NCBI GenBank assembly: GCA_035084275.1 | Contig: CM068757.1 | Span: 9,734,001-9,798,000 of the forward strand | DNA length: 64,000 nucleotides | Reading direction: 5' to 3' | From: Hydrolagus colliei | Lineage: Eukaryota | Shown: piece after piece, positions 1 through 64,000 of the stretch | Layout of the letters: each line of letters starts with the position of its first letter | How positions within the stretch are numbered: the stretch's first letter is position 1 | Program-made: the position numbers and the translations under genes | Notes under the pieces: model-generated | The model's input: the letters and a program-made list of their open reading frames with translations, nothing else | Databases searched by the model: none | Told to the model about the DNA's origin: nothing

Positions 1-496
1 CAGATATGGGGCAGATCAGATCTCTGCAGCTGGGAAGCTCTCCCTACCACTAACTCAGACTCACCCATAATATCTGCCATCCGGCTACCTCCCTCTTCCC
101 CTTCTCTCTTATTCAGGGTTGTACCCCATCCCTGAAAGCACTTTGGAGGTATTTACCTGTGTGAAGGACACATTAATCATGTTAATTTGTTGTTGTTCAA
201 TTTTGAGTATATTAATATTGTTTTCTCAATATTAATCCTTTCTGAATAACTTTCTCGCAAATTGTTTCCATTTCAGAGCCAACAACAGCAGCTGGTTCAG
301 AAGGGCAGTGACTGAACACTACCAGTAGATCAACAACAGGGTAACTAGCTATGTCACTTGCTGTCTTCCAGCTCTCTCCAGTCACTTTGTTAATTAAAAT
401 AAACTTTATTGATAAAATTAAGAGCTATGATGATGTGTTTGGGGATTAGAATGTGTTGTTTGGGTGATTAATATTTAGGAAATTCCTTTGCTTTAG

Positions 497-588
497 ATGG
501 TGCAAATAATCGGTCTCCCAGGTCCCAGACACGTGGTATCCCAGGAAAGCATGATGGCCAGTCTAACCTCTCGTCACACAAATACTAA
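497..588 (+). CDS. Terminal coding exon of an upstream paralog (gene 0), (D)GANNRSPRSQTRGIPGKHDGQSNLSSHKY*
   Basis: Acceptor ctttag|AT at 496/497 is homologous to the last-exon acceptors of gene 1 (16622/3) and gene 2 (31441/2). Downstream 590-1000 resembles 16730-17150 (ttcgattctgacaaccac...; cccatagactg.gattgtgaagtgggcacagtgctgtccagg). Open in phase 1 to TAA. Confidence 0.6.
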
Positions 589-1184
589 GTGTTCACTACA
601 GCCACTGTCATCATCTCAGCTTTCGATTCTGACAACCACAATGTGAATATTGATCAGCTTTGTCAGTCGCTGAACAGCGATTAGTAATGTGTCAATTTTT
701 CAGAAATATAAAGAATCTCTGAAATGGTAATTTGTTAAGACCTAAGGCTTAAAGTGGCGATGCTCTGCTTGTATCTCTTGATTAAGACGCTCGCATATTA
801 ATTTTGTTTTTGACTAAGGTGTTTCGGTTGGATGTTTCCCAGATTCCCGCTCTGAGTCAGTCAAATGATTCCCAAACCATAATACCCATCACAGTCTATA
901 AACCCATAGACTGTGATTGTGAAGTGGGCACAGTGCTGTCCAGGTACATGCTGCTGGGTTGTCGGTGGATTTGGCTTTGTGACTGTGGCTTCCTTTCAAT
1001 CCTGAGCATAAATTGGATCAACTTCCACATATATGCTTGGGACGTCCTCCTGATGAGAAAGGCACTCTATAAATGTAATTGTGTTGTTGTTGTTTTGTTG
1101 TGACTGCACTGCACTCTCCTGGTTTGTGTCCTACATAACTAACAGCCATCACTTGTCTCTGCAACTTATTTTTCCTATTGTCAC

Positions 1185-1290
1185 CTGTGACGTACACCAA
1201 GGTTTCATCTTTGGTCCCCTACTTTTCTTTGTATATATGCTCTGCAGAGATTGGATCAACTTCCACATGTATGTTACTTCTCCTCCAGTA
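1185..1290 (+). mobile_element. Short degenerate L2-type LINE RT fragment
   Basis: Translates DVHQGFIFGPLLFFVYML...INFHMYV, matching the RT motifs VPQGSxLGPLLF and FHMYADD. Confidence 0.6.
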
Positions 1291-2725
1291 TTAAACCCTC
1301 TTTGTACTTGTGCAGATGGCAAGAAGTTGGCTACAATGCTGTATTTTACTGTCATCTTGACTGGTGTTTTATTATTATGTATTATTATTGTATTATTATG
1401 TAGTACTATTACGTAAATATATAATTTTAAGCCAATTTTTGGTGTGGAAGCTGCACTTCTTTATCCAAGTCTCTTGTTCACCAATGTGGTCAAGAAGCAG
1501 TGAGTGGGAGAAGGAATGTTTTATGATAGTTTTTGTGCTATAAACCAGTGGTGGTGTTGCAGCTTGTGAGTTGAAGAAAATGTAAAGTAAGTAGGTATAA
1601 AGATATCTGTCGTAGCTGCTGCACTTCATGCAGGACAGTCGAAAGATAAAGAAACAAGAATACTCCCAAGAAGAAGAAAGAAACACAAGTTTTGCTGTGG
1701 TAAAATACCTTTCTGTATCTCACACATTGCTGTATACCGTATAAACTTTTCTTAAAAGGTTTTCTGTGAGCTTGATTATCTCCGTGTCCATAAACATAAC
1801 AAGACTTAATGTCAAAACAGGTCAATCGTTTCAATTCAATGAAACATAAATAAATGAAACTAAGGGAAGCAGCAGTGGGAGTTGCAGAAATGAAGAGGGT
1901 AGGAATCATATTCTGCTTGTCAAACAGTGAAGCTTTTGGGTCGTGGGAGGTCAGTCTGATGTCCAACACATATTGAAACCCACCACCAGGCTTAGGAGTA
2001 ACTGTGATTTCTATACATTCTATCTGTATGGAAATCCCAGAGATAGATTGTTGGAACGCCATGCACACTGTCTCCCTGGAGGGATGCATTCTGCTCAACT
2101 AATTCTGGAAAGTATGAGGCGCAGATGGGGAAGAGCCATTCTATGGGGAACATGCGTTGGGGTAACTGCTGGAGTTTAACCAGCTAAAGCCAGCATAGCT
2201 TGCCATTGATATTGCTGCCTGGCAAGCTTTCTCACAACATATCCAGCTAGGACCACCATACCAGATAATAGCCAAGCCTTTACATACCCCAGAGTGGACA
2301 CACAAAAGGCAAAAATATTAATAATAAATTGGTCACTAAATCCCTGACTGTTTGTGGGACATTGTTTGTGTGCAATCGGCTGTCACGTTTTGCCCACAAT
2401 ATATATAATCAATATATATATATGTAAATGTGAGATGCCTTGAAGACATAATCGGTTAGTATATCAAATTCAACGATTATTATGACATATTGTATGGAAT
2501 GTAACTATCCCCAAAACCAGGCCGGGCATCTCTCTGAGCCACTGGTGATCTTCAGACAGTTTGTTGGATGGGGAGGGACCTGCACCTGCGCCTGTCTGGG
2601 TTGGGCACTGATCAAGGAGCCTCTTTAAGGAAGGAATGTCACTGATTGTGTGAGTCTCCGGACAAGCGATGCCTGGATCTGTGTTCGCAGCTGTGAATAC
2701 AATGATAGCGTTAAACACCATCCCT

Positions 2726-2734
2726 TTCTGAGAA
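2726..2734 (+). promoter_or_regulatory. GAS (STAT) element of gene 1
   Basis: TTCTGAGAA (TTCN3GAA) within TTTCTGAGAAA, 10 bp upstream of the ISRE; equivalent site kept in gene 2. Confidence 0.65.
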
Positions 2735-2744
2735 ATCATACACG

Positions 2745-2758
2745 AGTGAAAGTGAAAG
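2745..2758 (+). promoter_or_regulatory. ISRE/IRF-E of gene 1
   Basis: AGTGAAAGTGAAAG (GAAANNGAAA core) ~60 bp upstream of ATG; the same 14-mer precedes all four leader exons. Confidence 0.8.
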
Positions 2759-2819
2759 CACAGCCCCAGTCAGTGCGGCTGGAAGCTGGAGAGAGAGAGA
2801 GAGACACAGAGAGACAGAC

Positions 2820-2919
2820 ATGTTGAGGGGGACAAACTCGGCTATAATGTCCTCACCCGGTGGACCTGCCAGGGCGCTGACCCTCGTCCTGATCCTCGGG
2901 GCTTGGATTGCAGGATCAG
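2820..2919 (+). CDS. Gene 1 exon 1, signal peptide
   Basis: [33 protein letters not shown], hydrophobic core, donor CAG|GTACAG, phase 1. Confidence 0.8.
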
Positions 2920-5900
2920 GTACAGAAAATGCGCAAACGTTAGACTGATTTGCTGTCTCTCAGCGTGGGGAGGGGGAGGGGGTTAGGGGGAGTTGTGGGG
3001 GAGTCACAGCCTGAAGCGTTCTGTGTTTGGAGTTTAGCTGATAATATGAAACACTGTATGAAGAACCCAAAACGGTGTTTTGGGTTCTTTGGACTTGGAA
3101 CGATTAGATAATATTGAAGCAGAATATTATGAGTAGTAACCATACAGTGTATTTCATTAACACATTATATTCTTTCAATTCACTCACTCCTTGAACCCAT
3201 CCAATCAGGTTTCCGCCCTGTTCACAGCATGGAAACTGCCCTGGTCAAGGTCACTAATGACATCTTAACCGCCTGCGACCAGGGCTCCCTCTGCCTCCTC
3301 GTCCTCCTTGACCTGTCTGCTGCGTTCGACACAGTCGATCACACCATCCTCCTCCAACGTCTTTCCTGCCACCTCAACCTTCAAGGCACAGTCCTTGACT
3401 GGTTCCATTCCTACCTGACCCACCGCCTATACTTTGTATCTTCCAACGGTTCCTCACGGCGTCCCTCAGGGCTCTGTCCTCGGCCCCCTCCTTTTCACCA
3501 TTTATACGCTCCCTCTGGGCGATGTCATCCGCAAACACGGGGTAAATTTCCACATGTATGTGGACGACAACCAGCTGTAACTTTCTGCCTCATCCCTCAA
3601 CCCCCAGACCATCGTTGTTCTGACAGCATGTCTGTCCGACATCGAGTCCTGGACTCCGGTGTGGGAGAGAATACAAGCTGCAGGTTGTGAATGAATGGCT
3701 GCTTGAGGAGGGAAGAGTTGGGAAGCCGATGAGCAGGAATTTGGGGTTGTCCAATCTAAATGTAAATAAATGCATGGATGAGGAACTCAGTGGGTGGGGT
3801 GGGGGGAGTCAGGTGATTAGTACATGGAGGTAGGGTGCCATCGAGGGTGGAGGCAGAGAGATGGAGTTGGGTGTCATCTGCATACATTTGGAAGCTAACC
3901 CCGTGTAGATAACATCGTGGTGGGGTATGAGCAGCTTGGAGAGGTGGGGAGGGTCCAGGGCGGGAAGTAATTTGAAAGTGAGAAGGAGGATATTCTAATC
4001 AATCCATTCAGCAACAAGCAGCCAGTGAGGGCTTGCAGACACGGGAGTAATGGGGGTGCGGAGTCTCAAATACGTGAGGCACAGTCAGCAGAATTTTGAC
4101 ACAAGCCTCAACCCCTCATTCTCTGGATAACCTGTGGGGTACAATTCTATAGGCACTAGCTGTGCTCCAGTGCTCTGCCTAAATGGCCATTAATTGCAAA
4201 TGCACATGAGCATGCTGTTTAACATTCACTCCTTGGTATTGTCACCAAACCCTCGGGTAGGACTAGATTTTCTTGTTTCAATATTCTTGAAGCAGTAGCT
4301 CATCCCAACCTATGAATTTTAACCTGCTTCTAATCTCAGATAATCAAACCTGCTATTCTGGTGTTTAAAATGCTCAGTTGTCATCAATGTTTTGGAATGC
4401 CTCTTGTTTTTACACAGATGCTTTGGCGATGACAATATTTAAAGACCCATTGGAGGTCTTATTGAATGAAGATGTTGTCCTTCAATGTAACGTAACCCTC
4501 AAGACTCCGGAGGAGCCCAGCCTTGAAATAATTGCAGTTCGGTGGTTTTTGGGGTTGAAGGAAGTGTATGCATACAATGGAGGGATATTTAAAGCTATCA
4601 GAAACGGATCAAAGATAATAGTAGAAAATCTGCAAAGGGGAGATGCCTCACTACATCTTCCTAAGGTTCAGATATCTGAAGCAGGAGTGTACAAGTGTAT
4701 GGTTTACTTGATGCCGACCACATCACAAGAAGAAAAGAGTTCAACCTTAATCGTGTCAGGTAAGCACAGTAATCTTGCCATGTATGTGTGTGTTGTGTGT
4801 GTTGTGTTGCGGCTTGTAATGCTGTATTCAACAGATCACAAGATAAGTTGAGATGATTCGCCCACAAATATACAGTCAATTCACTTTACAGTATATTCTG
4901 TGAAGCGCTTTGGGACATCGATAAGATGTGAAAAGCGCTGTATCAAATACAATAATTATTATTCTTATGAAGATGGCTGTTCAGACCATCTGAGCTCAAG
5001 CAACCAGGAAACCCATCGTCACATCACTGCATCAAACTATTCCAGTGTGCTATCTTCAACCACCCTTCTGTAAGGGTCTGGTGCAATAGTCAGCAATGAA
5101 CAGCACACATTAAAAATTAAATAACACAAGTTTATTGCTTGGTAATAAGGGAAGTAAATTAAATAAGGACACAGACAAAATGCATCAAGATAAACAAACT
5201 TATTCTCTAAAATTAGTAACTAACTCATCTATTCCGCATACACGTACTGCTCCCACCCCGCAGTGTATGGATGCGTGAGTGTGTGAATATACTACTGGGT
5301 TCTGGGTGTCTGTCAATAATAATAATCCTTAAGTTTATATAACACTTTCCACGACTAATTGTTGCCTCAAAGCGCTTCACAGAATACACAACGTCCTAAG
5401 TTGGGACAGGAGCAGTGGGGGAAGGTTCGTGGTTGGGGGAAGGAAAGTAGGAAAATTAACCGCATTGACCGTTTGTGGGTGAAACGCGGCAGCCAAATTG
5501 CGCACAGCGGTGTCCCACAAACAGTCGTGGAAATGGAGCCAGGGGAGAAAGGGGGAAAAGAGGATAAGAGGGAGAGGGAGGCGAAGGTGGGGAACAGTCA
5601 GATAGGAAAAGGGGAGAGAAAGGTGGCAAGGGAGAGAGGGAGGGCAAGGTGGGTGGGGGGCAAAATCAGAGAGAAAGGGGGGCAAGAGGAAGAGGGAGAG
5701 AAGGGGTAAAGGGGGGAGAGAAAGTGGGGAAAGGGAGCAAGGGAAGAAGAAGGGGGGGGGTAGGCCGGGGCAGGGGGGATTAAACAACAACAATAAACAA
5801 CAAAATCAACAACAATAAACAACAAAAGCAATAATAGTAATAACAAAAATAATAACCATCAAAAATAGTCCAGAAGCACCACCTCAAGGTCCAGTTTCCC

Positions 5901-8900
5901 TCTGCTTGTAGATTTCCTTGACTCTTTGCTCTGCCCTGCTTGCCTTTTACTCAACTTCTGTATGTCTCTCTCTCTTGCCAAGCTGTGTTTTAGTTTTGTT
6001 GATTGGGCTGATATTCTGCTTGACAGTCAATCAAGGCTTCTCTCTTTCTCTGTCTCTCTCACTTTTGCCAGTTAACCCTTCACTGCTATTATCCAGGCTG
6101 CAGTACCTGGACAATAACAATTGTCCTGGCTGATCACACAACAGCTGGACTCTCTCAGCAGCTAGTCTGACATTTGGTGTTGGCTGACCACAAACAACCA
6201 GACCTCCCCTCTTCTGACTGTTGGCTCACTGCTCCACTGTGCACTATCCTCCTGCTAGCCTGACCTCTCACTCTCCTGCTGGTTCTCTTTCGTTCTTTTG
6301 ATTGTTGAAATGATTGTTGGTTCTTGGTTGATTGTTGAAATGATTGTGCCTTTACCCCTCAAACCTTCCTATCTTTGAACCGTTTTTGCAGCATCAGGAC
6401 AATAACCAGATTTCTCCTGTTAGTACTGGCCATGCACCCACAAGAATCTGTTTATTGATCTTTGTCCAAATCATTCTCAAACTCATTCAGTTTTAAAAAG
6501 AATGTGTATTCTTAATCATTGTCCCTTAGTACTCCATAAACCCTTGCACCTGACTAGGTCAGTTCAATCCACAACTGTTTGTGGGATACAGAGGGTTGGT
6601 GGATCGCTACTCGGGGCATTAATCCCATTACAAAAAATTCTAATAATAATTTAGTGCTGAACACGTCTTATCAATGTCTCAAAGCTCTTCATAGAATATA
6701 TTGTAAAGTGAATTGACTGTATATTTGTGGGCAAAATGCGGCAGCCAATTGCGCACAGCAGCGTCCCACAAACAGTCGTGGATTGAAATAACCAATTTTT
6801 ATTATTTTTTGATTGGTAATTTTGTCATTGGATTTGAGTTTCTACCTTGGCTTCTTTTACTAATTTCAACTTTAAACCTTTAACCTCTTGTTCTACCATC
6901 TTGGTGCATCATGTTTTACACATTTATGCACCATCTGAGAAATCTTCTCTCAAGACTGATGAGCCCTATCTCATTTTGGCTAAAAGTCCCATTTAATAAA
7001 CAACCCATCAGTCAGAGTGATTGTTATTAACCCCTCTGCTTAAGCAACCATTGATGCCATCTAAAATGGGTCAGATGAACTGGTAACCATGCATTGGTCT
7101 CCAACACACCTGTCCATTTCTATCTCGGTGAGATGCTTCATTTGGGGAAACATAGTTACCTCATTCTTCTGTTGACCTATAGTGATGTAAATTGTTTCGT
7201 TAACTTGCCAAGATTAGATGTATGTAGCTCACTGGTGTTAGTTCATAAATCTTGGGGTTGAAATTCAAATTAGTCTTAATTCATATGGTATTGTTGTTGT
7301 TGTTTGTTGTTGTTGTTGTGATGTTGTAAAATCTAAGTGTTGTGCAAAATTGTTGCATTGAATTAGAAAGCCATTACTTCTAAGAAATGGGAATCATTGA
7401 TTTTTTAAGGAATTTTTCTTAATTTTGTGCAATTCAAAGTTCCAGGGTAGACAAGGTGGAATTTCTGTCTGCCTGTTGCTGTGTCTGAAGTAAATACAAG
7501 TTGTATTATTATTGTCACTGGTGTGTATGTTGTGAGTAGCAAATAAAAGTGCTGCTTGAAAGACAATACTATATTCATGTAAAGAAATTTGATAACCTCT
7601 ACAGCTCAGCCAAACGTCACCTTGTCTCCACGTCACATCAATGTAATCAATGGTTCAGTAGAAGACTTGATGTGTGATGTCCATGAATTTTACCCTGAGA
7701 TGCACAAGATCAGCTGGGTCAAGGTATCGCATGGTGCGGAGATGCAAATTACAACAGGTATCTTGACACGAGATGTAGTTACCAACAAGGACAGCACGTT
7801 CAGTGTTTCCAGCAAGTTGACAATCAGACCAACCGTGGACGACAATGGTAATCAGTACAGGTGTGTGGTGCAGCACAGAACATTCAGTGATACTCTTACA
7901 CTGGAGACAGAGCTGACTGTGGTAATTGAGAATCCACAGGAACCTGCAGGATATGGACCTGGAGCTGTTATTGGAGGTGTAATCGGTGTTGTCCTGATGG
8001 TGATTGTGGTCTTTGTTTTAGCGGCACTTTACTTTTGGAAGAAAACGAAGCAAGGTAAGGATCTTCACAGCCCTAAACAACAACGGCAGACGTGGGGGTG
8101 ATTTATTATACACTAAATGTTCTTGTGCACATTTTCTATTAATAGAGAACAGTCAGCTGACACTTGATCAACTGAAATAGATATTATCCTAATGACAGGA
8201 AAAAGTTTGTGTCAAGGCCTCTGCTCTCTGGGACATTTACCCGAATCTTTTCTAAAGACTTACCTGCTTGATCGTGCTTTTGGTCACTAGCAGCATTCCC
8301 TGCTTCCTCTTGCCACCTCACTCAGTGATCCACACTGTAAAGTACTTGTAAAGTACTTTGAGATGACATCAAAAGATACTGCATGAGGGCAAATTGTTGT
8401 TATAACTGTGGTGATCATTACCCAGGTTTCTTGAGAGAATTAGAATATTTGATGCTACTTTTTGTATGTTCCACAGCTCCTCCCAAGATCAATGAAATCA
8501 GCAAACCCACTCGCTTTATACATGGGCAGCGTGTCGATCTGAGTTGGGAAGTGACTGGTTTCAAACCAAAAGAGATAGAGATCATGATATTACTGACGAG
8601 GAAAGGAAAACAGCCACTGGAGCTATTTGTCTGGAAATTCACAAAGAATAAAAATGAACCAGGTCAGGTTGAAGAAGGTTTTCATCTCCTGAAAACAAAA
8701 AATGGATCTGACGGGGATAATTCGTTCTCTGCTGACACCCCACAATGTGATCCGCTCAAAAAAGGGACCTTCGGGGTAAAGTGTCCCATAAGGTTCTGTC
8801 CTGATGTATCTGAGGACGATGGAGCTCAAATAACAATGCAAGTTCATCACAAGGCTCTGAAACAGCCTCTCAAAAAATCTGTAACTTTAGATGTTGAAGG

Positions 8901-11900
8901 TAAGATTTGCATTGTGCACCTCCCTACCTCCACCGAACCACACCCAAACAATGGCAAGAACTAAAAACATGGAAATCTGGGGTATTGATCCTTTCTAATA
9001 ACAAAAAACTAATAATTTGGTCAATCAATCCAGAATTACAGTGTGAAATTGGCTGCCGGGTTACGCCCATAAAATATGCAGTCAATACACTTTACAGTGT
9101 ATTCTGTTGAGTGCTTTGAGAAGTCTCAACAGTGGGATAAGGCGCGATATCAAACACAATAATTATTATTATAATTAGAGGAAACAAGGTTATTCACCCC
9201 ATCGAGCCTATACTGGTGGTCACTCATCCACTGGAGCTATCTCCCCGTATCCCAATTCTCTACTCTTCCCCCTTACCCAATGATGAGCTGCTTCAAAACC
9301 ACTGCAACATTGTTACTATGTGAGCTCCAAGAGTTACCTTATGCCCAGTAACCCTGTGTGGTCAGTTGACGGATTGACTCAGTTGGTGATGCTCTCTTCT
9401 ATGGGACAGAAGGTCATCAGTATTTCAATTGGCATCTGAAAACCTGCCCTTCACCTCTGGCTATATAGAAGCTACCATAATCTCTGTCACTCTTACTGTG
9501 TGTCACTCTCTCTTTCTTTCCCTCTCAGCTTCAGAGAGAGAAGAGAATAGATTGAGACGGGAAACAAAAGGGGAGAAAGAGAGAGAGAGAGACAGGGAGG
9601 GAGAAAGAAGAACACATAAAAACACAGACAGTTTGTGTTCATACAACTTTTATATTAACATGGAAGTTCTCAGACAATAATAGCCTTGCACATGACATAT
9701 CACCTGATCATGCCTTTGAGACTTCACAGAATAAACTGTAAACAGAGGAATGTGGAGTAAGGAAACTTGCACAATATTTCGCCTGCTGGAAATCGTACCC
9801 AGGTCTCTCGCTTATGAGCTACAGGACTCCACAGAATATACTGTAAAGCAGATTGATTGTGTAATTTGTGTGCGACGAGCAGCAGCCAATTGTGCACAGC
9901 AGTGTCGCACAAATAGTCATGGATTAAATGACCAATTTATTATTTAAAAATATTTTTGAAGCAATTATTATCCCTGAAATACAATCTGAGAATCTACTAA
10001 TAACCAGGTTCCTACATACAGATGGGTAAACAGAGGCGTGTGGATTAAGATTATTTAAGGCCCACCATTTCCAGGAATCAAACGAAACCTGAGGTTGAAG
10101 TATGAACGGAATCCAGGGGGTCAATGTGAGACCCCAGTGTGAGCCCCTAGATTGATTTTATGATTTGTAACTGGACACAGTGTGGCCAGTTGTAGAATTA
10201 CAGCATAATGTTAATAATGTTTGTGGAGTCCTGTAGCTCAGTGGTTAGAGCACTCGCCTTACAAGCGAGGGACTTGTGTTCAATTCAAGCATGGTGAAAC
10301 CTTGGGCAAGTTGCCTTGCTCCACATGCCTGATAATAATCCCTCAAAAAAAAATTGGTCATTTTAATCCACAATTATTTGTGGGGCACTGCTGTGCGCAA
10401 TTGGCTGCCACAATTCACCCACAGTTAATTCACTTTACAGTATATTATGTGCAGTGCTTTGAGATGTCTTGAAGACGTGAGAAGCGCTATATAAAACACA
10501 AGGATTATTAGTAATAACATGCTACTTGTGTTTTACAGCTCCTCCCACGATGACTGAAATCAACATACCCTCTGGTATTGTGCACGGTGTCAATGTGCCT
10601 CTGACATGGGAGGTTAATGGCTTCAACCCACGGGCCATTGTAATTGCTGTATTGGTGAAGAGGAAAGTGGATCAGGAAGCAAAGCAACTGTTTCATTGGC
10701 AGATCCCAGAGAAAGAAAAGCAGCCAATCCCACATGATATTACCCCAAGCATTGCTACACAAGTTAACTCCTTCACTGCTGAGGTGGCAACGATTGAAAA
10801 GACAGATAAAGGGACTTTCAGTGTGAAGTGCAGCATTGCCATGTGTGCTGATGTAATCAGGGATAATGATGCTGAATTCACTGTTGAAGTTAAACATCAG
10901 GCTCTGGATAATCCTCTCACTAAAGCTATAACATTATGTGTCGCAGGTAAATTCTACCTCTGTATTTTCTCTCTCTCTCTGGTGCTAATATGTGAGTTGA
11001 AGTGCAGCATGCTGCTGTGTGTGTCCCTCTATGCTGCAATAGTTATTTTTGTTTGTGACAGTGACGTTCTATCACATAGACATCTGTGCCGACAGCCACC
11101 CCCCTTCCCCTCTCTATCCAGGCTCAGTGGATGACTCTGTCACTTTAAATCGCTCAAACACATTAGCTGAAGTGAACAATGCCATATTAATGCATGTTGT
11201 TGCTGTTGTGTTTGGGGGCAGCTCTGTTGCAGGTTGATGGGGAGGTGATGGGCTCTGTGGTAACGGTCCAGCTCAACATCAGCCTGAAATCTCATCTGTT
11301 TTCTTGAGAAACTTAAACAAATCGATTTTGAGATCCTCAGACTTGCCTACAATTCACCTCTTGCTCTCACACCTCGCTACCTCTCCAATCTGCAAACACC
11401 CACTTGTCAACCCACTCCGTTCGCTTGCTCAAACCTTCTGCATCTTCCTTGACCTGTCCACGAAACTATCGGCAGCCAGGCATTCAACAACGATACCCTG
11501 AACCTCTGAAACTCCCTACCCCAAACTCCAGCTCGCCCTCCATCTCCATCAATCATTGGATCACAGCTGAAGGTTTACTCTCTGACCATGCCTACCATCA
11601 CCTCCCCTCTCTCCCCAGCTCAGTATCAAACTACAATATTGCGAAGCTCATCAAGACGTTACCCTGCATGAAAGTTGCTGTATTAAATGGAAGTTGCTAT
11701 TGTTGAAAGAGTGTGTAACTCTGTCTGAAGCCTTGCTGCAGATTCTCATTGTAAATTGTGTGTGAGGCTGTGTGGTGTGTCCTGTAACTGGATTTAATCT
11801 TTACATGATATTTGTGTTTGTGTTATAGCTCCTCCCGTAATTACTGAATGGCTGGCAACCCCTGATATGACACATGGTGCCACCTCCACTCTGAGTTGGG

Positions 11901-14900
11901 CAGTGACATGGTTCAATCCACGTCCCATTGTAATTGTTGTATTACTGAAGAGAAAAGGGGAGTCGAGATCAAATAAGCTGTTTTATTGGCAGATAGAGAA
12001 AGAACAACCAGCAGGAAATAAACCAGTAAACATTCCTGTTAGCCATGTCACAAAGGATGACTCCATCATTCCAGAGATGGCGATGATTGTACAGGGAACA
12101 AATGGGACTTTCAGTGTGAAATGCAGTGTTACAATGAATGCTGATGTATCCAGGGATGATGGCGCTGAGTTCACTGTTGAAGTTCAACATGAGGCTCTGG
12201 AGAATCCTCTCACTGAATCTGTAACATTGCGCGTTAAAGGGGGTAAGTGCTGCCTCTGTCTGTTCTCTTCTCTCTCTCCCTCACACATCAGTGTAGAAAT
12301 ATTCAGGTGAAGGTGATGATTTTACAAACGGGAGTTTGAAATGATCTGTTAATCTCCAGAGTGAGTTTTGCGGCTGTGTGTGAAGAGAGGCCACGTTATT
12401 CAGGGCTCCGCAGTCACGTGGTTAAAATTATTTTGTAAAAATAAATAATCTGGTGATTTCTGACAAATACGTAATGTTAAAATCTAAAATCAAATGTGTA
12501 TATATGCATTCATATGGGTGTCAGCTCAGAGCATGAAGCACTCTAACCTCTCGTCCATAAGGTTGTGGGTTCACATCACATCAGGACCTGAACCTACAGT
12601 CTAGTAGGGACTTGTAATAAGGAAATGAAATGATAATATTTTAAAGAATTTGATTGTCGACAATGGTTTCAATTTCAAATAATAATTCCCTTTATTACCA
12701 TCTAGGATGACACTGCAGTGTGTGCTGGGGGGGCTCTGTAATGCTGGAGTCTGTTATTTCAGATGTTAAACCATAATCTCATCTGGGTGTTCAGCTAAAT
12801 GGCCGGCAACCCCTGATAAGACACACTTCAGCACTAAAAGAGTTGGGAATTTCTCCAGTGTTTTATCCTCCACCTCTTGCTCTATGTGTATGTCTAGCTC
12901 TCTCTCTGTCTCCCTTTCCCCCTTTCTCTCTTCCTTTCTCTTGTAATCAGTCGGGATAAAATGTAGAATTTGAAATTATTTCTTTGTCAAAAGGCCAGTG
13001 TGCACCCTGTCTGGGGGCAGCTCTTGCAGGTTACTGGAGGCTTAGACAGGCTGAGTGCTTATGATGGAGTTTAACATCACTCTACAGCTCCAGCCTGGTG
13101 CTCTCTGCCATGACTTGCAGGCTTTTCACTCGTTTCTGTGGATTCAGTTTCCAATTTGTATCTGACACAGACATGGACTTGAATGTTTTTATGTGGATTT
13201 GTCATTTTGTTTTGTAGTTCCTCCTAAAATTACATTTGCAAATCAAAAGAAAATGAAACATGGTGAGAATGCTGAGCTGCAATGGACAGTGACTGGGTTC
13301 ACTCCTGGGAAGATCTCGATTGTTTCCAGTCTACGGAGGAAAGGAGAGGAAGTAAGACAACTGTTTCACTGGGAAGTTCCAAATAAGGAAGCATTTCAAA
13401 GGAAGAGAATCCCCTGGAATCTTGAGGACAAATCAGAGAGATCCAACAATGTTGCCTCCTTCACTGCAGTGGTGCCTAAATGTGAACACGACACCAAAGA
13501 AGGAACCTTCAGAGTAAATTGCAGAATCAACATGACTCCTGATGAGTCCACGGATGATGGAGCTGAATTAATTGTTCAGGTTCAGCATGAGGAATTTCCT
13601 GATTTTGTCACTGACAGTTTAAAAATAAACCTTGCTGGAGGTAGGTTCTGCCATCAATATTGTGTCCTCTCTGTCCCATATGCTCTGTGGCAGTGTTTAG
13701 AATAAAGTAACAGTTTCCTCCACAATGGTTCAGCAACTGAGATCACCACTCAGTGAAACCCAGAGCCTCTCAGTCCAGAAGGTGGCAGGATATGGCATCT
13801 GAGAAATCTCGTCATAGTGCGTAAGATTATCCAAACCAGAGAGTTCATCTGTGCCATCTGCATGTGGAAATTTCCCTTTTTCCAGAATGGAATGCTCACA
13901 GTAGTAAACAAACTTGGATCAAGAGCTTGACTAACAGGACTACCTCAGGATTGATTTTACTCCGATATTGTCAAGTGCATTATTGTTCAAACAGAGAGTG
14001 AGTTTGCCCCAGTGTCCTGGCCAACTATCCCCGTTATAAAATCTGTCACTTAATTCATCGCTATTTACAAAATGTATGCATCCTGTTTACCTGTTACCAG
14101 AGAACATTAGCTGCACGTTGGCAAGATACAAAGCTTGGAGGTCACAGAGTATGTGCTGGAATACTGCGGGAATTTAAGAAGGGAAATGCGCATAGTTTGC
14201 TATTTCTAGTTAGGACCACACCACCTGTTAAGGCTTTGGTTTGCAGGGTTAAAAAGACCTGAATAGGTGGAATCCCTGCTCTCAGTGACTGGTCTTGCTG
14301 TCCCAGGCCTGCTGATGAGCCAGGCCGACTGGTTTATAATCAGCAATGGCCTGAAGAGCTGGGAAACCACTTGGAACAGTAACTGAGACTGAGTCTCAGG
14401 ATTGATTTGGTTCCGATAATGCATTCTCAAGTGCATTATTGTTCAAACAGAGAAATGAGTTTGTCCCAGTGTCCTGGCCAACAATCCCCGTTATAAAATA
14501 CATTACTTAATTCACTGCTGTTTGTGGGGCACTGCTGTGTACAAGTTGGCTGACACATTTGCCTTCAAGTACAGAGCCAGTGAACTTCACACAAATATTC
14601 TGTGATGCGCTCTGAGACGTCTCAGTGATGTGATAAGGTGTTATATGAGTTGCAAGAATTGTAAGGATTATTAGAATGTTGTAGCCGTCTTATCTCAGAG
14701 GAGATACTGCACACCTCTGTTCCCCCTCCCCCCAGGTGGGCTGAGCTGAGCTGAGGCAGTAGCTGTGCAGCTCTGTTTGGTCTCTGTGGGTGAATTGTCT
14801 GCCCACATTGACAGTCTGGGCTGAGACATGAGAAACCCTGGTAATTAATAGAGAAAATAATCCAAGCTCACCTCCTGATCAGCACCTTGGATACCTCTCA

Positions 14901-16642
14901 CCTTCACAATATCGGACAGGTCAGATCTCTGCAGCTGGGAAGTACACACACCACACACAGGCTGAGTAACATTATTACAGAGTGTAAGTTATTCAGGAAT
15001 CATTTACATTTTGGTTCCACTGGGTGCTGTGTTCATGTGTCCGTCTGGCTCACTTGGCAGTGCTCTTGTCTCTGTGTCAGAAGGTATTGAGTTCAAGCCC
15101 CACATTGACACACTGGCTGTCACTCCAGTGCAGTGCTGCAATGCTTATATTGTGTTTCTGTTTTATAGTTCCTCCTCAAATTATTGGACCCAACCTACCC
15201 AAGACAATTCTGCATGCTGTGAAAGACACAATGACATGGGTAGTTACTGGGTTCACTCCTGGGAAAATGACCATCATTTTCAGCCTGAAGAGGAACGGGC
15301 AGCAACAGCAAATACAACAACTGTTTCACTGGGAAATTCCCAACAAGGAAATATTTCAAGAGTCGATAGGAGGAGCTTTTCCTCTCCAGGACCGATCGGA
15401 TAGAGACAATAAAGATGCGTCCTTCACTGCTTTGGTGCCAAAGTGTGAACCTATTGGCGATGGGACTTTCAGAGTAAATTGCATCATTGATATGATTCCT
15501 GATATTGATACGGATAATGGAGCTGAATTATCTGTTGAGGTTCATCATGATGTTATTGTTGGCTCTTTCACTAATAATGCAATATTACTCATTACTACAG
15601 GTAGGTTCCTCGATCATTGTTCACCAGACTCTCTCTGTCTCTGTACTCTGTGCCAATGTTTAGGACATTGTAATGATTTGTTCCCCCATGGCCCAGCAGC
15701 TGAGGTCATTGCTCAGTACAGGGTTGAGTCGAGTCTCTCAGGCCAGAAGCTCTGAGATTCGAGTGCTGGTCTGGGAGCTGATCTGAGCTGACCTGGGCCA
15801 GTAGCTGTGCTGGTCCGTTTGTATGTCAGCCTGGAGCTTTGGTAGCACTTTTGCCTCTGAATCAGAAGGTTGTGAGTTCAAGCCCCACGTCAGGACTTGG
15901 AATCACATCGTCTAAGCTGACACTCACTCCAACGCAGTGCTGGATGTCTGTGCATTATCGGTGGTGCTGTACTTTAAATGAGATGTTAAACGCACGTTCT
16001 ACCCGCTAGTTCAGGTAGACATTGTAGATCCCATAGCGCTATTCGAAAAGGGAAGTTTCTTCAATCCCACAACTAACATAGGTCACTCATCCCATGGTTG
16101 TTTCTGGGACATTACAGTATGCAAACTGGTTGCTGTGTTCGCCAACAAAATATACAGTTAATCCACTTCACAGTATAACCTGTGTAGCACTTTGAGACAT
16201 AATAAGGTCTATTTCAAATGATAGGATATTAGAGAATATAATCAAAGCTCACGATCACCACAGTGGATATCTCTCACCTCAGATGTATCAGGTCTCAGAT
16301 GAGATCTCTGCAGCTGGGAAGCAACAGCCTTAATGCAGTGTGCACAGTATGCAGAGGATAAGACCATAAGATTTAGGAGCAGCAGTAGGCCATTAGGCCT
16401 CTCGAGCCTGCCACGCCATTCAATAAGATCATGGCTGATGTTCTAATCTAACTCCACCTGCCCACCTTATCCCCATATCCCTTAAAACCTTTATTCATAA
16501 GAAATCTATCAGGATGTAAGTACTCAGAGTACATTTTACAGGATGTTGTAGTTTTTTCTGGGGCAGCTCTATTGCAGGTTAATGTTCGGGTGATTAATAT
16601 ATTGAAATTTCCTTTAGTTTAGATGTGGAAATATTCGCATAG
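2820..16642 (+). CDS. Gene 1: B7/NCR3LG1(B7-H6)-like type I membrane protein, leader-V-C1-TM plus 5 predicted cytoplasmic Cys-less C1-like domains, ~1003 aa
   Basis: Exons 2820-2919, 4418-4759, 7605-8054, 8477-8899, 10539-10946, 11829-12242, 13218-13640, 15169-15600, 16623-16642. All GT-AG; internal lengths are multiples of 3; total 3012 nt with no internal stop. Confidence 0.85.
3205..3650 (+). mobile_element. L2-clade LINE RT fragment (frameshifted)
   Basis: [12 protein letters not shown]...[20 protein letters not shown], then [13 protein letters not shown] and FHMYVDD in a shifted frame. Confidence 0.85.
3690..3960 (-). mobile_element. L2 RT fragment, opposite orientation
   Basis: Minus strand reads [16 protein letters not shown] around 3860-3905. 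Confidence 0.7.
4418..4759 (+). CDS. Gene 1 exon 2, IgV domain
   Basis: VVLQCNVT...VRWF...[22 protein letters not shown]: canonical V-set Cys/Trp/Cys; acceptor tacacag|, donor TCAG|GTAAGC; 342 nt. Confidence 0.92.
5530..5860. repeat. Purine-rich low-complexity tract followed by (CAA)n
   Basis: GA-rich run, then aacaacaac/aataat repeats. Confidence 0.75.
7605..8054 (+). CDS. Gene 1 exon 3, IgC1 domain plus transmembrane helix
   Basis: [10 protein letters not shown]...ISW...FSVSSKL...[13 protein letters not shown], then [31 protein letters not shown]; 450 nt; donor CAAG|GTAAGG. Confidence 0.92.
8477..8899 (+). CDS. Gene 1 exon 4, post-TM C1-like domain 1
   Basis: APPKI...[10 protein letters not shown]...LFVW...TFGVKCPI...[12 protein letters not shown]; 423 nt, AG/GT, open frame. 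Confidence 0.85.
10222..10515 (+). mobile_element. tRNA-derived SINE with Deu-domain-like core, ending just before the exon 5 acceptor
   Basis: Head gagtcctgtagctcagtggttagagcac...ttcaattc; core tttgtggggcactgctgtgcgcaattggctgcc; tail gcgctatataaaacacaaggattatta. Confidence 0.8.
10539..10946 (+). CDS. Gene 1 exon 5, post-TM C1-like domain 2
   Basis: [10 protein letters not shown]...LFHW...TFSVKCSI...[12 protein letters not shown]; 408 nt, AG/GT. Confidence 0.85.
11829..12242 (+). CDS. Gene 1 exon 6, post-TM C1-like domain 3
   Basis: [10 protein letters not shown]...LFYW...TFSVKCSV...[12 protein letters not shown]; 414 nt, AG/GT. Confidence 0.85.
13218..13640 (+). CDS. Gene 1 exon 7, post-TM C1-like domain 4
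   Basis: [10 protein letters not shown]...LFHW...TFRVNCRI...[12 protein letters not shown]; 423 nt, AG/GT. Confidence 0.85.
15169..15600 (+). CDS. Gene 1 exon 8, post-TM C1-like domain 5
   Basis: [10 protein letters not shown]...LFHW...TFRVNCII...[12 protein letters not shown]; 432 nt, AG/GT. Confidence 0.85.
15838..16220 (+). mobile_element. Old SacSINE1/AmnSINE1-like DeuSINE
   Basis: ggtagcacttttgcctctgaatcagaaggttgtgagttcaagcccca head, gctgacact...gagatgttaaac...gatcccat.gcgctatt middle, Deu-like tail. Recognised from memory of the family consensus. Confidence 0.6.
16356..16510 (-). mobile_element. CR1 (HER1/HE1-like) 3' end fragment
   Basis: ccataagatttaggagcagcagtaggccatt...gccattcaataagatcatggctgat is the reverse complement of the shark-type CR1/HE1 3' tail. 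Confidence 0.65.
16623..16642 (+). CDS. Gene 1 terminal coding exon (D)VEIFA*
   Basis: Acceptor tttag|AT homologous to 496/497 and 31441/2; followed by the shared 3' UTR-like sequence; candidate AATAAA at 17447. Confidence 0.6.
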
Positions 16643-18179
16643 TCTGACGTCCGCCATATGGACGGTTCGTGAGGAGTGTGGGATGGCCAGTTGTTACACA
16701 CAAGACACATTCCACTGCATGTTCGCAACATACACAGTCATCATCATCATGGCTTTCGATTCTGACAACCACAACGTGAATATTGATCAACTTTGTCAGT
16801 CGCTGAAGAGCGATCAAAAATGTGTCAGTTTAGCAGAAATATAAAGAATCGCTGTGTAATGGTAATCTGTTAAGAGATAAAGTGCTCTGCATCTGTCTGT
16901 TATCAAAACGCTCACACACTAGATCTGTTTCTCATTAAGGTGCTTCGGTTGAATGTTTCTCAGATTCCTGCCCTGAGTCAGTCAGTAGAAAGTTTCCCAA
17001 ACCATGCTATCCATCAAACCCATGCTATCCATCAAACCCAAATCCTGCAAACCCATAGACTGCGATTGTGAAGTGGGCACAGTGCTGTCCAGGGACATGC
17101 TGCCAGGTTGTCGATGGATCTGGCTTTGTGACTGTGGCTTCCTGAGCGCAAACCCTGTTGCCATGGGGAAAGGTCCCGATTCCAGGCTGAGACCTTCTGA
17201 CCTGTAAGAGAAGGTGTTTCAGCCCCTCTCACTATCCCAGGACAACAAGCCCAATTGGTGCACCCAATTGCTGCCCTGTTTGCAATCAGTGGATTCAGCC
17301 CTCACCAGGAAGTGTGGCCTCCTTGTCTGTGTGTTTCAGGCTGTACTTTCACTCAAAGGCTGTAGGAAAATGAACATTTTTGAAACAGACGATGGGTGCA
17401 ACTGAAATCTGTCAAAATTAAATGCATTTTGTCATTCCAACACTACAATAAATATTTATATTGTTTACAACCTTAATCTGTCTGTGATTTTTTTTCAAGC
17501 ATATTTGTATATTCTGCATATCATTGTTGCTAAAGTTTAAACTACATCTGACGGTCCCACTGAAGACTTTTCTAACTCACTCCTGGTCTTCCTAGCTCCA
17601 TAATTCACGAACTGCAACCCAAACACTCAACACATTAATCACTTACTACCTCACAGTACACTCTGTTATTAAACAGTTGCACAGTCGTCGTTTCCCAGAT
17701 TCATATCAACATATATACTGTATACATATACAGTATATATAAAATACATTTAAAGTAATAAATGCCCATATATGAATAAAAACACAGTCCAATTTATCTG
17801 TACGACATCATTTTATTAGGTCATTCCATGGTATTGAATGGTTTTAGGAATTAAAACAAGCATACATTTTATTTTGTTTCATAGTTTGTCACATGTCGCT
17901 TATAATTGTATGAAAGCTGAAAGGGTTAAGAAAAATTGCTCGCTTTACAGGGCCTGGGAACCCTGCTGGGGTTTATATTCCATGACTGTTTGTGGGACAC
18001 CACTGTGCACAATTTGGCTGCCGCATTTTGCCCACAAATAGTAAATTTTCCTACTCTTCTTCGTCCTGTCCCTAACCCTCCCCTCCCTGCTCTTGTACAA
18101 TGCCTTGGGACGTCCTCATGACATGAAAGACGCTATATAAATGTAAGTTTTGACTGATTGATTGATTGATTGAAAAAGT

Positions 18180-18490
18180 CCCATCAATCAAGACCCTCAA
18201 CTGTCCTTCCTACTCCACATCAGTGCCATGAACCGCTCTGCCTTCTCCCACCTCCTCAACATCGCCAGGCTTTGCCATTTCTTCACTCCTCAGGCCGGTG
18301 AAACCCCTCATTCACATGTACATCTTATCTAGGCTTGACTACGCCAATACCCTGTTTGTCGGCCTTCCGAACTCTTCCCTTCACAAGCTGCCGATCACAC
18401 AGAAACTCTGCAACCTGTGTCCTCTCCCTCACCAGGCTCTGTGACCCTATTGCCCTCATTCTCGCCAGGCTCCACAAAGGCACTATATCA
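18180..18490 (+). mobile_element. Degenerate L2 ORF2 3' fragment
   Basis: tctaggcttgactacgccaatacc (SRLDYAN)...gccaggctccac (ARLH), typical of the L2 C-terminus. Confidence 0.65.
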
Positions 18491-19104
18491 AATACGAGGA
18501 TTACGATTATTATTGGAGGTAAGGAGGTGCCAGGGATTGAAATGATTTAAAAACGATTGTGAGAATCTTGAAAGTGATCAATTCTGGCGTCGCATTTCTG
18601 TGAAGTGCTTTGAGACGTCTAGAATACATGAAAGGTGTTACATCAAATGCAAGGATCATTATTAATTGGCAATAGGGCGCCACACCAGGACTTGTGTGAT
18701 CATGTATGGAGTTTAATACAGGTGAGTACGTGGGTGAGTTTTGGATCAGCTGGATTTTGTGAATAGTGGATCTGGGGAGGAAGGCAAGGAGGGGATTTGA
18801 GTACCAGGATTGCAAAAATTATTCTCATCATCAATAATAACAATTTGGTCGCTCAATCCACGCCTGTTTGTGGGGCACTGCTGTGCACCATAGGCTGCCT
18901 CGGTTGGCCCACAAAAAAAAAGAGCTTTGAGGCATCTGGACGATGTGATGAGGTTCAATATCAAATGCGAGGATTATTATAACAATCACTACAGTGTGAA
19001 GAATATTATTATTATTATAAAAAGCGCTACAATTAATAAACAGTTGACCAGTGAAGCGCTTTCACACACTATATTTCCCTGCTGCTGCTCTTTTCCTTTT
19101 CCCA

Positions 19105-21403
19105 GTTCAACAGGTTTCTGTAGGTGAGCATCTAGGGAATAGTGACCACAATATCGTTAGATTCAGAATAATTATGGAAAGGGATAAGGAACGATCACAG
19201 GTGAGGACACTCAACTGGAAAAGGGCTAATTTCAATGAGTTGAGGTAGGACCTAGCCAAGGTGGATTGGAAAGAAAGATTGGCAGGTAAGACAACTTAAC
19301 GAGCAGTGGGCAGTGTTCAAAGAGGAGATAGTTCAGGCACAGGTCAAAAGCATCCCCACAAAGGTGAAATGTAAGGCATCCAAACCTCCCTGGATGACTA
19401 AGGAAATCGGGGCCAAAATAAACCAAAAAAAAGAGGCTTATGATAAGTGTCAGGCTCAAAATTCAGAAGGGAACCAAGCAGAATATAGGAAGTGTAGGAT
19501 AGAACTAAAAAAGGAAGTTAGAGGGGCAAAGAGACTGCATGAAAAACAATTAGCGAGTAAGATTAAGAGGAACCCTAAGGTTTTTTACCAACATATTAAG
19601 AGTAAAAGGTTGGTCAAGGATAGGGTGGGGCCAATTAGGGACCTAGGAGGAAATCTCATTGTGGAGGCAGAGGGCATGGCTGATGCACTGAATGAGTACT
19701 TCGCCTCTGTCTTCACAAAAGTAAAGGATACAGCCAATGCCATGGTATTGGAGGAGAGGGTAGGAGAAATGGATAGAATAATTATAACCAGAGAGGAAGT
19801 TCTAAAAAGGTTGACGTCGCTCAAGGTGGATAAGTCACCTGGTCCGGATGGGATGCACCCTAGGTTACTAAGGGAGGCACGGGAGCAAATAGCAGGGACT
19901 CTGGCCACGATCTTTCAATCTTCCTTGGACACAGGGGTCGTGCCAGAGGACTGGAGGATAGCTAATGTTACTCCCTTGTATAAAAAGGGGCAGAAGGACA
20001 AGCCTGGTAACTACAGACCAGTCAGTCTAACGTCGGTAGTGGGCAAACTTCTAGAGTCCATAATCAGGGACAAGGTAGATCTTCACTTAGAAAGATATAG
20101 GCTAATAAAGGACAGTCAACATGGATTTGTTAAAGGCAAATCTTGCCTTACAAATCTGATAGAATTTTTTGATGAGGTAACGGAATGGGTGGATAATGGT
20201 AGCGCAGTTGATGTAGTTTACATGGACTTTCAAAAGGCATTTGACAAAGTGCCCATGAGACTTATTAGGAAATTAAAGGCCCATGGCGTAAAAGGGACAG
20301 TGGCAGCGTGGATCCACAACTGGCTGCGAGACAGAAAGCAGAGAGTTGTAGTGAGCGGCTGTTTTTCAGACTGGAGGGAAGTGAGCAGTGATGTGCCACA
20401 GGGATCGGTTTTGGGACCATTGCTGTTTGTAATCTACATCAATGATCTGGACTTGGGTGTACGGAGTACAGTTTCCAAGTTTGCAGATGACACTAAGTTA
20501 GGGAGAATAGTAAATAGTGAGGAGGATAGTAGCCATCTGCAAGAGGATATAGACAAATTGGTAAAGTGGGCAGACACATGGCAGATGAAGTTTAATGCAG
20601 AGAAGTGTGAGGTGATGCATTTTGGGAGAAGAAATGAAGGGAGGCAATATAGGCTAGATAGTACAATTTTAAATGGTGTGAAGGAACAGAGAGACCTGGG
20701 GATTTGTGTTAGTGACTCGTTGAAGGTGGCAGGACAGGTAGACAAGGCTGTTAAGAAGGCATATGGGATACTAGGCTTTATAAATAGGGGTATAGAGTAC
20801 AAAATCAGGAAGTGCTGACTAACCTCTATAAGACTTTGGTGAGGCCTCAGCTGGAATACTGTGTTCAATTCTGGTCACCACATTACAGAAAGGATGTGAA
20901 GACATTGGAAAGGGTACAAAGAAGATTTACTAGGATGGTGCCAGGATTGAGGGACTTCAGCTATGAGGAGAGGCTAGATAGGCTAGGGTTATTCTCTCTG
21001 GAGCAGAGAAGATTAAGGGGAGACCTATTAGAGGTTTATAAGATCATGAGGGGTTTCGACAGGGCAAATAGAGAAAAACTATTTCCACTCGTGGGCGAAT
21101 CTGTGACTCGTGGTCACAGATTTAAAATAGTTTCAAAGCGAAGTGGAGGGGAGCTGAGGAGAATTTTTTTCACTCAGCGAGTTGTTCGAATCTGGAATGC
21201 ATTGCCTGAAAAGGTGGTGGAGGCTGATTCGATAACAACTTTTAAAAGGGAATTAGATCTTTATTTAGGGAGAACAGGTCTATTAGGCTATGGGGAGCGG
21301 GCAGGGCAGTGGGATTGAATCGCTCTTTTCAAAGAGCCGGCATAGACTAGATGGGCCGAATGGCCTCCTTTTGTGCCGTAAAATTCAATGAATCTATCTA
21401 TGA
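19105..21403 (+). mobile_element. CR1-clade LINE, 5'-truncated, near-intact RT region with one frameshift
   Basis: VSVGEHLGNSDHN start; 501 aa ORF with [51 protein letters not shown]; ORF resumes 20812-21318; tail aattcaatgaatctatctatga. 1-bp deletion near 20803 relative to the copy at 53864-54624. Confidence 0.95.
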
Positions 21404-21489
21404 AAAAAAATGACGATAACTCGGGATCTGTGTTCGCAGCTTAAAGCTAATCTGCTGTGAATGCAATAATAGCGTTAAACACCATCCCT

Positions 21490-21498
21490 TTCCGAGAA
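21490..21498 (+). promoter_or_regulatory. GAS (STAT) element of gene 2
   Basis: TTCCGAGAA within TTTCCGAGAAA. Confidence 0.65.
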
Positions 21499-21510
21499 AT
21501 CATACACGAG

Positions 21511-21524
21511 AGTGAAAGTGAAAG
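21511..21524 (+). promoter_or_regulatory. ISRE/IRF-E of gene 2
   Basis: AGTGAAAGTGAAAG ~68 bp upstream of ATG. Confidence 0.8.
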
Positions 21525-21591
21525 CACAGCCCCAGTCAGTGCGGCTGGAAGCTGGAGAGAGAGAGAGAGACACACACACAGAGAGACAGAC

Positions 21592-24500
21592 ATGTTGAGG
21601 GGGACAAACTCGGCTATAATGTCCTCACCCGGTGGAGCTGCCAGGGCGCTGACCCTCGTCCTGATCCTCGGGGCTTGGATTGCAGGATCAGGTACAGAAA
21701 ATGCGCAAACGTTAGACTGATTTGCTGCTGGATCCCACCGCTGAGCGAGACACAGAGACACACCGCTAACTGGAGGCTGCCCTGGGGGGGGGGGGGGGGG
21801 GAGCACAGCCGGAAGGGTCTGTGTTTGGGGTTTAGCTGATAAACAGCGAGCGGTGGAAGCAGAGAAGCCAGAGAAGCGTCAGGGTATTTTGGGGTTGGTA
21901 CATCTGGCGGCCCGCGGGCCAATGTCACTCCTCTACCCCCACCCTCCCCCTCATTTCCCTGTCGCCCTCCCCCCCCCACCCCTCCCTCCCTATCCCAGGA
22001 ACGTGATGTTTCTGGAAGCCAAACACTAAATTGTTGCTTGTGTGGCCCGCAGACGTTTCCCAAATGAGGGCATCTTGTCCTCCTCAGCATTAAACAACAA
22101 CAACAACTTCGATTTATACAGCGCCCTCCACGCCAGACGGCGTCTCAGAGCGCCTTAAAGGGGTATTCACCATGAAGGAACTTTGGTGGGGGCTGAACGC
22201 AAAGGGTCGCCCTTATCCCACCCTGCAGAAAACATTAACAACTCATCTCCGCAGACTTAACTAACGCTTCGTGTTTTCGTTTCCAACCCGAGGATGATTG
22301 AAAGAATACGAAAGCAGGTTATAATAGATAATGCAACACGCAGCGTCCTTAAAAGTTATCTGCAATCTTTTGTGGAACATGCCTTGAACGGTGTCTTCTT
22401 GGTGACTCCTGAGAAAAAATTGCCATTTTACTACAAGGGAATGACAATTTGCTGCTGGGGAATTTTTGAAATGGCTGCTGGGAAAATCCCCAGCACTTTA
22501 TATGTTAAAAGTTTAACAGTTAAACCAACGCCCTGCTGTGCGCTGGCGGTGAGGACTTTAACTCGGTGTTGCACAACTCTCCACAGTCAGCGCAAATTGC
22601 ATTGTTGTGATGTATTGCATACAATATCAAGTTGTAGTGAAGCAGATACATTGGAAAGATTGAGGAGCCTCAGTCATGGAAACCCAATCTTGTGACTGGC
22701 TGCCTCGCCAGCCTGAGAGAAGCCGTCGCTTCCTCCACTGCTGCCTAGTGGCGGTGTTTAGGTATGGAATCAACAGTGTAACACCATTGGAATACATTAT
22801 CCTCGCATTTCATTTAATGCCTTATCAAGATGTCTCCAGCTTTTCGCGCTCGCGTTGTTACAGAGTCGCCTAAGATTAAGATGCCGTTTGTTCCTTCGAA
22901 CTGTGCTTTTGGTCATCAACACAATTCTGCAAAAAGGCAACGCAACATTTGTTCCAGTTGGATTTCAGGAGCTTCATATGTACAACAAAACGACAACAAA
23001 ATGACACTTGTAGAGCTCCTTTCACATCAGGGGGATGTCCCAAGGCGCTGACTTTGTATGAGACTTTGTAAAGGATTGTGTACAGTATAAGTAAATCCAG
23101 ATCAATGCGTTCAGATAAATAAATGCAACAGGATTCCGGGTTACGAGTAAAGGAGCACAATTTCACTTGAGACTAGATAGAAGTTTTTATTTAACGCAGA
23201 TTATAATCGATGACTGAATTGGGTTACCAGGTAGGGTGATGGGTGAGGTAAGAATAATTGGCTCATTTAAAAAAATTAAGTGCCGGGAGGGTGGGAAGAT
23301 AGTTGTATTGGAGGGTTGAAATTAGCCGAAGGGTCCTCTTCTTCATCCAAACCTCTCTTGTGATTTAAGATTATGACTTATTGTAATTTAAGATTAAGTT
23401 ATAAAAGTACGTTTATCATCTCCACAGCTCAGCCAAATGTCAGCTTGTCTCCACAACACATCGTTATCACCAATGGCTCGGCGGGCTTTCTGAGATGTAA
23501 AGCAACTGGAAATGTTCCTCAGGATACCGTAATCAAATGGATCAAGGTATCAGGTGATGGGGAGACAGAGATTAATTCCTCAGATTTCGGCACTGCGTTT
23601 ATAGATGCCAACAGTGTTTCCAGCCAGTTGAGGATCAGACCAACCATGGACGATGATGGCAATAAGTACAGGTGTGTCGTGACATACACCCCATCCAATA
23701 CTGTTATTGCACAAGAGGCAAAGCTGACTGTGGAGGAACCCACTCTACCATGGCCAATTATTGGAGGTGTCATTGGTGGAGTATCGTTGATAGTGTTGAT
23801 TATATTAGTACCTTGCATCTGCTGCCGCCGGAAACAAACTGAAGAATTTAAGAAAGAAAGAGGTAAGATTTGGTTATTCGATTATAAATGGTGTGGTAAT
23901 ATCTCTTGCCTTAAACAATCAGTAGATGAAATGTCCATATGAAGGCAAAAGGGGGCCGAAAATGTTTTGGTTTCCAACTGGGTTCCTTCCAATGGAAACT
24001 GAGCAAGGATGAACTCCTTCCAGTAACCAAACGGTGTCTTCTAGGATCTGCTGACAGGTAGGCGTCCTGTGAATCAGAGTGACTTTATGCAGATGTATTA
24101 TCTGTGAGAAACACTGAAACAGATTAAAGATTCTATGTATGGGTATTGTCTGTGTTACCAATGGATGATGTTATGCAGATAAGAAATAGTTGAGGCCAAA
24201 GGATGGGATGTGATGTAAAAGGCGCTATACAAATGTAATTTTGTTGTAGTTGTTACAGCAATTGCCTCAGTGAACACCAGCGAGGACTAAACAGAAATGG
24301 GATGAAAAGCTGTTGGGAGAAATTTAGTGTAGATATTTGACTGGGACTATTACAGTTGGGAACCTTAGTGATATACCCCACACCAGAGTCTGTTGATGAA
24401 TATGAGGTGCAGTCAACTTTCTCATTACTATTTACTGTACTACTATGAGTGATTGCGTGGACCTCCTTAACTTGTTTCCCAGCACAAACCTGTGCTGCAA

Positions 24501-27500
24501 GTCACCTAACATCAGACAATAGGGACCTGATATTCCTTCTCCTGTTTCACACATGTGACAAGTGAAAGAAATTGACCCAACATGGACAACATATATATGA
24601 GGGGATCAATGCTGTATTAGGCTTTCACTGAACACATTCTGCACCATAATGCAGCTATATAATAATAATCATCCTTGCATTTGATGTAGCACCTTATCAC
24701 GTCTTTGAGTCGTCTCAAAGCGCTTCCCATAATATACTGTAAAGTGAATTGACTGTATAGTGTGACACTGGCAAAACTCGGCAGCAAATTGCGCAACAAA
24801 TTATTATTCTTTTGAAGGGATTATTACCTCTGGAAAAGTGACCCACCAATCGACTAACAACTGTGTTCCTACTTATTGATGGGTGAACAATGGGTGTGGG
24901 GTAATGGATCTTGCCACACGTGTGCAGCTGGAAAACGGGGTTGAAGTTGCGATATTTCTTAATGGAATTTCCTAGTACGAAATCAATATGGCCAAATGGG
25001 ATTTCCTTCCAAGACCCTTGATGTCTGTCACACCAAACCAGAGGAATGCTCCAATATGGAGTTATTCCAGGGTAGAGTTATCACAGGTCAATTGGAATTC
25101 TAATGGAACCCCTTAAGGTACACCACAAATTAGAAACTAATATCGCACGTGAGAGATGTAAAATGAAATGTGCGATTTTGTTCTAATTCCCTTATAGGTT
25201 CTCCTCAGATCAATCTATTGACTAAACAAGACCAGTTTAAGGATGGTGTGGCGTCTCGTATAAAATGGGAAGTTACTGGGTTCACTCCCCGGAACATATC
25301 CATTGCTTTATTATTGAGAAGAAAAGGAGAAGAATTTCAGAAATTATATGATTGGAATTTGATAAATAATGAAAACCTAGAGAATGGCGAGAAAGGTCTT
25401 CTCTTAAACTCGTCAAGTGTACAGGATTGGAATAAGAAAGAAGACTCCATTACTGCTGAAATCTCCAATTGCATTCAGTTGAAGGATGGCACGTTCAACG
25501 TGAAGTGCACGATAACAGTCCGTCCTGATGCACCCAGGGATGACGGAGCTGAAGTCTCACTGGAAGTTCACCATGATACCCTTAAGACGCCGCTCACTTC
25601 ATCATTTAAGTTAGTCATTGAAAGAGGTAAGGATTATGATCTGCATTCCTCTCTCACCAAACAAAAAACCACATGTGGAAACATAGAATCATAGAAATTT
25701 CACAAAAGGGACAAATACTGGTTATCTAATTCCACAGTATATTTGACCCAGATTGTCCATGGTGTAGGTTTGGGATCCTCAGAGTGTTCTTGAGATCTTT
25801 GAGATAAATTCTACAGATTAACTTGCTATTCGGAGCACTGACTCTCAGCTAGTTGTGATGGTACAGTATTGACATGTCCTAATGCCAACTCCCAAATGGG
25901 CTCTGTTGTATTATCTGTGAAAACCATTTGCCCTTCAGTTACCCAAATACACTTTCTGAGGTCCCATTTGGTTGAAGTGCTGCAGTGGACTTCATAATTT
26001 GCATTTATTGCGGCTTGGTATATTGCCATCTGTGGTGTAGATATACGACAAGGACTAATAGAGTTGGGAACCTCAGTGATATACTCTACACCAGGGTCTG
26101 TTGATGAACATGAGATGCAGTCAACTTTCTGATTACTATTAATCACTGTGAGCGATTGTGTGGAACTCCTTAACCTGTTTCCCAGATGTGACAAGTGTCT
26201 GAATGAAATTGATCCAAGATGGATTTTATTGTCCATAAACACAGAATTGTATATGAGGGGATGACTGCTGTATTAGTCTTTCACTAAACAAATTCTGCCC
26301 CCTAATGCAGCTATATAATAATAATCATACTTGCATTTGATGTAACACATTTTCACTCCTGTGAAGCGCTTTGAAACGTCTAGAAGATGTGAAAAGCGCA
26401 ATATCAAATGCAAGGATTATTATTATTATCTCAAAGTGCCCAACAGAATATACTGTAAAGTGGATTGACTCAATAGTGTGACACTGGTGAAATGTGGCAG
26501 CCAACACAACAACAAAATTGCACTTATATAGCGCCTTTCATGTCGGGAGGATGTCCCAAAGCACTGAAATAGTGCACCAAATTTTTTTTTTTGGTAGAGA
26601 TTATTACCTCTGGAAAAGTGATCTGCTGATCGATTGACATCTGTGTTCCTACTTGCTGCTGGGGGAATAGTGAGTGTGGAGTAAGGGAACGTGCCCAATG
26701 TGTGCAGCTGGAACACTGGGTAGAATTTGTGATATTTCTCAATGGAATTTCCTGGTAAGATATCAATGATGGCCAAATGGGGTTTCGTTCCACGAGCCTT
26801 GATGTCTGTCACATCAAACCAGAGGAATACTCCAAAACGGGCTTATTCCGGGGTAGAGTTATCACAGGTCATTTGGAATTCTAATAGAATCCCTTAAGGT
26901 ACGCCACAAGTTAGAACCCAATATTGCACTTGAGAGTCTTGAAATGTCTGATTTTATTCAAATTCCTTTGTAGTTTCTCCTCAGATCAATATATTGACCA
27001 AACCCGACCACGTTAAGGATTGTGTGGCGTCTCACATAGCTTGGGAAGTTACTGGGTTCACCCCCCGGAACATAGCCATAGCTTTGTTTGTGAGGAGAAA
27101 AGGAGAAGAATCACAGAAATTATATGATTGGAATTTGATAAATAATGAAGACCCACTAAAGAATGGCGAGAAAGATCTTCTCTTAAACTCGTCATGTGTA
27201 CAGGATGGGAATAAGAAAGAAGACTCCATTACTGCTGAAATCTCCAACTGGATTCAGTTGGAGGATGGGACATTCAGCGTGAAGTGCATGATAACAGTTT
27301 GTCCTGATGCATCCAGGGATGACGGAGCTGAGGTCTCACTGGAAGTTCACCATGAGACCCTTAAGACGCCGCTCACTTCATCATTTAAGTTAATCATTAA
27401 AAGAGGTAAGGATTGTGTTCTGCATCCCTCTCCCACCAAACAAAACCCACATGTGGAAACATAGAATCATAGAAATTACACCAAAGAGACAAACAGAATA

Positions 27501-30500
27501 TTTGACCCAGATTTTCCAGAGTGTAGGTTTGGGATCCTCAGAGTGTTCTTTGAGATAAATCCTACAGATTAACTTGCTATTCAGAGCACTGTCTCTCAGG
27601 TAGTTGTGGTGGTACAGTATTGACATGTCCTGATGCCAAATCCCAAATGTGTGTGGGGTAAAGGATCTTGCCACACGTGTGCAGCTGGAAAACGGGGTTG
27701 AAGTTGCGATATATCTCAATGGAATTTCCTAGTACAAAATCAGTGATGGCCAAATGGGGTTTCCTTCCACGACCCTTGATGTCTGTCACACCAAACCAGA
27801 GGAATGCTCCAATATGGAGTTATTCCAGGGTAGAGTTATCACAGGTCAATTGGAATTCTAATCAAACCCCTTAAGGTATGTGACAAATTAGAACCCAATA
27901 TCTCGCGTCAGAGACTTAAAATGAAATGTCTGATATTATTCTAATTCCTTTTTAGTTTCTCCTCTGATCAATTTATTGACCAAATCCAACCACGTTAAGC
28001 ATGGTGTGGCGTCTCATATAGCCTGGGAAGTTACTGGGTTCACCCCCCGGAACATAGCCATTGCTTTGTCCGTGAAGAGAAAGCAAAAAGAATCACAGAA
28101 AATATATCATTGGAATTTGAAAAATAATGAAGACCTACTCTTAAACTCGTCTTGTGTACAAGATGGGAATAAGAAAGAAGATTCCATTACTGCTGAAATC
28201 TCCAACCGCGTTCAGTTGGAGGATGGGATGTTCAGCGTGAAGTGCACGATAACAGTCTGTCCTGATGCATCTGAGGATGACGGAGCTGAAGTCACACTAG
28301 ACGTTTACCAAGAGACCATTAAGAAGAGGATGAATTCAGTGGTGAAGTTAGTCGTTGAAGGAGGTAAGGATTGCGCTCTGCATCCGACTCCCATGCAGTA
28401 ACATAAAACCATAGAAATTACACCACAGGGACACACACTATGTATCTAATTTCAGAGAATATTGAGCACAGATTGTCCAGAGCGTAGGTTTGGGATCTTC
28501 ATAGTGTTCGTTGGGTTAACTCCTACAAATGAACTTGCTATTCGGAGCACTGTCTCTCAGGCAGTTGTGATGGTACAGTATTGCCATGTCCTGATGCCAA
28601 AGCCCAAATGGGCTCTATTGGATTGACAATCAGTATTATCTGAGAAGACCATTTGCCAGTAGTTACCCAAATGCACATTCTGGAGCCCCTTTTGGTTGAA
28701 GTACTGCTGTGGAGTATGTAATTTGCATCTGTCTCAGCTTGGTATATTACCATCAAGTCTCTAGGAATTCTATAGTGCGCTCCTTTGGGTTCATTATTAC
28801 CAGGCTTACCTTGTGATGTCTGTTTTATAGTTCCTCCTGCAGTGACTGAAATTGACATGTGGCCCGAGGTTAAACATAGTGAAGTGGCCAGTCTGAGTTG
28901 GTCAGTCATCGGGTTTGCTCCAAAGCCCATTTCCATTATTTTCTTTCTGAAGAGGAAAGCGGATCAGAAAACAAAGAAGCTGTTTCACTGGCAGATCTCA
29001 GAAAAGGGAGGAATAGATGATGAACCAAAGATGGGGAGCACTGCTCTCAAAGATGTAAGGGAGCAATGTGAGGAAGATGATATCATCACTGCTGTGACAC
29101 CCCACTGTGTGAGGAAGAACGATGGAACGTTCTGTGTAAACTGCAGCATTTGGATGACTGCTGATATGTGCAGGGATGATGGAGCTGAATTAATCATCGA
29201 AGTCTTTCACAAAGCTCTTGAGATCCCTCTCAAGACATGTATGACATTACACGTTACAGGAGGTAAGAGCTGCATTCATGTATGTGTGTTGACGTGTATT
29301 CTGAAGAGTATAGTTTGCACAGTAAAACCTCGATAATCCAGCATTCCGAAAGCCGGCAGTTCCCTAAAACCAGCAAGATTTCAAAATATGTGCAGTATTA
29401 GATTCATTTCCGATGTCGGCAAATCTCCTGAAGTTTAGAGCAGCAGCTTGGAGTCACGGTGTCGCCACTCTGTCAACCGGCGCTGTGGATGGAGCTCGGG
29501 GCATTGTTTTCTTTCAGTGCTATGTTTACAGCACACGTGGTATCTGTGGCGACTCATTCCCAGCCATTACTAGGTAGGTTTCTAAATACCGACAAACTCC
29601 AAAATCTGGGAAGTGCATGGGCCCAACTCTGCTGGTTTAGCGAACATATGCACATAATGAGTGACCATATCATTATTTTCGATAAAAAAAATTTGAAGGG
29701 ATTATTATCCTTGGATAAGCGATCGACTAATTGACTAGTCGGGTTCCTGCTTACCGCTACAGAGCCGTGTGAAGTGAGGAAACTTGCGAAATGTTTTGCC
29801 CTGCCCAGGAATCGAAATAGGGTCCCCTTGAGACAAGATGAGTTTGAGATTACTTTGACGTTTGGGGTTAGCAATTGCCTGGTTGAGCCACAAATAAGGA
29901 GACACCAATAATGTTTTCCACATAAAGACCGATAAAGAACATGCAGAATGAGATGATTTATTTTCAAATGTGCTTGTATCACAAAGTGACATGTTACAGA
30001 ATGACAGCACAGTGTCCATTTAACACGCTTATTTCTGTTTTCTAGTTCCTCCCACAATCACTGAAATCAAGAAACCCCCTGAGATCACTCCCGGGGAGTT
30101 GGCCAGCCTGAGCTGGGCAATTGTTGGCTTCAGTCCACAGGCCATCAACATTGTTACCTTTGTGAAGAGGAAAGGGGAGAAGGTGAAAAAGAAAGTCTGT
30201 CATTGGCGGATCCCAAAGAAAGACAAGGAATCTCAGGAAGCTAAGACAGCCAGTGTTCCCCTCGACAATGTCGCAGAAGGTTGTGAGGAAGATGGCTCCT
30301 TCACTGCCGTGACGCCCCACTATGTGCAGAAGAATAATGGGACGTTCAGTGTAAACTGCAGTGTTTGGTTGTGTGCTGACGCATCTCAGGATGATGGAGC
30401 TGAATTAATGGTTGAAGTTTACCATGAGGCCCTCAAAGAGCCTCTCATTAAGTCTAAAACATTACATGTTACAGGTAAGTTCTGCCTCTGAACGGTGTCC

Positions 30501-31455
30501 TCACCATCTCTCATGCATCGCTCCAGTGTTTACCTTATGATTCTAACAGGATTGATGGATATGCTGAATGTGAAGATGCCCCTGTATTGTCATTGCAGGC
30601 AGAATGTCAGTGATGGCTTCCCATTATTATTTCTGCGTCTTCATATCTTTCGCTATTCTATTATGCAGAAACTTACTGATAAATATACTGATGGACAGAT
30701 GGACTGACCGACATGCACGCACGCACGCACCTACGCATGCATGCACTCATGCACCTCTCTCGGTTGCTTACACATCCACTCACTCTCTATGAATATCTGA
30801 CACTCACTATCTCTAACTCACTATCTCAATAAAATAACTTGCATTTATATAGCAGTCTTCATGCAAGGTAGTGTTCCAGAGTGTTTAATCCGTGTCTTGT
30901 ACACTCATATACAATCACACATATGCATACCCTCTATTGTTCACTCATTCCCTCTCTCCAACTCACACACTCTTTTACCCGCTTGTTCCATTCCTCACAT
31001 ACACACATACTCACACACCGACATACATCCTGTCATACATGGACATCAGGATTTAACATTCAGAAACCCGACAACTTATTCAGTGTATTTGTTAAATAAT
31101 AATAGTAATAATGCTTGCATTTGATATAGTGTCTTATCACTTTGTTGAGACATTGCAAAGCACATCACAGAATATATGAAACGTTGATTGTCCAGCGCGT
31201 TAGGACGTCCTCTTTACGTGAAAGATGCTGTACAAGTGTAAGTTTGATTGTTGATATTGTAAAGTGAATTGACTATACATTTTGTGTGTGAAACACGGCA
31301 GCCCACTTGTGCACAGCAGTATTCCACAAACAGCGATAAAATTATTTTTCTCATAATGTGAAACAGAAGTTGGTGAGATCTGTTTGTGGATTGCACTATG
31401 TTGTTTAGGTGATTAATATATTCAAATTTTCTTTGGTTTAGATGGTGGAAATTAA
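21592..31455 (+). CDS. Gene 2: V-less paralog, leader-C1-TM plus 5 predicted cytoplasmic Cys-less C1-like domains, ~892 aa
   Basis: Exons 21592-21691, 23428-23862, 25198-25626, 26974-27405, 27956-28363, 28831-29262, 30046-30474, 31442-31455. All GT-AG, phase 1; total 2679 nt, open. Confidence 0.8.
23428..23862 (+). CDS. Gene 2 IgC1 plus TM exon
   Basis: AQPNVSLSP...LRCKATG...IKW...DDDGNKYRCVV, then WPIIGGVIGGVSLIVLIILVPCICC-RRK; 435 nt. Confidence 0.88.
25198..25626 (+). CDS. Gene 2 post-TM C1-like domain 1
   Basis: IKWEVTGFTP...LYDW...TFNVKCTI...DDGAEVSLEVHH; 429 nt. Confidence 0.85.
26974..27405 (+). CDS. Gene 2 post-TM C1-like domain 2
   Basis: IAWEVTGFTP...TFSVKCMI...DDGAEVSLEVHH; 432 nt. 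Confidence 0.85.
27956..28363 (+). CDS. Gene 2 post-TM C1-like domain 3
   Basis: IAWEVTGFTP...MFSVKCTI...DDGAEVTLDVYQ; 408 nt. Confidence 0.85.
28831..29262 (+). CDS. Gene 2 post-TM C1-like domain 4
   Basis: LSWSVIGFAP...LFHW...TFCVNCSI...DDGAELIIEVFH; 432 nt. Confidence 0.85.
30046..30474 (+). CDS. Gene 2 post-TM C1-like domain 5
   Basis: LSWAIVGFSP...TFSVNCSV...DDGAELMVEVYH; 429 nt. Confidence 0.85.
31442..31455 (+). CDS. Gene 2 terminal coding exon (D)GGN*
   Basis: Acceptor tttag|AT homologous to genes 0 and 1; followed by the shared ggctttcgattctgacaaccacaac UTR motif. Confidence 0.6.
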
Positions 31456-32494
31456 GTTTGAGTCTTCGAGCCGCCAAGCAGATGATGATGTTTGAGGAGA
31501 ACGTATTTGCGAGTCTCTGCTCTGTACGACACATCCACAGAGTATTCGCAACAGCCACAGTCATCATCAAGGCTTTCGATTCTGACAACCACAACATTGA
31601 TCAGCTTTTGTCAGTTGGTGATCAGTGATTAGCGCTGTGTCATCTTTCTAGAATTATAGAGAATATGCTGTGACGATTTTGACACATGACATTTTTCTAC
31701 AATAATCAACAATAGATGTGTTTTTTCAGATGTTATTATCACAAGTATATTTTGGGGTGCTTGATAACAACAACAAAATTACAATCGTATGCTGCCTTTC
31801 AATATTGCTTGGCTCATGGGAATTTGATTATTCTACTTGTTAAGTAGAATGCCGGGATACCTAATGAGTCTAATAAAAATAACAGCTAATGTACTGAATC
31901 TTGTTGAAACTAATGGTATAAAATCTAACAAATTTTGAGACATGAAAAACATTGTTTTGTGATTGATTGAGATGTTCAGGAGGTAGAAAGATAGCTACTT
32001 GGGAAGTAAACTGTTGAGAGTGGAGTCTGTGGAATCTTGTAACTCAGTGGTTAGAGCACTTGTCTCTCAGGCAAGAAACCAGGGTTTGATTACCAGCAGG
32101 GCAAAATCTTGAGCAAGTTTCCTTACTCCACATGCCTGATAATAATGTTGTACCTTAAGAATAAAAACAATAATAAATTGAAATTTGTGCAAGACTTTTT
32201 CAATATAGATATTTCAGATGGCTGCCAATATTTCCCTCCTATCTTTATACTTCTCCACCAATTATTTACCATTCCTCCTATGTAGTTATCACAATAATAA
32301 CAATTTACCTTTACATTACACCTTGGGAGAATGTCTCAAGGCACTTCACACAAACAATTGGAAGCTCAAATGGGAGAAGTTGAGGAGGAGGTGAGGGTGC
32401 AGTAGTTGAGGAGGATGGGGAATCAGACCGGGACAATGAAGCAGGCTGTTGCCAGAGCCCGCTGAATGGAGGGGACGGACAGGCTAATAGGGAG

Positions 32495-32900
32495 ACAGCA
32501 ACAACAACAACAACTTAGATTTGCATAGCGCCTTCCACGTTGGATGGCTTCTCAGAGCGCTTCTGAGATCGGAAAGATAGGCGGGGGCAAGACCGTGAAT
32601 GGCCTTGAAAGTGAGGATGAGGATATTGAATTCGATCCACTTGGGGATGGGGAACCAGTGGAGACGGGGGAGGGTGGGAGTGATGTGGTCACGGAGCCTA
32701 GTGCAGGAGAGTACACGAGCTGCAGAGTTCTGAATAATCTGCAGCTTGCGAATGGAGGAGTTGGGAAGGCCGACGAGGAGAGAGTTCCCGTAGTCAAACT
32801 TTGATGTGATGAATGCATGGACGAGTGTTTCGGCAGCATGAGGCATGGGGGGTGAGGAGATCTCAGGTTCCACCTCAAAATATTCCCTAACTGTTGTGTT
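32495..32900 (-). mobile_element. L2 LINE 3' fragment
   Basis: AAETLVHAFITSKFDYGNSLLVGLP...LHWFPI...KAIHGLAPAYLSDL; (CAA)n tail near 32500. Confidence 0.85.
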
Positions 32901-34839
32901 CGGCCAATCTTTCCCTCCTATCTTTATATTTATCCACCAGCCTTGCCTACTCCAAAGCAAAACCTTTTTACATGTGATGGGTCATCCTGGTGTCTCCTGA
33001 TTCTTGGTGGTCCTTGCCCTGTTTTTCATTAGCCCTTTTCTTATCTTGACTAGCAGAGTGGCTCTTAAACATTCCTGTTTTCTCAAAGTATCTTATTGTA
33101 AAACACCTCCCCATTTTCCCAGGCATTCTGACCAGCTTTCTCTCTTGCCTTGTGACTCCTTAGCCCGTGAGAAGACATCGAGTAGCTTGACTGATGTATT
33201 TAACTGAATATGTTTTTCTGCCTTTGTCCTTCAACTTATCATGTCTACAAGAGCTAATGCCAGCCAAGCTACATTCCCGTCTTTTACAGACAGGGCTGAT
33301 TTCTGCAAGTTCTTAATTATTTTAAGATGCTAAATAGCACTGTGTGGTTCTGTTGTACACATCCTGCAAAGACTGTTACTTTTCTAAGTAACATAAAGAA
33401 AGTTATGTAACACTTATACCAATAATATTAATGCCATATTGCCATATATATATTTTTTAATTATTGCAAGTGGAGCAGGGCGAAGGTGTGGGATTTGGGC
33501 TTGTGGAACCTGGTGCATTGGAGGAAACAAACAGTAGAATTTTAGATTGCACTGTTTGCAGTGACTGCAATTTATGTTGTAATGGACTTATTCAAAGGAT
33601 GAATGAGAATCATTCCTATGGATAAATGAATCTACTTTAAGTGCCTTCACATGTGTGGCAACTATGGAGTTACATAGGTTAATGTAGCTAGAGATAATTA
33701 TATATTGTTGCATATTTTCTCAACACTTTATTGCTCAAATCCACTGGCATAGCTTGCACTATCTGACAAGCTTTTCCACTGCTTGTCCAGCTGGGACAAC
33801 CATACCCGATAACGCTTTGGATTGCTGAGTGCAAAGAATCCCTGAGTGCAAAGAATCCCTAACTCCAGTGATTGGTTTTCCCTTCCAAATCCTGCCAATA
33901 AGCATTAGCAATGCACTGGAGTACTGTGGACTCTTGTAATTTGACATTGATCCATGTAATTTCACATCGGTCCAGTAGAGTTCTAACATTTTGTTAGAAG
34001 ACCATTGCTGAGGCAGTATTGAGGCAATAAAGAAACCACCTGTACATACTGCAGTGTAATCAGGCAGAATGGGTTTGATGCTGACACTAGGCGATGCAAC
34101 AAAAAATAGGTACTAAATGTTGTACTTTAATGATCCAGCAAAAAACATTATTGTGTTGTGTAGATCGTATGGTATTGAGCTCAAACTTGCTTTCTGTTTT
34201 TGGGTTTCCATTCTGAGAGTACCATCTGCTTTTCGATCAACACTCTTGCAGAAAACGCCTTTCAACGGGGATGTTAAAAAAAAATTAAATTGATCATTAA
34301 CTTTATGGCTGTGAGACAAGATTAGCTGCTGCCATGGCCAACTCAACACACAATCACTCCCCTTTGCAGAAGCCTCTGGCGCAATGATAGCAAACTCAAA
34401 TCCAAGGATTATTATATTACTATTGTTATCATCTGAAAACAGAGCACCGTGAATTCACTGCAAGGTCCTGGTGGACTGGAGCCAAGCCAGAGAAGGATCT
34501 TTGTTATTTATCAAAAACCTTTGGACTTCGATCTCAGCCAATTTCAGTTGTCGGTTTTAAATTGATTACGTGCACGGTAAAGTGCACCTCATGTGTTTTG
34601 GTTTGGGTGTGATACCAAGCTGGTGCATTCACCCTGGTGTTTAACTGCAACTTTTCCATTTCCCAGTTAAGACAATTCGATTCAAAAGTAAATGTTAAAA
34701 CTAGATTTTGGGGAAAAACATTTGGCTACGTGGCTCCTCGGCTGTGCTAATGTTTGAATTCCGTTCCGAATAAGGACTTGATTGTGAACTTATACTTACA
34801 TTCGGTTAAAATCCTGGCTTTTCAAAAAGGGTGTGGAGC

Positions 34840-34862
34840 AGTGAAAGTGAAAGGGTGATTTC
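34840..34862 (+). promoter_or_regulatory. ISRE plus abutting kB-like site of gene 3
   Basis: AGTGAAAGTGAAAG overlapping GGGTGATTTCC, ~80 bp upstream of ATG. The kB call is weaker than the ISRE call. Confidence 0.7.
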
Positions 34863-34932
34863 CATGTACAAGTAGTGGGATAATCAGAGCAAGTCATTTT
34901 ATTTAAAAAATCCTGCTTCTGTGGAGGGAAGG

Positions 34933-37900
34933 ATGGCGATTCTTGCTTTGTGTGTTGTCGCTGTCTCCTTTATCTCAACATCAGGTAAGCAACTTTGAGC
35001 CCATCTCTTTCTCGTCCTCAAACCTGGGTTGGTTGTAAAATACGAGCAGAGGAACCACTCAGCTTCTCTCCAGCCTCTGTTGCATTTTCCATTCTCTACC
35101 TATTGTTTCTTTCAAAATAGAAATCTTTTATTTTCATCAATCAATTTCGCAAATGTCTAAAGTTACCATTGTAATTTTGGAAGTTGCTATAAATGTAAAC
35201 GACATAACCACGAAAGAGTAAGCAGCCTTTATAGCAAACTACCTATCGTTTGGCATTAATGGAGGGGCTAAATCTACTCTATTCGTGGAATATAGTAGGA
35301 ATCCTTGTATTTGACATTATATATAATCCTTGCATTTGATATGGTGTGCTATCATGTCTCCTAGACACCTCAAAGGGCTTCACAGAAAATACTGTAAAGA
35401 GAATTGCTGTGGATTAAGAGACCAAATTTTTTTAAAAAAATTTAAAGGGATTATAATCCCCACAAAAGTGATCTGCCAATTGACTAACAATCGGGTTTCT
35501 ACATACACCTAAGGTAAACATTTCAGATTGTCCAAAATTTGGCAGAATCTTGAATTTACTCTTAACTTTGAAGTTGGGTTTCTGTAATTCTTCAAGTAAA
35601 CTTGCATAAAAATGAGTGTATGGTGGAGTCCTGTAGTGCAATGGTTAGAGCAATTGCCTCAAAATTTGCCAAATTCTCGAAGCTCTGAAACTCTACATAC
35701 ACAGAGTGATCCTCTACATGGATGGAATACTGTACAGTCAAACCTGATTTCTACAACCCCCCAGTGGGTATTAAATAAGGATTGCTGTGCAGAGCAGCTC
35801 CAGGCTGGTTGTTGACAGGGGTTGGTTGCTGAACGGAGGTAGTTGCTTGAACAGGTTTGACTGTGTATCTCTCCTCAATACAACAAGAATAAATTACATT
35901 TGTAAAGACCACATCCCATAATGATAATGTCTCAGAATAATTTAGATCTTAACGTTTTGTACTCTAAATGCAATTAATACATTCAGCATTGACAGCTGCT
36001 TCCATTGGCTTTAGAAAGTACATGATAGATAGATGATGTGCAGGTTAAAGAGATTGTGCTTTTTCATGATTAGATGAAGCATCTTCCTGAGTAGGTGCTA
36101 GTTCATAGCAACATTTTATGAGGACGCGCAGAATACAATAGAGCAGTGTTCACCAACCTGTGACCTCTCTCCGAGCCAGGTGGTGGCTCGTAGAACACCC
36201 ACCACAGTCCAGGCAACTCTGCACCAAATTAATGCTTTGTTTTCAGTAGCTACTGAGTCCCAATACACATGGCACAGCCATAAATGAAAACAAATTCAAT
36301 AAAGCAAAACGAAATTGGTAGGCTGACCGTAAATGATGGAGAGCAATGCTGTATAGAGGAGCTGGTAGGCTGAGGAACAATGAGTCAACCAACATCCTTA
36401 GTTCTCTCATCTTATCACTTGCCTTGTTCTATCCCATCCAAAGAGTACTTTTGTTTCCTGTTCTTGCTTCCTGTGTACAGTATGTTGCATTTATCTGTAT
36501 TGATAAGAATTTGATGGACATGGTCAGGATATAACTTCATTTAATTCCTTTTTTTTTTCCAAATTAGCATTGGAAATGACGTTATTCAACAGTCCAATGA
36601 AAAGGCAAGTGAATGAGAACGTAGTCCTGGAATGCAAGGTGTCTGGTTACCTGGGCGGACAGATTAACCTCAAAATGGTAGGAGTTACGTGGTCTTTTGG
36701 GCCTAGCAAGAAACACGTGTATTCATATGCTGCAGGAAAAGCTTCTGTATACCGAAACAAGGCAAATATTTCTGAAGAGAATTTAAGGACAGGAGATGCC
36801 TCATTGTATCTCTCTAACATACAAATTGAGGAAGAAGGAGATTACACATGTTCGGTGATCGTAACCCCAGACAAAGTAGAAAAGACATCCACACTCCAAG
36901 TGTCAGGTAAGGGTCAACAATGCTCCATATTAAACATATTATAATGGGGAGAAATCCCACTTGATTCTAGAATTACTCTATTCATGTATATTTTCAGCAT
37001 CCAGAATTTGGCAAATGGTTGAATTGCGTGTTCACTCTGAAACTTTTTTTTTCATGGTTTTGTGGAAACATACAGAAATTAAGGTACAGTATTTAAGAAT
37101 TTGGGGGTGGAATGGCAAGTATATAGGGACTCCCTGGCATTGACATTGGCTCCAAGGTGATGTGTTGATGACGGAATGTTGGAATTGGGGCAATGGCGAT
37201 CATGGTCGTCTGGTTCCTGAGTTTGAACCCACTTTCTATATGAGTACTTTCTCACTCATGGATGAGAGTGCCAACTGAGCCTGGGTGATAATTAGGAAGA
37301 TGTGAATTGGAATACAGCTTGTAATGTGTGGAGTCCTGTAGCGCATTGATTAGAGCAATTGCCTCGCAGGCAGGAGGACCCAGGCTTGATTCATGGGCAA
37401 AGCCAAATGTTAGGCAAGATTGCTTACTTCACACGCCTCTGTTCACCTAGCAGTAAATTGGTACCCAGTTGTTAGTCGATCAGTGGATCGCTTATCTGGG
37501 GGTAATAATCCCTTTTAAAAAAAATGTAGCCACTCAATCCACGACTGTTTGTGGGACACTGCTGTGTTCAATTGACAGCCATGTTTGACCCACAAAATAC
37601 AGTCAATTTATTTTATAGTATATTCTGTGAAGTGCTTCAAAACATCTCAAAGATGGGATAAGGCGCTATATCTAATGCAAGTATTATTACTACTGTTATT
37701 ATTATGCCCCTCTGAAATGGCTTCCCAACTTTTCATTCCTCTTCTTTGCAGCCCAGCCAAATGTAATCCTGTTGCCACAGCCTTTTACAGTTCTTCTTGG
37801 TTCAACAACATTTGTGAAATGTAGTGCTACTGGATTTTACCCTCAGGAACTCGAAATCATCTGGTACAAGATATCACACGAGAAAACGCAAAACATTTCA

Positions 37901-40900
37901 GCAAAAAGCTACAATAAAGGACTTATTAAGAACAATAATAAAACGTTTAGCATTTCCAGCTTAATGCCCATTGTGCCAATTCTGGATGATACTGGGAGTA
38001 AGTACAGGTGTGTAGTGAAGCACCGGTCATTAGCTGAGGATCATGCCATGGAAGCGGAACTCCTTGTCCATGGTAGGTTTCATTTCCAAGAGGAATCCAT
38101 TACTTTATTTTTGTGCTGAATTTTTCTTTTTTATGCTCTTTACACGGTTTCAATACTGGAATAAATGATTGTCTCCAAGTTTTTGAAAAGAAAGTTCAGT
38201 GAATGCTGGGAAATGTCAGATTGGTACTTTGCCTACAAGAGAATCACAAGAAAGATTTGAGTAAAGGGTCCCATTGGCCCATTCGATCTTACATTTCTAG
38301 CATCAAGTTGATTCTTAAATGTGTCTTGTGCCTTTACTTACATTACCCTTGGTGGGATACCAATCCAGCAGTGTGAAACACTTTGAGACATAATGATCTG
38401 AAAGGGGCTGTATAACACCAATCAATCAGTCAGCCATAACATGAATTGGATAGTGTTTGTAATTTCAACCCTTAGAAATTTCTAAAGTTATTTGGGGATG
38501 GTTATCTGAGAGCTTGTATTGAATAACTTAAACAGTAAAGAGTTGATACCAAAATAAAGTTAGTTTTGCCTCAATGTAAGCACCTGGCCCATTCAGATCT
38601 TATATAAGTACAGTACTGTAAAATGGTTTACTGATTAGTTGCTTAAATTGATTCTCAATGTTTCAAGCAATTACAGAATGTAACAACCGTAATATTGGTG
38701 GATTCATTGGAGTAATCATTGCTCTGTTAGTGTGTGTCTCACTTCTCATCGGATTTGTTACCTGGGATAAACGGCGAAAAGGTAAGCTACTTTTATCTAC
38801 CTGAAAATACAAATTACTATTATTAAAATCTTCTATTATTTCCATATTTCATTGAAAGCTGTGTAGTTATAACCAAATAGGGATTTTCCTCACCAGAACC
38901 ACAATGCAGATGGAGCACAAGTAATAGTTAATAGTTAAACTAAGAAAGGTAGTTTTTGGACAATGTCGCCCATGAATGGGGTATCCCATTTAAACTGAGT
39001 GGTGCCTTTGTTACGCATGTACTAGGAAATTCCATCAGTGTTCACATCACCAAACCAACTGCAAAACAAGAACAAAATAACAACAAAATAATATTTGTAT
39101 AGTGCCTTTCACATCGGGAGGATGTCCCAAGGCGCTGAAACCCACAATGGAATTTTTACTTCTTAGTGTTTTACGGAGACTTTCTACATTATTGCATTTG
39201 GCCAGTTAGCCATTTTGGAAGATATTCTGTTATGAGTTTACCTAAATAATATTTACATTCCCACGCTGCAAAAACATGGTCTTCAAAATATTAAAGTTCC
39301 CACCAAACCATACAGTTTTATGAATTGTAAGCATTGTGAAATCATGCACTTTTGTTTCTGGTTATGTTCCCTAGGAAACAATAAGAAATCAAAGGATGAA
39401 GAAGAGCGTGAACCGTTGACTCAATCGGGTGAAGGGGCTAAAGCCACTGCTGATGTTTCTCAAGAACGAACCTTTGTATCAAATATTTACGAAACGGTCC
39501 CAGATAGTGGTCAACTTCAAACTTGTAACCTCACACAGAGAGAACTGCCCCAAACCCAAAAGGGTAAGTAAAATGTTAATGCTATCCTGGTATGGCACCT
39601 TGAAAGCCCTCCATGGCCTGGCTCCTTCCTACCTTTGTGACCTGCTAACTAAGTATTGACCTGAACGCTCCCTTTGCTCAGCAGGCTCAGCAGATTGTGG
39701 GGTGCCTGACCCACCCCACAATCAGGGGTTGAACATTCAACCTCTCTGCCCCCACCAGTTGGAGCTTCATCCCATAGTCCCTTCACCTTGCTACCTTCCC
39801 TTGACTCGTTCAAGGCACATCTCAAGACCCTTCTTTTCATCCTTGCCTTCGGTCACCTTCCTATTACTGTACTACCCTCATTGCCATATATCCCTACTGA
39901 ACCCAAACCCTGTCGTATCTAAATCCCTGACTGTCCTGCACCTTAGAACATCTTCCTGAAAGGCACTTTACACATTTCTTGTTGTTGGGAATGCACTGGA
40001 ATGCACTCAACTGGAGATGAGTGAGCCTGGCTGTCATCATGGATGATGCAATTTGGGATGTGTAATGGAGTCTCAACTATGGATGCGGTTTGAGCACTAT
40101 GGAATTGCTGTTTCTCTCTAGTGCCAATGTCATTTGGTTGATTTTGTTGTATCATAGATTTGACCGCACACAATGATGGGAAAAGTTCAAGTGAAGGCAA
40201 ACAAAAAGGAAACATCCTTAAGAAAACTGACCTAAAGTCAAAATTTGGAGAAAATGAAGGTTATTTTGAGCAAAGCGGTTTTCATAAATTGATGAAAGTT
40301 AAATGATATATTGAGTCCCATGTCAGCACGAGTAAAGATATAATCATGTGCATCAACCAATTCCATTGAACTTTATTATTTAGTTACTGGATGAAATAGT
40401 TGGGAATGTACATTTAGAGTTGTGCTACAATTCATATTGTCATTCATTTGAAAATGTTTCCATCAGTTCTTCTATTGCTGCAATTTCTGCTCATTACACC
40501 TTGTATTTTCCTGATCTCCATTATTTGATCATAGAAGTTCTGTCAAATGATGGAGAAACATCCAATGAAAGAGATAAACTCCTGGACCCTACAGTTGATG
40601 AGATACCTCAGGATGCAAATCTGCATGCAGCAAGCAATGCTGATCCAGGTGTAATAGCCCTAACAATAGAATTGATTGAGAATAATCTCCACTGAGAATA
40701 GGATCTTGCTTAAGTTAAACTAAGAAGGACTTCATTATGGAGTCATGCTCAATCATGCATGAGATCTGTGTTCGAATCCGCACAAGTCATGGCAAGACCT
40801 TGGGCAAAACCTTGGGCAAGCCTAATAATAATCCCTCCATAAAAAAACAAAATAAAAGAAATGCACTTAACAGTATATTCTGTGAAGCGCTTTGAGACGT

Positions 40901-43900
40901 CTAGAAGTCATATGTGCACTTGAGTCCCATACAGTTTTCTACAAAAAACGCTTATTATTCTTTGCACTGGTCATTTTTACAAGATGACAATGAAACGGCT
41001 AAATTGTAACTTTTTTTGTTCCGAAATAATCTTAAATCTTATTACAAATCACCTCCAAACTTCTAACGCTGCTTGCTACCGTACTTACTGGTTGCATTGA
41101 TGAATAATTGCTTGTAAAGTCCTGTGTTTCTAACAGTAACGCCAACAAAATTAGGTCATCACCTGTCATCATTGTCACCTGTAGATTGTCATGGCACAAA
41201 GACAGTTAATGTTACTGTAAGAATGACAAACGTAACTGTGCGAAAGTCATATTAAGTCGATTGATACAACTTAAGTGAGTTTGCCCAAATATGGTACTTG
41301 TATTTCGAATAAATCGTATTAAATGTTATCCCGATGCATACCACGTATGCGAGTTTACCTATATATAAATATAATTGAAAGCTTTGTTATTTAGCTACAT
41401 TATTCGAATCGTTTATCAACTCCAGGTCTGCATCCGGCACTGAATTCCAATTAGAAGTTTACAATGAGCGGCAGAGTTCCACCACTTGATGTATGTACAT
41501 GGTGCAGCAAGTTGTTTCCCCTCTGATTTCAATGTCTTTTGTTACATGTTTGTTTGAGTGAAACCCGTGAGACCCATGTTGATGGAAATATAAGTAAAGA
41601 CAAACAAAATGGAAACATCCCTGATAAAACTGAAACAAAACCAGAAAGTTTCACAGCAGTGAATAAGGCGGCTCCTGAACAAACAGATTTAGTATTGCTA
41701 GATCTGAAAGTGAAATAATATTTTGAATGAAGTCCCATTGTCAGCAATTATGAATTTTGGCACTTTGCACCTTGTGTTTTCACTGATGGGCCTTTCTGTT
41801 TTATTGCAGGATCTCCAGTAAACCGTGATCTGACAAACAATACAGATAAGCAATCGAACACCAAAGGTGACTCAACACCAAATGCAACAAATTTCACTGG
41901 TCACTGAATAACCTGATGAAATTTGTTAAAATTAAAGATAGCTACTTGTTGTATTTTCATTAGATGAGATGTGACTGTAAAAATGATTGTTTATTGAAAT
42001 GTAGGCTTTCTTGAGGTTAGATCTGATTTATTAATTTTTTCATGAGTAGCCTGTCACTTTCTATTGTGGTCTCAGCCACATACAGGCACGTCACTGGGTA
42101 TAGGAACGGCTAATTTAAATACAATGGAAGCCACTTAAACCGGACTTATCAGGGCAGCCTGTTTCATCTTAAGTGGCCTCGGAGGCTAATCAAATTTCTC
42201 TTATGTCTTCCGTCCAGCAGAGTAGTGGTGGTGGCACCTCCCCTTGTCATTACCCTTCCTATTGGACAGGAAGGGCAGTTAGTAGCATAACCAATGTGAT
42301 TGACAGCCTTTGGAATTCAATCCCTCTGTGCCTCTTTCCTAGCCTCCTTCAAGTCTCGACTCAAGACCCTACTCTTCGACCATGACATCGGTCATCCCCC
42401 TTCCCCAGCACCTTGGGATATCCTCCTGACATGAAAGGAGCTATACAAATGTAATTTTGTTGATGTTGAAGTCACTAGTGAATGGATGGGCTCAACCCAG
42501 TGTGAATCAAGTGTGATATGACAGCTCCCAATCCCTGCCTTATTTTTCCTCTATTCCTCTGCCCCCTCACGGTTTGACAACCCAAATCCACTTATAAATG
42601 GATGAAATCCACAGGCAATCAATCACAATTTGACCTTCCTATCTCTACGCGGAACCCCTTGTGGCTGAAAAAAGCTGCTCAAGACACAGAAGGTCTCCCC
42701 TCTCTATCTGGTTTGATATTATCCTCCACCATTTTTAAGCGTTCCAAGATGCTATCCCATGTGAAGGCACTGTATGAATCTTATGTAAAATAATTCAAAA
42801 TATAACTTATTAAGAATTTAAAGAGATTCATCTCTGTTCAACACAATATCTCGTATATTTGAGGCCAACGCATGTATGTAAATGGTGAAGAGTATTTGGC
42901 CTAAAACAGATCCCCGCAGAACACTGCTTACTTCTCTCATCAGTCTAAACGGTTGCCCTTCACTCCTATTCTTTGATTTCTTGTTCCTGCTGAATGTCGT
43001 ATTGGGCTTTACATTGTTTTCAGTGACCCTTGCTTTCCATGTTCTTTCAATGCAGTAGAAAAGATGATGAGCATTGAAGCAACTAAGACAACAGGAGGAT
43101 CTGGAGCAGAAAGAATCTCTGAACCTAAAATTGAAGAAGATACAGGTCAGTAAGCAAAAGAGAAAGACAAAGGTGAATATGAAGGTGAAGTTGGAAAGAA
43201 TAAAGCATGTGAGTTAAGTGGAAAGGCCTGATCCAATATAAAACATTAGATTGTATTAAAAATTTGTTTAAAATGAAAGATATCAAGGTTTGAATGAGAA
43301 TCATCTTTGTTGTAAAACATTTGTCTCGGAATCTCAAAGCTGGCTCTGGCCTTCTGCACATCCTTCATCTCCTTTCATCCACTTTTGGTGGTTGTGGTTT
43401 CAGCCACTGACTCCAAAGTGTGGAACTCCCTACCTCAATCCCCCTGCCTTCCCTTGCCCATCTTCAGATCGCACCTGAAGAACTTCCTCTTCAAAAATGC
43501 TTATGGTCACCTCCCCTCTCTATCTGGTTCGGTATTATTCTCCACCATTGTTAATCATTCCAAGATGCTTCCCCATGTGAAGGCACTGCATCAATGCAAT
43601 ATGTTGTTATTGTTGTAATGTACATTCCTTAGGCCTTCTTTGAAGTTACAGTTTTGAAGCTTTGTAGAATCCAATAATGTTGTTCTTGTTGGTTTTCACT
43701 CTGGCTCTTGCACTGATTTAAATGACCTGTGCTGTCCATCTTCTTTCAATCTAATAGCAGCAGAGACGGCAATCTCTGAACCAACAGGAGGAAATGGAGC
43801 AGATGGAAACCATGTTGCTCAAAATCAAGCAGCGATAGATTCAGGAGTAAATGAGGCAGTTGAAGAGAAAGTTGTTGTTGTTAAGGAAGAGACAAATGAC

Positions 43901-46900
43901 CATGATGCAAATGGTAAAATTGTACAGAAAAATGAAGGGAGTTGAATAGAAATGTCTGATCTAAAATAATCCCAAAACTTTCATGAGAAGTTATGAAGCC
44001 CTGCAGCCCAATTCTTAGAGCATTCGCCTCGCAAGTGAAGGCAACGTTGGGTTTCTGGCAGGGCATAATCTTGGGAAGTTTCCTTGAACTTGACATTAAC
44101 CCATTCAGAAAAATTAATCAATTGATCACCTCAATCCATGACTGTTTGTGGGACGCTGCTGTGCAAAATTGTCTGCTGTGTATTGCCCACAAATATACAG
44201 TCAATTCACGTTACAACATATTCTGTGAAGCCGTGAAGATGTCCAGAAGACATTAGAACATTTGCCTCACATGCTAGAGATCAAGGTTTGACTTCTGGCA
44301 GTGCAAAACCTTGGCAAGTTTCCCTGAGGTTGATAATATACAGATAATTCACTTTACAATATGTTCTGTGAAGCCCTGAAGATGTCTAGAAGATGTCAAA
44401 AGCACCATATCAAATGCAAGGATTATTATTACGATACAGTATCAAAGATTGAAGGAGAGTCATTTTGTTTAATGCTGCACCTGATATATTTGAGGCCAAT
44501 TCATGAATGTAGATGGTGAAGAGTATTCAGCCTAAAACAGATAGCTGCAGAACACCGTTTGCTTCTCTCATCAGTCTGAAAGGCTGCCGTTCACTCCTAT
44601 TCTTTGATTTCTTGTTCCTGCTGCCTGCCACATTAGGTATACATTGTTCTCAAAGATCCTTCTTTTCCATGTTCTTTCAATGCATCAGGAAACACGGTGA
44701 TCCCTCAAGCCACTCAGAGAACAGAAGTAAATGTAGTAGTTCCTGAACCTGATCCTAAAACTGAAGAAGAACCAAATCAGCAACCTAAAGAGAAAGTCAA
44801 AGGTGAATATAAAGGTGTTGGTGCAATTGGAAAGAATGAGGAATACGAGTTGAGTGGAATGGTCTGAACTAATATAAAACATTAGATTGTACTGTACCCC
44901 AAACTGTGGAACTCCCTGCCTCAGCTCTCTGCCTTTCCTTGTCCATCTTCAACAACAACAACAATAAATTACACTTATAGAGCCCCTTTCACGTTGGGCG
45001 GACTTCCCAAGGCGCTGAACCGTTAGATCGGGACCCGAGCGGGGTGGTGGGGTGGGAGGAGGGGCAGAGGAGTGGCAATGGTGTAGGAAAGGGGGGAGAG
45101 TAAGGAGGGCAGCAGAAGGCATAGTCGATGAGGAAGGTCTTGAGACTGGCCTTGAAGGAGAAATGGGAGGAAGCGAGGCGAATTGATTGCGGGATGGAAT
45201 TCCAGAATGTGGCGGCAGAGAGGCTGAAAGCCTGGCCACCGATGGTAGGGCGGTTTGGGCGAGGGACTAAAGTCCGCTGAATGGAGAGGACATGTAGGGT
45301 GATAGGGAGACAGCAGGTTGGAGAGATAGGCGGGGGCAAGGCCGTGAATGGCCTTGAAGGTGAGGATGAGCATCTGGTATTCGATCCCCTGCCGGATGGG
45401 GAGCCAGTGGAGACGGGCGAGGGTGGGAGTGATGAGGTCGCGGAGCCTAGTGAGGGAGAGTACATGAGCTGCAGAGTTCTGAACAATCTGCATCTTGTGA
45501 GGAGAGGAGCTGGGAAGGCCGACGAGGAGAGAGGTCCCGTGGTCGAGCCTTGAATTGATGAATGCGTGGACGAATGTTTCAGCCGCGTGAGGGGTGAGGC
45601 AGTGGTGGAGTCTAGCAATGTTGTGGAGGTCGTAGAAGGCAGTACCGGTCATGGCGCAGATTTGTGGGAGGAAGGACAGTTCTGGGTCACCTGAAGATCG
45701 CACCTGAAGAGTTTTCTCTTCAAACATGCATATTGTCACCTCTCCTCTCTATCTGGCTCAGTATCATTCTCCACCAATATTAAGCATTCCAATACGTTAC
45801 CCCATATGAAGGAGCTATATAAATGCAGGTTGTTGTTGGTGTTGGAATATAGGTTTGTGAGATCTTGTTTGAAGTATCAGTTCTGAAGCTTTATAGAATC
45901 CACTGATGTTGTTCTTGTTGCCTTTCACACTGGCTCTTGCGCTGTTTTCAATTATGACCTGTGCTTTCCGTGTTCTTTCGATGCAATAGCAAAAATGACA
46001 CTTTCTGAATCAACAGGAATAAATGGAGCAGATGGAAACCATGTTGCTCCAACTGAAGGAGAGAAAGGTTCAGGAAAACCTGAGAAAGTTGAAGAGAAAG
46101 AGAATGAGAATCCTTGCATTTGATATAGCACATATCACGTCTTCCCGACATCTCAATGCGCTTCACAGAATATACTGTAAAGTGAACTGACTGTATATTT
46201 CTGGGATGAAGGATTGATTTCTGGCAGTGCAAAACCTTGGCAAGTTTCCCTGAGGTTGCTAATATACAGTCAATTCACTTTACAATATGTTCTGTGAATC
46301 TCTGAAGATGTCTAGAAGATGTGAAAATCACCATATCAAATGCAAGGATTATTATTACTATACAGTATCAAAGATTGAAGGAGAGTCATTTTGTTTAATG
46401 CTACACCTGATATATTTGAGGCCAATTCATGAATGTAGATGGTGAAGAGTATTCAGCCTAAAACAGATAGCTGCAGAACACTGTTTGCTTCTCTCATCAG
46501 TCTGAAAGGCTGCCGTTCACTCCTATTCTTTGATTTCTTGTTCCTGCTGCCTGTCACATTGGGTATACATTGTTTTCAAAGACCCTTGTTTTCCATGTTC
46601 TGTCAATGCATCAGGAAACACGGTGATCCCTCAAGCCACTCAGAGAACAGGAGTAAGTGCAGTAGTTCCTGAAACTGATCCGAAAACTCAAGAAGCACCA
46701 AATCAGCAACCTGAAGAGAAAGTCAAAGGTGAATATAAAGGTGTTGGTGCAATTGGAAAGAATGAAGAATGCGAGTTGAGTGGAATGGTCTGAACTAATA
46801 TAAAACATTAGATTGTACTGTACCCCAAACTGTGGAACTCCCTGCCTCAGCTCTCTGCCTTTCCTTGTCCATCTTCAACAACAACAATAAATTACACTTA

Positions 46901-49900
46901 TAGAGCCCCCCTTTCACGTTGGGCGGACTTCCCAAGGCGCTGAACAGTTAGATCGGGACCCGAGCGGGGTGGTGGCGTTGGGGGAGGGGCAGAGTAGTGA
47001 CAATGGTGTAGGAATGGGGGGAGAGTTAGGCGGGCAGCAGAAGGCATGGTCGATGAGGAAGGTCTTGAGACCGGCCTTGAAGGAAAAATGGGAGGAAGCG
47101 AGGTGAAGTGATTGCGGGATGGAGTTCCAGAGTGTGGGGGCAGAGAGGCTGAAAGCCTGGCCACCGATGGTAGGGCGGTTTGGGCGGGGCACCATAGTCC
47201 GCCGAATGGAGAGGACATGTAGGTTGATAGGGAGACAGCAGGTCGGAGAGATAGGCGGGGGCAAGGCCGTGAATGGCCTTGAAGGTGAGGTTGTTGTTGG
47301 AATATAGGTTTGTGAGATCTTGTTTGAAGTATCAGTTCTGAAGCTTTATAGAATCCACTGATGTTGTTCTTGTTGCCTTTCATACTGGCTCTTGCGCTGT
47401 TTTCAATTATGACCTGTGCTTTCCATGTTCTTTCGATGCAATAGCAGCAAAGTCGAGAAGCTCTGAAACAACAGGAGAAAATATAGACGAAATCTCTGTT
47501 GCTGAAACTCAATCAGACAAAGACAAAGATTTGGAAATACGCAAGGAAGCTGGTGAGAAAGAGAATGATGAACCTGAAGAAATTGGTAAATATGTACAGA
47601 AAAATGAAAGTGAATTGAGTGGAATTATTGAATTATTGGAGCCAGTGGAGACGGGCGAGGGTGGGAGTGATGTGGTCGCGGAGCCTAGTGCGGGAGAGTA
47701 CACGAGCTGCAGACTTCTGAATAATCTTCAGAGAGGAGCTGGGAAGGCCGACGAGGAGAGAGGTCCCGTGGTCGAGCCTTGAGTTGATGAATGCGTGGAC
47801 GAATGTTTCAGGAATTATGACCTGTTTTCAATTATGACCTGTGCTTTCCGTGTTCTTTCGATGCAATAGCAGAAATGACACTTTCTGAATCAACAGGAAT
47901 AAATGGAGCAGATGGAAACCATGTTGCTCCAACTGAAGGAGAGAAAGGTTCAGGAAAACCTGAGAAAGTTGAAGAGAAAGAGAACGAGAATCCTTGCATT
48001 TGATATAGCACATATCACGTCTTCCCGTCATCTCAATGCGCTTCACAGAATATACTGTAAAGTGAACCGACTGTATATTTCTGGGATCAAGGATTGATTT
48101 CTGGCAGTGCAAAACCTTGGCAAGTTTCCCTGAGGTTGCTAATATACAGTCAATTCACTTTACAATATGTTCTGTGAATCCCTGAAGATGTCTAGAAGAT
48201 GTGAAAATCACCATATCAAATGCAAGGATTATTATTACTATACAGTATCAAAGATTGAAGGAGAGTCATTTTGTTTAATGCTACACCTGATATATTTGAG
48301 GCCAATTCATGAATGTAGATGGTGAAGAGTATTCAGCCTAAAACAGATAGCTGCAGAACACTGTTTGCTTCTCTCATCAGTCTGAAAGGCTGCCGTTCAC
48401 TCCTATTCTTTGATTTCTTGTTCCTGCTGCCTGTCACATTGGGTATACATTGTTTTCAAAGACCCTTGTTTTCCATGTTCTGTCAATGCATCAGGAAACA
48501 CGGTGATCCCTCAAGCCACTCAGAGAACAGGAGTAAGTGCAGTAGTTCCTGAAACTGATCCGAAAACTCAAGAAGCACCAAATCAGCAACCTGAAGAGAA
48601 AGTCAAAGGTGAATATAAAGGTGTTGGTGCAATTGGAAAGAATGAAGAATGCGAGTTGAGTGGAATGGTCTGAACTAATATAAAACATTAGATTGTACTG
48701 TACCCCAAACTGTGGAACTCCCTGCCTCAGCTCTCTGCCTTTCCTTGTCCATCTTCAACAACAACAATAAATTACACTTATAGAGCCCCCCTTTCACGTT
48801 GGGCGGACTTCCCAAGGCGCTGAACAGTTAGATCGGGACCCGAGCGGGGTGGTGGCGTTGGGGGAGGGGCAGAGTAGTGACAATGGTGTAGGAATGGGGG
48901 GAGAGTTAGGCGGGCAGCAGAAGGCATGGTCGATGAGGAAGGTCTTGAGACCGGCCTTGAAGGAAAAATGGGAGGAAGCGAGGTGAAGTGATTGCGGGAT
49001 GGAGTTCCAGAGTGTGGGGGCAGAGAGGCTGAAAGCCTGGCCACCGATGGTAGGGCGGTTTGGGCGGGGCACCATAGTCCGCCGAATGGAGAGGACATGT
49101 AGGTTGATAGGGAGACAGCAGGTCGGAGAGATAGGCGGGGGCAAGGCCGTGAATGGCCTTGAAGGTGAGGTTGTTGTTGGAATATAGGTTTGTGAGATCT
49201 TGTTTGAAGTATCAGTTCTGAAGCTTTATAGAATCCACTGATGTTGTTCTTGTTGCCTTTCATACTGGCTCTTGCGCTGTTTTCAATTATGACCTGTGCT
49301 TTCCATGTTCTTTCGATGCAATAGCAGCAAAGTCGAGAAGCTCTGAAACAACAGGAGAAAATATAGACGAAATCTCTGTTGCTGAAACTCAATCAGACAA
49401 AGACAAAGATTTGGAAATACGCAAGGAAGCTGGTGAGAAAGAGAATGATGAACCTGAAGAAATTGGTAAATATGTACAGAAAAATGAAAGTGAATTGAGT
49501 GGAATTATTGAATTATTGGAGCCAGTGGAGACGGGCGAGGGTGGGAGTGATGTGGTCGCGGAGCCTAGTGCGGGAGAGTACACGAGCTGCAGACATCTGA
49601 ATAATCTTCAGAGAGGAGCTGGGAAGGCCGACGAGGAGAGAGGTCCCGTGGTCGAGCCTTGAGTTGATGAATGCGTGGACGAATGTTTCAGGAATTATGA
49701 CCTGTTTTCAATTATGACCTGTGCTTTCCGTGTTCTTTCGATGCAATAGCAGAAATGACACTTTCTGAATCAACAGGAATAAATGGAGCAGATGGAAACC
49801 ATGTTGCTCCAACTGAAGGAGAGAAAGGTTCAGGAAAACCTGAGAAAGTTGAAGAGAAAGAGAACGAGAATCCTTGCATTTGATATAGCACATATCACGT

Positions 49901-52900
49901 CTTCCCGTCATCTCAATGCGCTTCACAGAATATACTGTAAAGTGAACCGACTGTATATTTCTGGGATCAAGGATTGATTTCTGGCAGTGCAAAACCTTGG
50001 CAAGTTTCCCTGAGGTTGCTAATATACAGTCAATTCACTTTACAATATGTTCTGTGAATCCCTGAAGATGTCTAGAAGATGTGAAAATCACCATATCAAA
50101 TGCAAGGATTATTATTACTATACAGTATCAAAGATTGAAGGAGCGTCATTTTGTTTAATGCTACACCTGATATATTTGAGGCCAATTCATGAATGTAGAT
50201 GGTGAAGAGTATTCAGCCTAAAACAGATAGCTGCAGAACACTGTTTGCTTCTCTCATCAGTCTGAAAGGCTGCCGTTCACTCCTATTCTTTGATTTCTTG
50301 TTCCTGCTGCCTGTCACATTGGGTATACATTGTTTTCAAAGACCCTTGTTTTCCATGTTCTGTCAATGCATCAGGAAACACGGTGATCCCTCAAGCCACT
50401 CAGAGAACAGGAGTAAGTGCAGTAGTTCCTGAAACTGATCCGAAAACTCAAGAAGCACCAAATCAGCAACCTGAAGAGAAAGTCAAAGGTGAATATAAAG
50501 GTGTTGGTGCAATTGGAAAGAATGAAGAATGCGAGTTGAGTGGAATGGTCTGAACTAATATAAAACATTAGATTGTACTGTACCCCAAACTGTGGAACTC
50601 CCTGCCTCAGCTTTCTGCCTTTCCTTGTCCATCTTCAACAACAACAATAAATTACACTTATAGAGCCCCTTTCACGTTGGGCGGACTTCCCAAGGCGCTG
50701 AACAGTTAGGTCGGGACCCGAGCGGGGTGGTGGCGTTGGGGGAGGGGCAGAGTAGTGACAATGGTGTAGGAATGGGGGGAGAGTTAGGCGGGCAGCAGAA
50801 GGCATGGTCGATGAGGAAGGTCTTGAGACCGGCCTTGAAGGAAAAATGGGAGGAAGCGAGGTGAAGTAATTGCGGGATGGAGTTCCAGAGTGTGGGGGCA
50901 GAGAGGCTGAAAGCCTGGCCACCGATGGTAGGGCGGTTTGGGCGGGGCACCATAGTCCGCCGAATGGAGAGGACATGTAGGTTGATAGGGAGACAGCAGG
51001 TCGGAGAGATAGGCGGGGGCAAGGCCGTGAATGGCCTTGAAGGTGAGGTTGTTGTTGGAATATAGGTTTGTGAGATCTTGTTTGAAGTATCAGTTCTGAA
51101 GCTTTATAGAATCCACTGATGTTGTTCTTGTTGCCTTTCATACTGGCTCTTGCGCTGTTTTCAATTATGACCTGTGCTTTCCATGTTCTTTCGATGCAAT
51201 AGCAGCAAAGTCGAGAAGCTCTGAAACAACAGGAGAAAATATAGACGAAATCTCTGTTGCTGAAACTCAATCAGACAAAGACAAAGATTTGGAAATACGC
51301 AAGGAAGCTGGTGAGAAAGAGAATGATGAACCTGAAGAAATTGGTAAATATGTACAGAAAAATGAAAGTGAATTGAGTGGAATTATTGAATTATTGGAGC
51401 CAGTGGAGACGGGCGAGGGTGGGAGTGATGTGGTCGCGGAGCCTAGTGCGGGAGAGTACACGAGCTGCAGACTTCTGAATAATCTTCAGAGAGGAGCTGG
51501 GAAGGCCGACGAGGAGAGAGGTCCCGTGGTCGAGCCTTGAGTTGATGAATGCGTGGACGAATGTTTCAGGAATTATGACCTGTTTTCAATTATGACCTGT
51601 GCTTTCCATGTTCTTTCGATGCAATAGCAGAAATGACACTTTCTGAATCAACAGGAATAAATGGAGCAGATGGAAACCATGTTGCTCCAACTGAAGGAGA
51701 GAAAGGTTCAGGAAAACCTGAGAAAGTTGAAGAGAAAGAGAACGAGAATCCTTGCATTTGATATAGCACATATCACGTCTTCCCGTCATCTCAATGCGCT
51801 TCACAGAATATACTGTAAAGTGAACTGACTGTATATTTCTGGGATCAAGGATTGATTTCTGGCAGTGCAAAACCTTGGCAAGTTTCCCTGAGGTTGCTAA
51901 TATACAGTCAATTCACTTTACAATATGTTCTGTGAATCCCTGAAGATGTCTAGAAGATGTGAAAATCATCATATCAAATGCAAGGATTATTATTACTATA
52001 CAGTATCAAAGATTGAAGGAGAGTCATTTTGTTTAATGCTACACCTGATATATTTGAGGCCAATTCATGAATGTAGATGGTGAAGAGTATTCAGCCTAAA
52101 ACAGATAGCTGCAGAACACTGTTTGCTTCTCTCATCAGTCTGAAAGGCTGCCGTTCACTCCTATTCTTTGATTTCTTGTTCCTGCTGCCTGTCACATTGG
52201 GTATACATTGTTTTCAAAGACCCTTGTTTTCCATGTTCTGTCAATGCATCAGGAAACACGGTGATCCCTCAAGCCACTCAGAGAACAGGAGTAAGTGCAG
52301 TAGTTCCTGAAACTGATCCGAAAACTCAAGAAGCACCAAATCAGCAACCTGAAGAGAAAGTCAAAGGTGAATATAAAGGTGTTGGTGCAATTGGAAAGAA
52401 TGAAGAATGCGAGTTGAGTGGAATGGTCTGAACTAATATAAAACATTAGATTGTACTGTACCCCAAACTGTGGAACTCCCTGCCTCAGCTCTCTGCCTTT
52501 CCTTGTCCATCTTCAACAACAACAATAAATTACACTTATAGAGCCCCTTTCACGTTGGGCGGACTTCCCAAGGCGCTGAACAGTTAGGTCGGGACCCGAG
52601 CGGGGTGGTGGCGTTGGGGGAGGGGCAGAGTAGTGACAATGGTGTAGGAATGGGGGGAGAGTTAGGCGGGCAGCAGAAGGCATGGTCGATGAGGAAGGTC
52701 TTGAGACCGGCCTTGAAGGAAAAATGGGAGGAAGCGAGGTGAAGTGATTGCGGGATGGAGTTCCAGAGTGTGGGGGCAGAGAGGCTGAAAGCCTGGCCAC
52801 CGATGGTAGGGCGGTTTGGGCGGGGCACCATAGTCCGCCGAATGGAGAGGACATGTAGGTTGATAGGGAGACAGCAGGTCGGAGAGATAGGCGGGGGCAA

Positions 52901-53379
52901 GGCCGTGAATGGCCTTGAAGGTGAGGTTGTTGTTGGAATATAGGTTTGTGAGATCTTGTTTGAAGTATCAGTTCTGAAGCTTTATAGAATCCACTGATGT
53001 TGTTCTTGTTGCCTTTCATACTGGCTCTTGCGCTGTTTTCAATTATGACCTGTGCTTTCCGTGTTCTTTCGATGCAATAGCAGCAAAGTCGAGAAGCTCT
53101 GAAACAACAGGAGAAAATATAGACGAAATCTCTGTTGCTGAAACTCAATCAGACAAAGACAAAGATTTGGAAATACGCAAGGAAGCTGGTGAGAAAGAGA
53201 ATGATGAACCTGAAGAAATTGGTAAATATGTACAGAAAAATGAAAGTGAATTGAATGGAATTATTGAAGGAAAAATTCCACCAGAGGAACAAATGAAGGA
53301 AAAAATGCAAATGACGGGGGAAAGTGTCGTCACAACTGACCAAGAAAACGTTAGGACTGAAGAAAGGAACAAATCTTAG
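34933..53379 (+). CDS. Gene 3: B7/NCR3LG1-like leader-V-C1-TM with long acidic multi-exon tail (up to ~990 aa if all tail exons are used)
   Basis: Exons 34933-34984, 36568-36906, 37752-38072, 38677-38781, 39375-39563, 40535-40648, 43056-43145, 43758-43913, 44689-44802; then repeated B/A/C exons 45990-46067, 46615-46728, 47445-47585 (again at +1880, +3760, +5638); terminal exon 53081-53379. Ectodomain is secure; tail exon usage is uncertain. Confidence 0.7.
36568..36906 (+). CDS. Gene 3 IgV exon
   Basis: VVLECKVSG...VTW...GDASLYLSNIQIEEEGDYTCSVIVTP; 339 nt, AG/GT. Confidence 0.92.
37325..37700 (+). mobile_element. Near full-length tRNA-derived Deu-type SINE; equivalent copy at ~58810-59170 in gene 4
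   Basis: tRNA-like head, tgtttgtgggacactgctgtg core, aggcgctatatctaatgcaagtattatta tail. Confidence 0.75.
37752..38072 (+). CDS. Gene 3 IgC1 exon
   Basis: VKCSATGFYPQELEIIW...DDTGSKYRCVVKH; 321 nt. Confidence 0.92.
38677..38781 (+). CDS. Gene 3 TM exon
   Basis: ECNNRNIGGFIGVIIALLVCVSLLIGFVTWDKRRK; donor G|GTAAGC; 105 nt. Confidence 0.85.
39375..39563 (+). CDS. Gene 3 first cytoplasmic exon with YETV motif
   Basis: GNNKKSKDEEE...FVSNIYETVPDS...PQTQK; 189 nt; donor G|GTAAGT. Confidence 0.8.
42855..43000 (-). mobile_element. Old CR1 RT fragment carried in the tail-exon intron cassette
   Basis: Minus strand reads EVSSVLRGSVLGQILFTIYIHAL (compare [25 protein letters not shown]); recurs near 44490, 46420, 48300, 50180, 52060. 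Confidence 0.55.
44951..45688 (-). mobile_element. Young 5'-truncated L2 LINE nested in an older L2 3' remnant
   Basis: DPELSFLP...AETFVHAFINSRLDHG...LHWLPIRQGIEYQML...HGLAPAYLS, 3' UTR and (CAA)n. Flanks ccatcttc / agatcgcacctgaag are contiguous in the uninterrupted copy at 43410-43560. Confidence 0.85.
45942..53268 (+). repeat. Tandem array, ~3.9 near-identical copies of a 1878-1880 bp unit, each with three tail exons, SINE pieces and a truncated L2
   Basis: Unit start ctgttttcaattatgacc at 45942, 47822, 49702, 51580; the ORF track repeats with the same period; only scattered substitutions between copies. Confidence 0.95.
53081..53379 (+). CDS. Gene 3 terminal exon
   Basis: (A)AKSRSSETTGENIDE...EERNKS*; the only copy of exon C not fused to L2; candidate AATAAA at 53753. 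Confidence 0.65.
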
Positions 53380-53863
53380 TGAAAAACTCTCTTCTTTCCC
53401 AAAAAATAAGCACAGAAATTGATCAATGCTCTCATCCTTTCCAATTATAAAAAAAACTTTTATTCAAGAATACTAATAGAATACTATAAATTTATGTACA
53501 TTATATATACAGTATATGTTAGATACAATTGAAAAGCATGACCTAAACCTTTCCAGATGAATTCACCTGATGCTGCATAATTCACAAAGTTTGTTTGTTG
53601 GATAATTGTTGGATAATCTGCATAATTCACAAAGCTTATTTGTTGGATCACATTTGTCTGTAAAACTAATCATGTACATGTAGCAATAACTACCATCAAG
53701 CACTGTCCAAGAAATGTTAATGTTGATTTTTTTTATTGCTTTTTTTATTTTCAATAAAGGCTTAAATATTGTGCTTTTCAGAGCAAGCTTGAAAATGAAT
53801 AGGGTTTATTATTAAATGTTGTGAATCTTATTTTTTCTTACTCTTTTCAGAAATTGTAGCATT

Positions 53864-54624
53864 ATAGAATCATAGAATTTTACGGCACAAAAGGAGGCCA
53901 TTCGGCCCATCTAGTCTGTGCCGGCTCTTTGAAAAGAGCGATTCAATCCCACTGCCCTGCCCGCTCCCCATAGCCTAATAGACCCGTTCTCCCTAAATAA
54001 AGATCTAATTCCCTTTTAAAAGTTGTTATCGAATCAGCCTCCACCACCTTTTCAGGCAATGCATTCCAGATTTGAACAACTCGCTGATTGAAAAAATTTC
54101 TCCTCAGCTCCCCTCTACTTCGCCTTGAAACTATTTTAAATCTGTGACCACGAGTCACAGATTCACCCACGAGTGGAAATAGTTTTTCTCTATTTGCCCT
54201 GTCGAAACCCCTCATGATCTTATAAACCTCTATTAGGTCTCCCCTCAATCTTCTCTGCTCCAGAGAGAATAACCCTAGCCTATCTAGCCTCTCCTCATAG
54301 CTGAAGTCCCTCAATCCTGGCACCATCCTAGTAAATCTTTGTTGTACCCTTTCCAATGCCTTCACATCCTTTCTGTAGTGTGGTGACCAGAATTGAACAC
54401 AGTATTCCAGCTGAGGCCTCACCAAAGTCCTATAGAGGTTAGTCAGCACTTCCTGACTTTTGCACTCTGTACCCCTATTTATAAAGCCTAGTATCCCATA
54501 TGCCTTCTTAACAGCCTTGTCTACCTGTCCTGCCACCTTCAACGAGTCACTAACACAAATCCCCAGGTCTCTCTGTTCCTTTACACCATTTAAAATTGTA
54601 CTATCTAGCCTATATTGCCTCCCT
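53864..54624 (-). mobile_element. CR1 LINE, 5'-truncated copy of the same family as 19105-21403
   Basis: 199 aa C-terminal ORF2 nearly identical to the 20700-21318 translation; tail ttctatgattcta on the minus strand. Confidence 0.92.
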
Positions 54625-54699
54625 GTAAAAACAAATTAGAATTTTTTTTACATCAACAAGAATTTGTATTTATATCTCACATAAGTACATGTGGTGGGA

Positions 54700-55760
54700 A
54701 GCTTTCCTTCTACATCCGTCCCATTCACAAGGACCCCTTTCCTCTACCTCTGTCAAATTGCCCTCCTCTTGCAGTACCTCAAACTCAACACAACTTAAAT
54801 CCTCATTCACACCTTTTCCTTATTTATATGCTTCTTCTCGGCAATGTTATCTATAGACATAGGATAAACTTTTGTATGTATGCGCAGATGATGCCTAAAT
54901 CTACTTATCCTCCAGCTGTGATTCTGTATCCACTGATGTTCTGTCAGCTTGTCTATCAGACATCAAGGCCTGGGTGAGGGCAAATTTCCTGCAGCTGAAT
55001 GGCGACAACAACAACAAAATTGCATATGTATAACGCCCTTCATGTCAGGAGGATATCCCAAGATGGTAACCACACTGCTTAGGTCCTATCAAAGTCTTGC
55101 CTCCTGTGGCTCTGGCCTGTTCAACCTCCCCACCTATCCCCCAAAACTTATTGAAACAGTATGTAACCGAGGTGTCAGGTTCGATCCCGAGCTTTCCTTC
55201 CCACCCCACAATCCCTAACAGGACCACTTTCCTCTACCTCCGTCACATTCCCTGCCTCCAACCCAACACAATCAAAATCCTCATTCACACCTTTGTCATC
55301 ATCTGCATTGACTATTCAAACTATTCAATCTATTCAAACTCCACACCCCCATCACAACAGTCCTCGCCAGGCAAGACTGGCTCCCAAGCACAGAACAGAT
55401 TGACCTCAAGATCCTCACACTCAGCTACAAATCACATTCATACTCTGGTATTTCTCTACCACTCAAACATGCTTATTCTCCATGCCACCACCTGCCAACT
55501 CTACTTGACTGGCACTGCATGCCCCTCGTACTCTCCATTCCACGATTGGTGCCATGCTTTCAGCAACACCAAAACTTTGGAAGTCTCTCGCAATCCCTCG
55601 GCCTAGCCCCCTCCTTCTCTATTTTTAGATTATTTCTTAATACAGTACTTTCCGCTTCGCCCATGTACATGGCCACCTATCTCCTCACCCCAGCTCAGCA
55701 TCAGGCTACGCCATTGTTCAGTCCTCCGAGATGCTAGCTTGCAAGAAGGTCATTATATAA
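54700..55760 (+). mobile_element. Heavily degenerate L2 LINE remnant
   Basis: gcagatgatgcc (ADD motif) near 54885; atcctcattcacacctttgtc...gactattcaaac (LIHTFV..DYSN); L2-like tail aatgcaagttgtt. Confidence 0.6.
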
Positions 55761-56087
55761 ATGCAAGTTGTTACTTTTGAGGTCACGTCACAAGGTTGAA
55801 TTGTTCCTGATTAAAACCTTTGGACTTGGATCAAAGCCAAGTTTCAACAATGCTTCATGTGGATCTTACTTTTGAGATTGATTACCCATATAGTAGAATG
55901 GAACAGTTGTTTTGCTTGGGGGGATGATATCAATCTGGTATATTTATCCCAGACACGGAATCAGCTGTACTAGTGTTTGAATTCTGTCCTGAGTAAGGTT
56001 TTTGATGTTAAATTTGCTTTCCTTTGAAATAATGGCTTTTGTTTTGTACAAAGCTATTCACCCTGTGATCCAAAAAGGGAGTGGAGC

Positions 56088-56110
56088 AGTGAAAGTGAAA
56101 GGGTGATTTC
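56088..56110 (+). promoter_or_regulatory. ISRE plus abutting kB-like site of gene 4
   Basis: AGTGAAAGTGAAAGGGTGATTTCC, identical to gene 3. Confidence 0.7.
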
Positions 56111-56195
56111 CATGTACAGGTGATCATCGCTAGGACTCTGGGATAATCGGAGCAAGTCATTTTATTAAGAAAATGCAGCTGTTGTGGAGGGAAGG

Positions 56196-59100
56196 ATGGT
56201 GATTCTAGCTTTATGCTTTGTCGCTGTCTCCTTTATCTCAACATCAGGTAAATATCACCGAGCCCATCTCTTTCTCATCCTCAAACATGGGTTGGTTGCA
56301 GAATGTGAGCAAGGAACTGCATAGCTTCACTCCAGCCTCGGTTGTGTTTTCCATTCTCTACTTATTGTTTCTTTTAAGTAGAATTTTTTTTATCAATCAA
56401 TCACTAACTTTTGCAAGTGTCTAAAGTTACTGTTGTATCTACGAAAGCTGCTATAAATGTGCATAAGATAGTAAGATGCTGTCAGAGCAAATTGCAATAC
56501 TGTATTGCATTTGATAGTGTTAGGTATTTATGGATGAGATAGAAGTGCTGTATTCTATTTGATATTCTAATACATAATAATCCTTGCATTTAGGATAGAG
56601 CTTATCACATCTTCTAAATGTCTCAAATCGCTTCACAGAATATACTGTAAAGTGAGTTGTCTATATTTTGTGAGTAAATTGAGGCAACCAATTGGGCACA
56701 GTAGTGTCCCACAAACAGTTGTGGATTAACAACAACAACAAACAACAACAAAATTACATTTATAGAGCACCTTAATCTAAATGATTAATTTTTTAAAAAG
56801 GATTATTATCCCCTGAAAAGTGATCCGCTAATCGACTAACAATTGGGTTTCTACTTACTGCTAGGTAAACAGAAGCATGTGGAGGAAGGAAACTTGCCTT
56901 ACATTTTACCTGTCGCGAATTGAACCCAGGTCCTCTTGCTTGCAAGGCAGTGGCTCTAACCGCAAAACTACAGGATTCTGCAATCTGCCAATTGACTCAC
57001 AACTGAGTTACTACTTCTTAGATAAACATTTCAGAGTGTCCAGAATTTGGTAAATTCTTGAATTCACTCTTAACTTTGAAGTTGTGTTTTTGTAATTGTT
57101 TAAGTAAACTTTCAGAAAACTGGCTTCAAAATTAAGCCTGGATTGAAAACTTGCCAAATCCTCAAAGCTCTGAAACTCTACATACACAGAATAAATCTCT
57201 AACTAGATGGAATACAGTCAAACCTGTCTTCAACAACCCCTCAGTGGATATTAGATAAGGATGGCATCTGATAAGGTAGCTAATCCGTTGGTTGGCAAGC
57301 AGAGCTGTGCAGAGCTGTTCCAGGCTGGTTGTTAACAGGGGTTGGTTGCTGAATAGAGATGGTGGCTCGAACAGGTTTGACTGTATCTCTCTCCTCAAAA
57401 CAACAAGAAGCAATTCCATTTGTATCCCACAATGATAATGTCTGAGAATAGTTTGGATCTTAATGTTTTGTACTTGAATAGATTCAGCATTGACAGCAGC
57501 TTCCGTAGCTGTAGTATGTGCATGACGACGTGCAGGGCAGGAAAGATTGTGCTTCTTCAGAATTAGATGAAGGATCTTCTCGAGTAGATGCTGGATCAAA
57601 GCAACATCCTAAGAGGACACATGGAATACTATAGAACAGTGGTTGTCAACATGTAACTCCTCTCCAAGAGGGCACCAAAACACCCGCCACCAGTCCAGGC
57701 AACTCTGCACTAAATTAATGCTTTGTTTCCAGTAGCTACTGAGCCACGCTACCCATGGCACAGCCATAAATGAAGAAAAATTCAATAAAGGAAAATTGAA
57801 TTGTTAGGCCGACCATAAATGATAGCGACCAGTGCTATATAGAGGAGCTAGTGGGTGAAGGATACAACATGGCGAACAATGAGTCAACTGACATCCTTCG
57901 TTCTCTCATCTTATCACTTGGCATGTTCTATCCCATCCAAGGAGTACGTTTGTTTCCTGTTCTTGCTTCCTGTGTACAGTATGTGCAATTTTTCTGTATT
58001 GATAAGAATCTGATAGACATGGTCAGGATATAACCTAATTTCATTACTTTCTTTTGTAAATTAGCGTTGGAAATGACGTTATTCAACAGCCCAATGAAAG
58101 GGCAAGTGAATGAGAACGTAGTCCTGGAATGCAAGGTGTCTGGCTACCGTGGCGCACAGCTCCCCCTCAAAATGGTAGCAGTTCAGTGGTTTTTTGGGCC
58201 TACCAAGGAACTGGTGTATTCATATGCCGGAGGAAAAGCTTCCATATCTCGAAACGGGGCAAATATATCTGAAGAGAATTTAAGGACAGGGGATGCTTCG
58301 TTGCATCTCCCTAACCTACAAATTGAGGAAGAAGGAGATTACACATGTGCGGTGATCGTAACCCCTATAAAAGTACAAAAGACGTCCACACTCCAAGTGT
58401 CAGGTAAGAGTCAACAGTATTCCACATTAATCATCTATTTGGAAAAATTCCACTTGTCTTTAAAAATTAATTCTATTCATTTAACTTTTCAGAGCAAACA
58501 GAATTTGGCAAATGGTTGAGTTCAGGGTTAACCCTGAAATTTTTGCAGGGGGTTATTAAAAGAAACTTACCAAAATTAAGGTAGTATTTAAGAATTTTGG
58601 GGTGGGCGGTAGTAGGTATGTAGGGTCTCCCTGGCATTGACCTGGCTCCAAGGGTCTGTGTTGATGAAGGAATGTTGGAATTTAGTCAATGGGATTATGG
58701 TAGTCTAGTTCCTGAGTTTGAACCCACTGGTTTCTCATTCATAGATGAGAGTCTTGCCAGCTGAGCCAGTAATATGCAGGTAGATGTGAATTGGAATATA
58801 GCATGTAATGTGTGAAATCCTGTAGAGCAATTGCCTTGCAAGCAAGAGGACACAGGTTCAATTCCCGGGCACAGCGCAACATGAGGCAAGTTTCTTACTC
58901 CACACACCTTTGTTCACGTAGCCTTAAGTTGGAACCCAGCTGCCAGTTGATTGGTGGATCGCTTTTCCGGTTCTAATAATCTCTTTTTAAAAATGTGCTC
59001 ACTCAGTTCACTACTGTTTGTGGAACACTGCTGTGTGCAATTGGCAGCCACGTGTGACCCACAAAATATAGTCAATTCACTTTAAAATATATTCTGTAAA

Positions 59101-62100
59101 ATGTGAAAACACGTCTTGAAGATACGATAAGGCGCTATATTTAATGCAAGTATTATTATTGTTATTACTATGCCACCGTGAAACCTCTTCTCAATTTTTC
59201 ATTCCTCTTCTTTGCAGCTCAGCCGAATGTAACTCTGTTTCCACAGCCTTTTACAGTTCTGTTTGGTTTAACAATGTTTATGAAATGTAGCGCGACTGGA
59301 TTTTACCCTCAGGAGCTTGAAATCATCTGGTACAAGATATCACATGAGAAAACGCAAAACATTTCAGCGAAAAGCTACAATAAAGGGCTTATTGTGAACA
59401 ATGATAAAACATTTAGCATTTCCACCTTAATGCCCATTGTGCCGACTCTGGATGATACTGGGAGTAAGTACAGGTGTGTAGTAAAGCACCGGTCATTAGC
59501 TGAGGATCGTGCCATGGAAGCGGAACTCCTTGTCCATGGTAGGTTTCATTTCCAAGAGGAATCCATTACTTTATTAATGTGCTGAATTTTTCTTTTTTAT
59601 GCTCTTTACACAGTTTCAATACTGGAATAAATGATTGCCACAACGTTTTTGAAAAGAAAGTTCAGTGAATGCTGGCAAATGTCAGATTGGCACTTTGCCT
59701 ATAAGAGAATCACAAGAGAGATTTCAGTAAAGAGTCCCATTGGCCCATTTGATTGTATGCTTCTAGCATCAAGTTGATTCTTAAATGTGTCTTGTGCCTT
59801 TACCTACATTACCCTTGGTGGGATACCAATCCAGCAGTGTGAAACACTTTGAGACATAATGATCTGAAAGGTGCTGTATAACAGCAATCAATCAGCCAGC
59901 CATAACATAAATTGGATAGTGTGTTTGTAATTTCAACCCTTAGAAATTTCTAAAGTTATTTGGGGATGGTTATCTGAGAGCTTGTATTGAATAACTTAAA
60001 CAGTACAGAGTTGATACCAAAATAAAGTTAGTTTTGCCTCAATGTAAGCACCTGGCCCATTCAGGTCTGATATAAGTACTGTAAAATGGTTTATTGATCG
60101 GTTGCTTAAATTGATTCTCAATGTTTCAAGCAATTACAGAATGTAACAACTGTAATATTGGTGGATTCATTGGAGTAATCATTGCTCTGTCAGTGTGTGT
60201 CTCAATTCTCATCGGATTTGTTACCTGGGATAAATGGCAAAAAGGTAAGCTACATTTATCGACCTGAAAATACAAATTACTATTATTAAAATCTTCTATT
60301 ATTTCCATATTTCATTGAAAGCTGTGTAGTTATGACCAAATGGGGATTTTCCTCACCAGAACCACAATGCAGATGGAGCACAAGTAATAGTTAATAGTTA
60401 AACTAAGAAAAGTAGTTTTTTGGACAATGTCCCCCATGAATGGGGTATCCCATTTAAACTGAGTGGTGCCTTTGTTACGCATATACTAGGAAATTCCATC
60501 AGTGCTTCACATCACCAAACCAACTGCAAAACAACAACAAAATAATAACAAAATAATATTTGTATAGTGCCTTTCACATCGGGAGGATGTCCCAAGGCGC
60601 TGAAACCCACAATGGAATTTTTACTTCTCAGTGTTTTACAGAGACTTTCTGCATTATTACACTTGGCCGGTTAGCCATTTTGGAAGATATTCTGTTATGA
60701 GTTTACCTAAATAATATTTACATTCACACGCTGCAAAAACATGGTCTTCAAAATATTAAAGTTCCCACCAAACGTTTTATGAATTGTAAGCATTGTGAAA
60801 TCACGCACTTTTGTTTCTGGTTACGTTCCCTAGGAAAGAATAAGAAATCAAAGGATGAAGAAGTGTGTGAACTGTTGACTCAATTGGGTGAAGGGGCTAA
60901 TGCCACTGCTGATGTTTCTCAGGAACGAACCTTTGTATCAAATATTTACGAAACGGTCCCAGATAGTGGTCAACTTCAAACTTGTAACCTCACACAGAGA
61001 GAACTGCCCCAAACCCAAAAGGGTAAGTAAAATGTTAATGCTATCCTGGTATGGCACCTTGAAAGCCCTCCATGGCCTGGCTCCTTCCTACCTTTGTTAC
61101 CTGCTAACTAAATATTGACCTGAATGCTCCTTTTGCTCAGCAGTCTCTAGCCTGCTCCAAGTTCCCTTCCTGATCCATCCCATAATCGGGGGTTGAAAAT
61201 ACAACCTTACTTGAATTACTGGATGAAATTGTTGGGAAGGTACATTTAGAATTGTGCTACACTTCATATTGTCATTCATTTGAAAATGTTTCCATCAGTT
61301 CTTCTATCCCGTGAATTACTGTAATTTCTGCTCATTACACCTTGTATTTTCCTGATCTCCATTGTTTGATCATAGGAGTTCTGCGAAATGATGGAGAGAC
61401 ATCCAATGAAAGAGATAAACTCCTGTACTCTACAGGTGATGAGATATCGCAGGATGAAAATCTGCTTCCAGCAAGCAATGCTGATCCAGGTGTGATAGCC
61501 CTAACAATAGAATTGATTGAGAATAAACTCCCACTGAGAATAGGATCTTGCTTAAGTTAAACTAAGAAGGACTATCACTCTGAGTCCTGTAGCTCAATTG
61601 TTAGAGCATGCATTCGATCTGTGTTCCAATCGAAGCAGGTCAGGGCAAAACCTTGGGCAAGCCTAATAATAATCTCTCCAAACAATAAAATAAAACAATT
61701 GGTCGTTTCAATCCACGACTGTTTGTGGGTTATTGCTGTGCGCAATTGGCTACCGCGTTTCACCCACAAATATACTGTCAATTCACTTTACAGTATATTC
61801 TGTGAAGCGCTTTGAGACGTCTAGAAGATGTGAAAAGCGCTATATCAAATGCAAGGATTATTATTATTATCATTCTGTATAAATTGTGACACTTGGATAT
61901 AAAAGCAGAAAAACGACAAGGAAATATGAGAGTACTGTATAGGTAAACCCGCACAAATCGTCTTACTGTCAATCTTATAATCATCTCTGCACCTGAGTCC
62001 CATACAGTTTTCTACCAAAAAACGTTTAATATTCTTTGCACTGGTCATTTTTACAAGATGACAATGAAATGGCTAAATCTTAACTTTTTTTGTTCCCAAA

Positions 62101-63733
62101 TAATCTTAAATCTTATTACAAATCATCTCCAAACTTCTATCGCTGCTTGCAACCGTACTTACTGGTTGCATTGATGAATAATTGAATGCAAAGTCCTGTG
62201 TTTCTAACAGTAAAGCCAACAAAATTAGGTCATCACCCGTCATCATGGTGCTGTAGATTGTCATGGCCCAAAGACAGTTAATGTTACTGTAAGAATGACA
62301 AACGTAACTTTGTGAAAGTCATATTAAGTCAATTGATACAACTTAAGTGAGTTTGCCCAAATATAGTATTTGTATTTCCAACAAATTGTATTAAATGTTA
62401 TCCCGATGCATACCACTTATGCAAGTTTATATTTCACGTGAAGGCGCTTTATAAATTCAAGGTGTTTTTGTTGTAATGTAGATTCCTTAGACTTTGTTTG
62501 AAGTTACAGTTGTGAAGCATCCAATGATGTTGTTCTGGTTGCTTTTCACATTGGCTCTCATGCTGTTTTTTTATGACCTGTGCTTTCCATCTTTTTTCAA
62601 TGTAATAGCAGCAATGACGACACACTCTGAACCAACAGGAAAACCTGAAGCAGATGGAAACCAGTTTGCTCAAATTCAAGGAGACAATGATTCAAGAACA
62701 CGTAAGGAATCTGAAAATAAACATAAAAATGAACAGAAAGAAATTGGTGAAGATGGTCAGAGAAATGACGGTGAATTGTGTGGAAGAATCTTATGTAAAA
62801 TAATTCAATATATAAAGTATCAAGAATTTAAAGAGAGTCATCTCTGTTCAACACCATACCTCATATATTTCATGACAATATATTTATATGAATGATAAAG
62901 AGTATTTAGCCTAAAATAGATCCCTGCAGAAATCCACTTGCTTCTCTTGTGAGTCTGCAGTTACAGTTCTGAAGCTTTGTAGAATCCAATGATGTTGTTC
63001 ATGTTACCTTTCACATTGGCTCTCATGCTGTTTTCAATGACGATACACTCTGAACCAACAGGAAAAACTGAAGCAGATGGAAACCTGTTCGTTCAAACTC
63101 CAGGAGACAATGATTCAAGAACACACGTGGAAGCTGAAAACAAACAGCAAAATGAACAGAAAGAAATTGGTAACGAGGGACAGGAAAATGAAGGTGAATT
63201 GTGTGAAGTATCTTATGTAGAATAATGAAAAATTGAAAGTATCAAGAATTTAAAGAGTCATCTCTGTTCAAAACTATACGTCATATGTTTCGGGACAATA
63301 TATATATATGAATGATGAAGGAAGTTGTTTCCCCTCTGATTTCAATGTCTTTTGTGACAGTTTGTTTGAGTGAAACCCGTGAGACCCAAGTTAATAGAAA
63401 ACAAAGTGAAGACAAACAAAATGGAAACAACCCTGATAAAACTGAAACAAAACCAGAAAGTGCCACAGCAGTGAATAAGGCGGCTCCTGAACAAACAGGT
63501 TTAGTATTGATAGATCTGAAAGTGAAATAATATTTTGAATGAAGTCCCATTGTCAGCAAATATGTATTTTGGCACTTTGCACCTTGTATTTTCACTGCTG
63601 GACCTTTCTTTTTTTATTGCAGTATCTTCACTAAATCTTGATCTGACAAACAATAAAGATAAGCACTCGAACACCGACGGTGACCCAACACCAAATGCAG
63701 CAAATCTGCCTGTGGCTAGTAATGCTAATCAAG
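56196..63733 (+). CDS. Gene 4: tandem duplicate of gene 3, leader-V-C1-TM-acidic tail, 3' end beyond the window
   Basis: Exons 56196-56247, 58065-58403, 59218-59538, 60140-60244, 60834-61022, 61376-61489, 62609-62746, 63361-63498, 63623-63733. All GT-AG, phase 1. Confidence 0.8.
56575..56990 (-). mobile_element. Near full-length tRNA-derived Deu-type SINE
   Basis: Reverse-complement head (...ctacaggattc), gtcccacaaacag core and ataataatccttgcattt tail. Confidence 0.75.
58065..58403 (+). CDS. Gene 4 IgV exon
   Basis: VVLECKVSG...VQW...[26 protein letters not shown]; 339 nt. Confidence 0.92.
59218..59538 (+). CDS. Gene 4 IgC1 exon
   Basis: MKCSATGFYPQELEIIW...YRCVVKH; 321 nt. Confidence 0.92.
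60140..60244 (+). CDS. Gene 4 TM exon
   Basis: ECNNCNIGGFIGVIIALSVCVSILIGFVTWDKWQK; 105 nt. Confidence 0.85.
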
Positions 63734-64000
63734 GTAATGATCAGTGGAGACCTCAGTGGTTAGTGGACTTGCCGACATGTTGAGCCTATCCATTCACAAG
63801 TGGCTTCAACATCAACAACTTTGATTCATATAGCACCATCCAAGCCGGGTGGCATATCAGAGCGCTTTCATCCAGGGATCCAAACCAGGTTCCTCTTTCT
63901 TGTGAGGCAACATATATAAAGTATCAAGAATTTAAAGAGAGTCATCTCTGTTCAACACTATACCTCATATTTCAGGACAATATATTTATATAAATGATGA

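What the first reader, a model, noticed from the sequence alone, without database searches (positions are those of the whole stretch)
2726..56110. Identical ISRE in all four promoters, paired with GAS in the Ig-tail genes and a kB-like site in the acidic-tail genes
Seen: AGTGAAAGTGAAAG at 2745, 21511, 34840 and 56088, each 60-95 bp before ATG, although the two gene pairs have unrelated leader exons and flanks. Genes 1/2 add TTCTGAGAA or TTCCGAGAA just upstream; genes 3/4 add GGGTGATTTCC immediately downstream. Established: GAAANNGAAA binds IRF1/IRF2/ISGF3, TTCN3GAA binds STAT dimers, GGGRNNYYCC-type sites bind NF-kB. Inference: an interferon-inducible cluster with two logics (STAT+IRF vs IRF+NF-kB), supporting an anti-pathogen role for the unusual tails.
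Basis: partly seen in the sequence, partly recalled or inferred. Interest (0 to 1): 0.7.

Follow-up and report, generated by a model that had tools for sequence, protein, structure and literature searches.

The report
Conserved IRF-binding element in B7-H6-like gene promoters
Four immune-type surface-protein genes of a chimaera-like fish carry the same interferon-regulatory-factor binding motif just upstream of their start codons. The motif is also found in relatives from elephant shark, sharks and a ray, so it is very probably a real, ancient but ordinary kind of promoter switch; the proposed NF-kB partner site is not supported.

Summary
AGTGAAAGTGAAAG occurs exactly four times, all on the + strand, 62-95 bp before the first ATG of four genes (0.11 expected by chance).

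The genes are B7-H6 (NCR3LG1)-like IgV-IgC1-TM genes of a holocephalan other than Callorhinchus milii.

G1/G2 and G3/G4 are each recently homogenised pairs, so the window holds only two independent promoter lineages. The 14-mer is the only block those two lineages share.

Comparative evidence is decisive. A sense-strand GAAANNGAAA lies 30-106 bp before the start codon in 12 of 13 informative family genes:
- the window (4);
- C. milii (4);
- stingray (2 perfect, plus one gene with only an imperfect copy);
- horn shark (1);
- sevengill shark (1).
In the sevengill shark relative of G3/G4, AGTGAAAGTGAAA is the only conserved block upstream of a recognisably similar leader.

The core GAAAGTGAAA is the published IRF-E bound by IRF1 and BLIMP1. 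It does not fit the extended ISGF3 consensus.

The GAS of G1/G2 is moderately supported: TTCCGAGAA is conserved in the C. milii ortholog.

The kB-like site is not supported. It misses the consensus, occurs at chance frequency and is absent from the shark relative.

Interferon inducibility remains an inference, because no start site or expression data were available. This is a new member of a known kind, of modest interest.

The parts
2745..2758 (+). IRF-E/ISRE-type element of gene G1 (AGTGAAAGTGAAAG; core GAAAGTGAAA at 2748-2757)
   Evidence: Exact match. It lies 72 bp before ATG 2820 and 99 bp before the conserved ATG 2847. In the C. milii ortholog the element reads GAAAATGAAAGT, with both GAAA half-sites kept.
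2726..2734 (+). GAS-type palindrome TTCTGAGAA of G1, 13 bp before the GAAA core
   Evidence: It is one of only four TTCYNRGAA sites in the 64 kb window. It is conserved as TTCCGAGAA in G2 and in C. milii.
21511..21524 (+). IRF-E/ISRE-type element of gene G2
   Evidence: Exact match. It lies within the 95.6% identical G1/G2 block 2690-2955 / 21454-21727.
21490..21498 (+). GAS-type palindrome TTCCGAGAA of G2, 15 bp before the GAAA core
   Evidence: TTTCCGAGAAATCA is identical in the C. milii G1 ortholog.
34840..34853 (+). IRF-E/ISRE-type element of gene G3
   Evidence: Exact match. It lies 90 bp before ATG 34933. AGTGAAAGTGAAA is the only conserved block upstream of the leader in the alignment with the Heptranchias perlo relative.
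34853..34863 (+). kB-like GGGTGATTTCC of G3 (not supported as an NF-kB site)
   Evidence: It misses GGGRNWYYCC by one base and such sites occur at chance frequency. It is not conserved in the shark relative.
56088..56101 (+). IRF-E/ISRE-type element of gene G4
   Evidence: Exact match. It lies 105 bp before ATG 56196. It sits inside a 38-bp run that is identical in G3.
56101..56111 (+). kB-like GGGTGATTTCC of G4 (not supported)
   Evidence: Same evidence as for G3.
2847..2919 (+). G1 leader exon (MSSPGG...AGS); an upstream in-frame ATG at 2820 is not conserved in C. milii
4418..8054 (+). G1 ectodomain exons: IgV 4418-4759, and IgC1 plus transmembrane segment 7605-8054
   Evidence: Pfam V-set and C1-set. 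Phase-1 splice sites. Best solved-structure relative is B7-H6, E 7e-23.
8477..15600 (+). G1 tail: five exons of about 140 aa after the transmembrane segment (8477-8899, 10539-10946, 11829-12242, 13218-13640, 15169-15600)
   Evidence: The predicted fold is a beta-sandwich with pLDDT 91.7, most like Ig V domains.
21619..30474 (+). G2: leader 21619-21691, no IgV exon, IgC1+TM 23428-23862, five tail exons 25198-30474
   Evidence: C. milii LOC103174897 has the same IgV-less architecture.
34933..53400 (+). G3: leader 34933-34984, IgV 36568-36906, IgC1 37752-38072, TM exon 38677-38781, cytoplasmic exon 39375-39563, then acidic exons including units of about 1.88 kb repeated from about 46.5 to 53.4 kb
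   Evidence: B7-H6 is the best solved-structure relative at E 4e-26, with B7-H3 close behind at E 3.5e-25.
56196..64000 (+). G4 (runs off the window): leader 56196-56247, IgV 58065-58403, IgC1 59218-59538, cytoplasmic exon 60834-61022, acidic exons

Best explanation
Each of the four genes carries, in its proximal 5' flank and on the sense strand, a tandem GAAA element (GAAAGTGAAAG). This is a binding site for dimers of interferon regulatory factors.

Its core is the IRF-E type, read by IRF1 and IRF2 and competitively by the repressor BLIMP1. It is not the extended ISGF3 type.

The element is an old, selectively maintained feature of a vertebrate family of B7-H6-like surface proteins. It most likely makes their transcription respond to interferon or virus signalling: IRF1 induced through STAT1, and possibly IRF3/IRF7 directly.

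In the G1/G2 promoter type a STAT-type GAS 13-15 bp upstream probably adds direct STAT1 input, giving an interferon-gamma-like GAS + IRF-E module.

What is shown: the motif, its position and orientation, its enrichment and its conservation. What is inferred: factor binding, promoter position relative to the true start site, and induction.
For: 1. Exact motif in all four genes; chance expectation 0.11. It is the only block shared by the two promoter lineages.

2. The coding regions of the lineages are only 39-48% identical in protein, so neutral promoter DNA should be randomised.

3. Family-wide recurrence on the sense strand just before the start codon:
- C. milii: -81 (GAAAGCGAAAGC), -77 (GAAAATGAAAGT), -47 (GAAAGCGAAACT), -99 (GTGAAAGTGAAAGG).
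- Hemitrygon: -80 (GAAAGTGAAACT), and GAAAGTGAAAGC 30 bp before the likely ATG.
- Heterodontus: -83 (GGTGAAAGTGAAAGT).
- Heptranchias: -86 (AAGTGAAAGTGAAAAT), before a G3/G4-like leader.

4. Background. There are 19 sense-strand matches outside 5' ends in about 304 kb (window, L001, L002, L003, L005). That gives about 0.007 expected per 110 bp.

5. Where the element changes, both GAAA half-sites are kept and the spacer and flanks vary.

6. GAAAGTGAAA is the published IRF-E under overlapping IRF1/BLIMP1 peaks at promoters of MHC class I pathway genes (PMC4497732). GAAANNGAAA is the canonical IRF dimer site (PMC6954429).

7. GAS: TTTCCGAGAAATCA is the longest exact run in a 64%-identical cross-species promoter alignment.

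8. A B7-family precedent exists: PD-L1 is driven by interferon-gamma-JAK-STAT-IRF1, with IRF1 binding its promoter (PMC6420824, abstract as listed).
Against: - No transcription start site, expression or binding data exist for any of these genes.
- In two stingray paralogs the element lies only about 30 bp before the likely ATG, so there it may be at or downstream of the start site.
- The window's element does not fit the ISGF3 consensus WBVGGAAANNGAAACT.
- Fewer than 1% of canonical ISRE sequences were occupied by IRF3 in one mammalian study, so a motif alone is weak evidence of occupancy.
- One stingray gene has only an imperfect copy, GAAGTGAAAGC.
- The gene lineages are paralogs, so the counts are not fully independent.
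- From memory, not checked here: human B7-H6 is not known as a classical interferon-stimulated gene.
Confidence: 0.6

Rival explanations
1. The element is a real IRF-family or BLIMP1 site, but it sets constitutive or cell-type-specific expression rather than interferon inducibility. Candidates are IRF2, IRF8 or IRF4 in leukocytes or epithelia, or repression by BLIMP1.
For: The core is the IRF-E type that IRF1/IRF2 and BLIMP1 share. It lacks the GAAACT 3' half and the GG 5' flank preferred by ISGF3/IRF9. In G3/G4 the sequence CAGTGAAAGTG also fits, from memory, the BLIMP1 consensus. Conservation shows function but does not show which factor binds.
Against: Two family members carry the ISGF3-preferred GAAANNGAAACT. 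The G1-type promoter pairs the element with a conserved GAS. [quoted passage not shown]
Confidence: 0.22
2. The element is a direct virus-response element of the PRDI type. It would be bound by IRF3/IRF7 after pattern recognition, so the genes are switched on in infected cells independently of interferon signalling.
For: AGTGAAAGTG is, from memory, the core of the interferon-beta PRDI element. ISRE motifs in fish IFIT promoters respond to IRF3/IRF7 as well as to interferon (PMC3688568).
Against: Nothing in the sequence separates this from IRF1 or ISGF3 use. The GAS in G1/G2 points to STAT input.
Confidence: 0.12
3. The shared 14-mer has no function. It would be a short (GTGAAA)n slippage product or a chance match, multiplied by duplication and gene conversion.
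For: G1/G2 and G3/G4 are each homogenised pairs. The motif is 2.3 copies of a hexamer. GAAAGTGAAA also occurs in a G3/G4 intron at 41706 and 63518.
Against: Position, strand and half-sites recur in at least seven promoter types that are otherwise unalignable, across holocephalans, sharks and a ray. The background is about 0.007 per 110 bp.
Confidence: 0.03
4. The motif lies inside the transcript (5' UTR) and acts after transcription, or it is a by-product of leader or UTR constraints.
For: In stingray the annotated coding sequence of one gene runs through the motif, and the likely ATG is only 30 bp downstream.
Against: In the other genes there is 47-106 bp between motif and ATG. The sequence between them is not conserved while the motif is. 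The motif is a textbook DNA-binding site.
Confidence: 0.03

Closest known systems
IRF-E (GAAAGTGAAA) in promoters of MHC class I pathway genes (Psmb8/9, Tap1/2, Tapbp, Erap1), bound by IRF1 and antagonised by BLIMP1 (PMC4497732)
   Same: Identical 10-base core, promoter-proximal position, and genes of the immune-recognition type. TAPBPR is also among the solved-structure relatives of the ectodomain.
   Different: Binding and induction are not shown here. The genes are B7-H6-like, not antigen-processing genes. No S-X-Y module was recognised by eye downstream of the element.
Interferon-gamma-JAK-STAT-IRF1 control of PD-L1/PD-L2 (B7 family) (PMC6420824)
   Same: A B7-family surface ligand with an IRF1-type site in its promoter and STAT input. 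The G1/G2 promoter has GAS + IRF-E.
   Different: A different B7 member, a different proposed role, and no experimental data here.
Canonical ISRE of interferon-stimulated genes, bound by ISGF3 (consensus WBVGGAAANNGAAACT; PMC6954429). ISREs in IFIT promoters of mammals, birds and zebrafish (PMC3688568)
   Same: GAAANNGAAA core in sense orientation, close to the start codon (the transcription start site is unmapped).
   Different: The window's four copies end in GAAAGC or GAAAGG, not GAAACT, and begin TGAAA, not GGAAA. Only two relatives (C. milii LOC103174895 and one stingray gene) have GAAANNGAAACT.
Enhancer A (NF-kB) + ISRE module of MHC class I promoters (from memory)
   Different: The kB-like sequence here misses the consensus, lies on the other side of the ISRE, and is not conserved in the shark relative.

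Membership tests
ISRE / IRF dimer site | Two GAAA half-sites separated by 2 bases (GAAANNGAAA) | tested here: met
   GAAAGTGAAA is present in all four promoters. The definition is taken from PMC6954429.
ISRE / IRF dimer site | Extended ISGF3 consensus WBVGGAAANNGAAACT (at least GAAANNGAAACT) | tested here: not met
   There is no GAAANNGAAACT anywhere in the window. The 3' flanks are GC or GG. Two relatives do have it.
IRF-E (IRF1/IRF2/BLIMP1 type) | Core GAAAGTGAAA, i.e. GAAAGT/C repeats | tested here: met
   Exact core. The motif is as given in PMC4497732.
ISRE / IRF-E as promoter element | Position close to the transcription start site | not testable with these tools
   No start-site data were available. 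As a proxy, the element lies 72-106 bp before the start codon in the window and 30-99 bp in relatives.
ISRE / IRF-E as promoter element | Evolutionary conservation beyond the neutral background | tested here: met
   The element is kept across otherwise unalignable promoters. It is also kept between a holocephalan and a sevengill shark, where the surrounding flank does not align.
ISRE / IRF-E as promoter element | IRF binding and induction by interferon or virus | not testable with these tools
   This needs EMSA or ChIP, reporter assays and expression data.
GAS (STAT dimer site) | Palindrome TTCNNNGAA | tested here: met
   Found at 2726 and 21490. TTCNNNGAA is common, at 37 sites per 64 kb. The stricter TTCYNRGAA is rare, with 4 sites of which 2 are these.
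GAS (STAT dimer site) | Conservation in the ortholog | tested here: met
   TTCCGAGAA is present in C. milii with the same 15-bp spacing as in G2. It sits in the longest exact run of a 64%-identical alignment, which is moderate support. No GAS was found within 400 bp upstream of the C. milii LOC121850342 gene or the second L002 gene, and only a distant one (TTCCGTGAA at -249) before LOC103174895. The stingray and shark promoters were not scanned for GAS.
NF-kB site | Fit to GGGRNWYYCC | tested here: not met
   The best register, GGTGATTTCC, has one mismatch. One-mismatch sites number 133 against 125.6 expected by chance.
NF-kB site | Conservation in a distant relative that keeps the neighbouring IRF element | tested here: not met
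   It is absent from the Heptranchias promoter. The G3/G4 identity carries little information.
B7-H6 (NCR3LG1)-like genes | Signal peptide, IgV, IgC1 and a single transmembrane segment | tested here: met
   G1, G3 and G4 meet this. G2 lacks the IgV exon, as does C. milii LOC103174897.
B7-H6 (NCR3LG1)-like genes | Closest sequence relative among characterised proteins is B7-H6 | tested here: inconclusive
   B7-H6 is the top solved-structure match: E 7e-23 for G1 and 4e-26 for G3. B7-H3 is close behind at 9e-20 and 3.5e-25. NCBI names the 422-aa C. milii protein XP_042197506.1 'NCR3LG1-like'; this appears to be the G1 ortholog by length and contig, but the identity was not verified. No tree was made.
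B7-H6 (NCR3LG1)-like genes | Binding to NKp30 | not testable with these tools
   This needs a binding assay.

The most novel reading that the evidence does not exclude
The IRF element marks an ancient family, predating the split of holocephalans and elasmobranchs, of interferon/IRF-controlled B7-H6-like surface proteins. Their cytoplasmic side carries arrays of Ig-fold domains and/or acidic repeats. That would be a so far uncharacterised 'induced-self' ligand or signalling system, still present in cartilaginous fishes, coelacanth and frogs, with an intracellular Ig-domain function that has no described counterpart.
Probability: 0.3. Interest if true: 0.7.

Novelty: new member of a known kind. 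Interest (0 to 1): 0.4.

Why it matters
If the element works as predicted, a whole uncharacterised family of B7-H6-like genes would be placed under interferon/IRF control. The family occurs in cartilaginous fishes, with relatives in coelacanth and frogs. That gives a concrete, testable handle on when and where these proteins are expressed, and so on what their unusual tails do. It would also show that an IRF-E has been kept at the same promoter position since the split between chimaeras and sharks. The regulatory principle itself (IRF-E with or without GAS in immune gene promoters) is textbook, so the finding extends known biology rather than changing it.

Tried and rejected
- A homolog search with the G3 model found nothing. 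A G3/G4 relative was reached only indirectly, through the tail-domain profile and a shark protein.
- Exact-product look-ups failed for P0001, P0002, P0003 and the coelacanth protein. One Heterodontus gene was too long to fetch.
- The frog locus starts inside the IgV exon and says nothing about its promoter.
- My attempt to rebuild the 422-aa C. milii product, so as to walk along the contig, gave no solution.
- Tandem Repeats Finder did not report the 1.88-kb units of G3, because its longest period is 500. They are seen as repeated ORFs and as blastn hits.
- Pfam and the solved-structure sequence search gave nothing for the tail domain.
- The Flajnik 2012 and Ohta 2015 papers on B7H6 evolution are not held.
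- I first doubted the GAS because TTCNNNGAA is common. The cross-species comparison raised it to moderate support.
- I considered the 38-bp perfect G3/G4 block as a footprint. I rejected that because about 20 equal or longer perfect runs occur elsewhere in the G3/G4 alignment, mostly in introns.
- I looked by eye for an MHC-type S-X-Y module and an Ets-IRF composite (GGAANNGAAA) next to the element and saw neither.

Full report
**1. Observation**

The 14-mer AGTGAAAGTGAAAG occurs exactly four times in the window, at 2745, 21511, 34840 and 56088. All copies are on the + strand. No further copy appears when one mismatch is allowed, and shuffles give 0.11 on average.

Each copy lies 62-95 bp before the first ATG of a gene. 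TTCTGAGAA (2726) and TTCCGAGAA (21490) lie just upstream in genes 1 and 2. GGGTGATTTCC follows directly in genes 3 and 4. The description is accurate.

**2. What the genes are**

The window is vertebrate DNA with phase-1 Ig-superfamily exons.

- G1 has a leader, an IgV exon, an exon holding IgC1 plus a transmembrane segment, and then five exons of about 140 aa each.
- G2 is the same but has no IgV exon.
- G3 and G4 have a different leader, IgV, IgC1, a separate transmembrane exon and then acidic exons. In G3 these include units of about 1.88 kb repeated four times.

The ectodomains are most similar to human B7-H6 (NCR3LG1) among solved structures: E 7e-23 for G1 and 4e-26 for G3. B7-H3 is close behind and TAPBPR further down.

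The word-indexed protein searches returned hits only in Callorhinchus milii, at 44-70% identity. The C. milii genomic loci are 73-89% identical in DNA to the window. The window therefore comes from another holocephalan.

NCBI names a 422-aa C. milii protein 'NCR3LG1-like'. By length and contig it appears to be the G1 ortholog called in L001, but I did not verify that.

**3. How independent are the four copies?**

Not fully. The G1/G2 promoter plus leader (2690-2955 versus 21454-21727) is 95.6% identical, yet the IgC1 domains of the two genes are only 44% identical in protein.

In C. milii the two corresponding genes also share an identical leader peptide. That leader is only about 58% identical to the window's by my own count. 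The 5' end is therefore being homogenised within each species.

G3 and G4 are 81% identical over the promoter and first intron and 88% overall. About 20 equal or longer perfect runs (38 bp or more) occur elsewhere in their alignment, mostly in introns. Identity between G3 and G4 therefore says little.

The window holds two independent promoter lineages. Between them the 14-mer is the only shared block, and blastn finds no other promoter homology. A shared word of 14 is beyond what the G3 promoter shares with 3000 random windows, where the maximum was 12. Because the coding exons of the two lineages are only 39-48% identical in protein, neutral flanking DNA should long since have been randomised.

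**4. Comparative test**

I built a profile of the tail domain, and it found 202 representative proteins. Those looked up come from sharks, rays, chimaera, coelacanth and frogs, and almost all are named 'uncharacterized'.

I fetched genomic loci for several of them. The table gives the sense-strand GAAANNGAAA nearest the start codon.

| Species and gene | Position before start codon | Sequence |
|---|---|---|
| C. milii LOC121850342 | -81 | GAAAGCGAAAGC, part of a palindromic GAAA cluster |
| C. milii G1 ortholog | -77 | GAAAATGAAAGT, with TTCCGAGAA at -101 |
| C. milii LOC103174895 | -47 | GAAAGCGAAACT |
| C. milii, next gene downstream | -99 | GTGAAAGTGAAAGG, followed by (GA)n as in G1 |
| Hemitrygon akajei, gene 1 | 30 bp before the likely ATG | GAAAGTGAAAGC |
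| Hemitrygon akajei, gene 2 | -80 | GAAAGTGAAACT |
| Hemitrygon akajei, gene 3 | -29 | GAAGTGAAAGC (imperfect) |
| Heterodontus francisci | -83 | GGTGAAAGTGAAAGT |
| Heptranchias perlo (acidic-tail protein) | -86 | AAGTGAAAGTGAAAAT |

The Heptranchias gene has the leader MKILFLSVVIVSFISLS, which resembles the G3/G4 leader. In the three-way alignment, AGTGAAAGTGAAA is the only conserved block upstream of that leader.

Outside 5' ends there are 19 sense-strand matches in about 304 kb of these loci. That is about 0.007 expected per 110 bp. Twelve of 13 informative genes have a perfect match, in at least seven promoter types that do not otherwise align. This is a strong footprint. It places the element before the split between holocephalans and elasmobranchs, or else implies repeated selection for it.

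**5. Which kind of element**

GAAANNGAAA is the canonical IRF dimer site. ISGF3 prefers WBVGGAAANNGAAACT (PMC6954429). The window's copies begin TGAAA and end GAAAGC or GAAAGG, so they do not fit the ISGF3 form.

The core GAAAGTGAAA is the IRF-E reported under overlapping IRF1 and BLIMP1 peaks at promoters of interferon-inducible MHC class I pathway genes (PMC4497732). Two relatives do carry GAAANNGAAACT.

The most likely readers are IRF1/IRF2-type factors, perhaps IRF3/7, with BLIMP1 as a possible antagonist. ISGF3 is less certain.

**6. The partner motifs**

*GAS.* TTCNNNGAA is common, at 37 sites in 64 kb. The stricter TTCYNRGAA has only four sites, and two of them are these. In the C. milii G1 ortholog, TTCCGAGAA is present with the same 15-bp spacing to the GAAA core as in G2. 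TTTCCGAGAAATCA is the longest exact run in a promoter alignment that is only 64% identical. I rate this as moderate support. No GAS lies within 400 bp upstream of the C. milii LOC121850342 gene or the second L002 gene, and LOC103174895 has only a distant one at -249. I did not scan the stingray and shark promoters for GAS.

*kB-like site.* GGGTGATTTCC does not fit GGGRNWYYCC. The best register has one mismatch, and such sites are at chance frequency: 133 against 125.6 expected. It is absent from the shark relative.

**7. Mechanism and limits**

The best reading is an IRF-E that makes these B7-H6-like genes respond to interferon or virus signalling, with direct STAT input in the G1/G2 type. A B7-family precedent is PD-L1, which is driven by interferon-gamma-JAK-STAT-IRF1 (PMC6420824). 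ISRE function is conserved in fish (PMC3688568).

The motif, its placement and its conservation are shown. Binding, the true start site and induction are inferred.

In two stingray paralogs the element sits about 30 bp before the likely ATG, so it may there lie at or after the start site. A motif alone predicts occupancy poorly.

**8. Context noticed**

The tail exons follow a hydrophobic segment and a basic stop-transfer stretch, so they should be cytoplasmic. They are predicted with high confidence (pLDDT 91.7) to form a beta-sandwich most like Ig V domains. One stingray protein has both an Ig-like tail domain and acidic repeats, so both tail types belong to one old family.

**9. Verdict**

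This is a real, conserved IRF-type promoter element in a new gene family. It is a known kind of element, and the interest is moderate. The tails and the family itself are the more unusual part.

Noticed in passing
window 8477-15600 and 25198-30474: The tail exons come after the transmembrane segment and a basic stretch, so they should be cytoplasmic. Even so they are predicted (pLDDT 91.7) to be Ig-like beta-sandwiches, with C1-like sequence motifs (WEVTGF.P..I.I and VEV.HEAL..PL) seen by eye. The domain has no Pfam match. Its profile finds 202 representative proteins; those looked up are from sharks, rays, chimaera, coelacanth and frogs, and almost all are 'uncharacterized'.
   Followed up: partly
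window 2690-2955 versus 21454-21727: The promoter plus leader of G1 and G2 is 95.6% identical, while their IgC1 domains are 44% identical in protein. The C. milii counterparts also share an identical leader, which differs from the window's. This points to ongoing gene conversion of the 5' end in both species.
   Followed up: partly
window 21692-23427: G2 has no IgV exon between the leader and the IgC1 exon. C. milii LOC103174897 has the same leader-IgC1 architecture, so this is a conserved form rather than a recent loss.
   Followed up: partly
window 2820 and 21592: The first in-frame ATG of G1 and G2 is not present in C. milii. The conserved start is the second ATG (2847, 21619), which puts the IRF element 99-106 bp upstream.
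   Followed up: yes
window about 46500-53400: Four units of about 1.88 kb (ORFs repeating at 46506, 48386, 50266 and 52144) carry acidic exons of G3 together with repeat-like ORFs on the minus strand. Tandem Repeats Finder cannot see this period.
   Followed up: no
window 41706-41715 and 63518-63527: A further GAAAGTGAAA on the sense strand lies in a G3/G4 intron, inside a 49-bp run identical between the two genes. It could be an intronic IRF site or just recent homogenisation.
   Followed up: no
window 38880-38889, 38978-38987; 60343-60352, 60442-60451: Perfect NF-kB consensus sites (GGGATTTTCC and GGGGTATCCC) lie about 100 bp apart in the intron after the transmembrane exon of G3 and G4, within an unusually well conserved stretch (38.0-39.6 kb). 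If NF-kB input exists, this is a better candidate than the promoter sequence.
   Followed up: no
window 19256-21397 (+) and 53864-54624 (-): A LINE with a reverse-transcriptase ORF ends about 170 bp before the G2 start codon, so the G2 promoter shared with G1 is very short. A 97% identical inverted fragment lies upstream of G4, which suggests a recently active element.
   Followed up: partly
window 56173-56202: G4 has a short upstream ORF (ATG at 56173, ending at a TGA that overlaps the main ATG). G3 does not have it.
   Followed up: no
window 39464-39638: The longest perfect G3/G4 run (175 bp) covers the end of a cytoplasmic exon encoding ...SNIYETVPDSG... and 75 bp of the following intron. 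The YETV sequence is a possible tyrosine-based signalling motif.
   Followed up: no
L005 (Hemitrygon akajei), protein P0179: One stingray family member combines an Ig-like tail domain with long acidic repeats, so the two tail types of the window are linked in one protein.
   Followed up: no
L001 9890-9931 (C. milii LOC121850342 promoter): The IRF element here is part of a palindrome (CTTTCGCTTTGAGCGAAAGCGAAAG), giving GAAA repeats on both strands. GATTTCC follows 14 bp downstream, and the same heptamer follows the element in G3/G4.
   Followed up: no

Follow-up and report, generated by a model that had tools for sequence, protein, structure and literature searches.

In a 64-kb window of the Hydrolagus colliei genome (the window being the whole stretch of DNA analysed), four genes lie adjacent to one another, all on the + strand, and the rest of the content is repeats only. 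They probably form a tandem cluster of the B7-H6 family in which cytosolic arrays of Ig-like domains, here called D domains, are ancestral, and acidic tails arose by loss of D domains and tandem duplication. All four would encode type I membrane proteins of the B7-H6 (NCR3LG1) family. The first-pass annotation had recognized two differing tail types in this one cluster, and the distinction holds: the tails of genes 1 and 2 are Ig-like and those of genes 3 and 4 are acidic. All exon chains in the window are models, and are as follows.

2820-2919, + strand: gene 1 first exon, with the start codon, the signal peptide and a phase-1 donor; gene 2 exon 1 is 95.6% identical to it
4418-4759, + strand: gene 1 IgV exon, phase 1/1 (Pfam V-set, 4e-9)
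7605-8054, + strand: gene 1 exon for C1, transmembrane (TM) helix and KKTKQ stop-transfer (Pfam C1-set, 1e-13)
8477-15600, + strand: gene 1, five post-TM Ig-like D exons, all phase 1/1 (8477-8899, 10539-10946, 11829-12242, 13218-13640, 15169-15600)
16623-16642, + strand: gene 1 terminal exon, DVEIFA then stop
21592-21691, + strand: gene 2 signal-peptide exon
23428-23862, + strand: gene 2 C1 and TM exon
25198-30474, + strand: gene 2, five post-TM D-domain exons (25198-25626, 26974-27405, 27956-28363, 28831-29262, 30046-30474)
31442-31455, + strand: gene 2 terminal exon, DGGN then stop, a C-terminus as in Callorhinchus LOC121850342
34933-34984, + strand: gene 3 signal-peptide exon (MAILALCVVAVSFISTS), the true start, identical to the Callorhinchus orthologue
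36568-38781, + strand: gene 3 V (36568-36906), C1 (37752-38072) and TM (38668-38781) exons
39375-39563, + strand: gene 3 first predicted cytoplasmic exon, with YETV at 39488-39499; a candidate in mRNA
40535-53376, + strand: gene 3 acidic multi-exon tail, the last open segment stopping at 53376; candidate phase-1 exons at 40535-40648, 41810-41899, 43056-43145, 43758-43913, 44689-44802, 46615-46728 and 47445-47609, plus copies
45942-53268: gene 3 tail array of about four 1880-bp tandem units (self-BLAST)
56196-61022, + strand: gene 4 signal (56196-56247, the true start), V (58065-58403), C1 (59218-59538), TM (60131-60244) and YETV (60834-61022) exons
61376-63733, + strand: gene 4 acidic tail exons, for example 61376-61489, 62609-62770, 63104-63193 and 63623-63718

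Gene 4 is incomplete in the window and extends past its end. The layout proposed in the first-pass annotation was right as to strand and motifs, and was corrected for the V exon of gene 2, for the sharing of exons and for the true starts. Genes 1 and 2 encode C1 and TM on a single exon, and genes 3 and 4 on separate ones.

A common ectodomain family

The V-C1-TM fronts of the four genes constitute one family. The shared B7-H6-like front and the motifs by which it had been recognized were found where expected: AQP.V at the start of C1 (7604, 23427, 37751 and 59217 in genes 1 to 4), DD.G..YRCVV in the C1 exons of all four genes, and IGG.IG within the TM segment (7970, 23760, 38694 and 60157). 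Between genes 1 and 3 the ectodomain identity is 41% (E 7e-58), which is far beyond chance. Pfam recognizes V-set and C1-set domains both in the front of gene 1 and in the Callorhinchus orthologue of genes 3 and 4, and a hydrophobic helix with a basic flank on its C-side follows the C1 domain. Genes 1 to 4 fall in a single chondrichthyan subclade (support 88/94), so that a check for unrelated ectodomains in genes 1/2 and 3/4 instead united all four; human B7-H6 nests within the family, with CD276 as outgroup. Outgroups for this tree were taken only from PDB alignments (human B7-H6 and CD276, to the exclusion of TAPBP, TAPBPL, HHLA2 and BTN); a single outgroup is used, and the branches of both proteins are long. 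These sequence comparisons support, with thin outgroup sampling, the placement of the four genes in one B7-H6-like ectodomain family.

Among solved structures the top match is human B7-H6, for gene 1 (E 7e-23) as well as for gene 3 (E 4e-26). CD276 (B7-H3) and TAPBPR, both short-tailed, rank behind it for both genes, at approximately 1e-19 to 4e-25 and 1e-13, respectively, and their per-domain scores, at about 45 bits, lie below the 95 bits of B7-H6. The closest database proteins to the window genes are those of Callorhinchus milii, in which the relatives all lie on one 15.6-Mb scaffold, and members from amphibians and Polypterus are already labelled NCR3LG1 by automatic annotation. A further word-indexed search, for homologues of the gene 1 front (297 aa), gave no hits.

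Human B7-H6/NCR3LG1, the NKp30 ligand (PDB 3PV6, 4ZSO, 6YJP), likewise has an IgV domain, a C1-type IgC domain and a single TM helix; its tail is Gag-like, whereas the window tails consist of five C1-derived Ig-like domains or of acidic repeats. The human Gag-like region contains ITIM-, SH2- and SH3-type motifs. No Gag-like cytoplasmic region was found in the window genes, where Pfam assigns the acidic tail to no family and finds only sub-threshold hits on the D array; the Gag-like tail is lineage-specific, and its absence does not exclude membership of the B7-H6 family.

The D domains of genes 1 and 2

Gene 1 is a complete open reading frame of 1003 aa and gene 2 one of 892 aa, both with canonical AG/GT splice sites in phase 1 throughout. 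Each has five D exons, predicted to encode one domain apiece, and then ends within 4-6 residues (DVEIFA*, DGGN*); candidate acidic exons were searched for 3' of the two tails and none was found. An AF2 model of the D domain is all beta (pLDDT 83, pTM 0.78), and in Foldseek its best 50 matches listed are all of the Ig variable type (VH, nanobodies), with E of approximately 1e-5 to 1e-4 and TM of 0.5-0.6. PDB sequence matches are marginal only, and Pfam gave nothing above threshold on the five-domain array, C1-set included, the best Ig match being Ig_3 at E 0.19. Aligned by hhalign against the C1 domain of its own family, however, D matches over its full length (104 columns, probability 96.3%, E 1.6e-9); the D HMM also matches ectodomain C1 segments at 1e-4 to 1e-5, and the motifs GF.P..I.I and DGTFSV...DDG...V.H are common to both. 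The model and the alignments suggest that D, at about 140 aa, folds as an Ig-like beta-sandwich and is a remote copy of the family's C1 with a loop of about 35 residues inserted.

The canonical Cys pair is absent from all ten D domains of the window, in which the B-strand position is invariably Trp and the F-strand position is Val, Ile or Met. If D derives from the family's C1-set, Trp has taken the place of the B-strand Cys, and Val, Ile or Met that of the F-strand Cys. The description of genes 1 and 2 as ending in folded Ig arrays is apt in so far as the domains are Ig-like sandwiches with no acidic tail, but they appear to be disulfide-less C1 derivatives and not generic Ig domains. Across the family, the first post-TM domain lacks the Cys pair in 81 of 83 cases. 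Distal post-TM domains of other members retain both canonical cysteines in 35 of 79, which is unexpected for cytosolic domains.

The array has partial parallels elsewhere. One is the Ig C1-set (PF07654), found in Ig, TCR, MHC, beta2-microglobulin, tapasin and B7-H6: D aligns over its full length with the family C1, but falls below the Pfam threshold, has no Cys-Cys pair, carries the insert and sits after the TM segment. Butyrophilins (e.g. BTN3A1) similarly combine a B7-type ectodomain and one TM helix with a folded cytosolic beta-sandwich, and the resemblance to the D array would be one of architecture, the butyrophilin fold being a single PRY/SPRY (B30.2) domain and that of the window an Ig-like array; Pfam found no match to B30.2, SPRY or PRY in the window proteins. 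In titin, obscurin and filamin, as proposed for the D array, tandem Ig-like domains work in the reducing cytosol without structural disulfides, but these are I-set or filamin-type domains of soluble cytoskeletal proteins, which are not C1-derived and have no B7-type ectodomain.

The acidic tails of genes 3 and 4

The tails of genes 3 and 4 are, as first described, acidic and multi-exon, being made of short exons with phase-1 boundaries and containing 20-24% D+E and 8-17% hydrophobic residues, against 32% hydrophobic residues in the tail of gene 1. The 1880-bp period of the gene 3 array was found by self-BLAST; TRF, with a period limit of 500, is blind to it. The claim that introns of the cluster are uniformly of phase 1 is almost correct, the exception being the segment at 41559-41715 of gene 3, which is homologous to the Callorhinchus tail and has no phase-1 acceptor, its donor having been lost in gene 3. 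The Callorhinchus orthologue of genes 3/4 shows 52% identity, has a signal peptide identical to that of gene 3 and has an acidic tail of 530 aa that maps onto the window exons. Aligned with the last open segment of gene 3, its C-terminus scored no better than shuffled controls, and the stop at 53376 is therefore only a candidate.

The YETV motif attributed to these tails is real in the DNA of gene 3 (39488) and gene 4 (60947). It lies, however, within a conversion tract that is 96-97% identical, and its exon is missing from the Callorhinchus orthologue models, so that its conservation says little. A reading of that conservation between genes 3 and 4 as selection was rejected because the surrounding introns are equally conserved.

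Origin, topology and possible roles of the tails

The V-C1-TM-D architecture was found in 144 representative hits, and those looked up belong to Callorhinchus, eleven elasmobranch genera, Latimeria, Polypterus/Erpetoichthys and many amphibians. Upwards of 40 representative proteins, from sharks, rays, chimaera, coelacanth, bichirs and amphibians, have an Ig-like tail that begins within about 28 residues of the TM segment. One Callorhinchus member, with TM and tail in a single ORF, is an entry of the UniProt V9K series, which we take to be elephant-shark transcripts. Elasmobranch members contain Ig-like domain exons and short acidic linker exons within one gene, as in Mustelus, where TM, D and small linker exons are interleaved, and the lineage of genes 3 and 4 is sister to a shark protein with such a mixed tail (89/89). 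Judged from this distribution, the Ig-like tail is the ancestral state in the family, and differential exon loss with tandem expansion would suffice to account for both tails. Genes 3 and 4 would have lost the D exons, and short acidic phase-1 exons would have multiplied in tandem into a disordered tail; symmetric phase 1/1 exons would allow gain, loss and skipping in frame, and hence two tail types with no foreign import. Since the acidic tails, once composition was corrected for, did not resemble shark linker exons, the division of a composite tail into D exons and acidic exons is put forward as parsimony only.

The first-pass annotation had instead proposed modular tail swapping, in which exon shuffling through phase-1 introns would have brought in an acidic or Ig-like tail from an unrelated gene. 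That every boundary is of phase 1 (with the exception given above) would suit such an import, as would an acidic tail with no detectable similarity to D domains or shark linker exons, and there is a precedent for tail replacement in human B7-H6: the primate protein carries a Gag-derived cytoplasmic tail. The D tail is nevertheless family-wide and so was not imported in the chimaera cluster, D exons and short acidic exons are already together in sharks, and the closest outgroup of genes 3 and 4 has a mixed tail; the acidic tail draws no Pfam family, and low-complexity sequence changes too fast to be followed. Swapping is not needed, and we regard it as quite improbable. As regards topology, the signal peptide, a helix that is acidic on its N-side and basic on its C-side, and positive-inside flanks would place V-C1 outside and the post-helix part in the cytosol, and we infer a cytosolic tail. 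It is highly doubtful that the post-TM arrays are used extracellularly, whether in secreted multi-Ig isoforms formed by skipping of the TM exon or as a separate gene fused by prediction pipelines. All exons are symmetric (phase 1/1), so that any skip is in frame, the Cys pair is kept in many distal domains of other species, and splicing from an in-frame internal donor of gene 1 at 7921 to an acceptor at 8488 could take out the TM helix; but a single exon carries both C1 and TM in genes 1 and 2, gene 2 has not conserved this donor, and the TM segment is kept in all six Callorhinchus LOC103174895 products compared. The disulfide missing from nearly all first post-TM domains likewise speaks against an extracellular array, and N-glycosylation sequons, of which ectodomains have more than expected (132 observed as against 85), stay close to the expected number in tails (210 observed as against 186). 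The idea that the D arrays form a gene of their own further downstream was rejected, since the 420 bp between TM and D1 contain neither a start codon nor a signal exon and conservation of the TM-to-D1 junction (KK-V/A-PPK...) extends from sharks to amphibians.

If the array is cytosolic and ancestral, as we prefer, lymphocytes would see the front through an NKp30-like receptor, and the tail would set intracellular coupling. The D array might then act, by analogy with butyrophilin B30.2, as a membrane-proximal protein-binding scaffold or sensor, and the acidic tail, with its YxxV and ERDKLL-type motifs, might be a disordered module for trafficking or one controlled by phosphorylation. B7-H6 and NKp30 are one of the oldest known NK-type ligand-receptor pairs, and to our knowledge how cells decide on B7-H6 display is poorly understood; such an array would offer a concrete handle on intracellular control of the display of this "stress ligand". 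We tentatively advance the further possibility, itself doubtful, that the ancestral jawed-vertebrate B7-H6 bore a cytosolic C1-derived Ig array, the first intracellular C1 type, which served as a sensor or scaffold controlling NK-cell ligand display in the manner of B30.2, and which mammals (Gag-like tail) and chimaera genes 3/4 (acidic tail) independently replaced. The range of the C1-set would then widen from extracellular immune molecules to the cytosol, and symmetric phase-1 exons would have let one family rebuild its intracellular half repeatedly. The cluster is a natural experiment, with near-identical fronts and two tail types side by side; were the arrays extracellular or unexpressed, it would reduce to a commonplace IgSF cluster whose gene models are unusual. 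A literature search on B7H6 Ig-domain tails in sharks, amphibians and coelacanth found nothing relevant, and earlier mention of long tails is possible.

Part of the cluster might be non-functional: gene 2 would be a copy in decay, without V and with a first exon taken from elsewhere, and the 1.88-kb acidic array a very recent duplication or assembly artefact that is not expressed coding sequence. Neither a V exon nor a V remnant was found between 21691 and 23428, and the signal exon of gene 2 belongs to a 270-bp patch of 95.6% identity that begins about 57 bp downstream of a LINE insertion. The dN/dS values of D paralogues (0.31-0.74; 0.57-0.74 for D1-D3 of gene 2) are only moderately below 1, and constraint is therefore weak. 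The units of the acidic array are 99.3-99.6% identical to one another, and in gene 3 the donor of one tail exon is gone. With its V exon absent, gene 2 may be decaying. As an account of the array and gene 2 together this reading is nonetheless unlikely: the ORF of gene 2 is unbroken, with canonical splice sites and a DGGN terminal exon as in its Callorhinchus orthologue, the Callorhinchus models likewise include one V-less product, and the orthologue of genes 3 and 4 in that species has a similarly long, repeated acidic tail in several isoforms.

Gene models and the common ectodomain

The window has a vertebrate-like composition (CpG observed/expected 0.40) and is free of N runs, and its closest database proteins are Callorhinchus milii models, with an overall identity of 52-65% and up to 84% per domain. 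By these matches the DNA comes from the chimaera lineage of cartilaginous fishes, though not from the Callorhinchus assembly itself. Gene models were built by splice-site analysis, and a six-frame scan of the window recovered all of the motifs named in the first-pass annotation, every one on the + strand.

Gene models and motif positions in the window
2820-16642, + strand, gene 1, nine exons, 1003 aa
21592-31455, + strand, gene 2, eight exons, 892 aa, layout of gene 1 minus V
34933-34984, + strand, signal exon and start of gene 3
56196-56247, + strand, signal exon and start of gene 4
7604, 23427, 37751 and 59217, + strand, AQP.V motif
7970, 23760, 38694 and 60157, + strand, IGG.IG motif
39488 and 60947, + strand, YETV motif

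Gene 1 consists of a signal exon, a V exon, a single exon for C1 and the transmembrane segment (TM), five domain exons and a 20-nt terminal exon (DVEIFA, stop). No V exon was found in gene 2 between 21691 and 23428, and its terminal exon (DGGN, stop) exactly matches the C-terminus of Callorhinchus LOC121850342. One database product of another Callorhinchus gene, LOC103174895 (P0156), skips V and joins the signal peptide straight to C1, which is the layout of gene 2. In genes 3 and 4 the signal, V, C1 and TM all lie on separate exons, followed by the YETV exon and many short acidic exons; the signal peptide of gene 3 is that of its Callorhinchus orthologue, with no differences. Acceptors and donors in genes 1 and 2 are all AG/GT and all phase 1. 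The uniform phase-1 introns proposed earlier extend over all of genes 1 and 2, the fronts of genes 3 and 4 and most of their tail exons, but not over 41559-41715, a segment with homology to one part of the Callorhinchus tail, where the phase-1 acceptor is absent and the donor is lost in gene 3. Gene 1 also has a phase-0 donor at 7921, at the end of the C1 domain (ACTGTG/GTAATT), and a phase-0 acceptor at 8488, 11 nt inside the first tail-domain exon; if joined, these would give an in-frame product without a TM. This donor is not shared by gene 2.

Pfam called V-set and C1-set domains on the front. Genes 1 and 3 share 41% identity over 219 residues (E 7e-58), and for both the best match among solved structures is human B7-H6 (NCR3LG1; 7e-23 for gene 1, 4e-26 for gene 3), followed by CD276 and then TAPBPR. 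In a maximum likelihood tree of 29 ectodomains, genes 1-4 form one chondrichthyan subclade (support 88/94), each gene pairs with its own Callorhinchus orthologue (100/99-100), and human B7-H6 nests within the family beside amphibian members. The weak points of this tree are its single outgroup, CD276, and the long branches of both human sequences. The claim that all four genes share one ectodomain family is borne out by the common subclade, the identity between genes 1 and 3 and the shared best match; in the tree, with the weak points just given, the ectodomains of genes 1/2 and 3/4 do not separate into unrelated families.

A C1-like domain after the transmembrane segment

The tails of genes 1 and 2 are built of Ig-like domains of about 140 aa, one per exon, here called D domains. 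The ten D exons have a mean column identity of 54%, with invariant Trp, Phe, Pro, Gly and Asp positions and conserved KRK and DDGAE surfaces. No Pfam family matched them and PDB sequence matches were marginal. An AlphaFold2 model from the ten copies was confident and all beta (pLDDT 83, pTM 0.78), and the best 50 matches listed in a Foldseek comparison with the PDB were all Ig variable-type domains (VH, nanobodies) at TM scores of 0.5-0.6. In profile-profile comparison D matched the extracellular C1 of the family over the whole domain (probability 96.3%, E 1.6e-9). In this alignment Trp takes the place of the B-strand Cys, and Val, Ile or Met that of the F-strand Cys; an insertion of about 35 residues lies between the C and E strands. 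Judged from these alignments, the D domain is a C1 derivative without the disulfide. An unusual E-strand Cys (GTF.V.C, alignment column 102) is invariant in 10/10 D domains of the window, for example at 8477-8899, and coelacanth and bichir relatives have Trp or Leu at this position; it may represent a free thiol specific to chondrichthyans. Ratios of dN/dS were 0.31-0.74 between D paralogues and, for gene 3 against gene 4, 0.23 in C1 and 0.51 in V, which indicates constraint, though relaxed. Such relaxation is common among clusters of immune genes.

Three D domains served as query for an exhaustive HMMER search, which returned 144 representative proteins; in more than 40 of these, residues 230-280 include a strongly hydrophobic segment and a D domain starts at most about 28 residues later. 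The members looked up came from Callorhinchus, eleven elasmobranch genera, Latimeria, Polypterus/Erpetoichthys and many amphibians including Xenopus tropicalis, with no teleost, reptile, bird or mammal among these representatives; nearly all are named 'uncharacterized protein' and two are auto-named NCR3LG1. In Callorhinchus, UniProt V9K7L7, from an accession series that derives from elephant-shark transcripts, has signal, V, C1, TM and Ig array within a single ORF, and the TM is kept in 6/6 products compared of its gene, LOC103174895, one of which skips the V exon. On these database sequences, the V-C1-TM-D architecture is not a local artefact. Many relatives (representative proteins P0013, P0146, P0009, P0016, P0024 and others) have a TM, one disulfide-less D and then about seven canonical C1-like domains with Cys-Trp-Cys. 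B7-H6 is an already known family, and the gene models stand in public databases, though unnamed; the searchable literature, the coverage of which is incomplete, yielded no account of B7-H6 homologues with C1-derived Ig arrays following the TM.

Membrane side and origin of the two tails

The helix before the tail has an acidic flank on its N side and, on its C side, KKTKQ in gene 1, a CICCRRK cluster in gene 2 and DKRRK in gene 3, and because of these flanks the standard reading places the tail in the cytosol. Two results favour this location. Across 49 proteins, N-glycosylation sequons are enriched in the ectodomain (132 observed, 85 expected by shuffling) and close to expectation in the tail (210 observed, 186 expected). 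Of the first post-TM domains, 81/83 are without the canonical cysteine pair. Both cysteines are nevertheless retained in 35/79 distal tail domains of other species, which a cytosolic tail leaves unexplained and which keeps alive the alternative that some isoforms place the Ig array extracellularly.

The fronts could act as surface ligands for an NKp30-type receptor, with intracellular coupling set by the tail; this functional picture as a whole is tentative, and we consider it rather doubtful. The D array, eight residues below the membrane, might act as scaffold or sensor, a role proposed by analogy with the butyrophilin B30.2 domain. The acidic tail might serve in regulation or trafficking as a disordered module, its candidate motifs being YxxV and an ERDKLL-type acidic dileucine (40535 exon). 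As modelled in genes 3 and 4 this tail contains 20-24% D+E and 14-17% hydrophobic residues, the latter being 8% in the Callorhinchus acidic tail and 32% in the D tail, and nothing in Pfam matched it. The Callorhinchus orthologue, 'uncharacterized protein DDB_G0290685-like', has several isoforms of about 800-824 aa; its acidic repeat tail of 530 aa maps by tblastn to the short exons of the window, repeated region included.

A survey of tail types in other species, proposed in the first-pass annotation, found D tails from sharks to amphibians and mixed tails in elasmobranchs, in whose proteins D domains are interleaved with short acidic linkers; at a Mustelus locus TM, D and small linker exons lie in one 52-kb gene. 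Since members across the whole family have it, the D tail is ancestral. The D exons of genes 1 and 2 abut directly with no linkers, and tblastn found no D domain in the region of genes 3 and 4. In the tree, genes 3/4 and the Callorhinchus acidic lineage are sister to a mixed-tail Scyliorhinus protein (89/89). The simplest history would be a composite ancestral tail of D and acidic exons, of which genes 1 and 2 would have retained the D exons alone, while the gene 3/4 lineage would have lost them and expanded the acidic ones. Since comparison did not demonstrate that shark linkers and chimaera acidic exons are homologous, this step is an argument from parsimony. Of the modular tail swapping suggested earlier, the frame-keeping role of symmetric phase-1 exons stands, for it makes exon loss and expansion frame-safe; no imported tail has to be invoked, given the ancestral D tail and the mixed shark tails. 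We hold the structural and evolutionary description as a whole to be quite probable.

Recent exchange and neighbouring elements

The YETV motif is real and lies in an exon with good phase-1 sites; it is absent from the Callorhinchus models. Genes 3 and 4 are 80-88% identical in their 5' part, but identity climbs to 91-97%, introns included, over 37738-39533 against 59200-61000, with values of 96-97% between the C1 exon and the end of the YETV exon. For the TM and YETV exons dS is 0-0.03, compared with 0.21-0.23 for V and C1. This stretch is a gene-conversion tract, so the 40 identical residues are not evidence of selection.

The signal-exon patches 2690-2955 (gene 1) and 21454-21727 (gene 2) are 95.6% identical, including about 130 bp upstream, whereas elsewhere the two genes are only about 67-71% identical. 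The pattern points to gene conversion, or to gene 2, which has lost its V exon, having recently captured a first exon. A LINE insertion lies about 57 bp upstream of the start of the gene 2 copy.

Self-BLAST detected at 45942-53268 an array, beyond the period limit of TRF, of about four 1880-bp tandem units that are 99.3-99.6% identical, plus older copies, each unit containing candidate acidic phase-1 exons and repeat-like sequence. Either the tail is growing by very young tandem duplication or the assembly is over-collapsed or over-expanded there.

The block of terminal exon and 3' sequence seen in genes 1 and 2 is present a third time at 432-994 (acceptor 497, TTTAG/ATGGTGCAAAT...), 71-77% identical to 16583-17143 and 31377-31664; by this similarity, another member of the family probably has its end immediately upstream of the window. 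LINE-type ORFs (Pfam RVT_1, 4.5e-32 and 1e-7) were located as follows.

LINE-type reverse-transcriptase ORFs
3133-3687, + strand
19256-21315, + strand
53864-54624, - strand

Between genes 3 and 4 there is an inverted fragment with 97% identity to the LINE 3' part (20638-21397), and the element was therefore recently active.

What the first reader, a model, noticed from the sequence alone, without database searches (positions are those of the whole stretch)
7605..15600. B7/B7-H6-like receptor with five C1-derived Ig domains on the cytoplasmic side of the membrane
Seen: after leader, canonical IgV and canonical IgC1, exon 3 encodes a ~26-residue hydrophobic helix followed by KKTKQ. Five more 136-144 codon exons follow, all stop-free, phase 1-1, GT-AG. 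Each has C1 hallmarks (xPP start, xVxGFxP, GTFxV, DDGAE, VxH) and none has a second TM. The TM shares an exon with C1, so it cannot be skipped alone. Established: C1-set domains (Ig, TCR, MHC, beta2m, tapasin, SIRP, some B7) are extracellular or lumenal and disulfide-bonded, while the familiar intracellular Ig domains (titin, obscurin, MyBP-C) are I-set. Inference: a type I receptor whose ~700-residue tail is a tandem array of cytosolic C1-derived domains. It could act as a scaffold or oligomerisation module, or as an integrated decoy for pathogen proteins that target C1 folds. I know of no description of this architecture but cannot search the literature.
Basis: partly seen in the sequence, partly recalled or inferred. 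Interest (0 to 1): 0.95.

Follow-up and report, generated by a model that had tools for sequence, protein, structure and literature searches.

The report
B7-H6-like receptor with Ig-domain tail
This is a real gene for an immune-ligand-like membrane protein (a relative of human B7-H6) whose roughly 700-residue tail behind the membrane anchor is built from five antibody-type domains; that layout occurs from chimaeras to lizards in public protein sets but I found no description of it, and whether the tail really sits inside the cell is still untested.

Summary
Gene A (leader 2847-2919, IgV 4418-4759, IgC1+TM 7605-8054, five 136-144-codon exons 8477-15600, short terminal exon 16623-16642) gives a 994-aa open model. 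It has one signal peptide and one TM. A paralogue, gene B (21619-31455), has the same layout but no V exon.

The five tail domains (D-type) have no Pfam hit. Profile-profile comparison aligns them end to end with the gene's own C1 domain (hhalign 88%, E 2.8e-6). All ten copies have lost the canonical cysteine pair, and AlphaFold2 predicts a beta-sandwich.

Callorhinchus milii annotations join the same exons. A profile search finds V-C1-TM-D-type(-C1-like x7) proteins in sharks, rays, bichirs, sturgeon, coelacanth, lungfish, amphibians, turtles and lizards. They are named "uncharacterized" or NCR3LG1 (B7-H6).

For a cytosolic tail:
- a single stop-transfer TM and no second signal;
- glycosylation sequons enriched before the TM (O/E 1.70) but near chance after it (1.15);
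- the cysteine pair intact in 91% of pre-TM domains against 45% of post-TM domains;
- purifying selection on the tail.

Against: predicted isoforms that skip the TM exon exist in five other lineages, so a secreted form is possible. Topology is unproven. I found no publication describing this architecture.

The parts
2847..2919 (+). Gene A leader exon ([24 protein letters not shown], phase-1 GT donor). An in-frame ATG also lies at 2820.
   Evidence: tblastn with the C. milii leader; sequence read
4418..4759 (+). Gene A IgV exon (114 codons, phase 1-1)
   Evidence: Pfam V-set E 4e-8; splice sites
7605..8054 (+). Gene A fused IgC1 + transmembrane + KKTKQ exon
   Evidence: Pfam C1-set E 1.2e-12; hydropathy peak 3.16. 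The TM part matches the separate TM exons of genes C and D. Same fusion in C. milii.
8477..8899 (+). D1: first post-TM C1-derived Ig-like domain exon (141 codons)
   Evidence: AlphaFold2 beta-sandwich, pLDDT 83
10539..10946 (+). D2 exon (136 codons)
11829..12242 (+). D3 exon (138 codons)
13218..13640 (+). D4 exon (141 codons)
15169..15600 (+). D5 exon (144 codons), ends in phase 1
16623..16856 (+). Gene A terminal exon: 6 codons (DVEIFA) plus stop at 16640-16642, then a conserved 3'UTR block. Poly(A) signals from 17417.
   Evidence: About 70% identical copies at 432-716 and 31402-31672. The gene B copy gives DGGN-stop, identical to the C. milii protein ends..
21619..21691 (+). Gene B leader exon
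23428..23862 (+). Gene B fused IgC1+TM exon. There is no V exon between leader and this exon.
   Evidence: The C. milii orthologue LOC103174897 is also V-less.
25198..30474 (+). Gene B D-type exons E1-E5 (25198-25626, 26974-27405, 27956-28363, 28831-29262, 30046-30474)
31442..31672 (+). Gene B terminal exon (DGGN-stop at 31453-31455) plus 3'UTR. AATAAA at 31872.

Best explanation
Gene A, and its V-less paralogue gene B, are expressed members of an old and so far uncharacterised branch of the B7-H6 (NCR3LG1) lineage.

Shown:
- The layout is signal peptide, IgV, IgC1, one 25-26-residue stop-transfer helix with a basic C-flank, then five tandem 136-144-residue beta-sandwich domains, then a 4-6-residue end.
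- The tail domains arose from the C1 domain. They have lost the B-F disulfide and the Trp pin and gained about 35 residues between strands C and D.
- The ancestral family form, found from chimaera to lizard, is V-C1-TM-D-type followed by about seven C1-like domains.
- In chimaeras the D-type module alone was amplified (3, 5 or 8 copies) and the TM became fused to the C1 exon.

Inferred:
- The product is a type I membrane protein. Its V-C1 ectodomain is displayed as a ligand for an NKp30-like receptor.
- Its tail is a segmented rod of five disulfide-free Ig-like modules in the cytosol.
- The tail works as a scaffold, spacer or oligomerisation arm that tethers or clusters the ligand. This is the same principle as the FnIII tail of integrin beta4.
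- Because every tail exon is phase 1-1, rod length can be tuned by exon duplication or skipping.
For: Gene structure and open reading frame.

C. milii models:
- They join leader-(V)-C1TM-D exons and end in DGGN, exactly as predicted from the window.
- The C. milii locus has the same fused C1+TM exon.
- An independent C. milii sequence, V9K7L7, differs at 8 residues from the genome model. It spans V-C1-TM and the whole array of the long paralogue.

B7-H6 affinity. C1 derivation. Fold.

Family pattern: 108 of 124 proteins that have at least 200 residues before their first D-type domain carry a TM just upstream of it.

Evidence for a cytosolic tail:
- There is only one TM, and the array has no signal peptide of its own.
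- Sequon O/E is 1.70 before the TM (236 observed, 138.8 expected) against 1.15 after it (335 versus 292.3) across 77 representatives.
- In the window, the ectodomains carry 1.75-2.8 sequons per 100 aa and the tails 0.4-1.0.
- The canonical Cys pair is present in 91% of pre-TM C domains and 45% of post-TM domains, and in 0 of the 10 window D domains.
- Shark relatives have acidic, Ser-rich linkers in the tail.

Evidence that the tail is functional:
- omega is 0.3-0.77 among paralogous D exons.
- Between species, E4 and E5 are 80-84% identical (omega 0.43-0.61). The ectodomain C1TM exon is 61% identical.
- Fusing the TM to C1 in chimaeras removes the option of skipping the TM alone, yet the array stayed conserved.
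Against: - No transcript or protein data exist for this species, and topology is inferred from sequence only.
- In relatives with a separate TM exon, annotated isoforms differ by exactly that exon: Bombina 34 aa, Rana 37 aa, plus Heterodontus X3, Hemitrygon X6 and Microcaecilia X3. A secreted form with a lumenal array probably exists in the family.
- Three post-TM domain positions keep Cys-Trp-Cys in every lineage examined. That could reflect disulfide formation.
- Post-TM sequons are still slightly above chance (O/E 1.15).
- The scaffold function is an analogy, not a result.
- NKp30-type receptor binding was not tested.
Confidence: 0.55

Rival explanations
1. The Ig array functions in the lumen or outside the cell. 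The relevant product is a TM-less secreted isoform (V-C1-D..., or here leader-(V)-D1-5 after skipping the whole C1+TM exon). The TM-containing form with the array behind the membrane is a minor or by-product species.
For: - Isoform pairs differing by exactly the TM exon are annotated in five lineages.
- All exons are phase 1-1, so skipping exon 3 stays in frame.
- Domains 2, 3 and 8 of the ancestral array keep Cys-Trp-Cys everywhere.
- Post-TM sequons are slightly above chance.
Against: - In the window genes and in C. milii the TM cannot be skipped alone.
- The C. milii isoforms seen here differ in D-exon number, not in C1TM.
- None of the ten D domains has the disulfide pair.
- Sequons are not enriched in the tail although they are in the ectodomain.
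- 55% of post-TM domains family-wide lack a complete Cys pair.
Confidence: 0.25
2. IGSF1-like processing. The internal hydrophobic segment would be a processed linker (signal peptidase or SPP), so that Ig domains on both sides end up lumenal.
For: IGSF1 is a precedent for Ig domains flanking an internal hydrophobic linker (own knowledge; the mature form is described in PMC6552037).
Against: - Only one 25-26-residue hydrophobic stretch is present, followed within about 6-15 residues by the first domain.
- There is no second hydrophobic segment to re-initiate translocation, and no C-terminal TM.
Confidence: 0.05
3. Annotation or assembly artefact, or decaying duplicates. The D exons would belong to a separate or dead gene and would not be translated together with V-C1-TM.
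For: No expression data exist for this species. Gene B lacks a V exon and has a LINE inserted between genes A and B.
Against: - Ten of ten exons are open, with intact splice sites and matching phases.
- omega is below 1 within and between species.
- There is domain-by-domain orthology with C. milii.
- No leader exon was found between exon 3 and D1.
- Even a separate transcript would lack a signal peptide and therefore be cytosolic.
Confidence: 0.05

Closest known systems
Human B7-H6 (NCR3LG1)
   Same: Signal peptide, IgV, C1-type IgC and a single TM. It is the best solved-structure match of the ectodomain (E 7e-23). Lizard and frog family members are named NCR3LG1 by NCBI.
   Different: The human tail is a non-Ig sequence of about 170 residues (own knowledge). 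Here the tail is five Ig-like domains and the TM is fused to the C1 exon. NKp30 binding was not tested.
Uncharacterised long NCR3LG1-like proteins of other jawed vertebrates (e.g. C. milii LOC103174895, Latimeria LOC102345720, Acipenser LOC117435091, Lacerta agilis NCR3LG1)
   Same: V-C1-TM followed within 10-30 residues by a D-type domain. This is the same family by profile search.
   Different: - They continue with about seven C1-like domains that keep the Trp pin, in a conserved ordinal Cys pattern.
- Their TM is skipped on its own in annotated isoforms of several lineages, so there it must be a separate exon.
- The window genes contain only amplified D-type modules.
Integrin beta4 cytoplasmic tail (four FnIII domains)
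   Same: A type I membrane protein that uses extracellular-type beta-sandwich modules as a long cytosolic scaffold (own knowledge). This is the nearest working analogy.
   Different: Unrelated sequence and fold class. Its cytoskeletal partners are known, whereas none is known here.
IGSF1
   Same: Ig domains on both sides of an internal hydrophobic region.
   Different: IGSF1 is resolved by co-translational cleavage and has a C-terminal TM (own knowledge). Neither feature is present here.
Titin, obscurin and MyBP-C intracellular Ig domains
   Same: Disulfide-free Ig-like domains that work in the cytosol as tandem rods.
   Different: Those are I-set domains of soluble proteins. The D domains give no I-set or any other Pfam hit and derive from a C1 domain.
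Shark UrIg2 (V plus nine to eleven C1 domains, C-terminal TM)
   Same: A tandem C1-type array in a cartilaginous-fish non-rearranging IgSF gene (PMC12227049).
   Different: In UrIg2 all domains precede the TM and carry the canonical disulfide and the Trp pin.

Membership tests
B7 family, B7-H6 (NCR3LG1) lineage | Signal peptide plus membrane-distal IgV and membrane-proximal IgC ectodomain | tested here: met
   V-set E 4e-8 and C1-set E 1.2e-12; leader exon
B7 family, B7-H6 (NCR3LG1) lineage | Closest sequence relatives are B7-H6 rather than other IgSF | tested here: met
   The top three PDB sequences are B7-H6 (E 7e-23 to 1e-22), then CD276 and TAPBPR
B7 family, B7-H6 (NCR3LG1) lineage | Single-pass type I membrane anchor | tested here: met
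   One hydropathy peak (3.16) with a basic C-flank. This is prediction only.
B7 family, B7-H6 (NCR3LG1) lineage | Orthology or synteny with NCR3LG1 | tested here: inconclusive
   Only NCBI names of lizard and frog relatives support it. No synteny data were available.
B7 family, B7-H6 (NCR3LG1) lineage | Binds NKp30-type receptor | not testable with these tools
   Needs a binding assay
Ig C1-set (for D1-D5) | Match to the C1-set profile (PF07654) | tested here: not met
   No Pfam family at E<=1 for any of D1-D5
Ig C1-set (for D1-D5) | Canonical B-F disulfide and strand-C Trp pin | tested here: not met
   Trp replaces the B-strand Cys in 10 of 10 domains. The invariant Val (V122) sits where the hhalign alignment places the C1 F-strand Cys. 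The hhalign alignment shows no Trp at the position matching the C1 strand-C Trp.
Ig C1-set (for D1-D5) | Homology to bona fide C1 domains | tested here: met
   - hhalign versus the cluster's C1 domains: 88%, E 2.8e-6, full length.
- Weak in-register hits to Ig constant domains and the B7-H6 C domain.
- tblastn E 0.01-0.08.
Ig C1-set (for D1-D5) | Seven-strand C1 topology | tested here: inconclusive
   The AlphaFold2 beta-sandwich has extra strands in the roughly 35-residue insert. The best Foldseek hits are VH/nanobody domains, TM about 0.55.
Intracellular I-set Ig (titin-like) | I-set profile match | tested here: not met
   No hit
IGSF1-type internally cleaved IgSF | Two hydrophobic segments in the linker and a C-terminal TM | tested here: not met
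   A single hydrophobic segment and no C-terminal TM

The most novel reading that the evidence does not exclude
C1-derived immunoglobulin domains work in the cytosol as the ancestral tail of the B7-H6/NCR3LG1 lineage. That tail has been conserved from chimaeras to lizards, lost in mammals, and expanded to a pure D-type array in chimaeras. It couples the intracellular state of the cell, or its cytoskeleton and trafficking machinery, to the display of an NK-cell ligand. This would be the first cytosolic use of the MHC/antibody-type constant domain.
Probability: 0.4. Interest if true: 0.9.

Novelty: new variant of a known kind. Interest (0 to 1): 0.75.

Why it matters
B7-H6 is the tumour and stress ligand of NKp30, and how its surface display is controlled is poorly understood. 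These data suggest that the ancestral form of the gene carried a 700-1000-residue array of constant-type Ig domains behind the membrane anchor, and that mammals lost it.

If the array is cytosolic, it breaks the rule that C1-type domains are lumenal, disulfide-bonded modules. It would also point to an unknown intracellular partner system for an NK ligand.

If instead the array works in a TM-skipped secreted isoform, the family is a new class of large soluble B7-like proteins. Either outcome can be tested with simple tagged constructs and existing shark, frog or lizard RNA-seq.

Tried and rejected
- Internal donor that removes the TM: GTG|GTAATT at 7921/7922 lies just before the TM, but it is phase 0 and incompatible with the phase-1 acceptors (read).
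- Short-tail membrane isoform by intron-3 read-through ([17 protein letters not shown]-stop). No AATAAA or ATTAAA lies in intron 3 of gene A, and one ATTAAA lies in that of gene B. This is not excluded but unsupported.
- The conserved 280-bp block as the leader exon of the next gene. Rejected: the true leaders are elsewhere, and the block gives DGGN-stop, matching the C. milii C-termini.
- A V exon for gene B: none found by tblastn.
- Pfam on D1-D5: nothing.
- The D profile against PDB sequences: only weak hits, E 0.02-1.7.
- Foldseek cannot separate C1 from V for this enlarged domain.
- TRF missed the 1.88-kb repeat because its period limit is 500; the repeat finder found it.
- ARAGORN: no tRNA-like genes.
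- Literature: seven searches and two papers searched for key terms gave no description of a post-TM Ig array in B7H6-like genes. Flajnik et al. 2012 and Ohta & Flajnik 2015 are not held, so prior mention there cannot be excluded.
- Per-gene sequon tests have low power. Only the pooled family test is informative.
Full report
**1. What is in the sequence**

The window is vertebrate DNA with no N runs. It carries a cluster of B7-like genes, all on the + strand.

Gene A consists of these exons:
- leader, 2847-2919 ([24 protein letters not shown])
- IgV, 4418-4759 (Pfam V-set, E 4e-8)
- IgC1, 7605-8054 (C1-set, E 1.2e-12). It runs on in the same exon through [26 protein letters not shown] and KKTKQ.
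- five further exons: 8477-8899, 10539-10946, 11829-12242, 13218-13640 and 15169-15600

Every exon is a multiple of three in length. Each has a polypyrimidine-AG acceptor and a GT donor, and all are phase 1-1.

D5 ends in phase 1. A block about 70% identical at 432-716, 16583-16856 and 31402-31672 supplies the last exon. For gene A it reads DVEIFA-stop (16623-16642).

The full model is 994 aa, with one signal peptide and one hydrophobic segment.

**2. A second copy**

Gene B has the same plan without a V exon:
- leader, 21619-21691
- C1+TM, 23428-23862
- E1-E5, 25198-30474
- terminal exon giving DGGN-stop at 31453-31455

tblastn finds exactly ten D-type exons in the window (E 1e-18 to 1e-36 between copies). 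The terminal-exon copy at 432-716 implies a third such gene just upstream of the window.

Genes C (V 36567, C1 37754, TM exon about 38694-38780) and D (V 58064, C1 59220, TM exon about 60157-60243) are conventional. Their TM is on its own exon and they have no D-type exons.

**3. What the tail domains are**

Pfam gives nothing for D1-D5, even at E<=1. The ten copies share 15 invariant columns:
- Trp where C1 domains have the B-strand Cys
- GF.P
- G.F.V.C in strand E
- D..A (DDGAE in most copies)
- Val where the F-strand Cys would be

Profile-profile comparison of the ten D domains with the four ectodomain C1 domains of the same cluster aligns them end to end (hhalign 88%, E 2.8e-6). The D domains carry a roughly 35-residue insertion between strands C and D. 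Weak in-register matches to Ig constant domains and to the B7-H6 C domain agree with this.

AlphaFold2 with the ten-sequence alignment gives a confident beta-sandwich (pLDDT 83, pTM 0.78). Foldseek finds Ig domains, but the best hits are VH/nanobodies (TM about 0.55), because the insert adds strands.

So the domains are C1-derived but no longer C1-set members. They lack the disulfide, the Trp pin and any profile match.

**4. Relatives**

Word-indexed search finds only Callorhinchus milii proteins, all 'uncharacterized':
- LOC103174897 is V-less, has five D domains and ends in DGGN. It is 68% identical to gene B.
- LOC103175084 and LOC103173843 have C1TM plus up to eight D domains. They are about 65% identical to gene A.
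- LOC121850342 has V-C1TM plus three D domains.

The C. milii locus has C1 and TM in one exon, as here. The window therefore most likely comes from another chimaera-like fish (inference).

A profile of the ten D domains, scored against 1.84 billion representatives, gives 202 hits at E<=1e-3 and 114 at E<=1e-10. Among proteins with at least 200 residues before the first D-type domain, 108 of 124 have a TM immediately upstream of it.

Named members come from these groups:
- chimaera
- sharks: Heterodontus, Scyliorhinus, Cetorhinus, Heptranchias, Mustelus
- rays
- bichirs and sturgeon
- coelacanth and lungfish
- caecilians, newts and frogs, including Xenopus
- turtles and lizards

Their names are 'uncharacterized', 'Ig-like domain-containing' or 'natural cytotoxicity triggering receptor 3 ligand 1'.

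The common long form is V-C1-TM-D-type plus about seven C1-like domains. It has a conserved ordinal pattern of Cys/Trp/Cys states: D-type Cxx, CWx or xxx, then CWC, CWC, CWx, CWx, xWC, CWx, CWC. This pattern is seen in nearly the same form in chimaera, horn shark, ray, bichir, coelacanth, lungfish, caecilian and frog.

The ectodomain's best solved-structure match is human B7-H6 (E 7e-23).

**5. Is the array really joined to the TM?**

- In C. milii the NCBI and Ensembl models join them.
- UniProt V9K7L7 (1079 aa) differs at 8 residues from the genome-derived model. It is therefore an independent sequence, which I believe is cDNA-derived. It spans V-C1-TM and the whole array of the long paralogue.
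- The tblastn search with the leader peptides found no leader between exon 3 and D1.
- D1 has no early Met.

Any product other than one that skips exon 3 therefore puts the array on the cytosolic side.

**6. Indirect evidence on topology**

(a) N-x-S/T sequons in 77 representatives:
- before the TM, 236 observed against 138.8 expected (O/E 1.70)
- after the TM, 335 against 292.3 (O/E 1.15)
- window genes: 1.75-2.8 per 100 aa in the ectodomains against 0.4-1.0 in the tails

(b) Canonical Cys pair:
- 91% of pre-TM C domains have it
- 45% of post-TM domains have it
- none of the ten window D domains has it

(c) Shark D-only relatives have acidic, Ser-rich linkers between tail domains. That composition is more typical of cytosolic than of extracellular linkers (inference).

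(d) The tail is constrained:
- omega is 0.3-0.77 among paralogous D exons.
- Between the window and C. milii, E4 and E5 are 80-84% identical (omega 0.43-0.61). The C1+TM exon is 61% identical (omega 0.57).

**7. Evidence the other way**

Annotated isoform pairs differ by exactly the TM exon:
- Bombina NCR3LG1 X1/X2, 34 aa
- Rana LOC120917008 X1/X2, 37 aa

TM-less V-C1|D junctions also occur in Heterodontus X3, Hemitrygon X6, Microcaecilia X3 and a Scyliorhinus model.

A secreted form in which the array is lumenal is therefore likely in the wider family. Three array positions keep Cys-Trp-Cys in all lineages.

In chimaeras the TM is fused to C1, so this route needs skipping of the whole exon. 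The C. milii isoforms seen here vary in D-exon number, not in C1TM.

**8. Interpretation**

Most likely (0.55), this is a type I B7-H6-like ligand. Its tail is a cytosolic rod of five disulfide-free Ig-like modules acting as a scaffold or spacer, with length tunable through phase 1-1 exons. The scaffold role is by analogy with integrin beta4 (own knowledge) and is not shown.

Rivals:
- secreted-isoform function (0.25)
- IGSF1-like processing (0.05; it lacks the second hydrophobic segment and the C-terminal TM)
- artefact or dead gene (0.05; contradicted by the open exons, the splice sites and omega below 1)

**9. Novelty**

The architecture sits in public protein sets but is unnamed. Seven literature searches, and two papers searched for key terms, gave no description of it. 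Two key B7H6 evolution papers could not be read.

I rate it a new variant of a known kind: the B7-H6 lineage with a post-TM Ig array. It would be of high interest if the cytosolic location is confirmed.

Noticed in passing
window 21619-31672: Gene B is a V-less paralogue (leader spliced directly to C1+TM, then five D-type exons, ending in DGGN-stop). Its C. milii orthologue LOC103174897 is also V-less. A B7-like ligand without its V domain is odd in itself.
   Followed up: partly
window 432-716: This is a third copy of the conserved terminal-exon/3'UTR block. It implies another D-type gene ending just inside the start of the window.
   Followed up: partly
window 16616-16642: Gene A's terminal exon has a 1-nt deletion relative to the other two copies and a tandem AG. 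Its C-terminus is therefore DVEIFA-stop (or V-stop from the first AG) instead of DGGN-stop.
   Followed up: partly
window 36567-39568 and 58064-61027: Genes C and D are conventional B7-H6-like genes (V, C1, separate TM exon). Each has a cytoplasmic exon containing an ITIM-like SNIYETV motif.
   Followed up: no
window ~44280-53400: A tandem repeat of about 1.88 kb occurs in five copies that are 92-100% identical. Each copy carries open frames rich in acidic residues (e.g. ...SETTGENIDEISVAETQSDKDKDLEIRKEAGEKENDEPEE...). They may be amplified cytoplasmic-tail exons of gene C, or a satellite-like unit.
   Followed up: partly
window 19256-21315 (+), 53946-54635 (-), 3133-3687 (+): These are LINE-type reverse-transcriptase fragments. 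The first lies between genes A and B, just upstream of gene B's leader.
   Followed up: no
related proteins P0196/P0031 (Bombina), P0197/P0041 (Rana), P0156 (Heterodontus), P0170 (Hemitrygon), P0194 (Microcaecilia): Annotated isoforms lack exactly the TM exon. This predicts secreted V-C1-Ig-array forms in distant lineages.
   Followed up: partly
related proteins P0005, P0007, P0011 (Heterodontus, Scyliorhinus): Sharks have independently amplified the D-type domain (up to seven near-identical copies). The copies are separated by acidic Ser/Asp/Glu- or Gln/Glu-rich linkers.
   Followed up: no
window, many sites (e.g. 4853-4968, 9035-9175, 10333-10523, 61692-61876): An interspersed repeat of about 100-190 bp is present in more than 15 copies across the window. 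ARAGORN finds no tRNA-like gene in it.
   Followed up: no

Follow-up and report, generated by a model that had tools for sequence, protein, structure and literature searches.

Each of the ten Ig-like domains encoded behind a membrane anchor in the window, which is the whole stretch of 64,000 nucleotides analyzed here (Hydrolagus colliei, contig CM068757.1, positions 9,734,001 to 9,798,000), is an Ig sandwich of C1 descent with a core that lacks the canonical disulfide. Instead, this core carries a TGG-encoded Trp on strand B, a small or aliphatic residue at the strand C position, an aliphatic residue on strand F, a Trp on strand C' and a Cys on strand E. Taken as a whole, the window probably represents two adjacent NCR3LG1-like (i. 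e., B7-H6-like) genes in tandem from a holocephalan related to Callorhinchus. All positions given below count from the first letter of the window, and all features lie on the plus strand.

Two Tandem Genes

Gene A consists of a leader exon encoding 24 residues (2847..2919; phase-1 donor) that has its match in the Callorhinchus models P0172 and P0173, a V-set exon (4418..4759; Pfam V-set 3.9e-08, with splice sites), a single exon for the ecto C1 domain and the membrane anchor (7605..8054; Pfam C1-set 1.3e-12, phase-1 donor after KKTKQ), five Ig-like domains D1 to D5, and a terminal mini-exon for the six-codon tail DVEIFA plus stop (16623..16642; repeat family D15, full gene model). The leader exon of gene B (21619..21691; repeat family D11) lies in a region that shares 98 % identity with its gene A counterpart and is followed by the C1 domain and anchor, again on one exon (23428..23862), by D6 to D10, and by a four-codon tail, DGGN plus stop (31442..31455), that is kept in Callorhinchus and contained in the full gene model. 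The two models comprise 994 and 883 aa, respectively, each with its sole stop at the end. Searches that used the V exons of the window and the Callorhinchus V sequence as queries found no V exon between the leader and C1 exons of gene B, a V-less layout that is the same in Callorhinchus model P0172. The earlier note had assigned all ten domains to one gene, which has to be revised to two genes of five domains, each with its own leader and terminal mini-exon. A single gene with two anchors was likewise dropped because of the second leader exon and the two terminal exons. The gene content of the window is restricted to members of this family; additionally, a 1.88-kb repeat is present at 46–53 kb, the period of which is above the 500 limit of Tandem Repeats Finder.

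In gene A, the post-anchor exons are D1 (8477..8899), D2 (10539..10946; the domain modeled, with AlphaFold and Foldseek indicating an Ig fold), D3 (11829..12242), D4 (13218..13640), and D5 (15169..15600); gene B contributes D6 (25198..25626), D7 (26974..27405), a recent duplicate of D6 (dS 0.15, dN/dS 0.57), D8 (27956..28363; from repeat and paralogue comparison), D9 (28831..29262), and D10 (30046..30474), with D1, D3, and D6 assigned from exon calls, splice sites, and the residue pattern. These are exactly ten homologous exons between 8477 and 30474, all of phase 1-1 and encoding domains of about 140 aa; every one of them is bounded by a pyrimidine tract with AG acceptor on one side and a donor reading G|GTAAG or G|GTAGG on the other, and its length is a multiple of three.

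A Core without the Canonical Disulfide

The residue lists of the earlier note proved correct throughout. The B-strand Cys is replaced by Trp in all ten domains (LSW, LTW, LSW, LQW, MTW, IKW, IAW, IAW, LSW, LSW), the C-strand Trp expected 14 residues after this Trp is lost in all ten (I, V, V, S, F, L, L, L, F, T), the F-strand Cys has become M, V, V, V, V, L, L, L, I, and V, and the E strand carries VKC or VNC in 10/10. Beyond these positions, a second invariant Trp that had gone unmentioned was found on strand C' (W52 of D1, motif LFHW), together with the invariant residues F28, P30, I35, R41, G96, F98, V100, D109, D113, A116, and V122. The number of cysteines ranges from one to six per domain and is frequently odd, and in each domain an insertion of 33–45 residues separates strand C' from strand D. 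Judging from the alternation of hydrophobic and polar residues along the strands and the alignment to known core positions, W23, W52, C102, and the aliphatic side chains of strand F would point into the core.

That these domains derive from C1-type Ig domains and that no canonical disulfide can form in them was borne out by profile comparison and structure prediction. In hhalign, the domain family (A2) matched eleven ecto-C1 domains (A3) with 97.5 % probability (E = 6.7e-12, 104 columns), and the alignment confirmed all four positional equivalences to C1 that had been proposed, in that the Trp falls on the B-strand Cys, V37 on the C-strand Trp, the conserved Cys on the second Ser of SVSS, and Val on the F-strand Cys. 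Furthermore, three rounds of jackhmmer starting from the ecto C1 domain recovered the post-anchor domains. A structure prediction, as suggested in the earlier note, was run on D2 and gave a confident Ig sandwich (AlphaFold pLDDT 95, pTM 0.88; strands B 18–28, C 33–40, C' 48–55, E 93–102, F 112–118, G 126–131). With this model, Foldseek returned 311 PDB matches at E <= 0.001, the best 50 of which are all Ig domains; V-type domains rank first, owing to the long C'–D insertion with its extra short strands, and MHC II beta-2 also matches. A Pfam scan assigned five domains to no family at E <= 1, only one of the ten reached C1-set (PF07654; E = 0.16, thus below the gathering score), none matched the I-set profile, and a profile search of PDB sequences returned weak C1 matches only (E 0.02–1.6), plus ribosomal protein L19 noise.

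For the ectodomain of gene A, the closest solved structure is human B7-H6 (9.4e-23), ahead of CD276 and TAPBPR. Gene A also shows the B7-H6 layout of a V and a C1 domain followed by one anchor, of which gene B has the C1 domain and anchor only.

Taxonomic Spread

The domain family encompasses 201 protein clusters at E <= 0.001. Members that were looked up stem from sharks, rays, chimaera, bichirs, coelacanth, frogs, newt, and alligators; they are labeled 'uncharacterized' or automatically named, several of them NCR3LG1 by NCBI. Full-length copies vary widely among species, from 1 to 7 per listed model. The same architecture is found in the elephant-shark UniProt entry V9K7L7, which is separate from the genome models and presumably transcript-derived. 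In the searchable literature outside the B7H6 evolution paper (PMC3709836), we found no account of post-anchor Ig domains in B7-H6-like proteins.

History of the Cys/Trp Core

The earlier note saw in the core one concerted response to the reducing cytosol, with the Trp transferred from strand C to strand B in an event that was fixed once and passed on to all copies. Consistent with this, the pattern is common to all ten domains of the window, and the domain tree places all window, Callorhinchus, and shark copies in one shark and chimaera clade of 48 domains (43 with Trp and 5 with Cys at B). However, the wider family makes such a single event improbable. In coelacanth, frogs, newt, bichir, and alligator, the B-strand Cys is mostly kept and coexists with the E-strand Cys, the aliphatic F residue, and the C' Trp, so that relatives with Cys still at B already display the supposedly concerted changes. 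The tree moreover requires at least six Cys/Trp changes at B, including independent occurrences of Trp in a small clade of batoids and twice among the frog sequences, as well as Cys in Callorhinchus, where the counterparts of D4 (which also has Tyr at the E position) and D5 read TGT as compared to TGG in the window. It is the C' Trp that does track the domain type, being present in 93/118 domains of this type with either Cys or Trp at B. A transfer of Trp from C to B is therefore an incomplete description: strand B gains and strand C loses a Trp in 10/10 domains, but the C' Trp is near-universal whatever residue occupies B. Finally, canonical domains are still present behind the anchor, as both Cys are kept in 220/487 post-anchor C1-like domains of relatives; loss of the disulfide in this location is thus not obligatory.

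Across the relatives, Cys is the commoner and, from sequence comparison, probably the older state at B, and its change to Trp takes a single base (TGY to TGG); the Trp state is largely limited to the shark and chimaera clade. We infer a stepwise course, in which a membrane-proximal domain type that does without the disulfide but retains Cys at B would have arisen early in jawed vertebrates; the unpaired B-strand Cys may then have been converted to Trp by the single base change in a cartilaginous-fish lineage, and the Trp-bearing domain type may subsequently have been amplified via exon duplication.

Topology of the Array

A cytosolic array, as previously proposed, remains the best reading, in view of the gene structure, the charge, the statistics of glycosylation sites, and the frequency with which Cys are lost behind the anchor. 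A leader at the N-terminus, a single central anchor followed by basic residues, and the lack of a second anchor would together place the five-domain array in the cytosol. Among 97 family proteins, the net charge is −0.8 before and +2.5 after the anchor, and N-glycosylation sites are enriched before it (z = 11) and near random behind it (z = 2.7).

Alternatively, the array might act mainly outside the cell, in that a splice form without the anchor would release it as part of a long V-C1-(Ig)n chain, the anchored form being secondary. For horn shark (P0153), stingray (P0181), and toad (P0029), the annotation includes in-frame isoforms without the anchor, in which C1 runs straight into the first array domain, and such isoforms were also seen in P0016 and P0038; their arrays would be secreted, and a secreted form is hence possible. 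Skipping keeps the frame because all exons are of phase 1-1, and disulfides would be feasible upon secretion in those 45 % of the relatives' post-anchor domains that keep the Cys-Trp-Cys triad. As the main site of action, the cell exterior nevertheless appears unlikely. The anchor cannot be skipped by itself in the window or in Callorhinchus, as it is encoded on the same exon as C1, and a hydrophobic anchor no more than 110 residues before the first such domain is retained in 91/105 models (counting those with at least 200 residues upstream of that domain). Both canonical Cys are present in 130/140 pre-anchor domains as compared to the 220/487 behind the anchor, i. e., canonical Cys are lost in 55 % of post-anchor versus 7 % of ecto domains, and the post-anchor glycosylation sites stay close to random expectation. 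The frequently odd cysteine numbers of the window domains would, in addition, be unusual for secreted Ig domains.

Selection and Constraint

Selection on substitutions is weak. The earlier note had named a dN/dS near 1 as an outcome speaking against its reading, and the values come part of the way there (0.8 pooled; D2 1.16, D4 1.79), but strands are lower (0.64) than loops and other positions (0.97). Nucleotide identity to Callorhinchus is 0.83 in exons and 0.82 in introns, and thus most residues are under weak constraint. D9 (80 % aa identity to Callorhinchus, dN/dS 0.43) and D10 (84 %, dN/dS 0.60) both exceed the V domain in conservation. Since synonymous sites are saturated among distant paralogues, their pairwise dN/dS is uninformative; fifteen columns are invariant among these same paralogues.

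In agreement with the earlier note, the exons are not decaying pseudo-exons, since their frames and splice sites are intact and the core residues retained. Eight of the nine exonic gaps between window and Callorhinchus are multiples of three, as opposed to introns, where 45 of 48 are not, and the joint probability that all ten exons stay stop-free by chance after 0.10 neutral substitutions per site is ~1e-7. An array without a function of its own, with frames kept open only because the ligand as a whole would be lost through mRNA decay if an internal exon acquired a premature stop, would fit the dN/dS near 1 outside strands, the equal exon and intron identity, and the variable copy number, yet is very unlikely given the fifteen invariant columns despite synonymous saturation, the recurrence of the same core residues from sharks to alligators, the stronger constraint on strands than on loops, the conservation of D9 and D10, and the retention of five symmetric, harmlessly losable exons in both genes and in Callorhinchus.

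Possible Role and Relation to Known Systems

We tentatively propose, while rating it at somewhat less than an even chance, that the B7-H6-type ligands of most non-mammalian jawed vertebrates carry a folded, C1-derived cytosolic Ig array as a fast-evolving interaction surface (e. g., for self-association, cytosolic sensing, or as a decoy) that couples intracellular events to NK-cell ligand display. Its most likely role, tentatively, would be to control this display by acting as a spacer, a module for self-association, or a docking surface, and its surface would evolve fast, like the ectodomain. C1-type Ig domains count as hallmarks of adaptive immunity that are found outside the cell; if true, this would be the first instance of the 'adaptive-immunity' type of C1 domain with an intracellular function, and a C1 array conserved behind an NK-cell ligand's anchor in lineages from sharks to alligators would alter views of both B7-H6 biology and C1 evolution. 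A natural Ig core that folds without a disulfide (Trp or Cys at B, new C' Trp, aliphatic F) is also relevant to the design of cytosolic antibody-like domains.

With B7-H6 (NCR3LG1; the B7-family ligand of NKp30), the two genes share the V plus C1 ectodomain, the single anchor, and the clustered, fast-evolving organization, although gene B lacks the V domain and C1 and anchor lie on one exon here. The tail of human B7-H6 is a non-Ig cytoplasmic one with signaling motifs and a Gag-like segment, unlike the present tails of five Ig-like domains and almost nothing else. To the C1-set, which comprises constant domains of Ig, TCR, MHC, tapasin, and B7 proteins, the D domains are linked not only by the profile match but also by shared motifs (GF-P--I-I; DGTF-V; a short helix before strand F, then -V-H--L--P); they differ in lacking the canonical disulfide and C-strand Trp, in the long C'–D insertion with extra strands, in falling below Pfam detection, and in their post-anchor position. 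The Ig domains of titin, obscurin, and myosin-binding protein C also fold without disulfides in the reducing cytosol and form tandem arrays. The likeness extends to disulfide-free Ig sandwiches in tandem, but theirs are I-set domains in soluble cytoskeletal proteins, whereas those described here are C1-derived and reside on a type I immune ligand.

Sharks furthermore possess UrIg2, in which a V and 9–11 C1 domains that keep the canonical disulfide and Trp are followed by an anchor (PMC12227049). In both cases, C1-type exons of cartilaginous fish have been amplified by tandem duplication, with numbers varying between species (PMC12227049). UrIg2 was nonetheless rejected as the same system because its anchor comes after all of its domains (PMC12227049), in contrast to the present array, which follows the anchor and is devoid of the disulfide and Trp.

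Domain Array and Gene Organization

The ten Ig-like domains that follow the membrane anchor (D1–D10) are most likely folded cytosolic domains whose predicted core no longer depends on a disulfide bond. The residue pattern described in the earlier note was confirmed; its interpretation is supported in part. The window, which is vertebrate genomic DNA, carries a cluster of V/C1 immunoglobulin-superfamily genes on the + strand, and tblastn of each piece against it returned exactly ten copies of the roughly 140-residue domain, all within 8477–30474 (the exact first base of D1 and last base of D10, as previously placed), together with only three V exons (at 4426, 36576, and 58073) and only four C1 exons. 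Each of the ten domain exons has a pyrimidine tract with an AG acceptor, a G/GTAAG or G/GTAGG donor, and a length that is a multiple of three.

All ten domains had been ascribed to one gene, but a second leader exon, two terminal mini-exons, and two full open reading frames divide them between gene A (D1–D5) and gene B (D6–D10). The leader exons (2847–2919 in gene A and 21619–21691 in gene B, both + strand) end in phase-1 donors, and the conserved + strand mini-exons encode DVEIFA-stop after D5 (16623) and DGGN-stop after D10 (31442), the latter aligning with the terminus of a gene in Callorhinchus milii. Spliced, gene A (leader, V, C1 plus anchor, D1–D5, tail) yields 994 aa and gene B (leader, C1 plus anchor, D6–D10, tail) 883 aa, each with a single stop at its end. 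Gene B is devoid of a V exon, a layout also found in the Callorhinchus protein model P0172; a LINE-type reverse-transcriptase ORF (19313–21318, + strand) lies between the two genes, where a V exon of gene B might be expected, and a related LINE fragment occurs on the − strand at 53943–54542. The leader regions (2789–2955 and 21561–21727) are 98 % identical, as compared to only about 40 % amino acid identity between the C1 exons of the two genes, which points to a recent gene conversion event or to duplication of the 5′ end. A third terminal mini-exon region (DGANN...) at the left edge (432–510) implies a further family gene whose end falls just within the window.

Residue Pattern and Predicted Fold

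Re-examination of the ten domains, whose alignment contains 15 invariant columns, bore out every residue listed in the earlier note: Trp in place of the B-strand Cys, loss of the C-strand Trp, an aliphatic residue for the F-strand Cys, and a new E-strand Cys (VKC/VNC). The proposed equivalence of these sites to those of the extracellular C1 domain likewise held when 49 aligned sequences of the domain type were compared profile to profile with eleven such C1 domains (97.5 % probability, E = 6.7e-12, whole C1 domain spanned). All four pairs were recovered: the Trp occupies the column of the B-strand Cys, V37 that of the C-strand Trp, the conserved Cys that of the second Ser of SVSS, and Val that of the F-strand Cys. 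A Pfam scan of the D domains found nothing, and PDB sequence matches of the domain profile were weak, all of them C1 domains (including the C domain of B7-H6) except for ribosomal protein L19.

An AlphaFold2 model of D2, built from the same 49-sequence alignment, is all-beta (pLDDT 95, pTM 0.88), with strands B (18–28, holding the Trp), C (33–40), C′ (48–55), D (83–87), E (93–102, holding the Cys and followed by a short helix), F (112–118), and G (126–131). Strand C′ bears a second invariant Trp, which is absent from the earlier account, and a long insertion with short extra strands separates C′ from D. The PDB matches listed by Foldseek for the model are all Ig domains; V-type domains ranked on top on account of the extra strands, and MHC II beta-2 was also matched. 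Judging from the hydrophobic/polar alternation along each strand and the alignment to known core positions, W23, W52, C102, and the aliphatic F-strand residue probably point into the core.

Probable Stepwise History of the Core

The earlier note had envisaged a concerted change that was fixed once. Trp at B is indeed combined with the C′ Trp, the E-strand Cys, and an aliphatic F position in 41 of 118 full-length domains of relatives (the window's ten included), but about 40 retain Cys at B with the three other features unchanged. About 20 show the canonical Cys-Trp-Cys; these are second and later post-anchor domains, for example, in coelacanth and elephant-shark proteins. Of the 118 domains, 93 possess the C′ Trp and 84 the E-strand Cys. 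When 122 domains of the type were placed in a tree, every copy from the window, Callorhinchus, and sharks fell into one 48-member clade (support 94) with 43 Trp and 5 Cys at B. Trp recurs in a small batoid clade and at two places among frog sequences, and at least six Cys/Trp changes are required overall. The five Cys rows all come from D4 and D5 of Callorhinchus, as genome exons or as protein models, and have TGT where the window has TGG. This distribution argues for a stepwise rewiring, in which a disulfide-independent domain type would have arisen early with Cys still at B, followed later by a single-base Cys-to-Trp change; Trp at B accordingly reads as typical of the clade, not as irreversible.

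The Callorhinchus counterpart of D4 (865–1284 of the compared Callorhinchus DNA, L001) combines Cys at B with Tyr (TAC) at the E position, so even the "invariant" E-strand Cys is replaceable. In one coelacanth domain, Cys at B goes together with Trp at E, a hint that the two sites are adjacent in the core.

Selection on the Array

Decay into pseudo-exons, against which the earlier note had already argued, is rejected on the comparison with Callorhinchus: exon gaps are multiples of three in 8 of 9 cases, 45 of 48 intron gaps are not, and the joint probability of all ten exons escaping a stop codon over 0.10 neutral substitutions per site is about 1e-7. The constraint is nevertheless uneven. Among window paralogues dN/dS is 0.26–0.81, with synonymous sites mostly saturated; against the Callorhinchus counterparts, where dS is only 0.12–0.33, it is 0.80 for D1, 1.16 for D2, 1.79 for D4, 0.91 for D5, 0.54 for D7, 0.43 for D9, and 0.60 for D10. 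A ratio near 1, which the earlier note had named as evidence against its reading, is hence approached in the pooled value (0.80) and exceeded in D2 and D4, but the predicted strands stand at 0.64 as compared to 0.97 elsewhere. Together with the in-frame gaps and open frames, this difference indicates coding exons with a retained fold, and the majority of surface residues would seem almost free to change. Nucleotide identity to Callorhinchus is the same in exons (0.83) and introns (0.82).

The V exon at 4418–4759 is only 0.717 identical to its Callorhinchus counterpart (L001, 20105–20431), below the 0.804 of the flanking introns, which suggests that the receptor-binding domain is under diversifying selection.

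Topology and Putative Role

The models of genes A and B comprise a leader and a single central anchor with no hydrophobic segment afterwards. Across 97 family proteins, net charge is −0.8 before and +2.5 after the anchor, and N-glycosylation sites are strongly enriched before it (z = 11) and near random behind it (z = 2.7), the small excess being due in part to a conserved NGTF motif. Both canonical Cys are retained by 130 of 140 domains before the anchor, but by only 220 of the 487 C1-like domains behind it. These features favor the cytosolic location proposed in the earlier note. As for function, the array may serve as a spacer, for self-association, or for docking, with a surface that evolves fast.

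Anchor-less isoforms that join C1 straight to the array, which would then be secreted, are annotated in horn shark, a stingray, and a toad. In genes A and B, as in Callorhinchus, C1 and anchor share one exon, so the anchor cannot be skipped alone; horn-shark and stingray isoforms missing only the anchor segment imply a separate anchor exon there, as the paralogues at 38 and 60 kb also have. Where C1 meets the anchor in gene A (7922–7939), 18 in-frame bases, GTAATTGAGAATCCACAG, start with GT and end with AG and may represent what is left of a former intron.

Relatives and Neighboring Features

A profile of the ten domains retrieved 201 protein clusters at E ≤ 0.001. Thirty relatives that were looked up come from sharks, rays, elephant shark, bichirs, coelacanth, many frogs, a newt, and alligators, and are labeled "uncharacterized" or "NCR3LG1", occasionally "CD276-like" or "butyrophilin-like". 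Of the 105 models whose preceding sequence is long enough, 91 have a hydrophobic anchor just upstream of the first such domain, and human B7-H6 is the nearest solved structure to the window ectodomain (9.4e-23). Exon duplication would have amplified the domains on B7-H6-like ligands. A literature search, which did not extend to Flajnik et al. 2012, the paper bearing most closely on the subject, found no published description. Window domains share 55–84 % amino acid identity with their Callorhinchus counterparts, a level that points to another holocephalan or to diverged copies. An elephant-shark paralogue of identical architecture has an entry of its own in UniProt (V9K7L7), distinct from the genome models, and probably derives from a transcript. 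In a Heterodontus francisci protein model (P0001, XP_067902348.1), seven nearly identical domain copies, each preceded by the acidic linker GKTIPKEIEDDSDRSLLENVPDSERV, indicate a very recent array expansion in a shark.

Two more B7-H6-like genes of ordinary build, without an Ig array after the anchor, lie at 36570–40700 and 58067–63000. Each comprises a V exon, a C1 exon closed by a phase-1 donor, an anchor exon of its own (at about 38691 and 60157, respectively), and a short exon for the cytoplasmic part that carries a YETV motif. Between them, 45900–53200 holds a tandemly repeated unit of roughly 1.88 kb in at least four copies, with strong G-over-C skew, seen as ORFs recurring at 45948, 47828, 49708, and 51586, a period beyond the reach of Tandem Repeats Finder.

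Follow-up and report, generated by a model that had tools for sequence, protein, structure and literature searches.

B7-H6 is a surface ligand; the NK-cell receptor NKp30 recognizes its V domain. The IgV domain of the human protein contacts NKp30 (PDB 3pv6). The tail of human B7-H6 is Gag-like sequence and is not known to contain Ig domains. A C1-set domain usually functions paired with a second C1, as in Ig, TCR and MHC. Filamin and titin/obscurin-type arrays act as scaffolds in the reducing cytosol.

We analyzed a 64-kb stretch of Hydrolagus colliei DNA (the window) that contains four related genes, designated genes 1 to 4. Gene 2 is an intact member of a B7-H6/NCR3LG1-like cluster in this holocephalan. 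The best PDB sequence matches to the V-C1 part of its neighbor, gene 1, are human B7-H6 chains (6yjp, 3pv6, 4zso; E ~1e-22), and frog and turtle proteins annotated as NCR3LG1 have the same V-C1-TM (transmembrane) layout and first post-TM tail domain as gene 1. Gene 2 has the C1, TM and tail domains in common with these frog and turtle proteins. It differs from B7-H6 in that V is absent and C1 has drifted.

Other comparisons are looser. Like pre-TCR alpha (and, more loosely, beta2-microglobulin), gene 2 would encode a V-less chain with a lone C-type Ig ectodomain, and the layout of pre-TCR alpha is similar: signal peptide, single C-type Ig, TM and tail. However, there is no sequence kinship, and only gene 2 has Ig domains behind the membrane. 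The tail of gene 2 is tandem and disulfide-free, as are filamin and titin/obscurin-type I-set arrays. In contrast to those proteins, which are soluble, cytoskeletal and built of I-set or filamin-type folds, the tail of gene 2 appears to be C1-derived and membrane-tethered, with a predicted cytosolic site. UrIg and UrIg2 are VJ-(C1)n-TM proteins and were set aside as a different case because their Ig domains precede the TM (PMC12227049).

A tail-type Ig-like domain directly after the TM is found in gene 2 as in non-mammalian B7-H6-like proteins. A profile of 24 chimaera tail domains matched 302 representative proteins, 159 of them at E<=1e-10, and the match often begins ~280-300 residues in, right behind V-C1-TM. 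At E<=1e-10, post-TM tail domains occur in sharks, a skate, coelacanth, reedfish, a caecilian and frogs. Overall, Ig domains behind the TM range from sharks to frogs and a turtle. We found no description of post-TM Ig arrays in B7-H6-like proteins in the literature; an earlier description may exist.

Gene 2 has no V exon

Gene 2 has an open reading frame of 892 aa that would encode a signal peptide, a C1-set Ig domain, a TM, five Ig-fold domains of ~140 aa apiece and a C-terminal DGGN (Table 1). Each of the eight exons has an open frame and ag/gt borders, and 14 of 14 splice sites are intact. Translation is predicted to start at the ATG at 21592; a further in-frame ATG at 21619 is the counterpart of the Callorhinchus milii start. 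The leader donor (gtacag) follows the G at 21691, and the acceptor of the C1+TM exon (ccacag, then CT) lies just before 23428. A preliminary description of this DNA had the leader joining the C1+TM exon in phase and all five tail exons open. Both points hold: the two sides of the 21691-23428 junction are phase 1, and all five tail exons have ag/gt borders and are phase 1-1. The end that it gave for the gene coincides with the final base of the stop codon in the short terminal exon. There is no second site of this kind within the window, and the DGGN C-terminus is that of C. milii proteins P0001, P0002 and P0003.

Table 1. Features of gene 2 and its upstream region (positions within the window).
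Feature	Positions	Strand	Remarks
CR1-like LINE copy	19256..21397	+	Reverse-transcriptase ORFs; ends 57 bp upstream of the 5' module
5' module (proximal promoter, 5'UTR, leader exon, first 36 bp of intron)	21454..21727	+	95.6% identical to gene 1 2690-2955 (self-blastn, alignment)
ISRE/IRF-E-like motif GAAAGTGAAAG	21514..21524	+	78 bp upstream of gene 2 ATG
Leader exon	21592..21691	+	33 protein letters + 1 base; phase-1 donor; hydrophobic signal-type segment
Sole intron at the usual V-exon site	21692..23427	+	1.7 kb, gap-free, without V remnant
C1+TM exon	23428..23862	+	C1-set Ig ~23430-23738; TM helix 23751-23825; CICC 23814-23825; basic juxtamembrane stretch
t1, tail Ig-like domain, type A	25198..25626	+	Open, phase 1-1, ag/gt borders; groups with t2, t3
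t2, tail Ig-like domain, type A	26974..27405	+	Open, phase 1-1, ag/gt borders
t3, tail Ig-like domain, type A, in-frame 9-codon deletion	27956..28363	+	Open, phase 1-1, ag/gt borders
t4, tail Ig-like domain, type B	28831..29262	+	One-to-one ortholog of C. milii t4, 77% aa identity
t5, tail Ig-like domain, type B'	30046..30474	+	One-to-one ortholog of C. milii t5, 84% aa identity
Terminal coding exon	31442..31455	+	(G)AT GGT GGA AAT TAA = DGGN-stop
Probable 3'UTR	31456..31877	+	Sequence reading; ends at AATAAA 31872-31877; poly(A) site inferred

The absence of V-set motifs between the leader and the C1+TM exon, as described previously, was borne out. A six-frame scan of this interval for G[DN]A[SA]L and D.G.Y.C found neither. 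A tblastn search of the kind proposed at that time, here run with four family V domains against 21692-23427, gave noise only (E 2.9-7.4), and the best match of the same domains in the upstream DNA (15601-21591) had E 0.57. As a positive control, each true V exon of the window, three in all, was recovered by these queries at E<=1e-20. With no N anywhere in the window, a V exon hidden in an assembly gap is ruled out. Gene 2 therefore lacks the N-terminal IgV with a receptor-binding face that B7-H6/NCR3LG1-like proteins have, and without it binding to NKp30 is unlikely.

A V-less ortholog in C. milii

The preliminary description had suggested looking for the V-less state in another species, and we found it in C. 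milii. Window positions 22184-40700 are collinear with C. milii locus L002, which contains the V-less gene LOC103174897 (XP_007885698.2 / A0A4W3JET2, 'uncharacterized protein') followed by the ortholog of gene 3. LOC103174897 is thus the positional ortholog of gene 2. Like gene 2, it has a leader, C1+TM, five tail exons and DGGN, and it is V-less with a chimeric 5' end. The RefSeq and Ensembl models, which are predictions, join its leader straight to C1. The two proteins are 68% identical overall and 81% in t4-t5, and the 3' end of gene 2 (31255-32012) aligns with that of the ortholog at 78% identity. A local misassembly as the cause of the missing V is ruled out by this collinear V-less ortholog.

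Comparison of the introns indicates how gene 2 was assembled. Positions 22184-22827 align with intron 1 of the C. milii V-less gene, 22523-22750 with C. milii G1y intron 1, and 23215-23427 with the intron preceding C1TM in LOC121850342. That is, the 5' part of the gene 2 intron is homologous to a G1-type intron 1 and the 3' part to a G2-type intron 2. From these alignments gene 2 is a chimera, with the promoter, leader and intron start of a gene-1-type gene and the intron end, C1+TM and tails of the second type. The same chimera is found at the same position in C. milii, and we conclude that V was lost before the H. colliei and C. milii lineages split. The V-less state of gene 2 is real and old.

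The second gene type in C. milii also includes a copy with its own leader and V, LOC121850342, in which t4 and t5 are ~95% identical to those of the V-less C. milii gene. It may represent the ancestral form, which carried a V, or a copy peculiar to C. milii that regained a leader and V. Domains t4 and t5 are one-to-one orthologs between H. colliei and C. milii, and t1-t3 group by species, a pattern that in the sequences indicates concerted evolution or independent triplication. One shark protein, Heptranchias P0025, has no V-set Pfam match and was considered as a V-less gene; it starts with MRVSAQPKV, the end of a V exon, and was rejected as a truncated model.

The C1 domain and the tail domains

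The C1 of gene 2 is homologous to the family C1. It matches the Pfam C1-set at 33.1 bits (cutoff 21), is predicted to form an Ig fold (AF2 pLDDT 86.5) and retains Cys23, Trp37 and Cys82. It is 64-66% identical to C. milii C1 domains of the gene 2 type, compared to 40-47% for those of genes 1, 3 and 4. Its reported oddities are real: among gene 2 and seven relatives, GNVP for GFYP, VTY for V.H and a 5-residue deletion where strand E begins are all unique to gene 2. In contrast, the C1 of LOC103174897 keeps GFYP, VTH and a full-length D-E region. The best PDB sequence matches to the lone C1 of gene 2 are I-set domains (RPTP sigma, 1e-7); C1 domains reach only ~3e-3.

The tail domains were also correctly described as Ig folds. 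Pfam gives no match for them. A tail profile aligned with the family C1 profile over its full length (hhalign, 96.7% probability, E 3.5e-10), which is detectable homology to the C1-set, with ~35 extra residues between strands C and E relative to C1. An AF2 model of t5 (pLDDT 90.7, pTM 0.84) has the seven strands of an Ig beta-sandwich, and its top 50 Foldseek matches in the PDB are Ig domains only, at a TM-score of ~0.5; the best of these are MHC II beta2, nanobodies, nectins and B7-H6. The canonical disulfide and its strand-C Trp are missing. In the alignment, the Cys(B)-Cys(F) pair is missing from every one of the 24 chimaera tail domains: at the B-strand site 22 have Trp and 2 have Cys, the F-strand site holds Val, Ile or Met, and the C-strand Trp is absent. 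By sequence, all five tail domains are descendants of the C1 domain of this family. Gene 2 had been credited with the same array as gene 1. The two arrays are of the same kind but not identical, with domain types A-A-A-B-B' in gene 2 and A-C-C'-D-D' in gene 1.

Membrane topology

The array had also been called cytoplasmic. Aside from the signal peptide, gene 2 has one hydrophobic segment (residues 139-170), with acidic residues before it and basic residues after it, and the prediction is single-pass type I. The juxtamembrane CICC-RRK cluster that had been pointed out is present (residues 163-169), and the two C. milii relatives of the gene 2 type keep it in the forms CCCKK and CCCRK. The single TM, the charges of its flanks, the Cys cluster and the loss of the disulfide fit a cytoplasmic location. 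The skippable TM and the Cys pairs of tetrapod relatives count against it. From the predictions for gene 2, we infer a type I product with its five Ig-like domains in the cytoplasm.

It is also possible, although we consider it unlikely, that the array lies outside the cell, in a TM-less secreted or cleaved product; gene 2 would then encode a multi-Ig protein, secreted or luminal, with no V. Predicted isoforms of tetrapod relatives skip the TM, which is encoded there by a cassette exon: in Bombina NCR3LG1, the 34-aa TM exon of isoform X1 is absent from X2 (P0177 vs P0037), and turtle isoform P0005 has no TM. Post-TM domains retain canonical Cys pairs in tetrapod relatives, and those of coelacanth, frog and C. 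milii LOC103174895 are canonical Pfam C1-set domains with Cys pairs. Retained pairs together with a skippable TM suggest that the array is extracellular at least in the tetrapod relatives. In genes 1 and 2 and the C. milii ortholog, however, the TM is fused to the C1 exon, and the TM is kept in all predicted C. milii isoforms of the ortholog. A scan with an approximate score matrix, a rough filter, found no in-frame donor with a positive score between the Ig domain and the TM of gene 2 that could skip the TM. The lack of the canonical disulfide from all chimaera tail domains and the conserved Cys cluster, of a kind palmitoylated on the cytosolic face, also argue against an extracellular array.

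Selection on gene 2

We find it quite improbable that gene 2 is a decaying, functionless copy that lost V and is drifting with a leftover open frame. The C1 dN/dS is 1.24 (95% bootstrap interval 0.64-2.74), indistinguishable from neutral; C1 hallmarks are gone, with the deletion in strand E; and a LINE is inserted just upstream. All of this would fit decay. However, 892 codons (895 in C. milii) are open at a dS of ~0.25. At K=0.15-0.25, neutrality predicts 18-30 stops in the gene 2 ORF and none is observed, an outcome with a neutral probability between 1e-8 and 1e-14. Neutral drift would also have produced ~54 indels in the ORF. Aligned non-coding DNA has 20 gap openings per kb, while the coding indels of gene 2 are in frame throughout, with none disrupting the frame. 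No splice site is lost, the ortholog is intact as well, and the C1 still has its predicted fold.

The tails have a dN/dS significantly below 1 (0.67; 0.52-0.87): 0.52 (0.32-0.82) in t4-t5 and 0.76 (0.57-1.04) in t1-t3. Only the C1, and not the whole gene, is compatible with a ratio of 1. Values are equally high in the adjacent V-bearing gene 1 (C1TM 1.08, t1+t2 0.97), a further point against decay of gene 2, and across the family. Substitution patterns thus indicate that the gene 2 ORF is maintained by selection, which appears to be weak. The earlier proposal that the array is the selected unit is supported in part: the tails, most of all t4-t5, are constrained and the C1 looks neutral, with the qualification that ratios are high throughout the family.

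Promoter and upstream sequences

The 5' module of gene 2 is nearly the same as that of gene 1 (Table 1). Within C. milii, the modules of the G1-type and V-less genes are 94% identical, compared to ~76% between species; high identity within relative to between species indicates, at the level of sequence, concerted evolution. The identical motif GAAAGTGAAAG lies 72-105 bp upstream of the start codon in all four genes of the window (1.25 matches expected from shuffles), and its core is kept in the C. milii modules.

The CR1-like LINE truncates older upstream sequence and ends 195 bp upstream of the gene 2 ATG. Part of it (20638-21397) is 97% identical to 53864-54624 (minus strand). This young LINE may have removed upstream regulatory DNA of gene 2.

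That a V is supplied at the RNA level, by read-through from gene 1 splicing its leader and V onto the gene 2 C1+TM exon, can be discounted almost entirely: gene 1 is adjacent, on the same strand and 5 kb upstream, and the exons of both genes are all phase 1-1, so that any such join would be in frame, but gene 2 owns a promoter-leader module with an ISRE-like site that is conserved in both species, gene 1 ends in a terminal exon and stop of its own (16623-16643), the 2-kb LINE separates the two genes, and the C. milii database models begin at the local leader. A search for the terminal exon of gene 1 with the C. milii G1-type C-terminus GESASRQTQHSGRFK gave noise only; the site at 16623-16643 was recognized by reading the sequence, as a homolog of the gene 2 terminal exon.

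Discussion

The best explanation, to which we give a probability of about 0.6, is that gene 2 is a selected V-less B7-H6-like gene, an old chimera, that acts through its post-TM array. Without V, the product would be unable to present the usual receptor-binding face. Most likely it would be a membrane-tethered, possibly palmitoylated scaffold or regulatory subunit that works through the array, and its C1 or its tail domains may mediate association with V-bearing relatives. Because genes 1 and 2 have the same ISRE-bearing promoter module, gene 2 is probably induced together with gene 1. As proposed in the preliminary description, gene 2 may serve gene 1 as a co-receptor, dominant regulator or scaffold; what support there is for such roles comes from this common module.

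The outer domain was lost while the TM and five Ig domains were kept in two species, and the inner Ig array therefore probably has a job of its own. A broader notion is more tentative, and we would not bet on it: that B7-H6-like receptors of cartilaginous fish have cytoplasmic, disulfide-free, C1-derived Ig arrays, and that gene 2, reduced to a vestigial ectodomain, a TM and the array since before the split from Callorhinchus, represents an autonomous module for signalling or scaffolding, of a sort undescribed for immune receptors.

Gene 2 would illustrate one route to a V-less receptor chain, recombination from intron to intron between tandem paralogs, and also how a promoter-leader module stays matched to that of its neighbor. 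It amounts to a natural deletion experiment, in which the function of the post-TM Ig array would be separable from ligand recognition. V has been dispensed with in two chimaeroid lineages while the gene stayed intact, and the strongest constraint falls on two Ig-like domains behind the membrane. The purpose of post-TM Ig domains thereby becomes a testable question of topology, partners and interferon induction.

Gene structure and cluster layout

We found that gene 2, the V-less B7-H6/NCR3LG1-like gene, has a complete and consistent set of exons (see table). The leader joins the C1+TM exon in phase and all five tail exons (t1-t5, one Ig-like domain each) are open, as the preliminary description had claimed. 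The coding sequence is 2679 nt (892 aa). The DGGN-stop that ends it is the sole such site in the window and gives the same C-terminus as in Callorhinchus milii relatives. The window is vertebrate DNA free of N runs and contains four IgSF genes, all co-oriented.

Features of the gene cluster in the window
Feature	Position	Strand	Details
Gene 1 (V-bearing)	2820-16643	+	leader, V exon 4418-4759, C1+TM exon 7605-8054, five tail exons, terminal exon
Gene 2 leader exon	21592-21691	+	phase-1 end
Gene 2 C1+TM exon	23428-23862	+	ag/gt borders, phase 1-1
Gene 2 tail exon t1	25198-25626	+	ag/gt borders, phase 1-1
Gene 2 tail exon t2	26974-27405	+	ag/gt borders, phase 1-1
Gene 2 tail exon t3	27956-28363	+	ag/gt borders, phase 1-1
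Gene 2 tail exon t4	28831-29262	+	ag/gt borders, phase 1-1
Gene 2 tail exon t5	30046-30474	+	ag/gt borders, phase 1-1
Gene 2 terminal exon	31442-31455	+	(G)AT GGT GGA AAT TAA = DGGN-stop
Gene 3	leader ATG 34933; V exon 36564-36905	+	C1 exon, long series of acidic exons
Gene 4	leader ATG 56196; V exon 58061-58402	+	C1 exon, long series of acidic exons
Motif GAAAGTGAAAG	2748-2758, 21514-21524, 34843-34853, 56091-56101		exact match, one per gene

The terminal exon of gene 1 (16623-16643) is a homolog of that of gene 2, 1 bp of insertion or deletion apart, so that gene 1 ends in DVEIFA-stop rather than DGGN-stop. The C. milii G1-type ending GESASRQTQHSGRFK was not found in the window. The acidic-exon tail after gene 3 is of another kind than the tails of genes 1 and 2. 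Downstream of gene 3 is a tandem array (43650-53400; period ~1.88 kb), each unit having short acidic exons (e.g. ...ETTGENIDEISVAETQSDKDKDLEIRKEAGEKENDEPEE...) and an opposite-strand SINE- or LINE-derived segment; a shorter set resembling it follows gene 4 (62490-63230). Two CR1-like LINE 3' ends, 20638-21397 and 53864-54624 (- strand), are 97% identical, indicating that the element was active recently. One copy stops 57 bp upstream of the conserved 5' module of gene 2 (see below).

The V exon of gene 2 is missing in two chimaera species

The absence of a V domain between leader and C1+TM exon, noted previously, was confirmed by tblastn with four family V domains as queries and by motif scans. 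The gene 2 intron gave only noise (E 2.9-7.4), as did the 6 kb upstream of the gene (best E 0.57), and motif scans of the intron gave zero matches. The same queries recovered the three true V exons of the window at E<=1e-20. Compared as DNA, the intron and the V region of gene 1 have nothing in common.

A top protein match to gene 2 was C. milii LOC103174897 (68% identity, 99% coverage), which has no V-set Pfam domain. Its leader is spliced straight to the C1+TM exon, its exon plan is the same as that of gene 2, and no V remnant was found within its 2.6 kb intron or 4.4 kb upstream. Thus, the V-less state is common to two genomes assembled independently and is older than their split, and the worry that the missing V reflects a local misassembly was not borne out. 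The C. milii locus is collinear with window positions 22184-40700, in the order intron 1, C1+TM, tail exons, terminal exon with 3' flank, the gene 3 ortholog following. Identity of non-coding DNA between the species is 65-92% (65-86% in blocks over 100 bp), which places the window in a related holocephalan rather than in C. milii.

A further top match, C. milii LOC121850342 (10001-15748 of its locus, L001), is V-bearing. It has its own leader, a V nearer those of genes 3 and 4 (about 42% identity) and three tail domains only. The last two share ~95% identity with their equivalents in the C. milii V-less gene, which implies that duplication or gene conversion took place recently. The window showed no counterpart of LOC121850342.

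The V-less gene is chimeric in both species. Homology to a gene-1-type 5' end covers its promoter, its leader and the initial ~1.1 kb of its intron; the final few hundred intron bases, together with the C1+TM exon, have their homologs in intron 2 and C1+TM of LOC121850342. This is most simply explained by loss of V through recombination or deletion within the tandem array, which would have joined a gene-1-type intron 1 to a gene-2-type intron 2. At the start of the gene 2 intron, immediately beyond the last sequence similar to gene 1, are about 17 consecutive G and a low-complexity, C-rich stretch (21776-21802 and 21930-21990), which may be the edge of a conversion tract. Among database protein models, predicted isoforms of the V-bearing C. 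milii LOC103174895 (P0165, Ensembl) skip the V exon, and predicted NCR3LG1 isoforms from Bombina (P0037/P0177) and turtle (P0005) skip the TM exon. Thus, V-less and TM-less products may come from splicing elsewhere in the family.

The shared 5' module

The 5' module (proximal promoter, 5'UTR, leader exon and first intron bases) is 95.6% identical between genes 1 and 2 over 274 bp, and 94% identical between the two gene types within C. milii over 316 bp. Between species it is only about 76% identical. These identities show concerted evolution of the module. The motif GAAAGTGAAAG, which we take to be an ISRE/IRF-E-type site, occurs in all four genes, 72-105 bp before the start codon. The single further match in the window is within an exon; 1.25 matches are expected by chance. 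The core is conserved in C. milii. The motif suggests shared IRF or interferon control of the cluster genes, gene 2 included.

Selection on gene 2

We estimated omega (dN/dS) by the Nei-Gojobori method against the C. milii ortholog (dS about 0.25), with bootstrap 95% intervals. Omega was 1.24 (0.64-2.74) for the Ig part of C1, 0.79 (0.42-1.80) for TM plus juxtamembrane, 0.76 (0.57-1.04) for t1-t3, 0.52 (0.32-0.82) for t4-t5 and 0.67 (0.52-0.87) for all tails. Baseline values were 1.08 for gene 1 C1+TM and 0.97 for gene 1 t1+t2, for which orthology to the compared C. milii gene is less certain, and about 0.5 for V domains. These values show that rapid evolution is family-wide and that amino-acid constraint is weak. 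The reading frame itself is clearly protected by selection. There are 360 one-step routes to a stop across the 892 codons, with 18-30 nonsense hits predicted at K=0.15-0.25 (chance of zero, 1e-8 to 1e-14). In alignments of orthologous non-coding DNA, gaps open at 20 per kb, a rate that would give ~54 indels in the coding sequence; those observed are all in frame.

The C1 domain of gene 2 had been called atypical, and it is unique among eight family C1 domains in having GNVP in place of GFYP, Y instead of the H in V.H, and a strand E that is shortened at its start by a deletion of 5 residues. It keeps Cys23, Trp37 and Cys82, passes Pfam C1-set and is predicted to adopt an Ig fold (pLDDT 86.5; lowest confidence near the deletion). 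Among PDB sequences it matches I-set domains best. Because the canonical motifs are intact in the C. milii ortholog, the changes are specific to the lineage of the window.

The tail domains

Pfam gave no match to the tail domains. A profile built from 24 tail domains of chimaeras aligned end to end with the family C1 profile (96.7% probability, E 3.5e-10), the tail domains having about 35 additional residues between strands C and E. The AF2 model of t5 is a seven-stranded sandwich (pLDDT 90.7, pTM 0.84), and its top Foldseek matches are all Ig domains (MHC II beta2, nanobodies, nectins, B7-H6). In 22 of the 24 domains Trp stands in place of the B-strand Cys, and all 24 have an aliphatic residue where the F-strand Cys would be. 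The tail domains thus have Ig folds that derive from C1 and lack the Ig disulfide.

Gene 2 had been said to carry the same array as gene 1. The domains are of the same kind; the arrays are not identical, with types A-A-A-B-B' in gene 2 and A-C-C'-D-D' in gene 1. In the domain tree, t4 and t5 each pair one-to-one with their C. milii orthologs, and t1-t3 group by species. The t1-t3 exons lie within tandem repeat units that also group by species (window 24300-28400; 14600-20330 of L002, the C. milii V-less locus), a pattern that points to concerted evolution or independent triplication. Every C. milii t1-t3 unit contains the same LINE fragment, and one such unit is absent from C. milii isoform X2.

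Several features point in favor of a cytoplasmic array in chimaeras: a single predicted TM preceded by an acidic flank and followed by a basic one, a Cys cluster where the TM ends (the CICC-RRK described previously) that is conserved across gene-2-type genes, loss of the disulfide in all tail domains, and a TM that is fused to the C1 exon and for which no in-frame donor able to remove it was found. In some relatives the array may be extracellular. The frog NCR3LG1 TM is a 34-aa cassette exon skipped in one predicted isoform, a turtle isoform is without TM, and the domains that follow the first post-TM one in coelacanth, frog and C. milii LOC103174895 proteins are of canonical C1-set type, Cys pairs included.

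A maintained V-less member of a B7-H6-like family

Of all PDB sequences, human B7-H6 was the best match to the gene 1 V-C1, with B7-H3 and TAPBPR ranking lower. The tail profile matched 302 representative proteins (159 at E<=1e-10). Many are V-C1-TM-tail proteins, some annotated NCR3LG1, from horn shark, catshark, skate, elephant shark, coelacanth, reedfish, a caecilian and frogs. We found no description of this architecture in the papers searched.

The preliminary description proposed that the tail was kept after loss of V and that the array is perhaps the selected unit. This proposal is partly supported: the V-less state shared with C. milii and the tail omega agree with it; the high omega is family-wide, and the cytoplasmic placing is a prediction only. 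From comparison of the sequences, the best reading of gene 2 is a derivative of a B7-H6-like gene that lacks V, is conserved and is maintained by selection; its Ig-like array, tethered to the membrane, is most likely what gives it its retained value.
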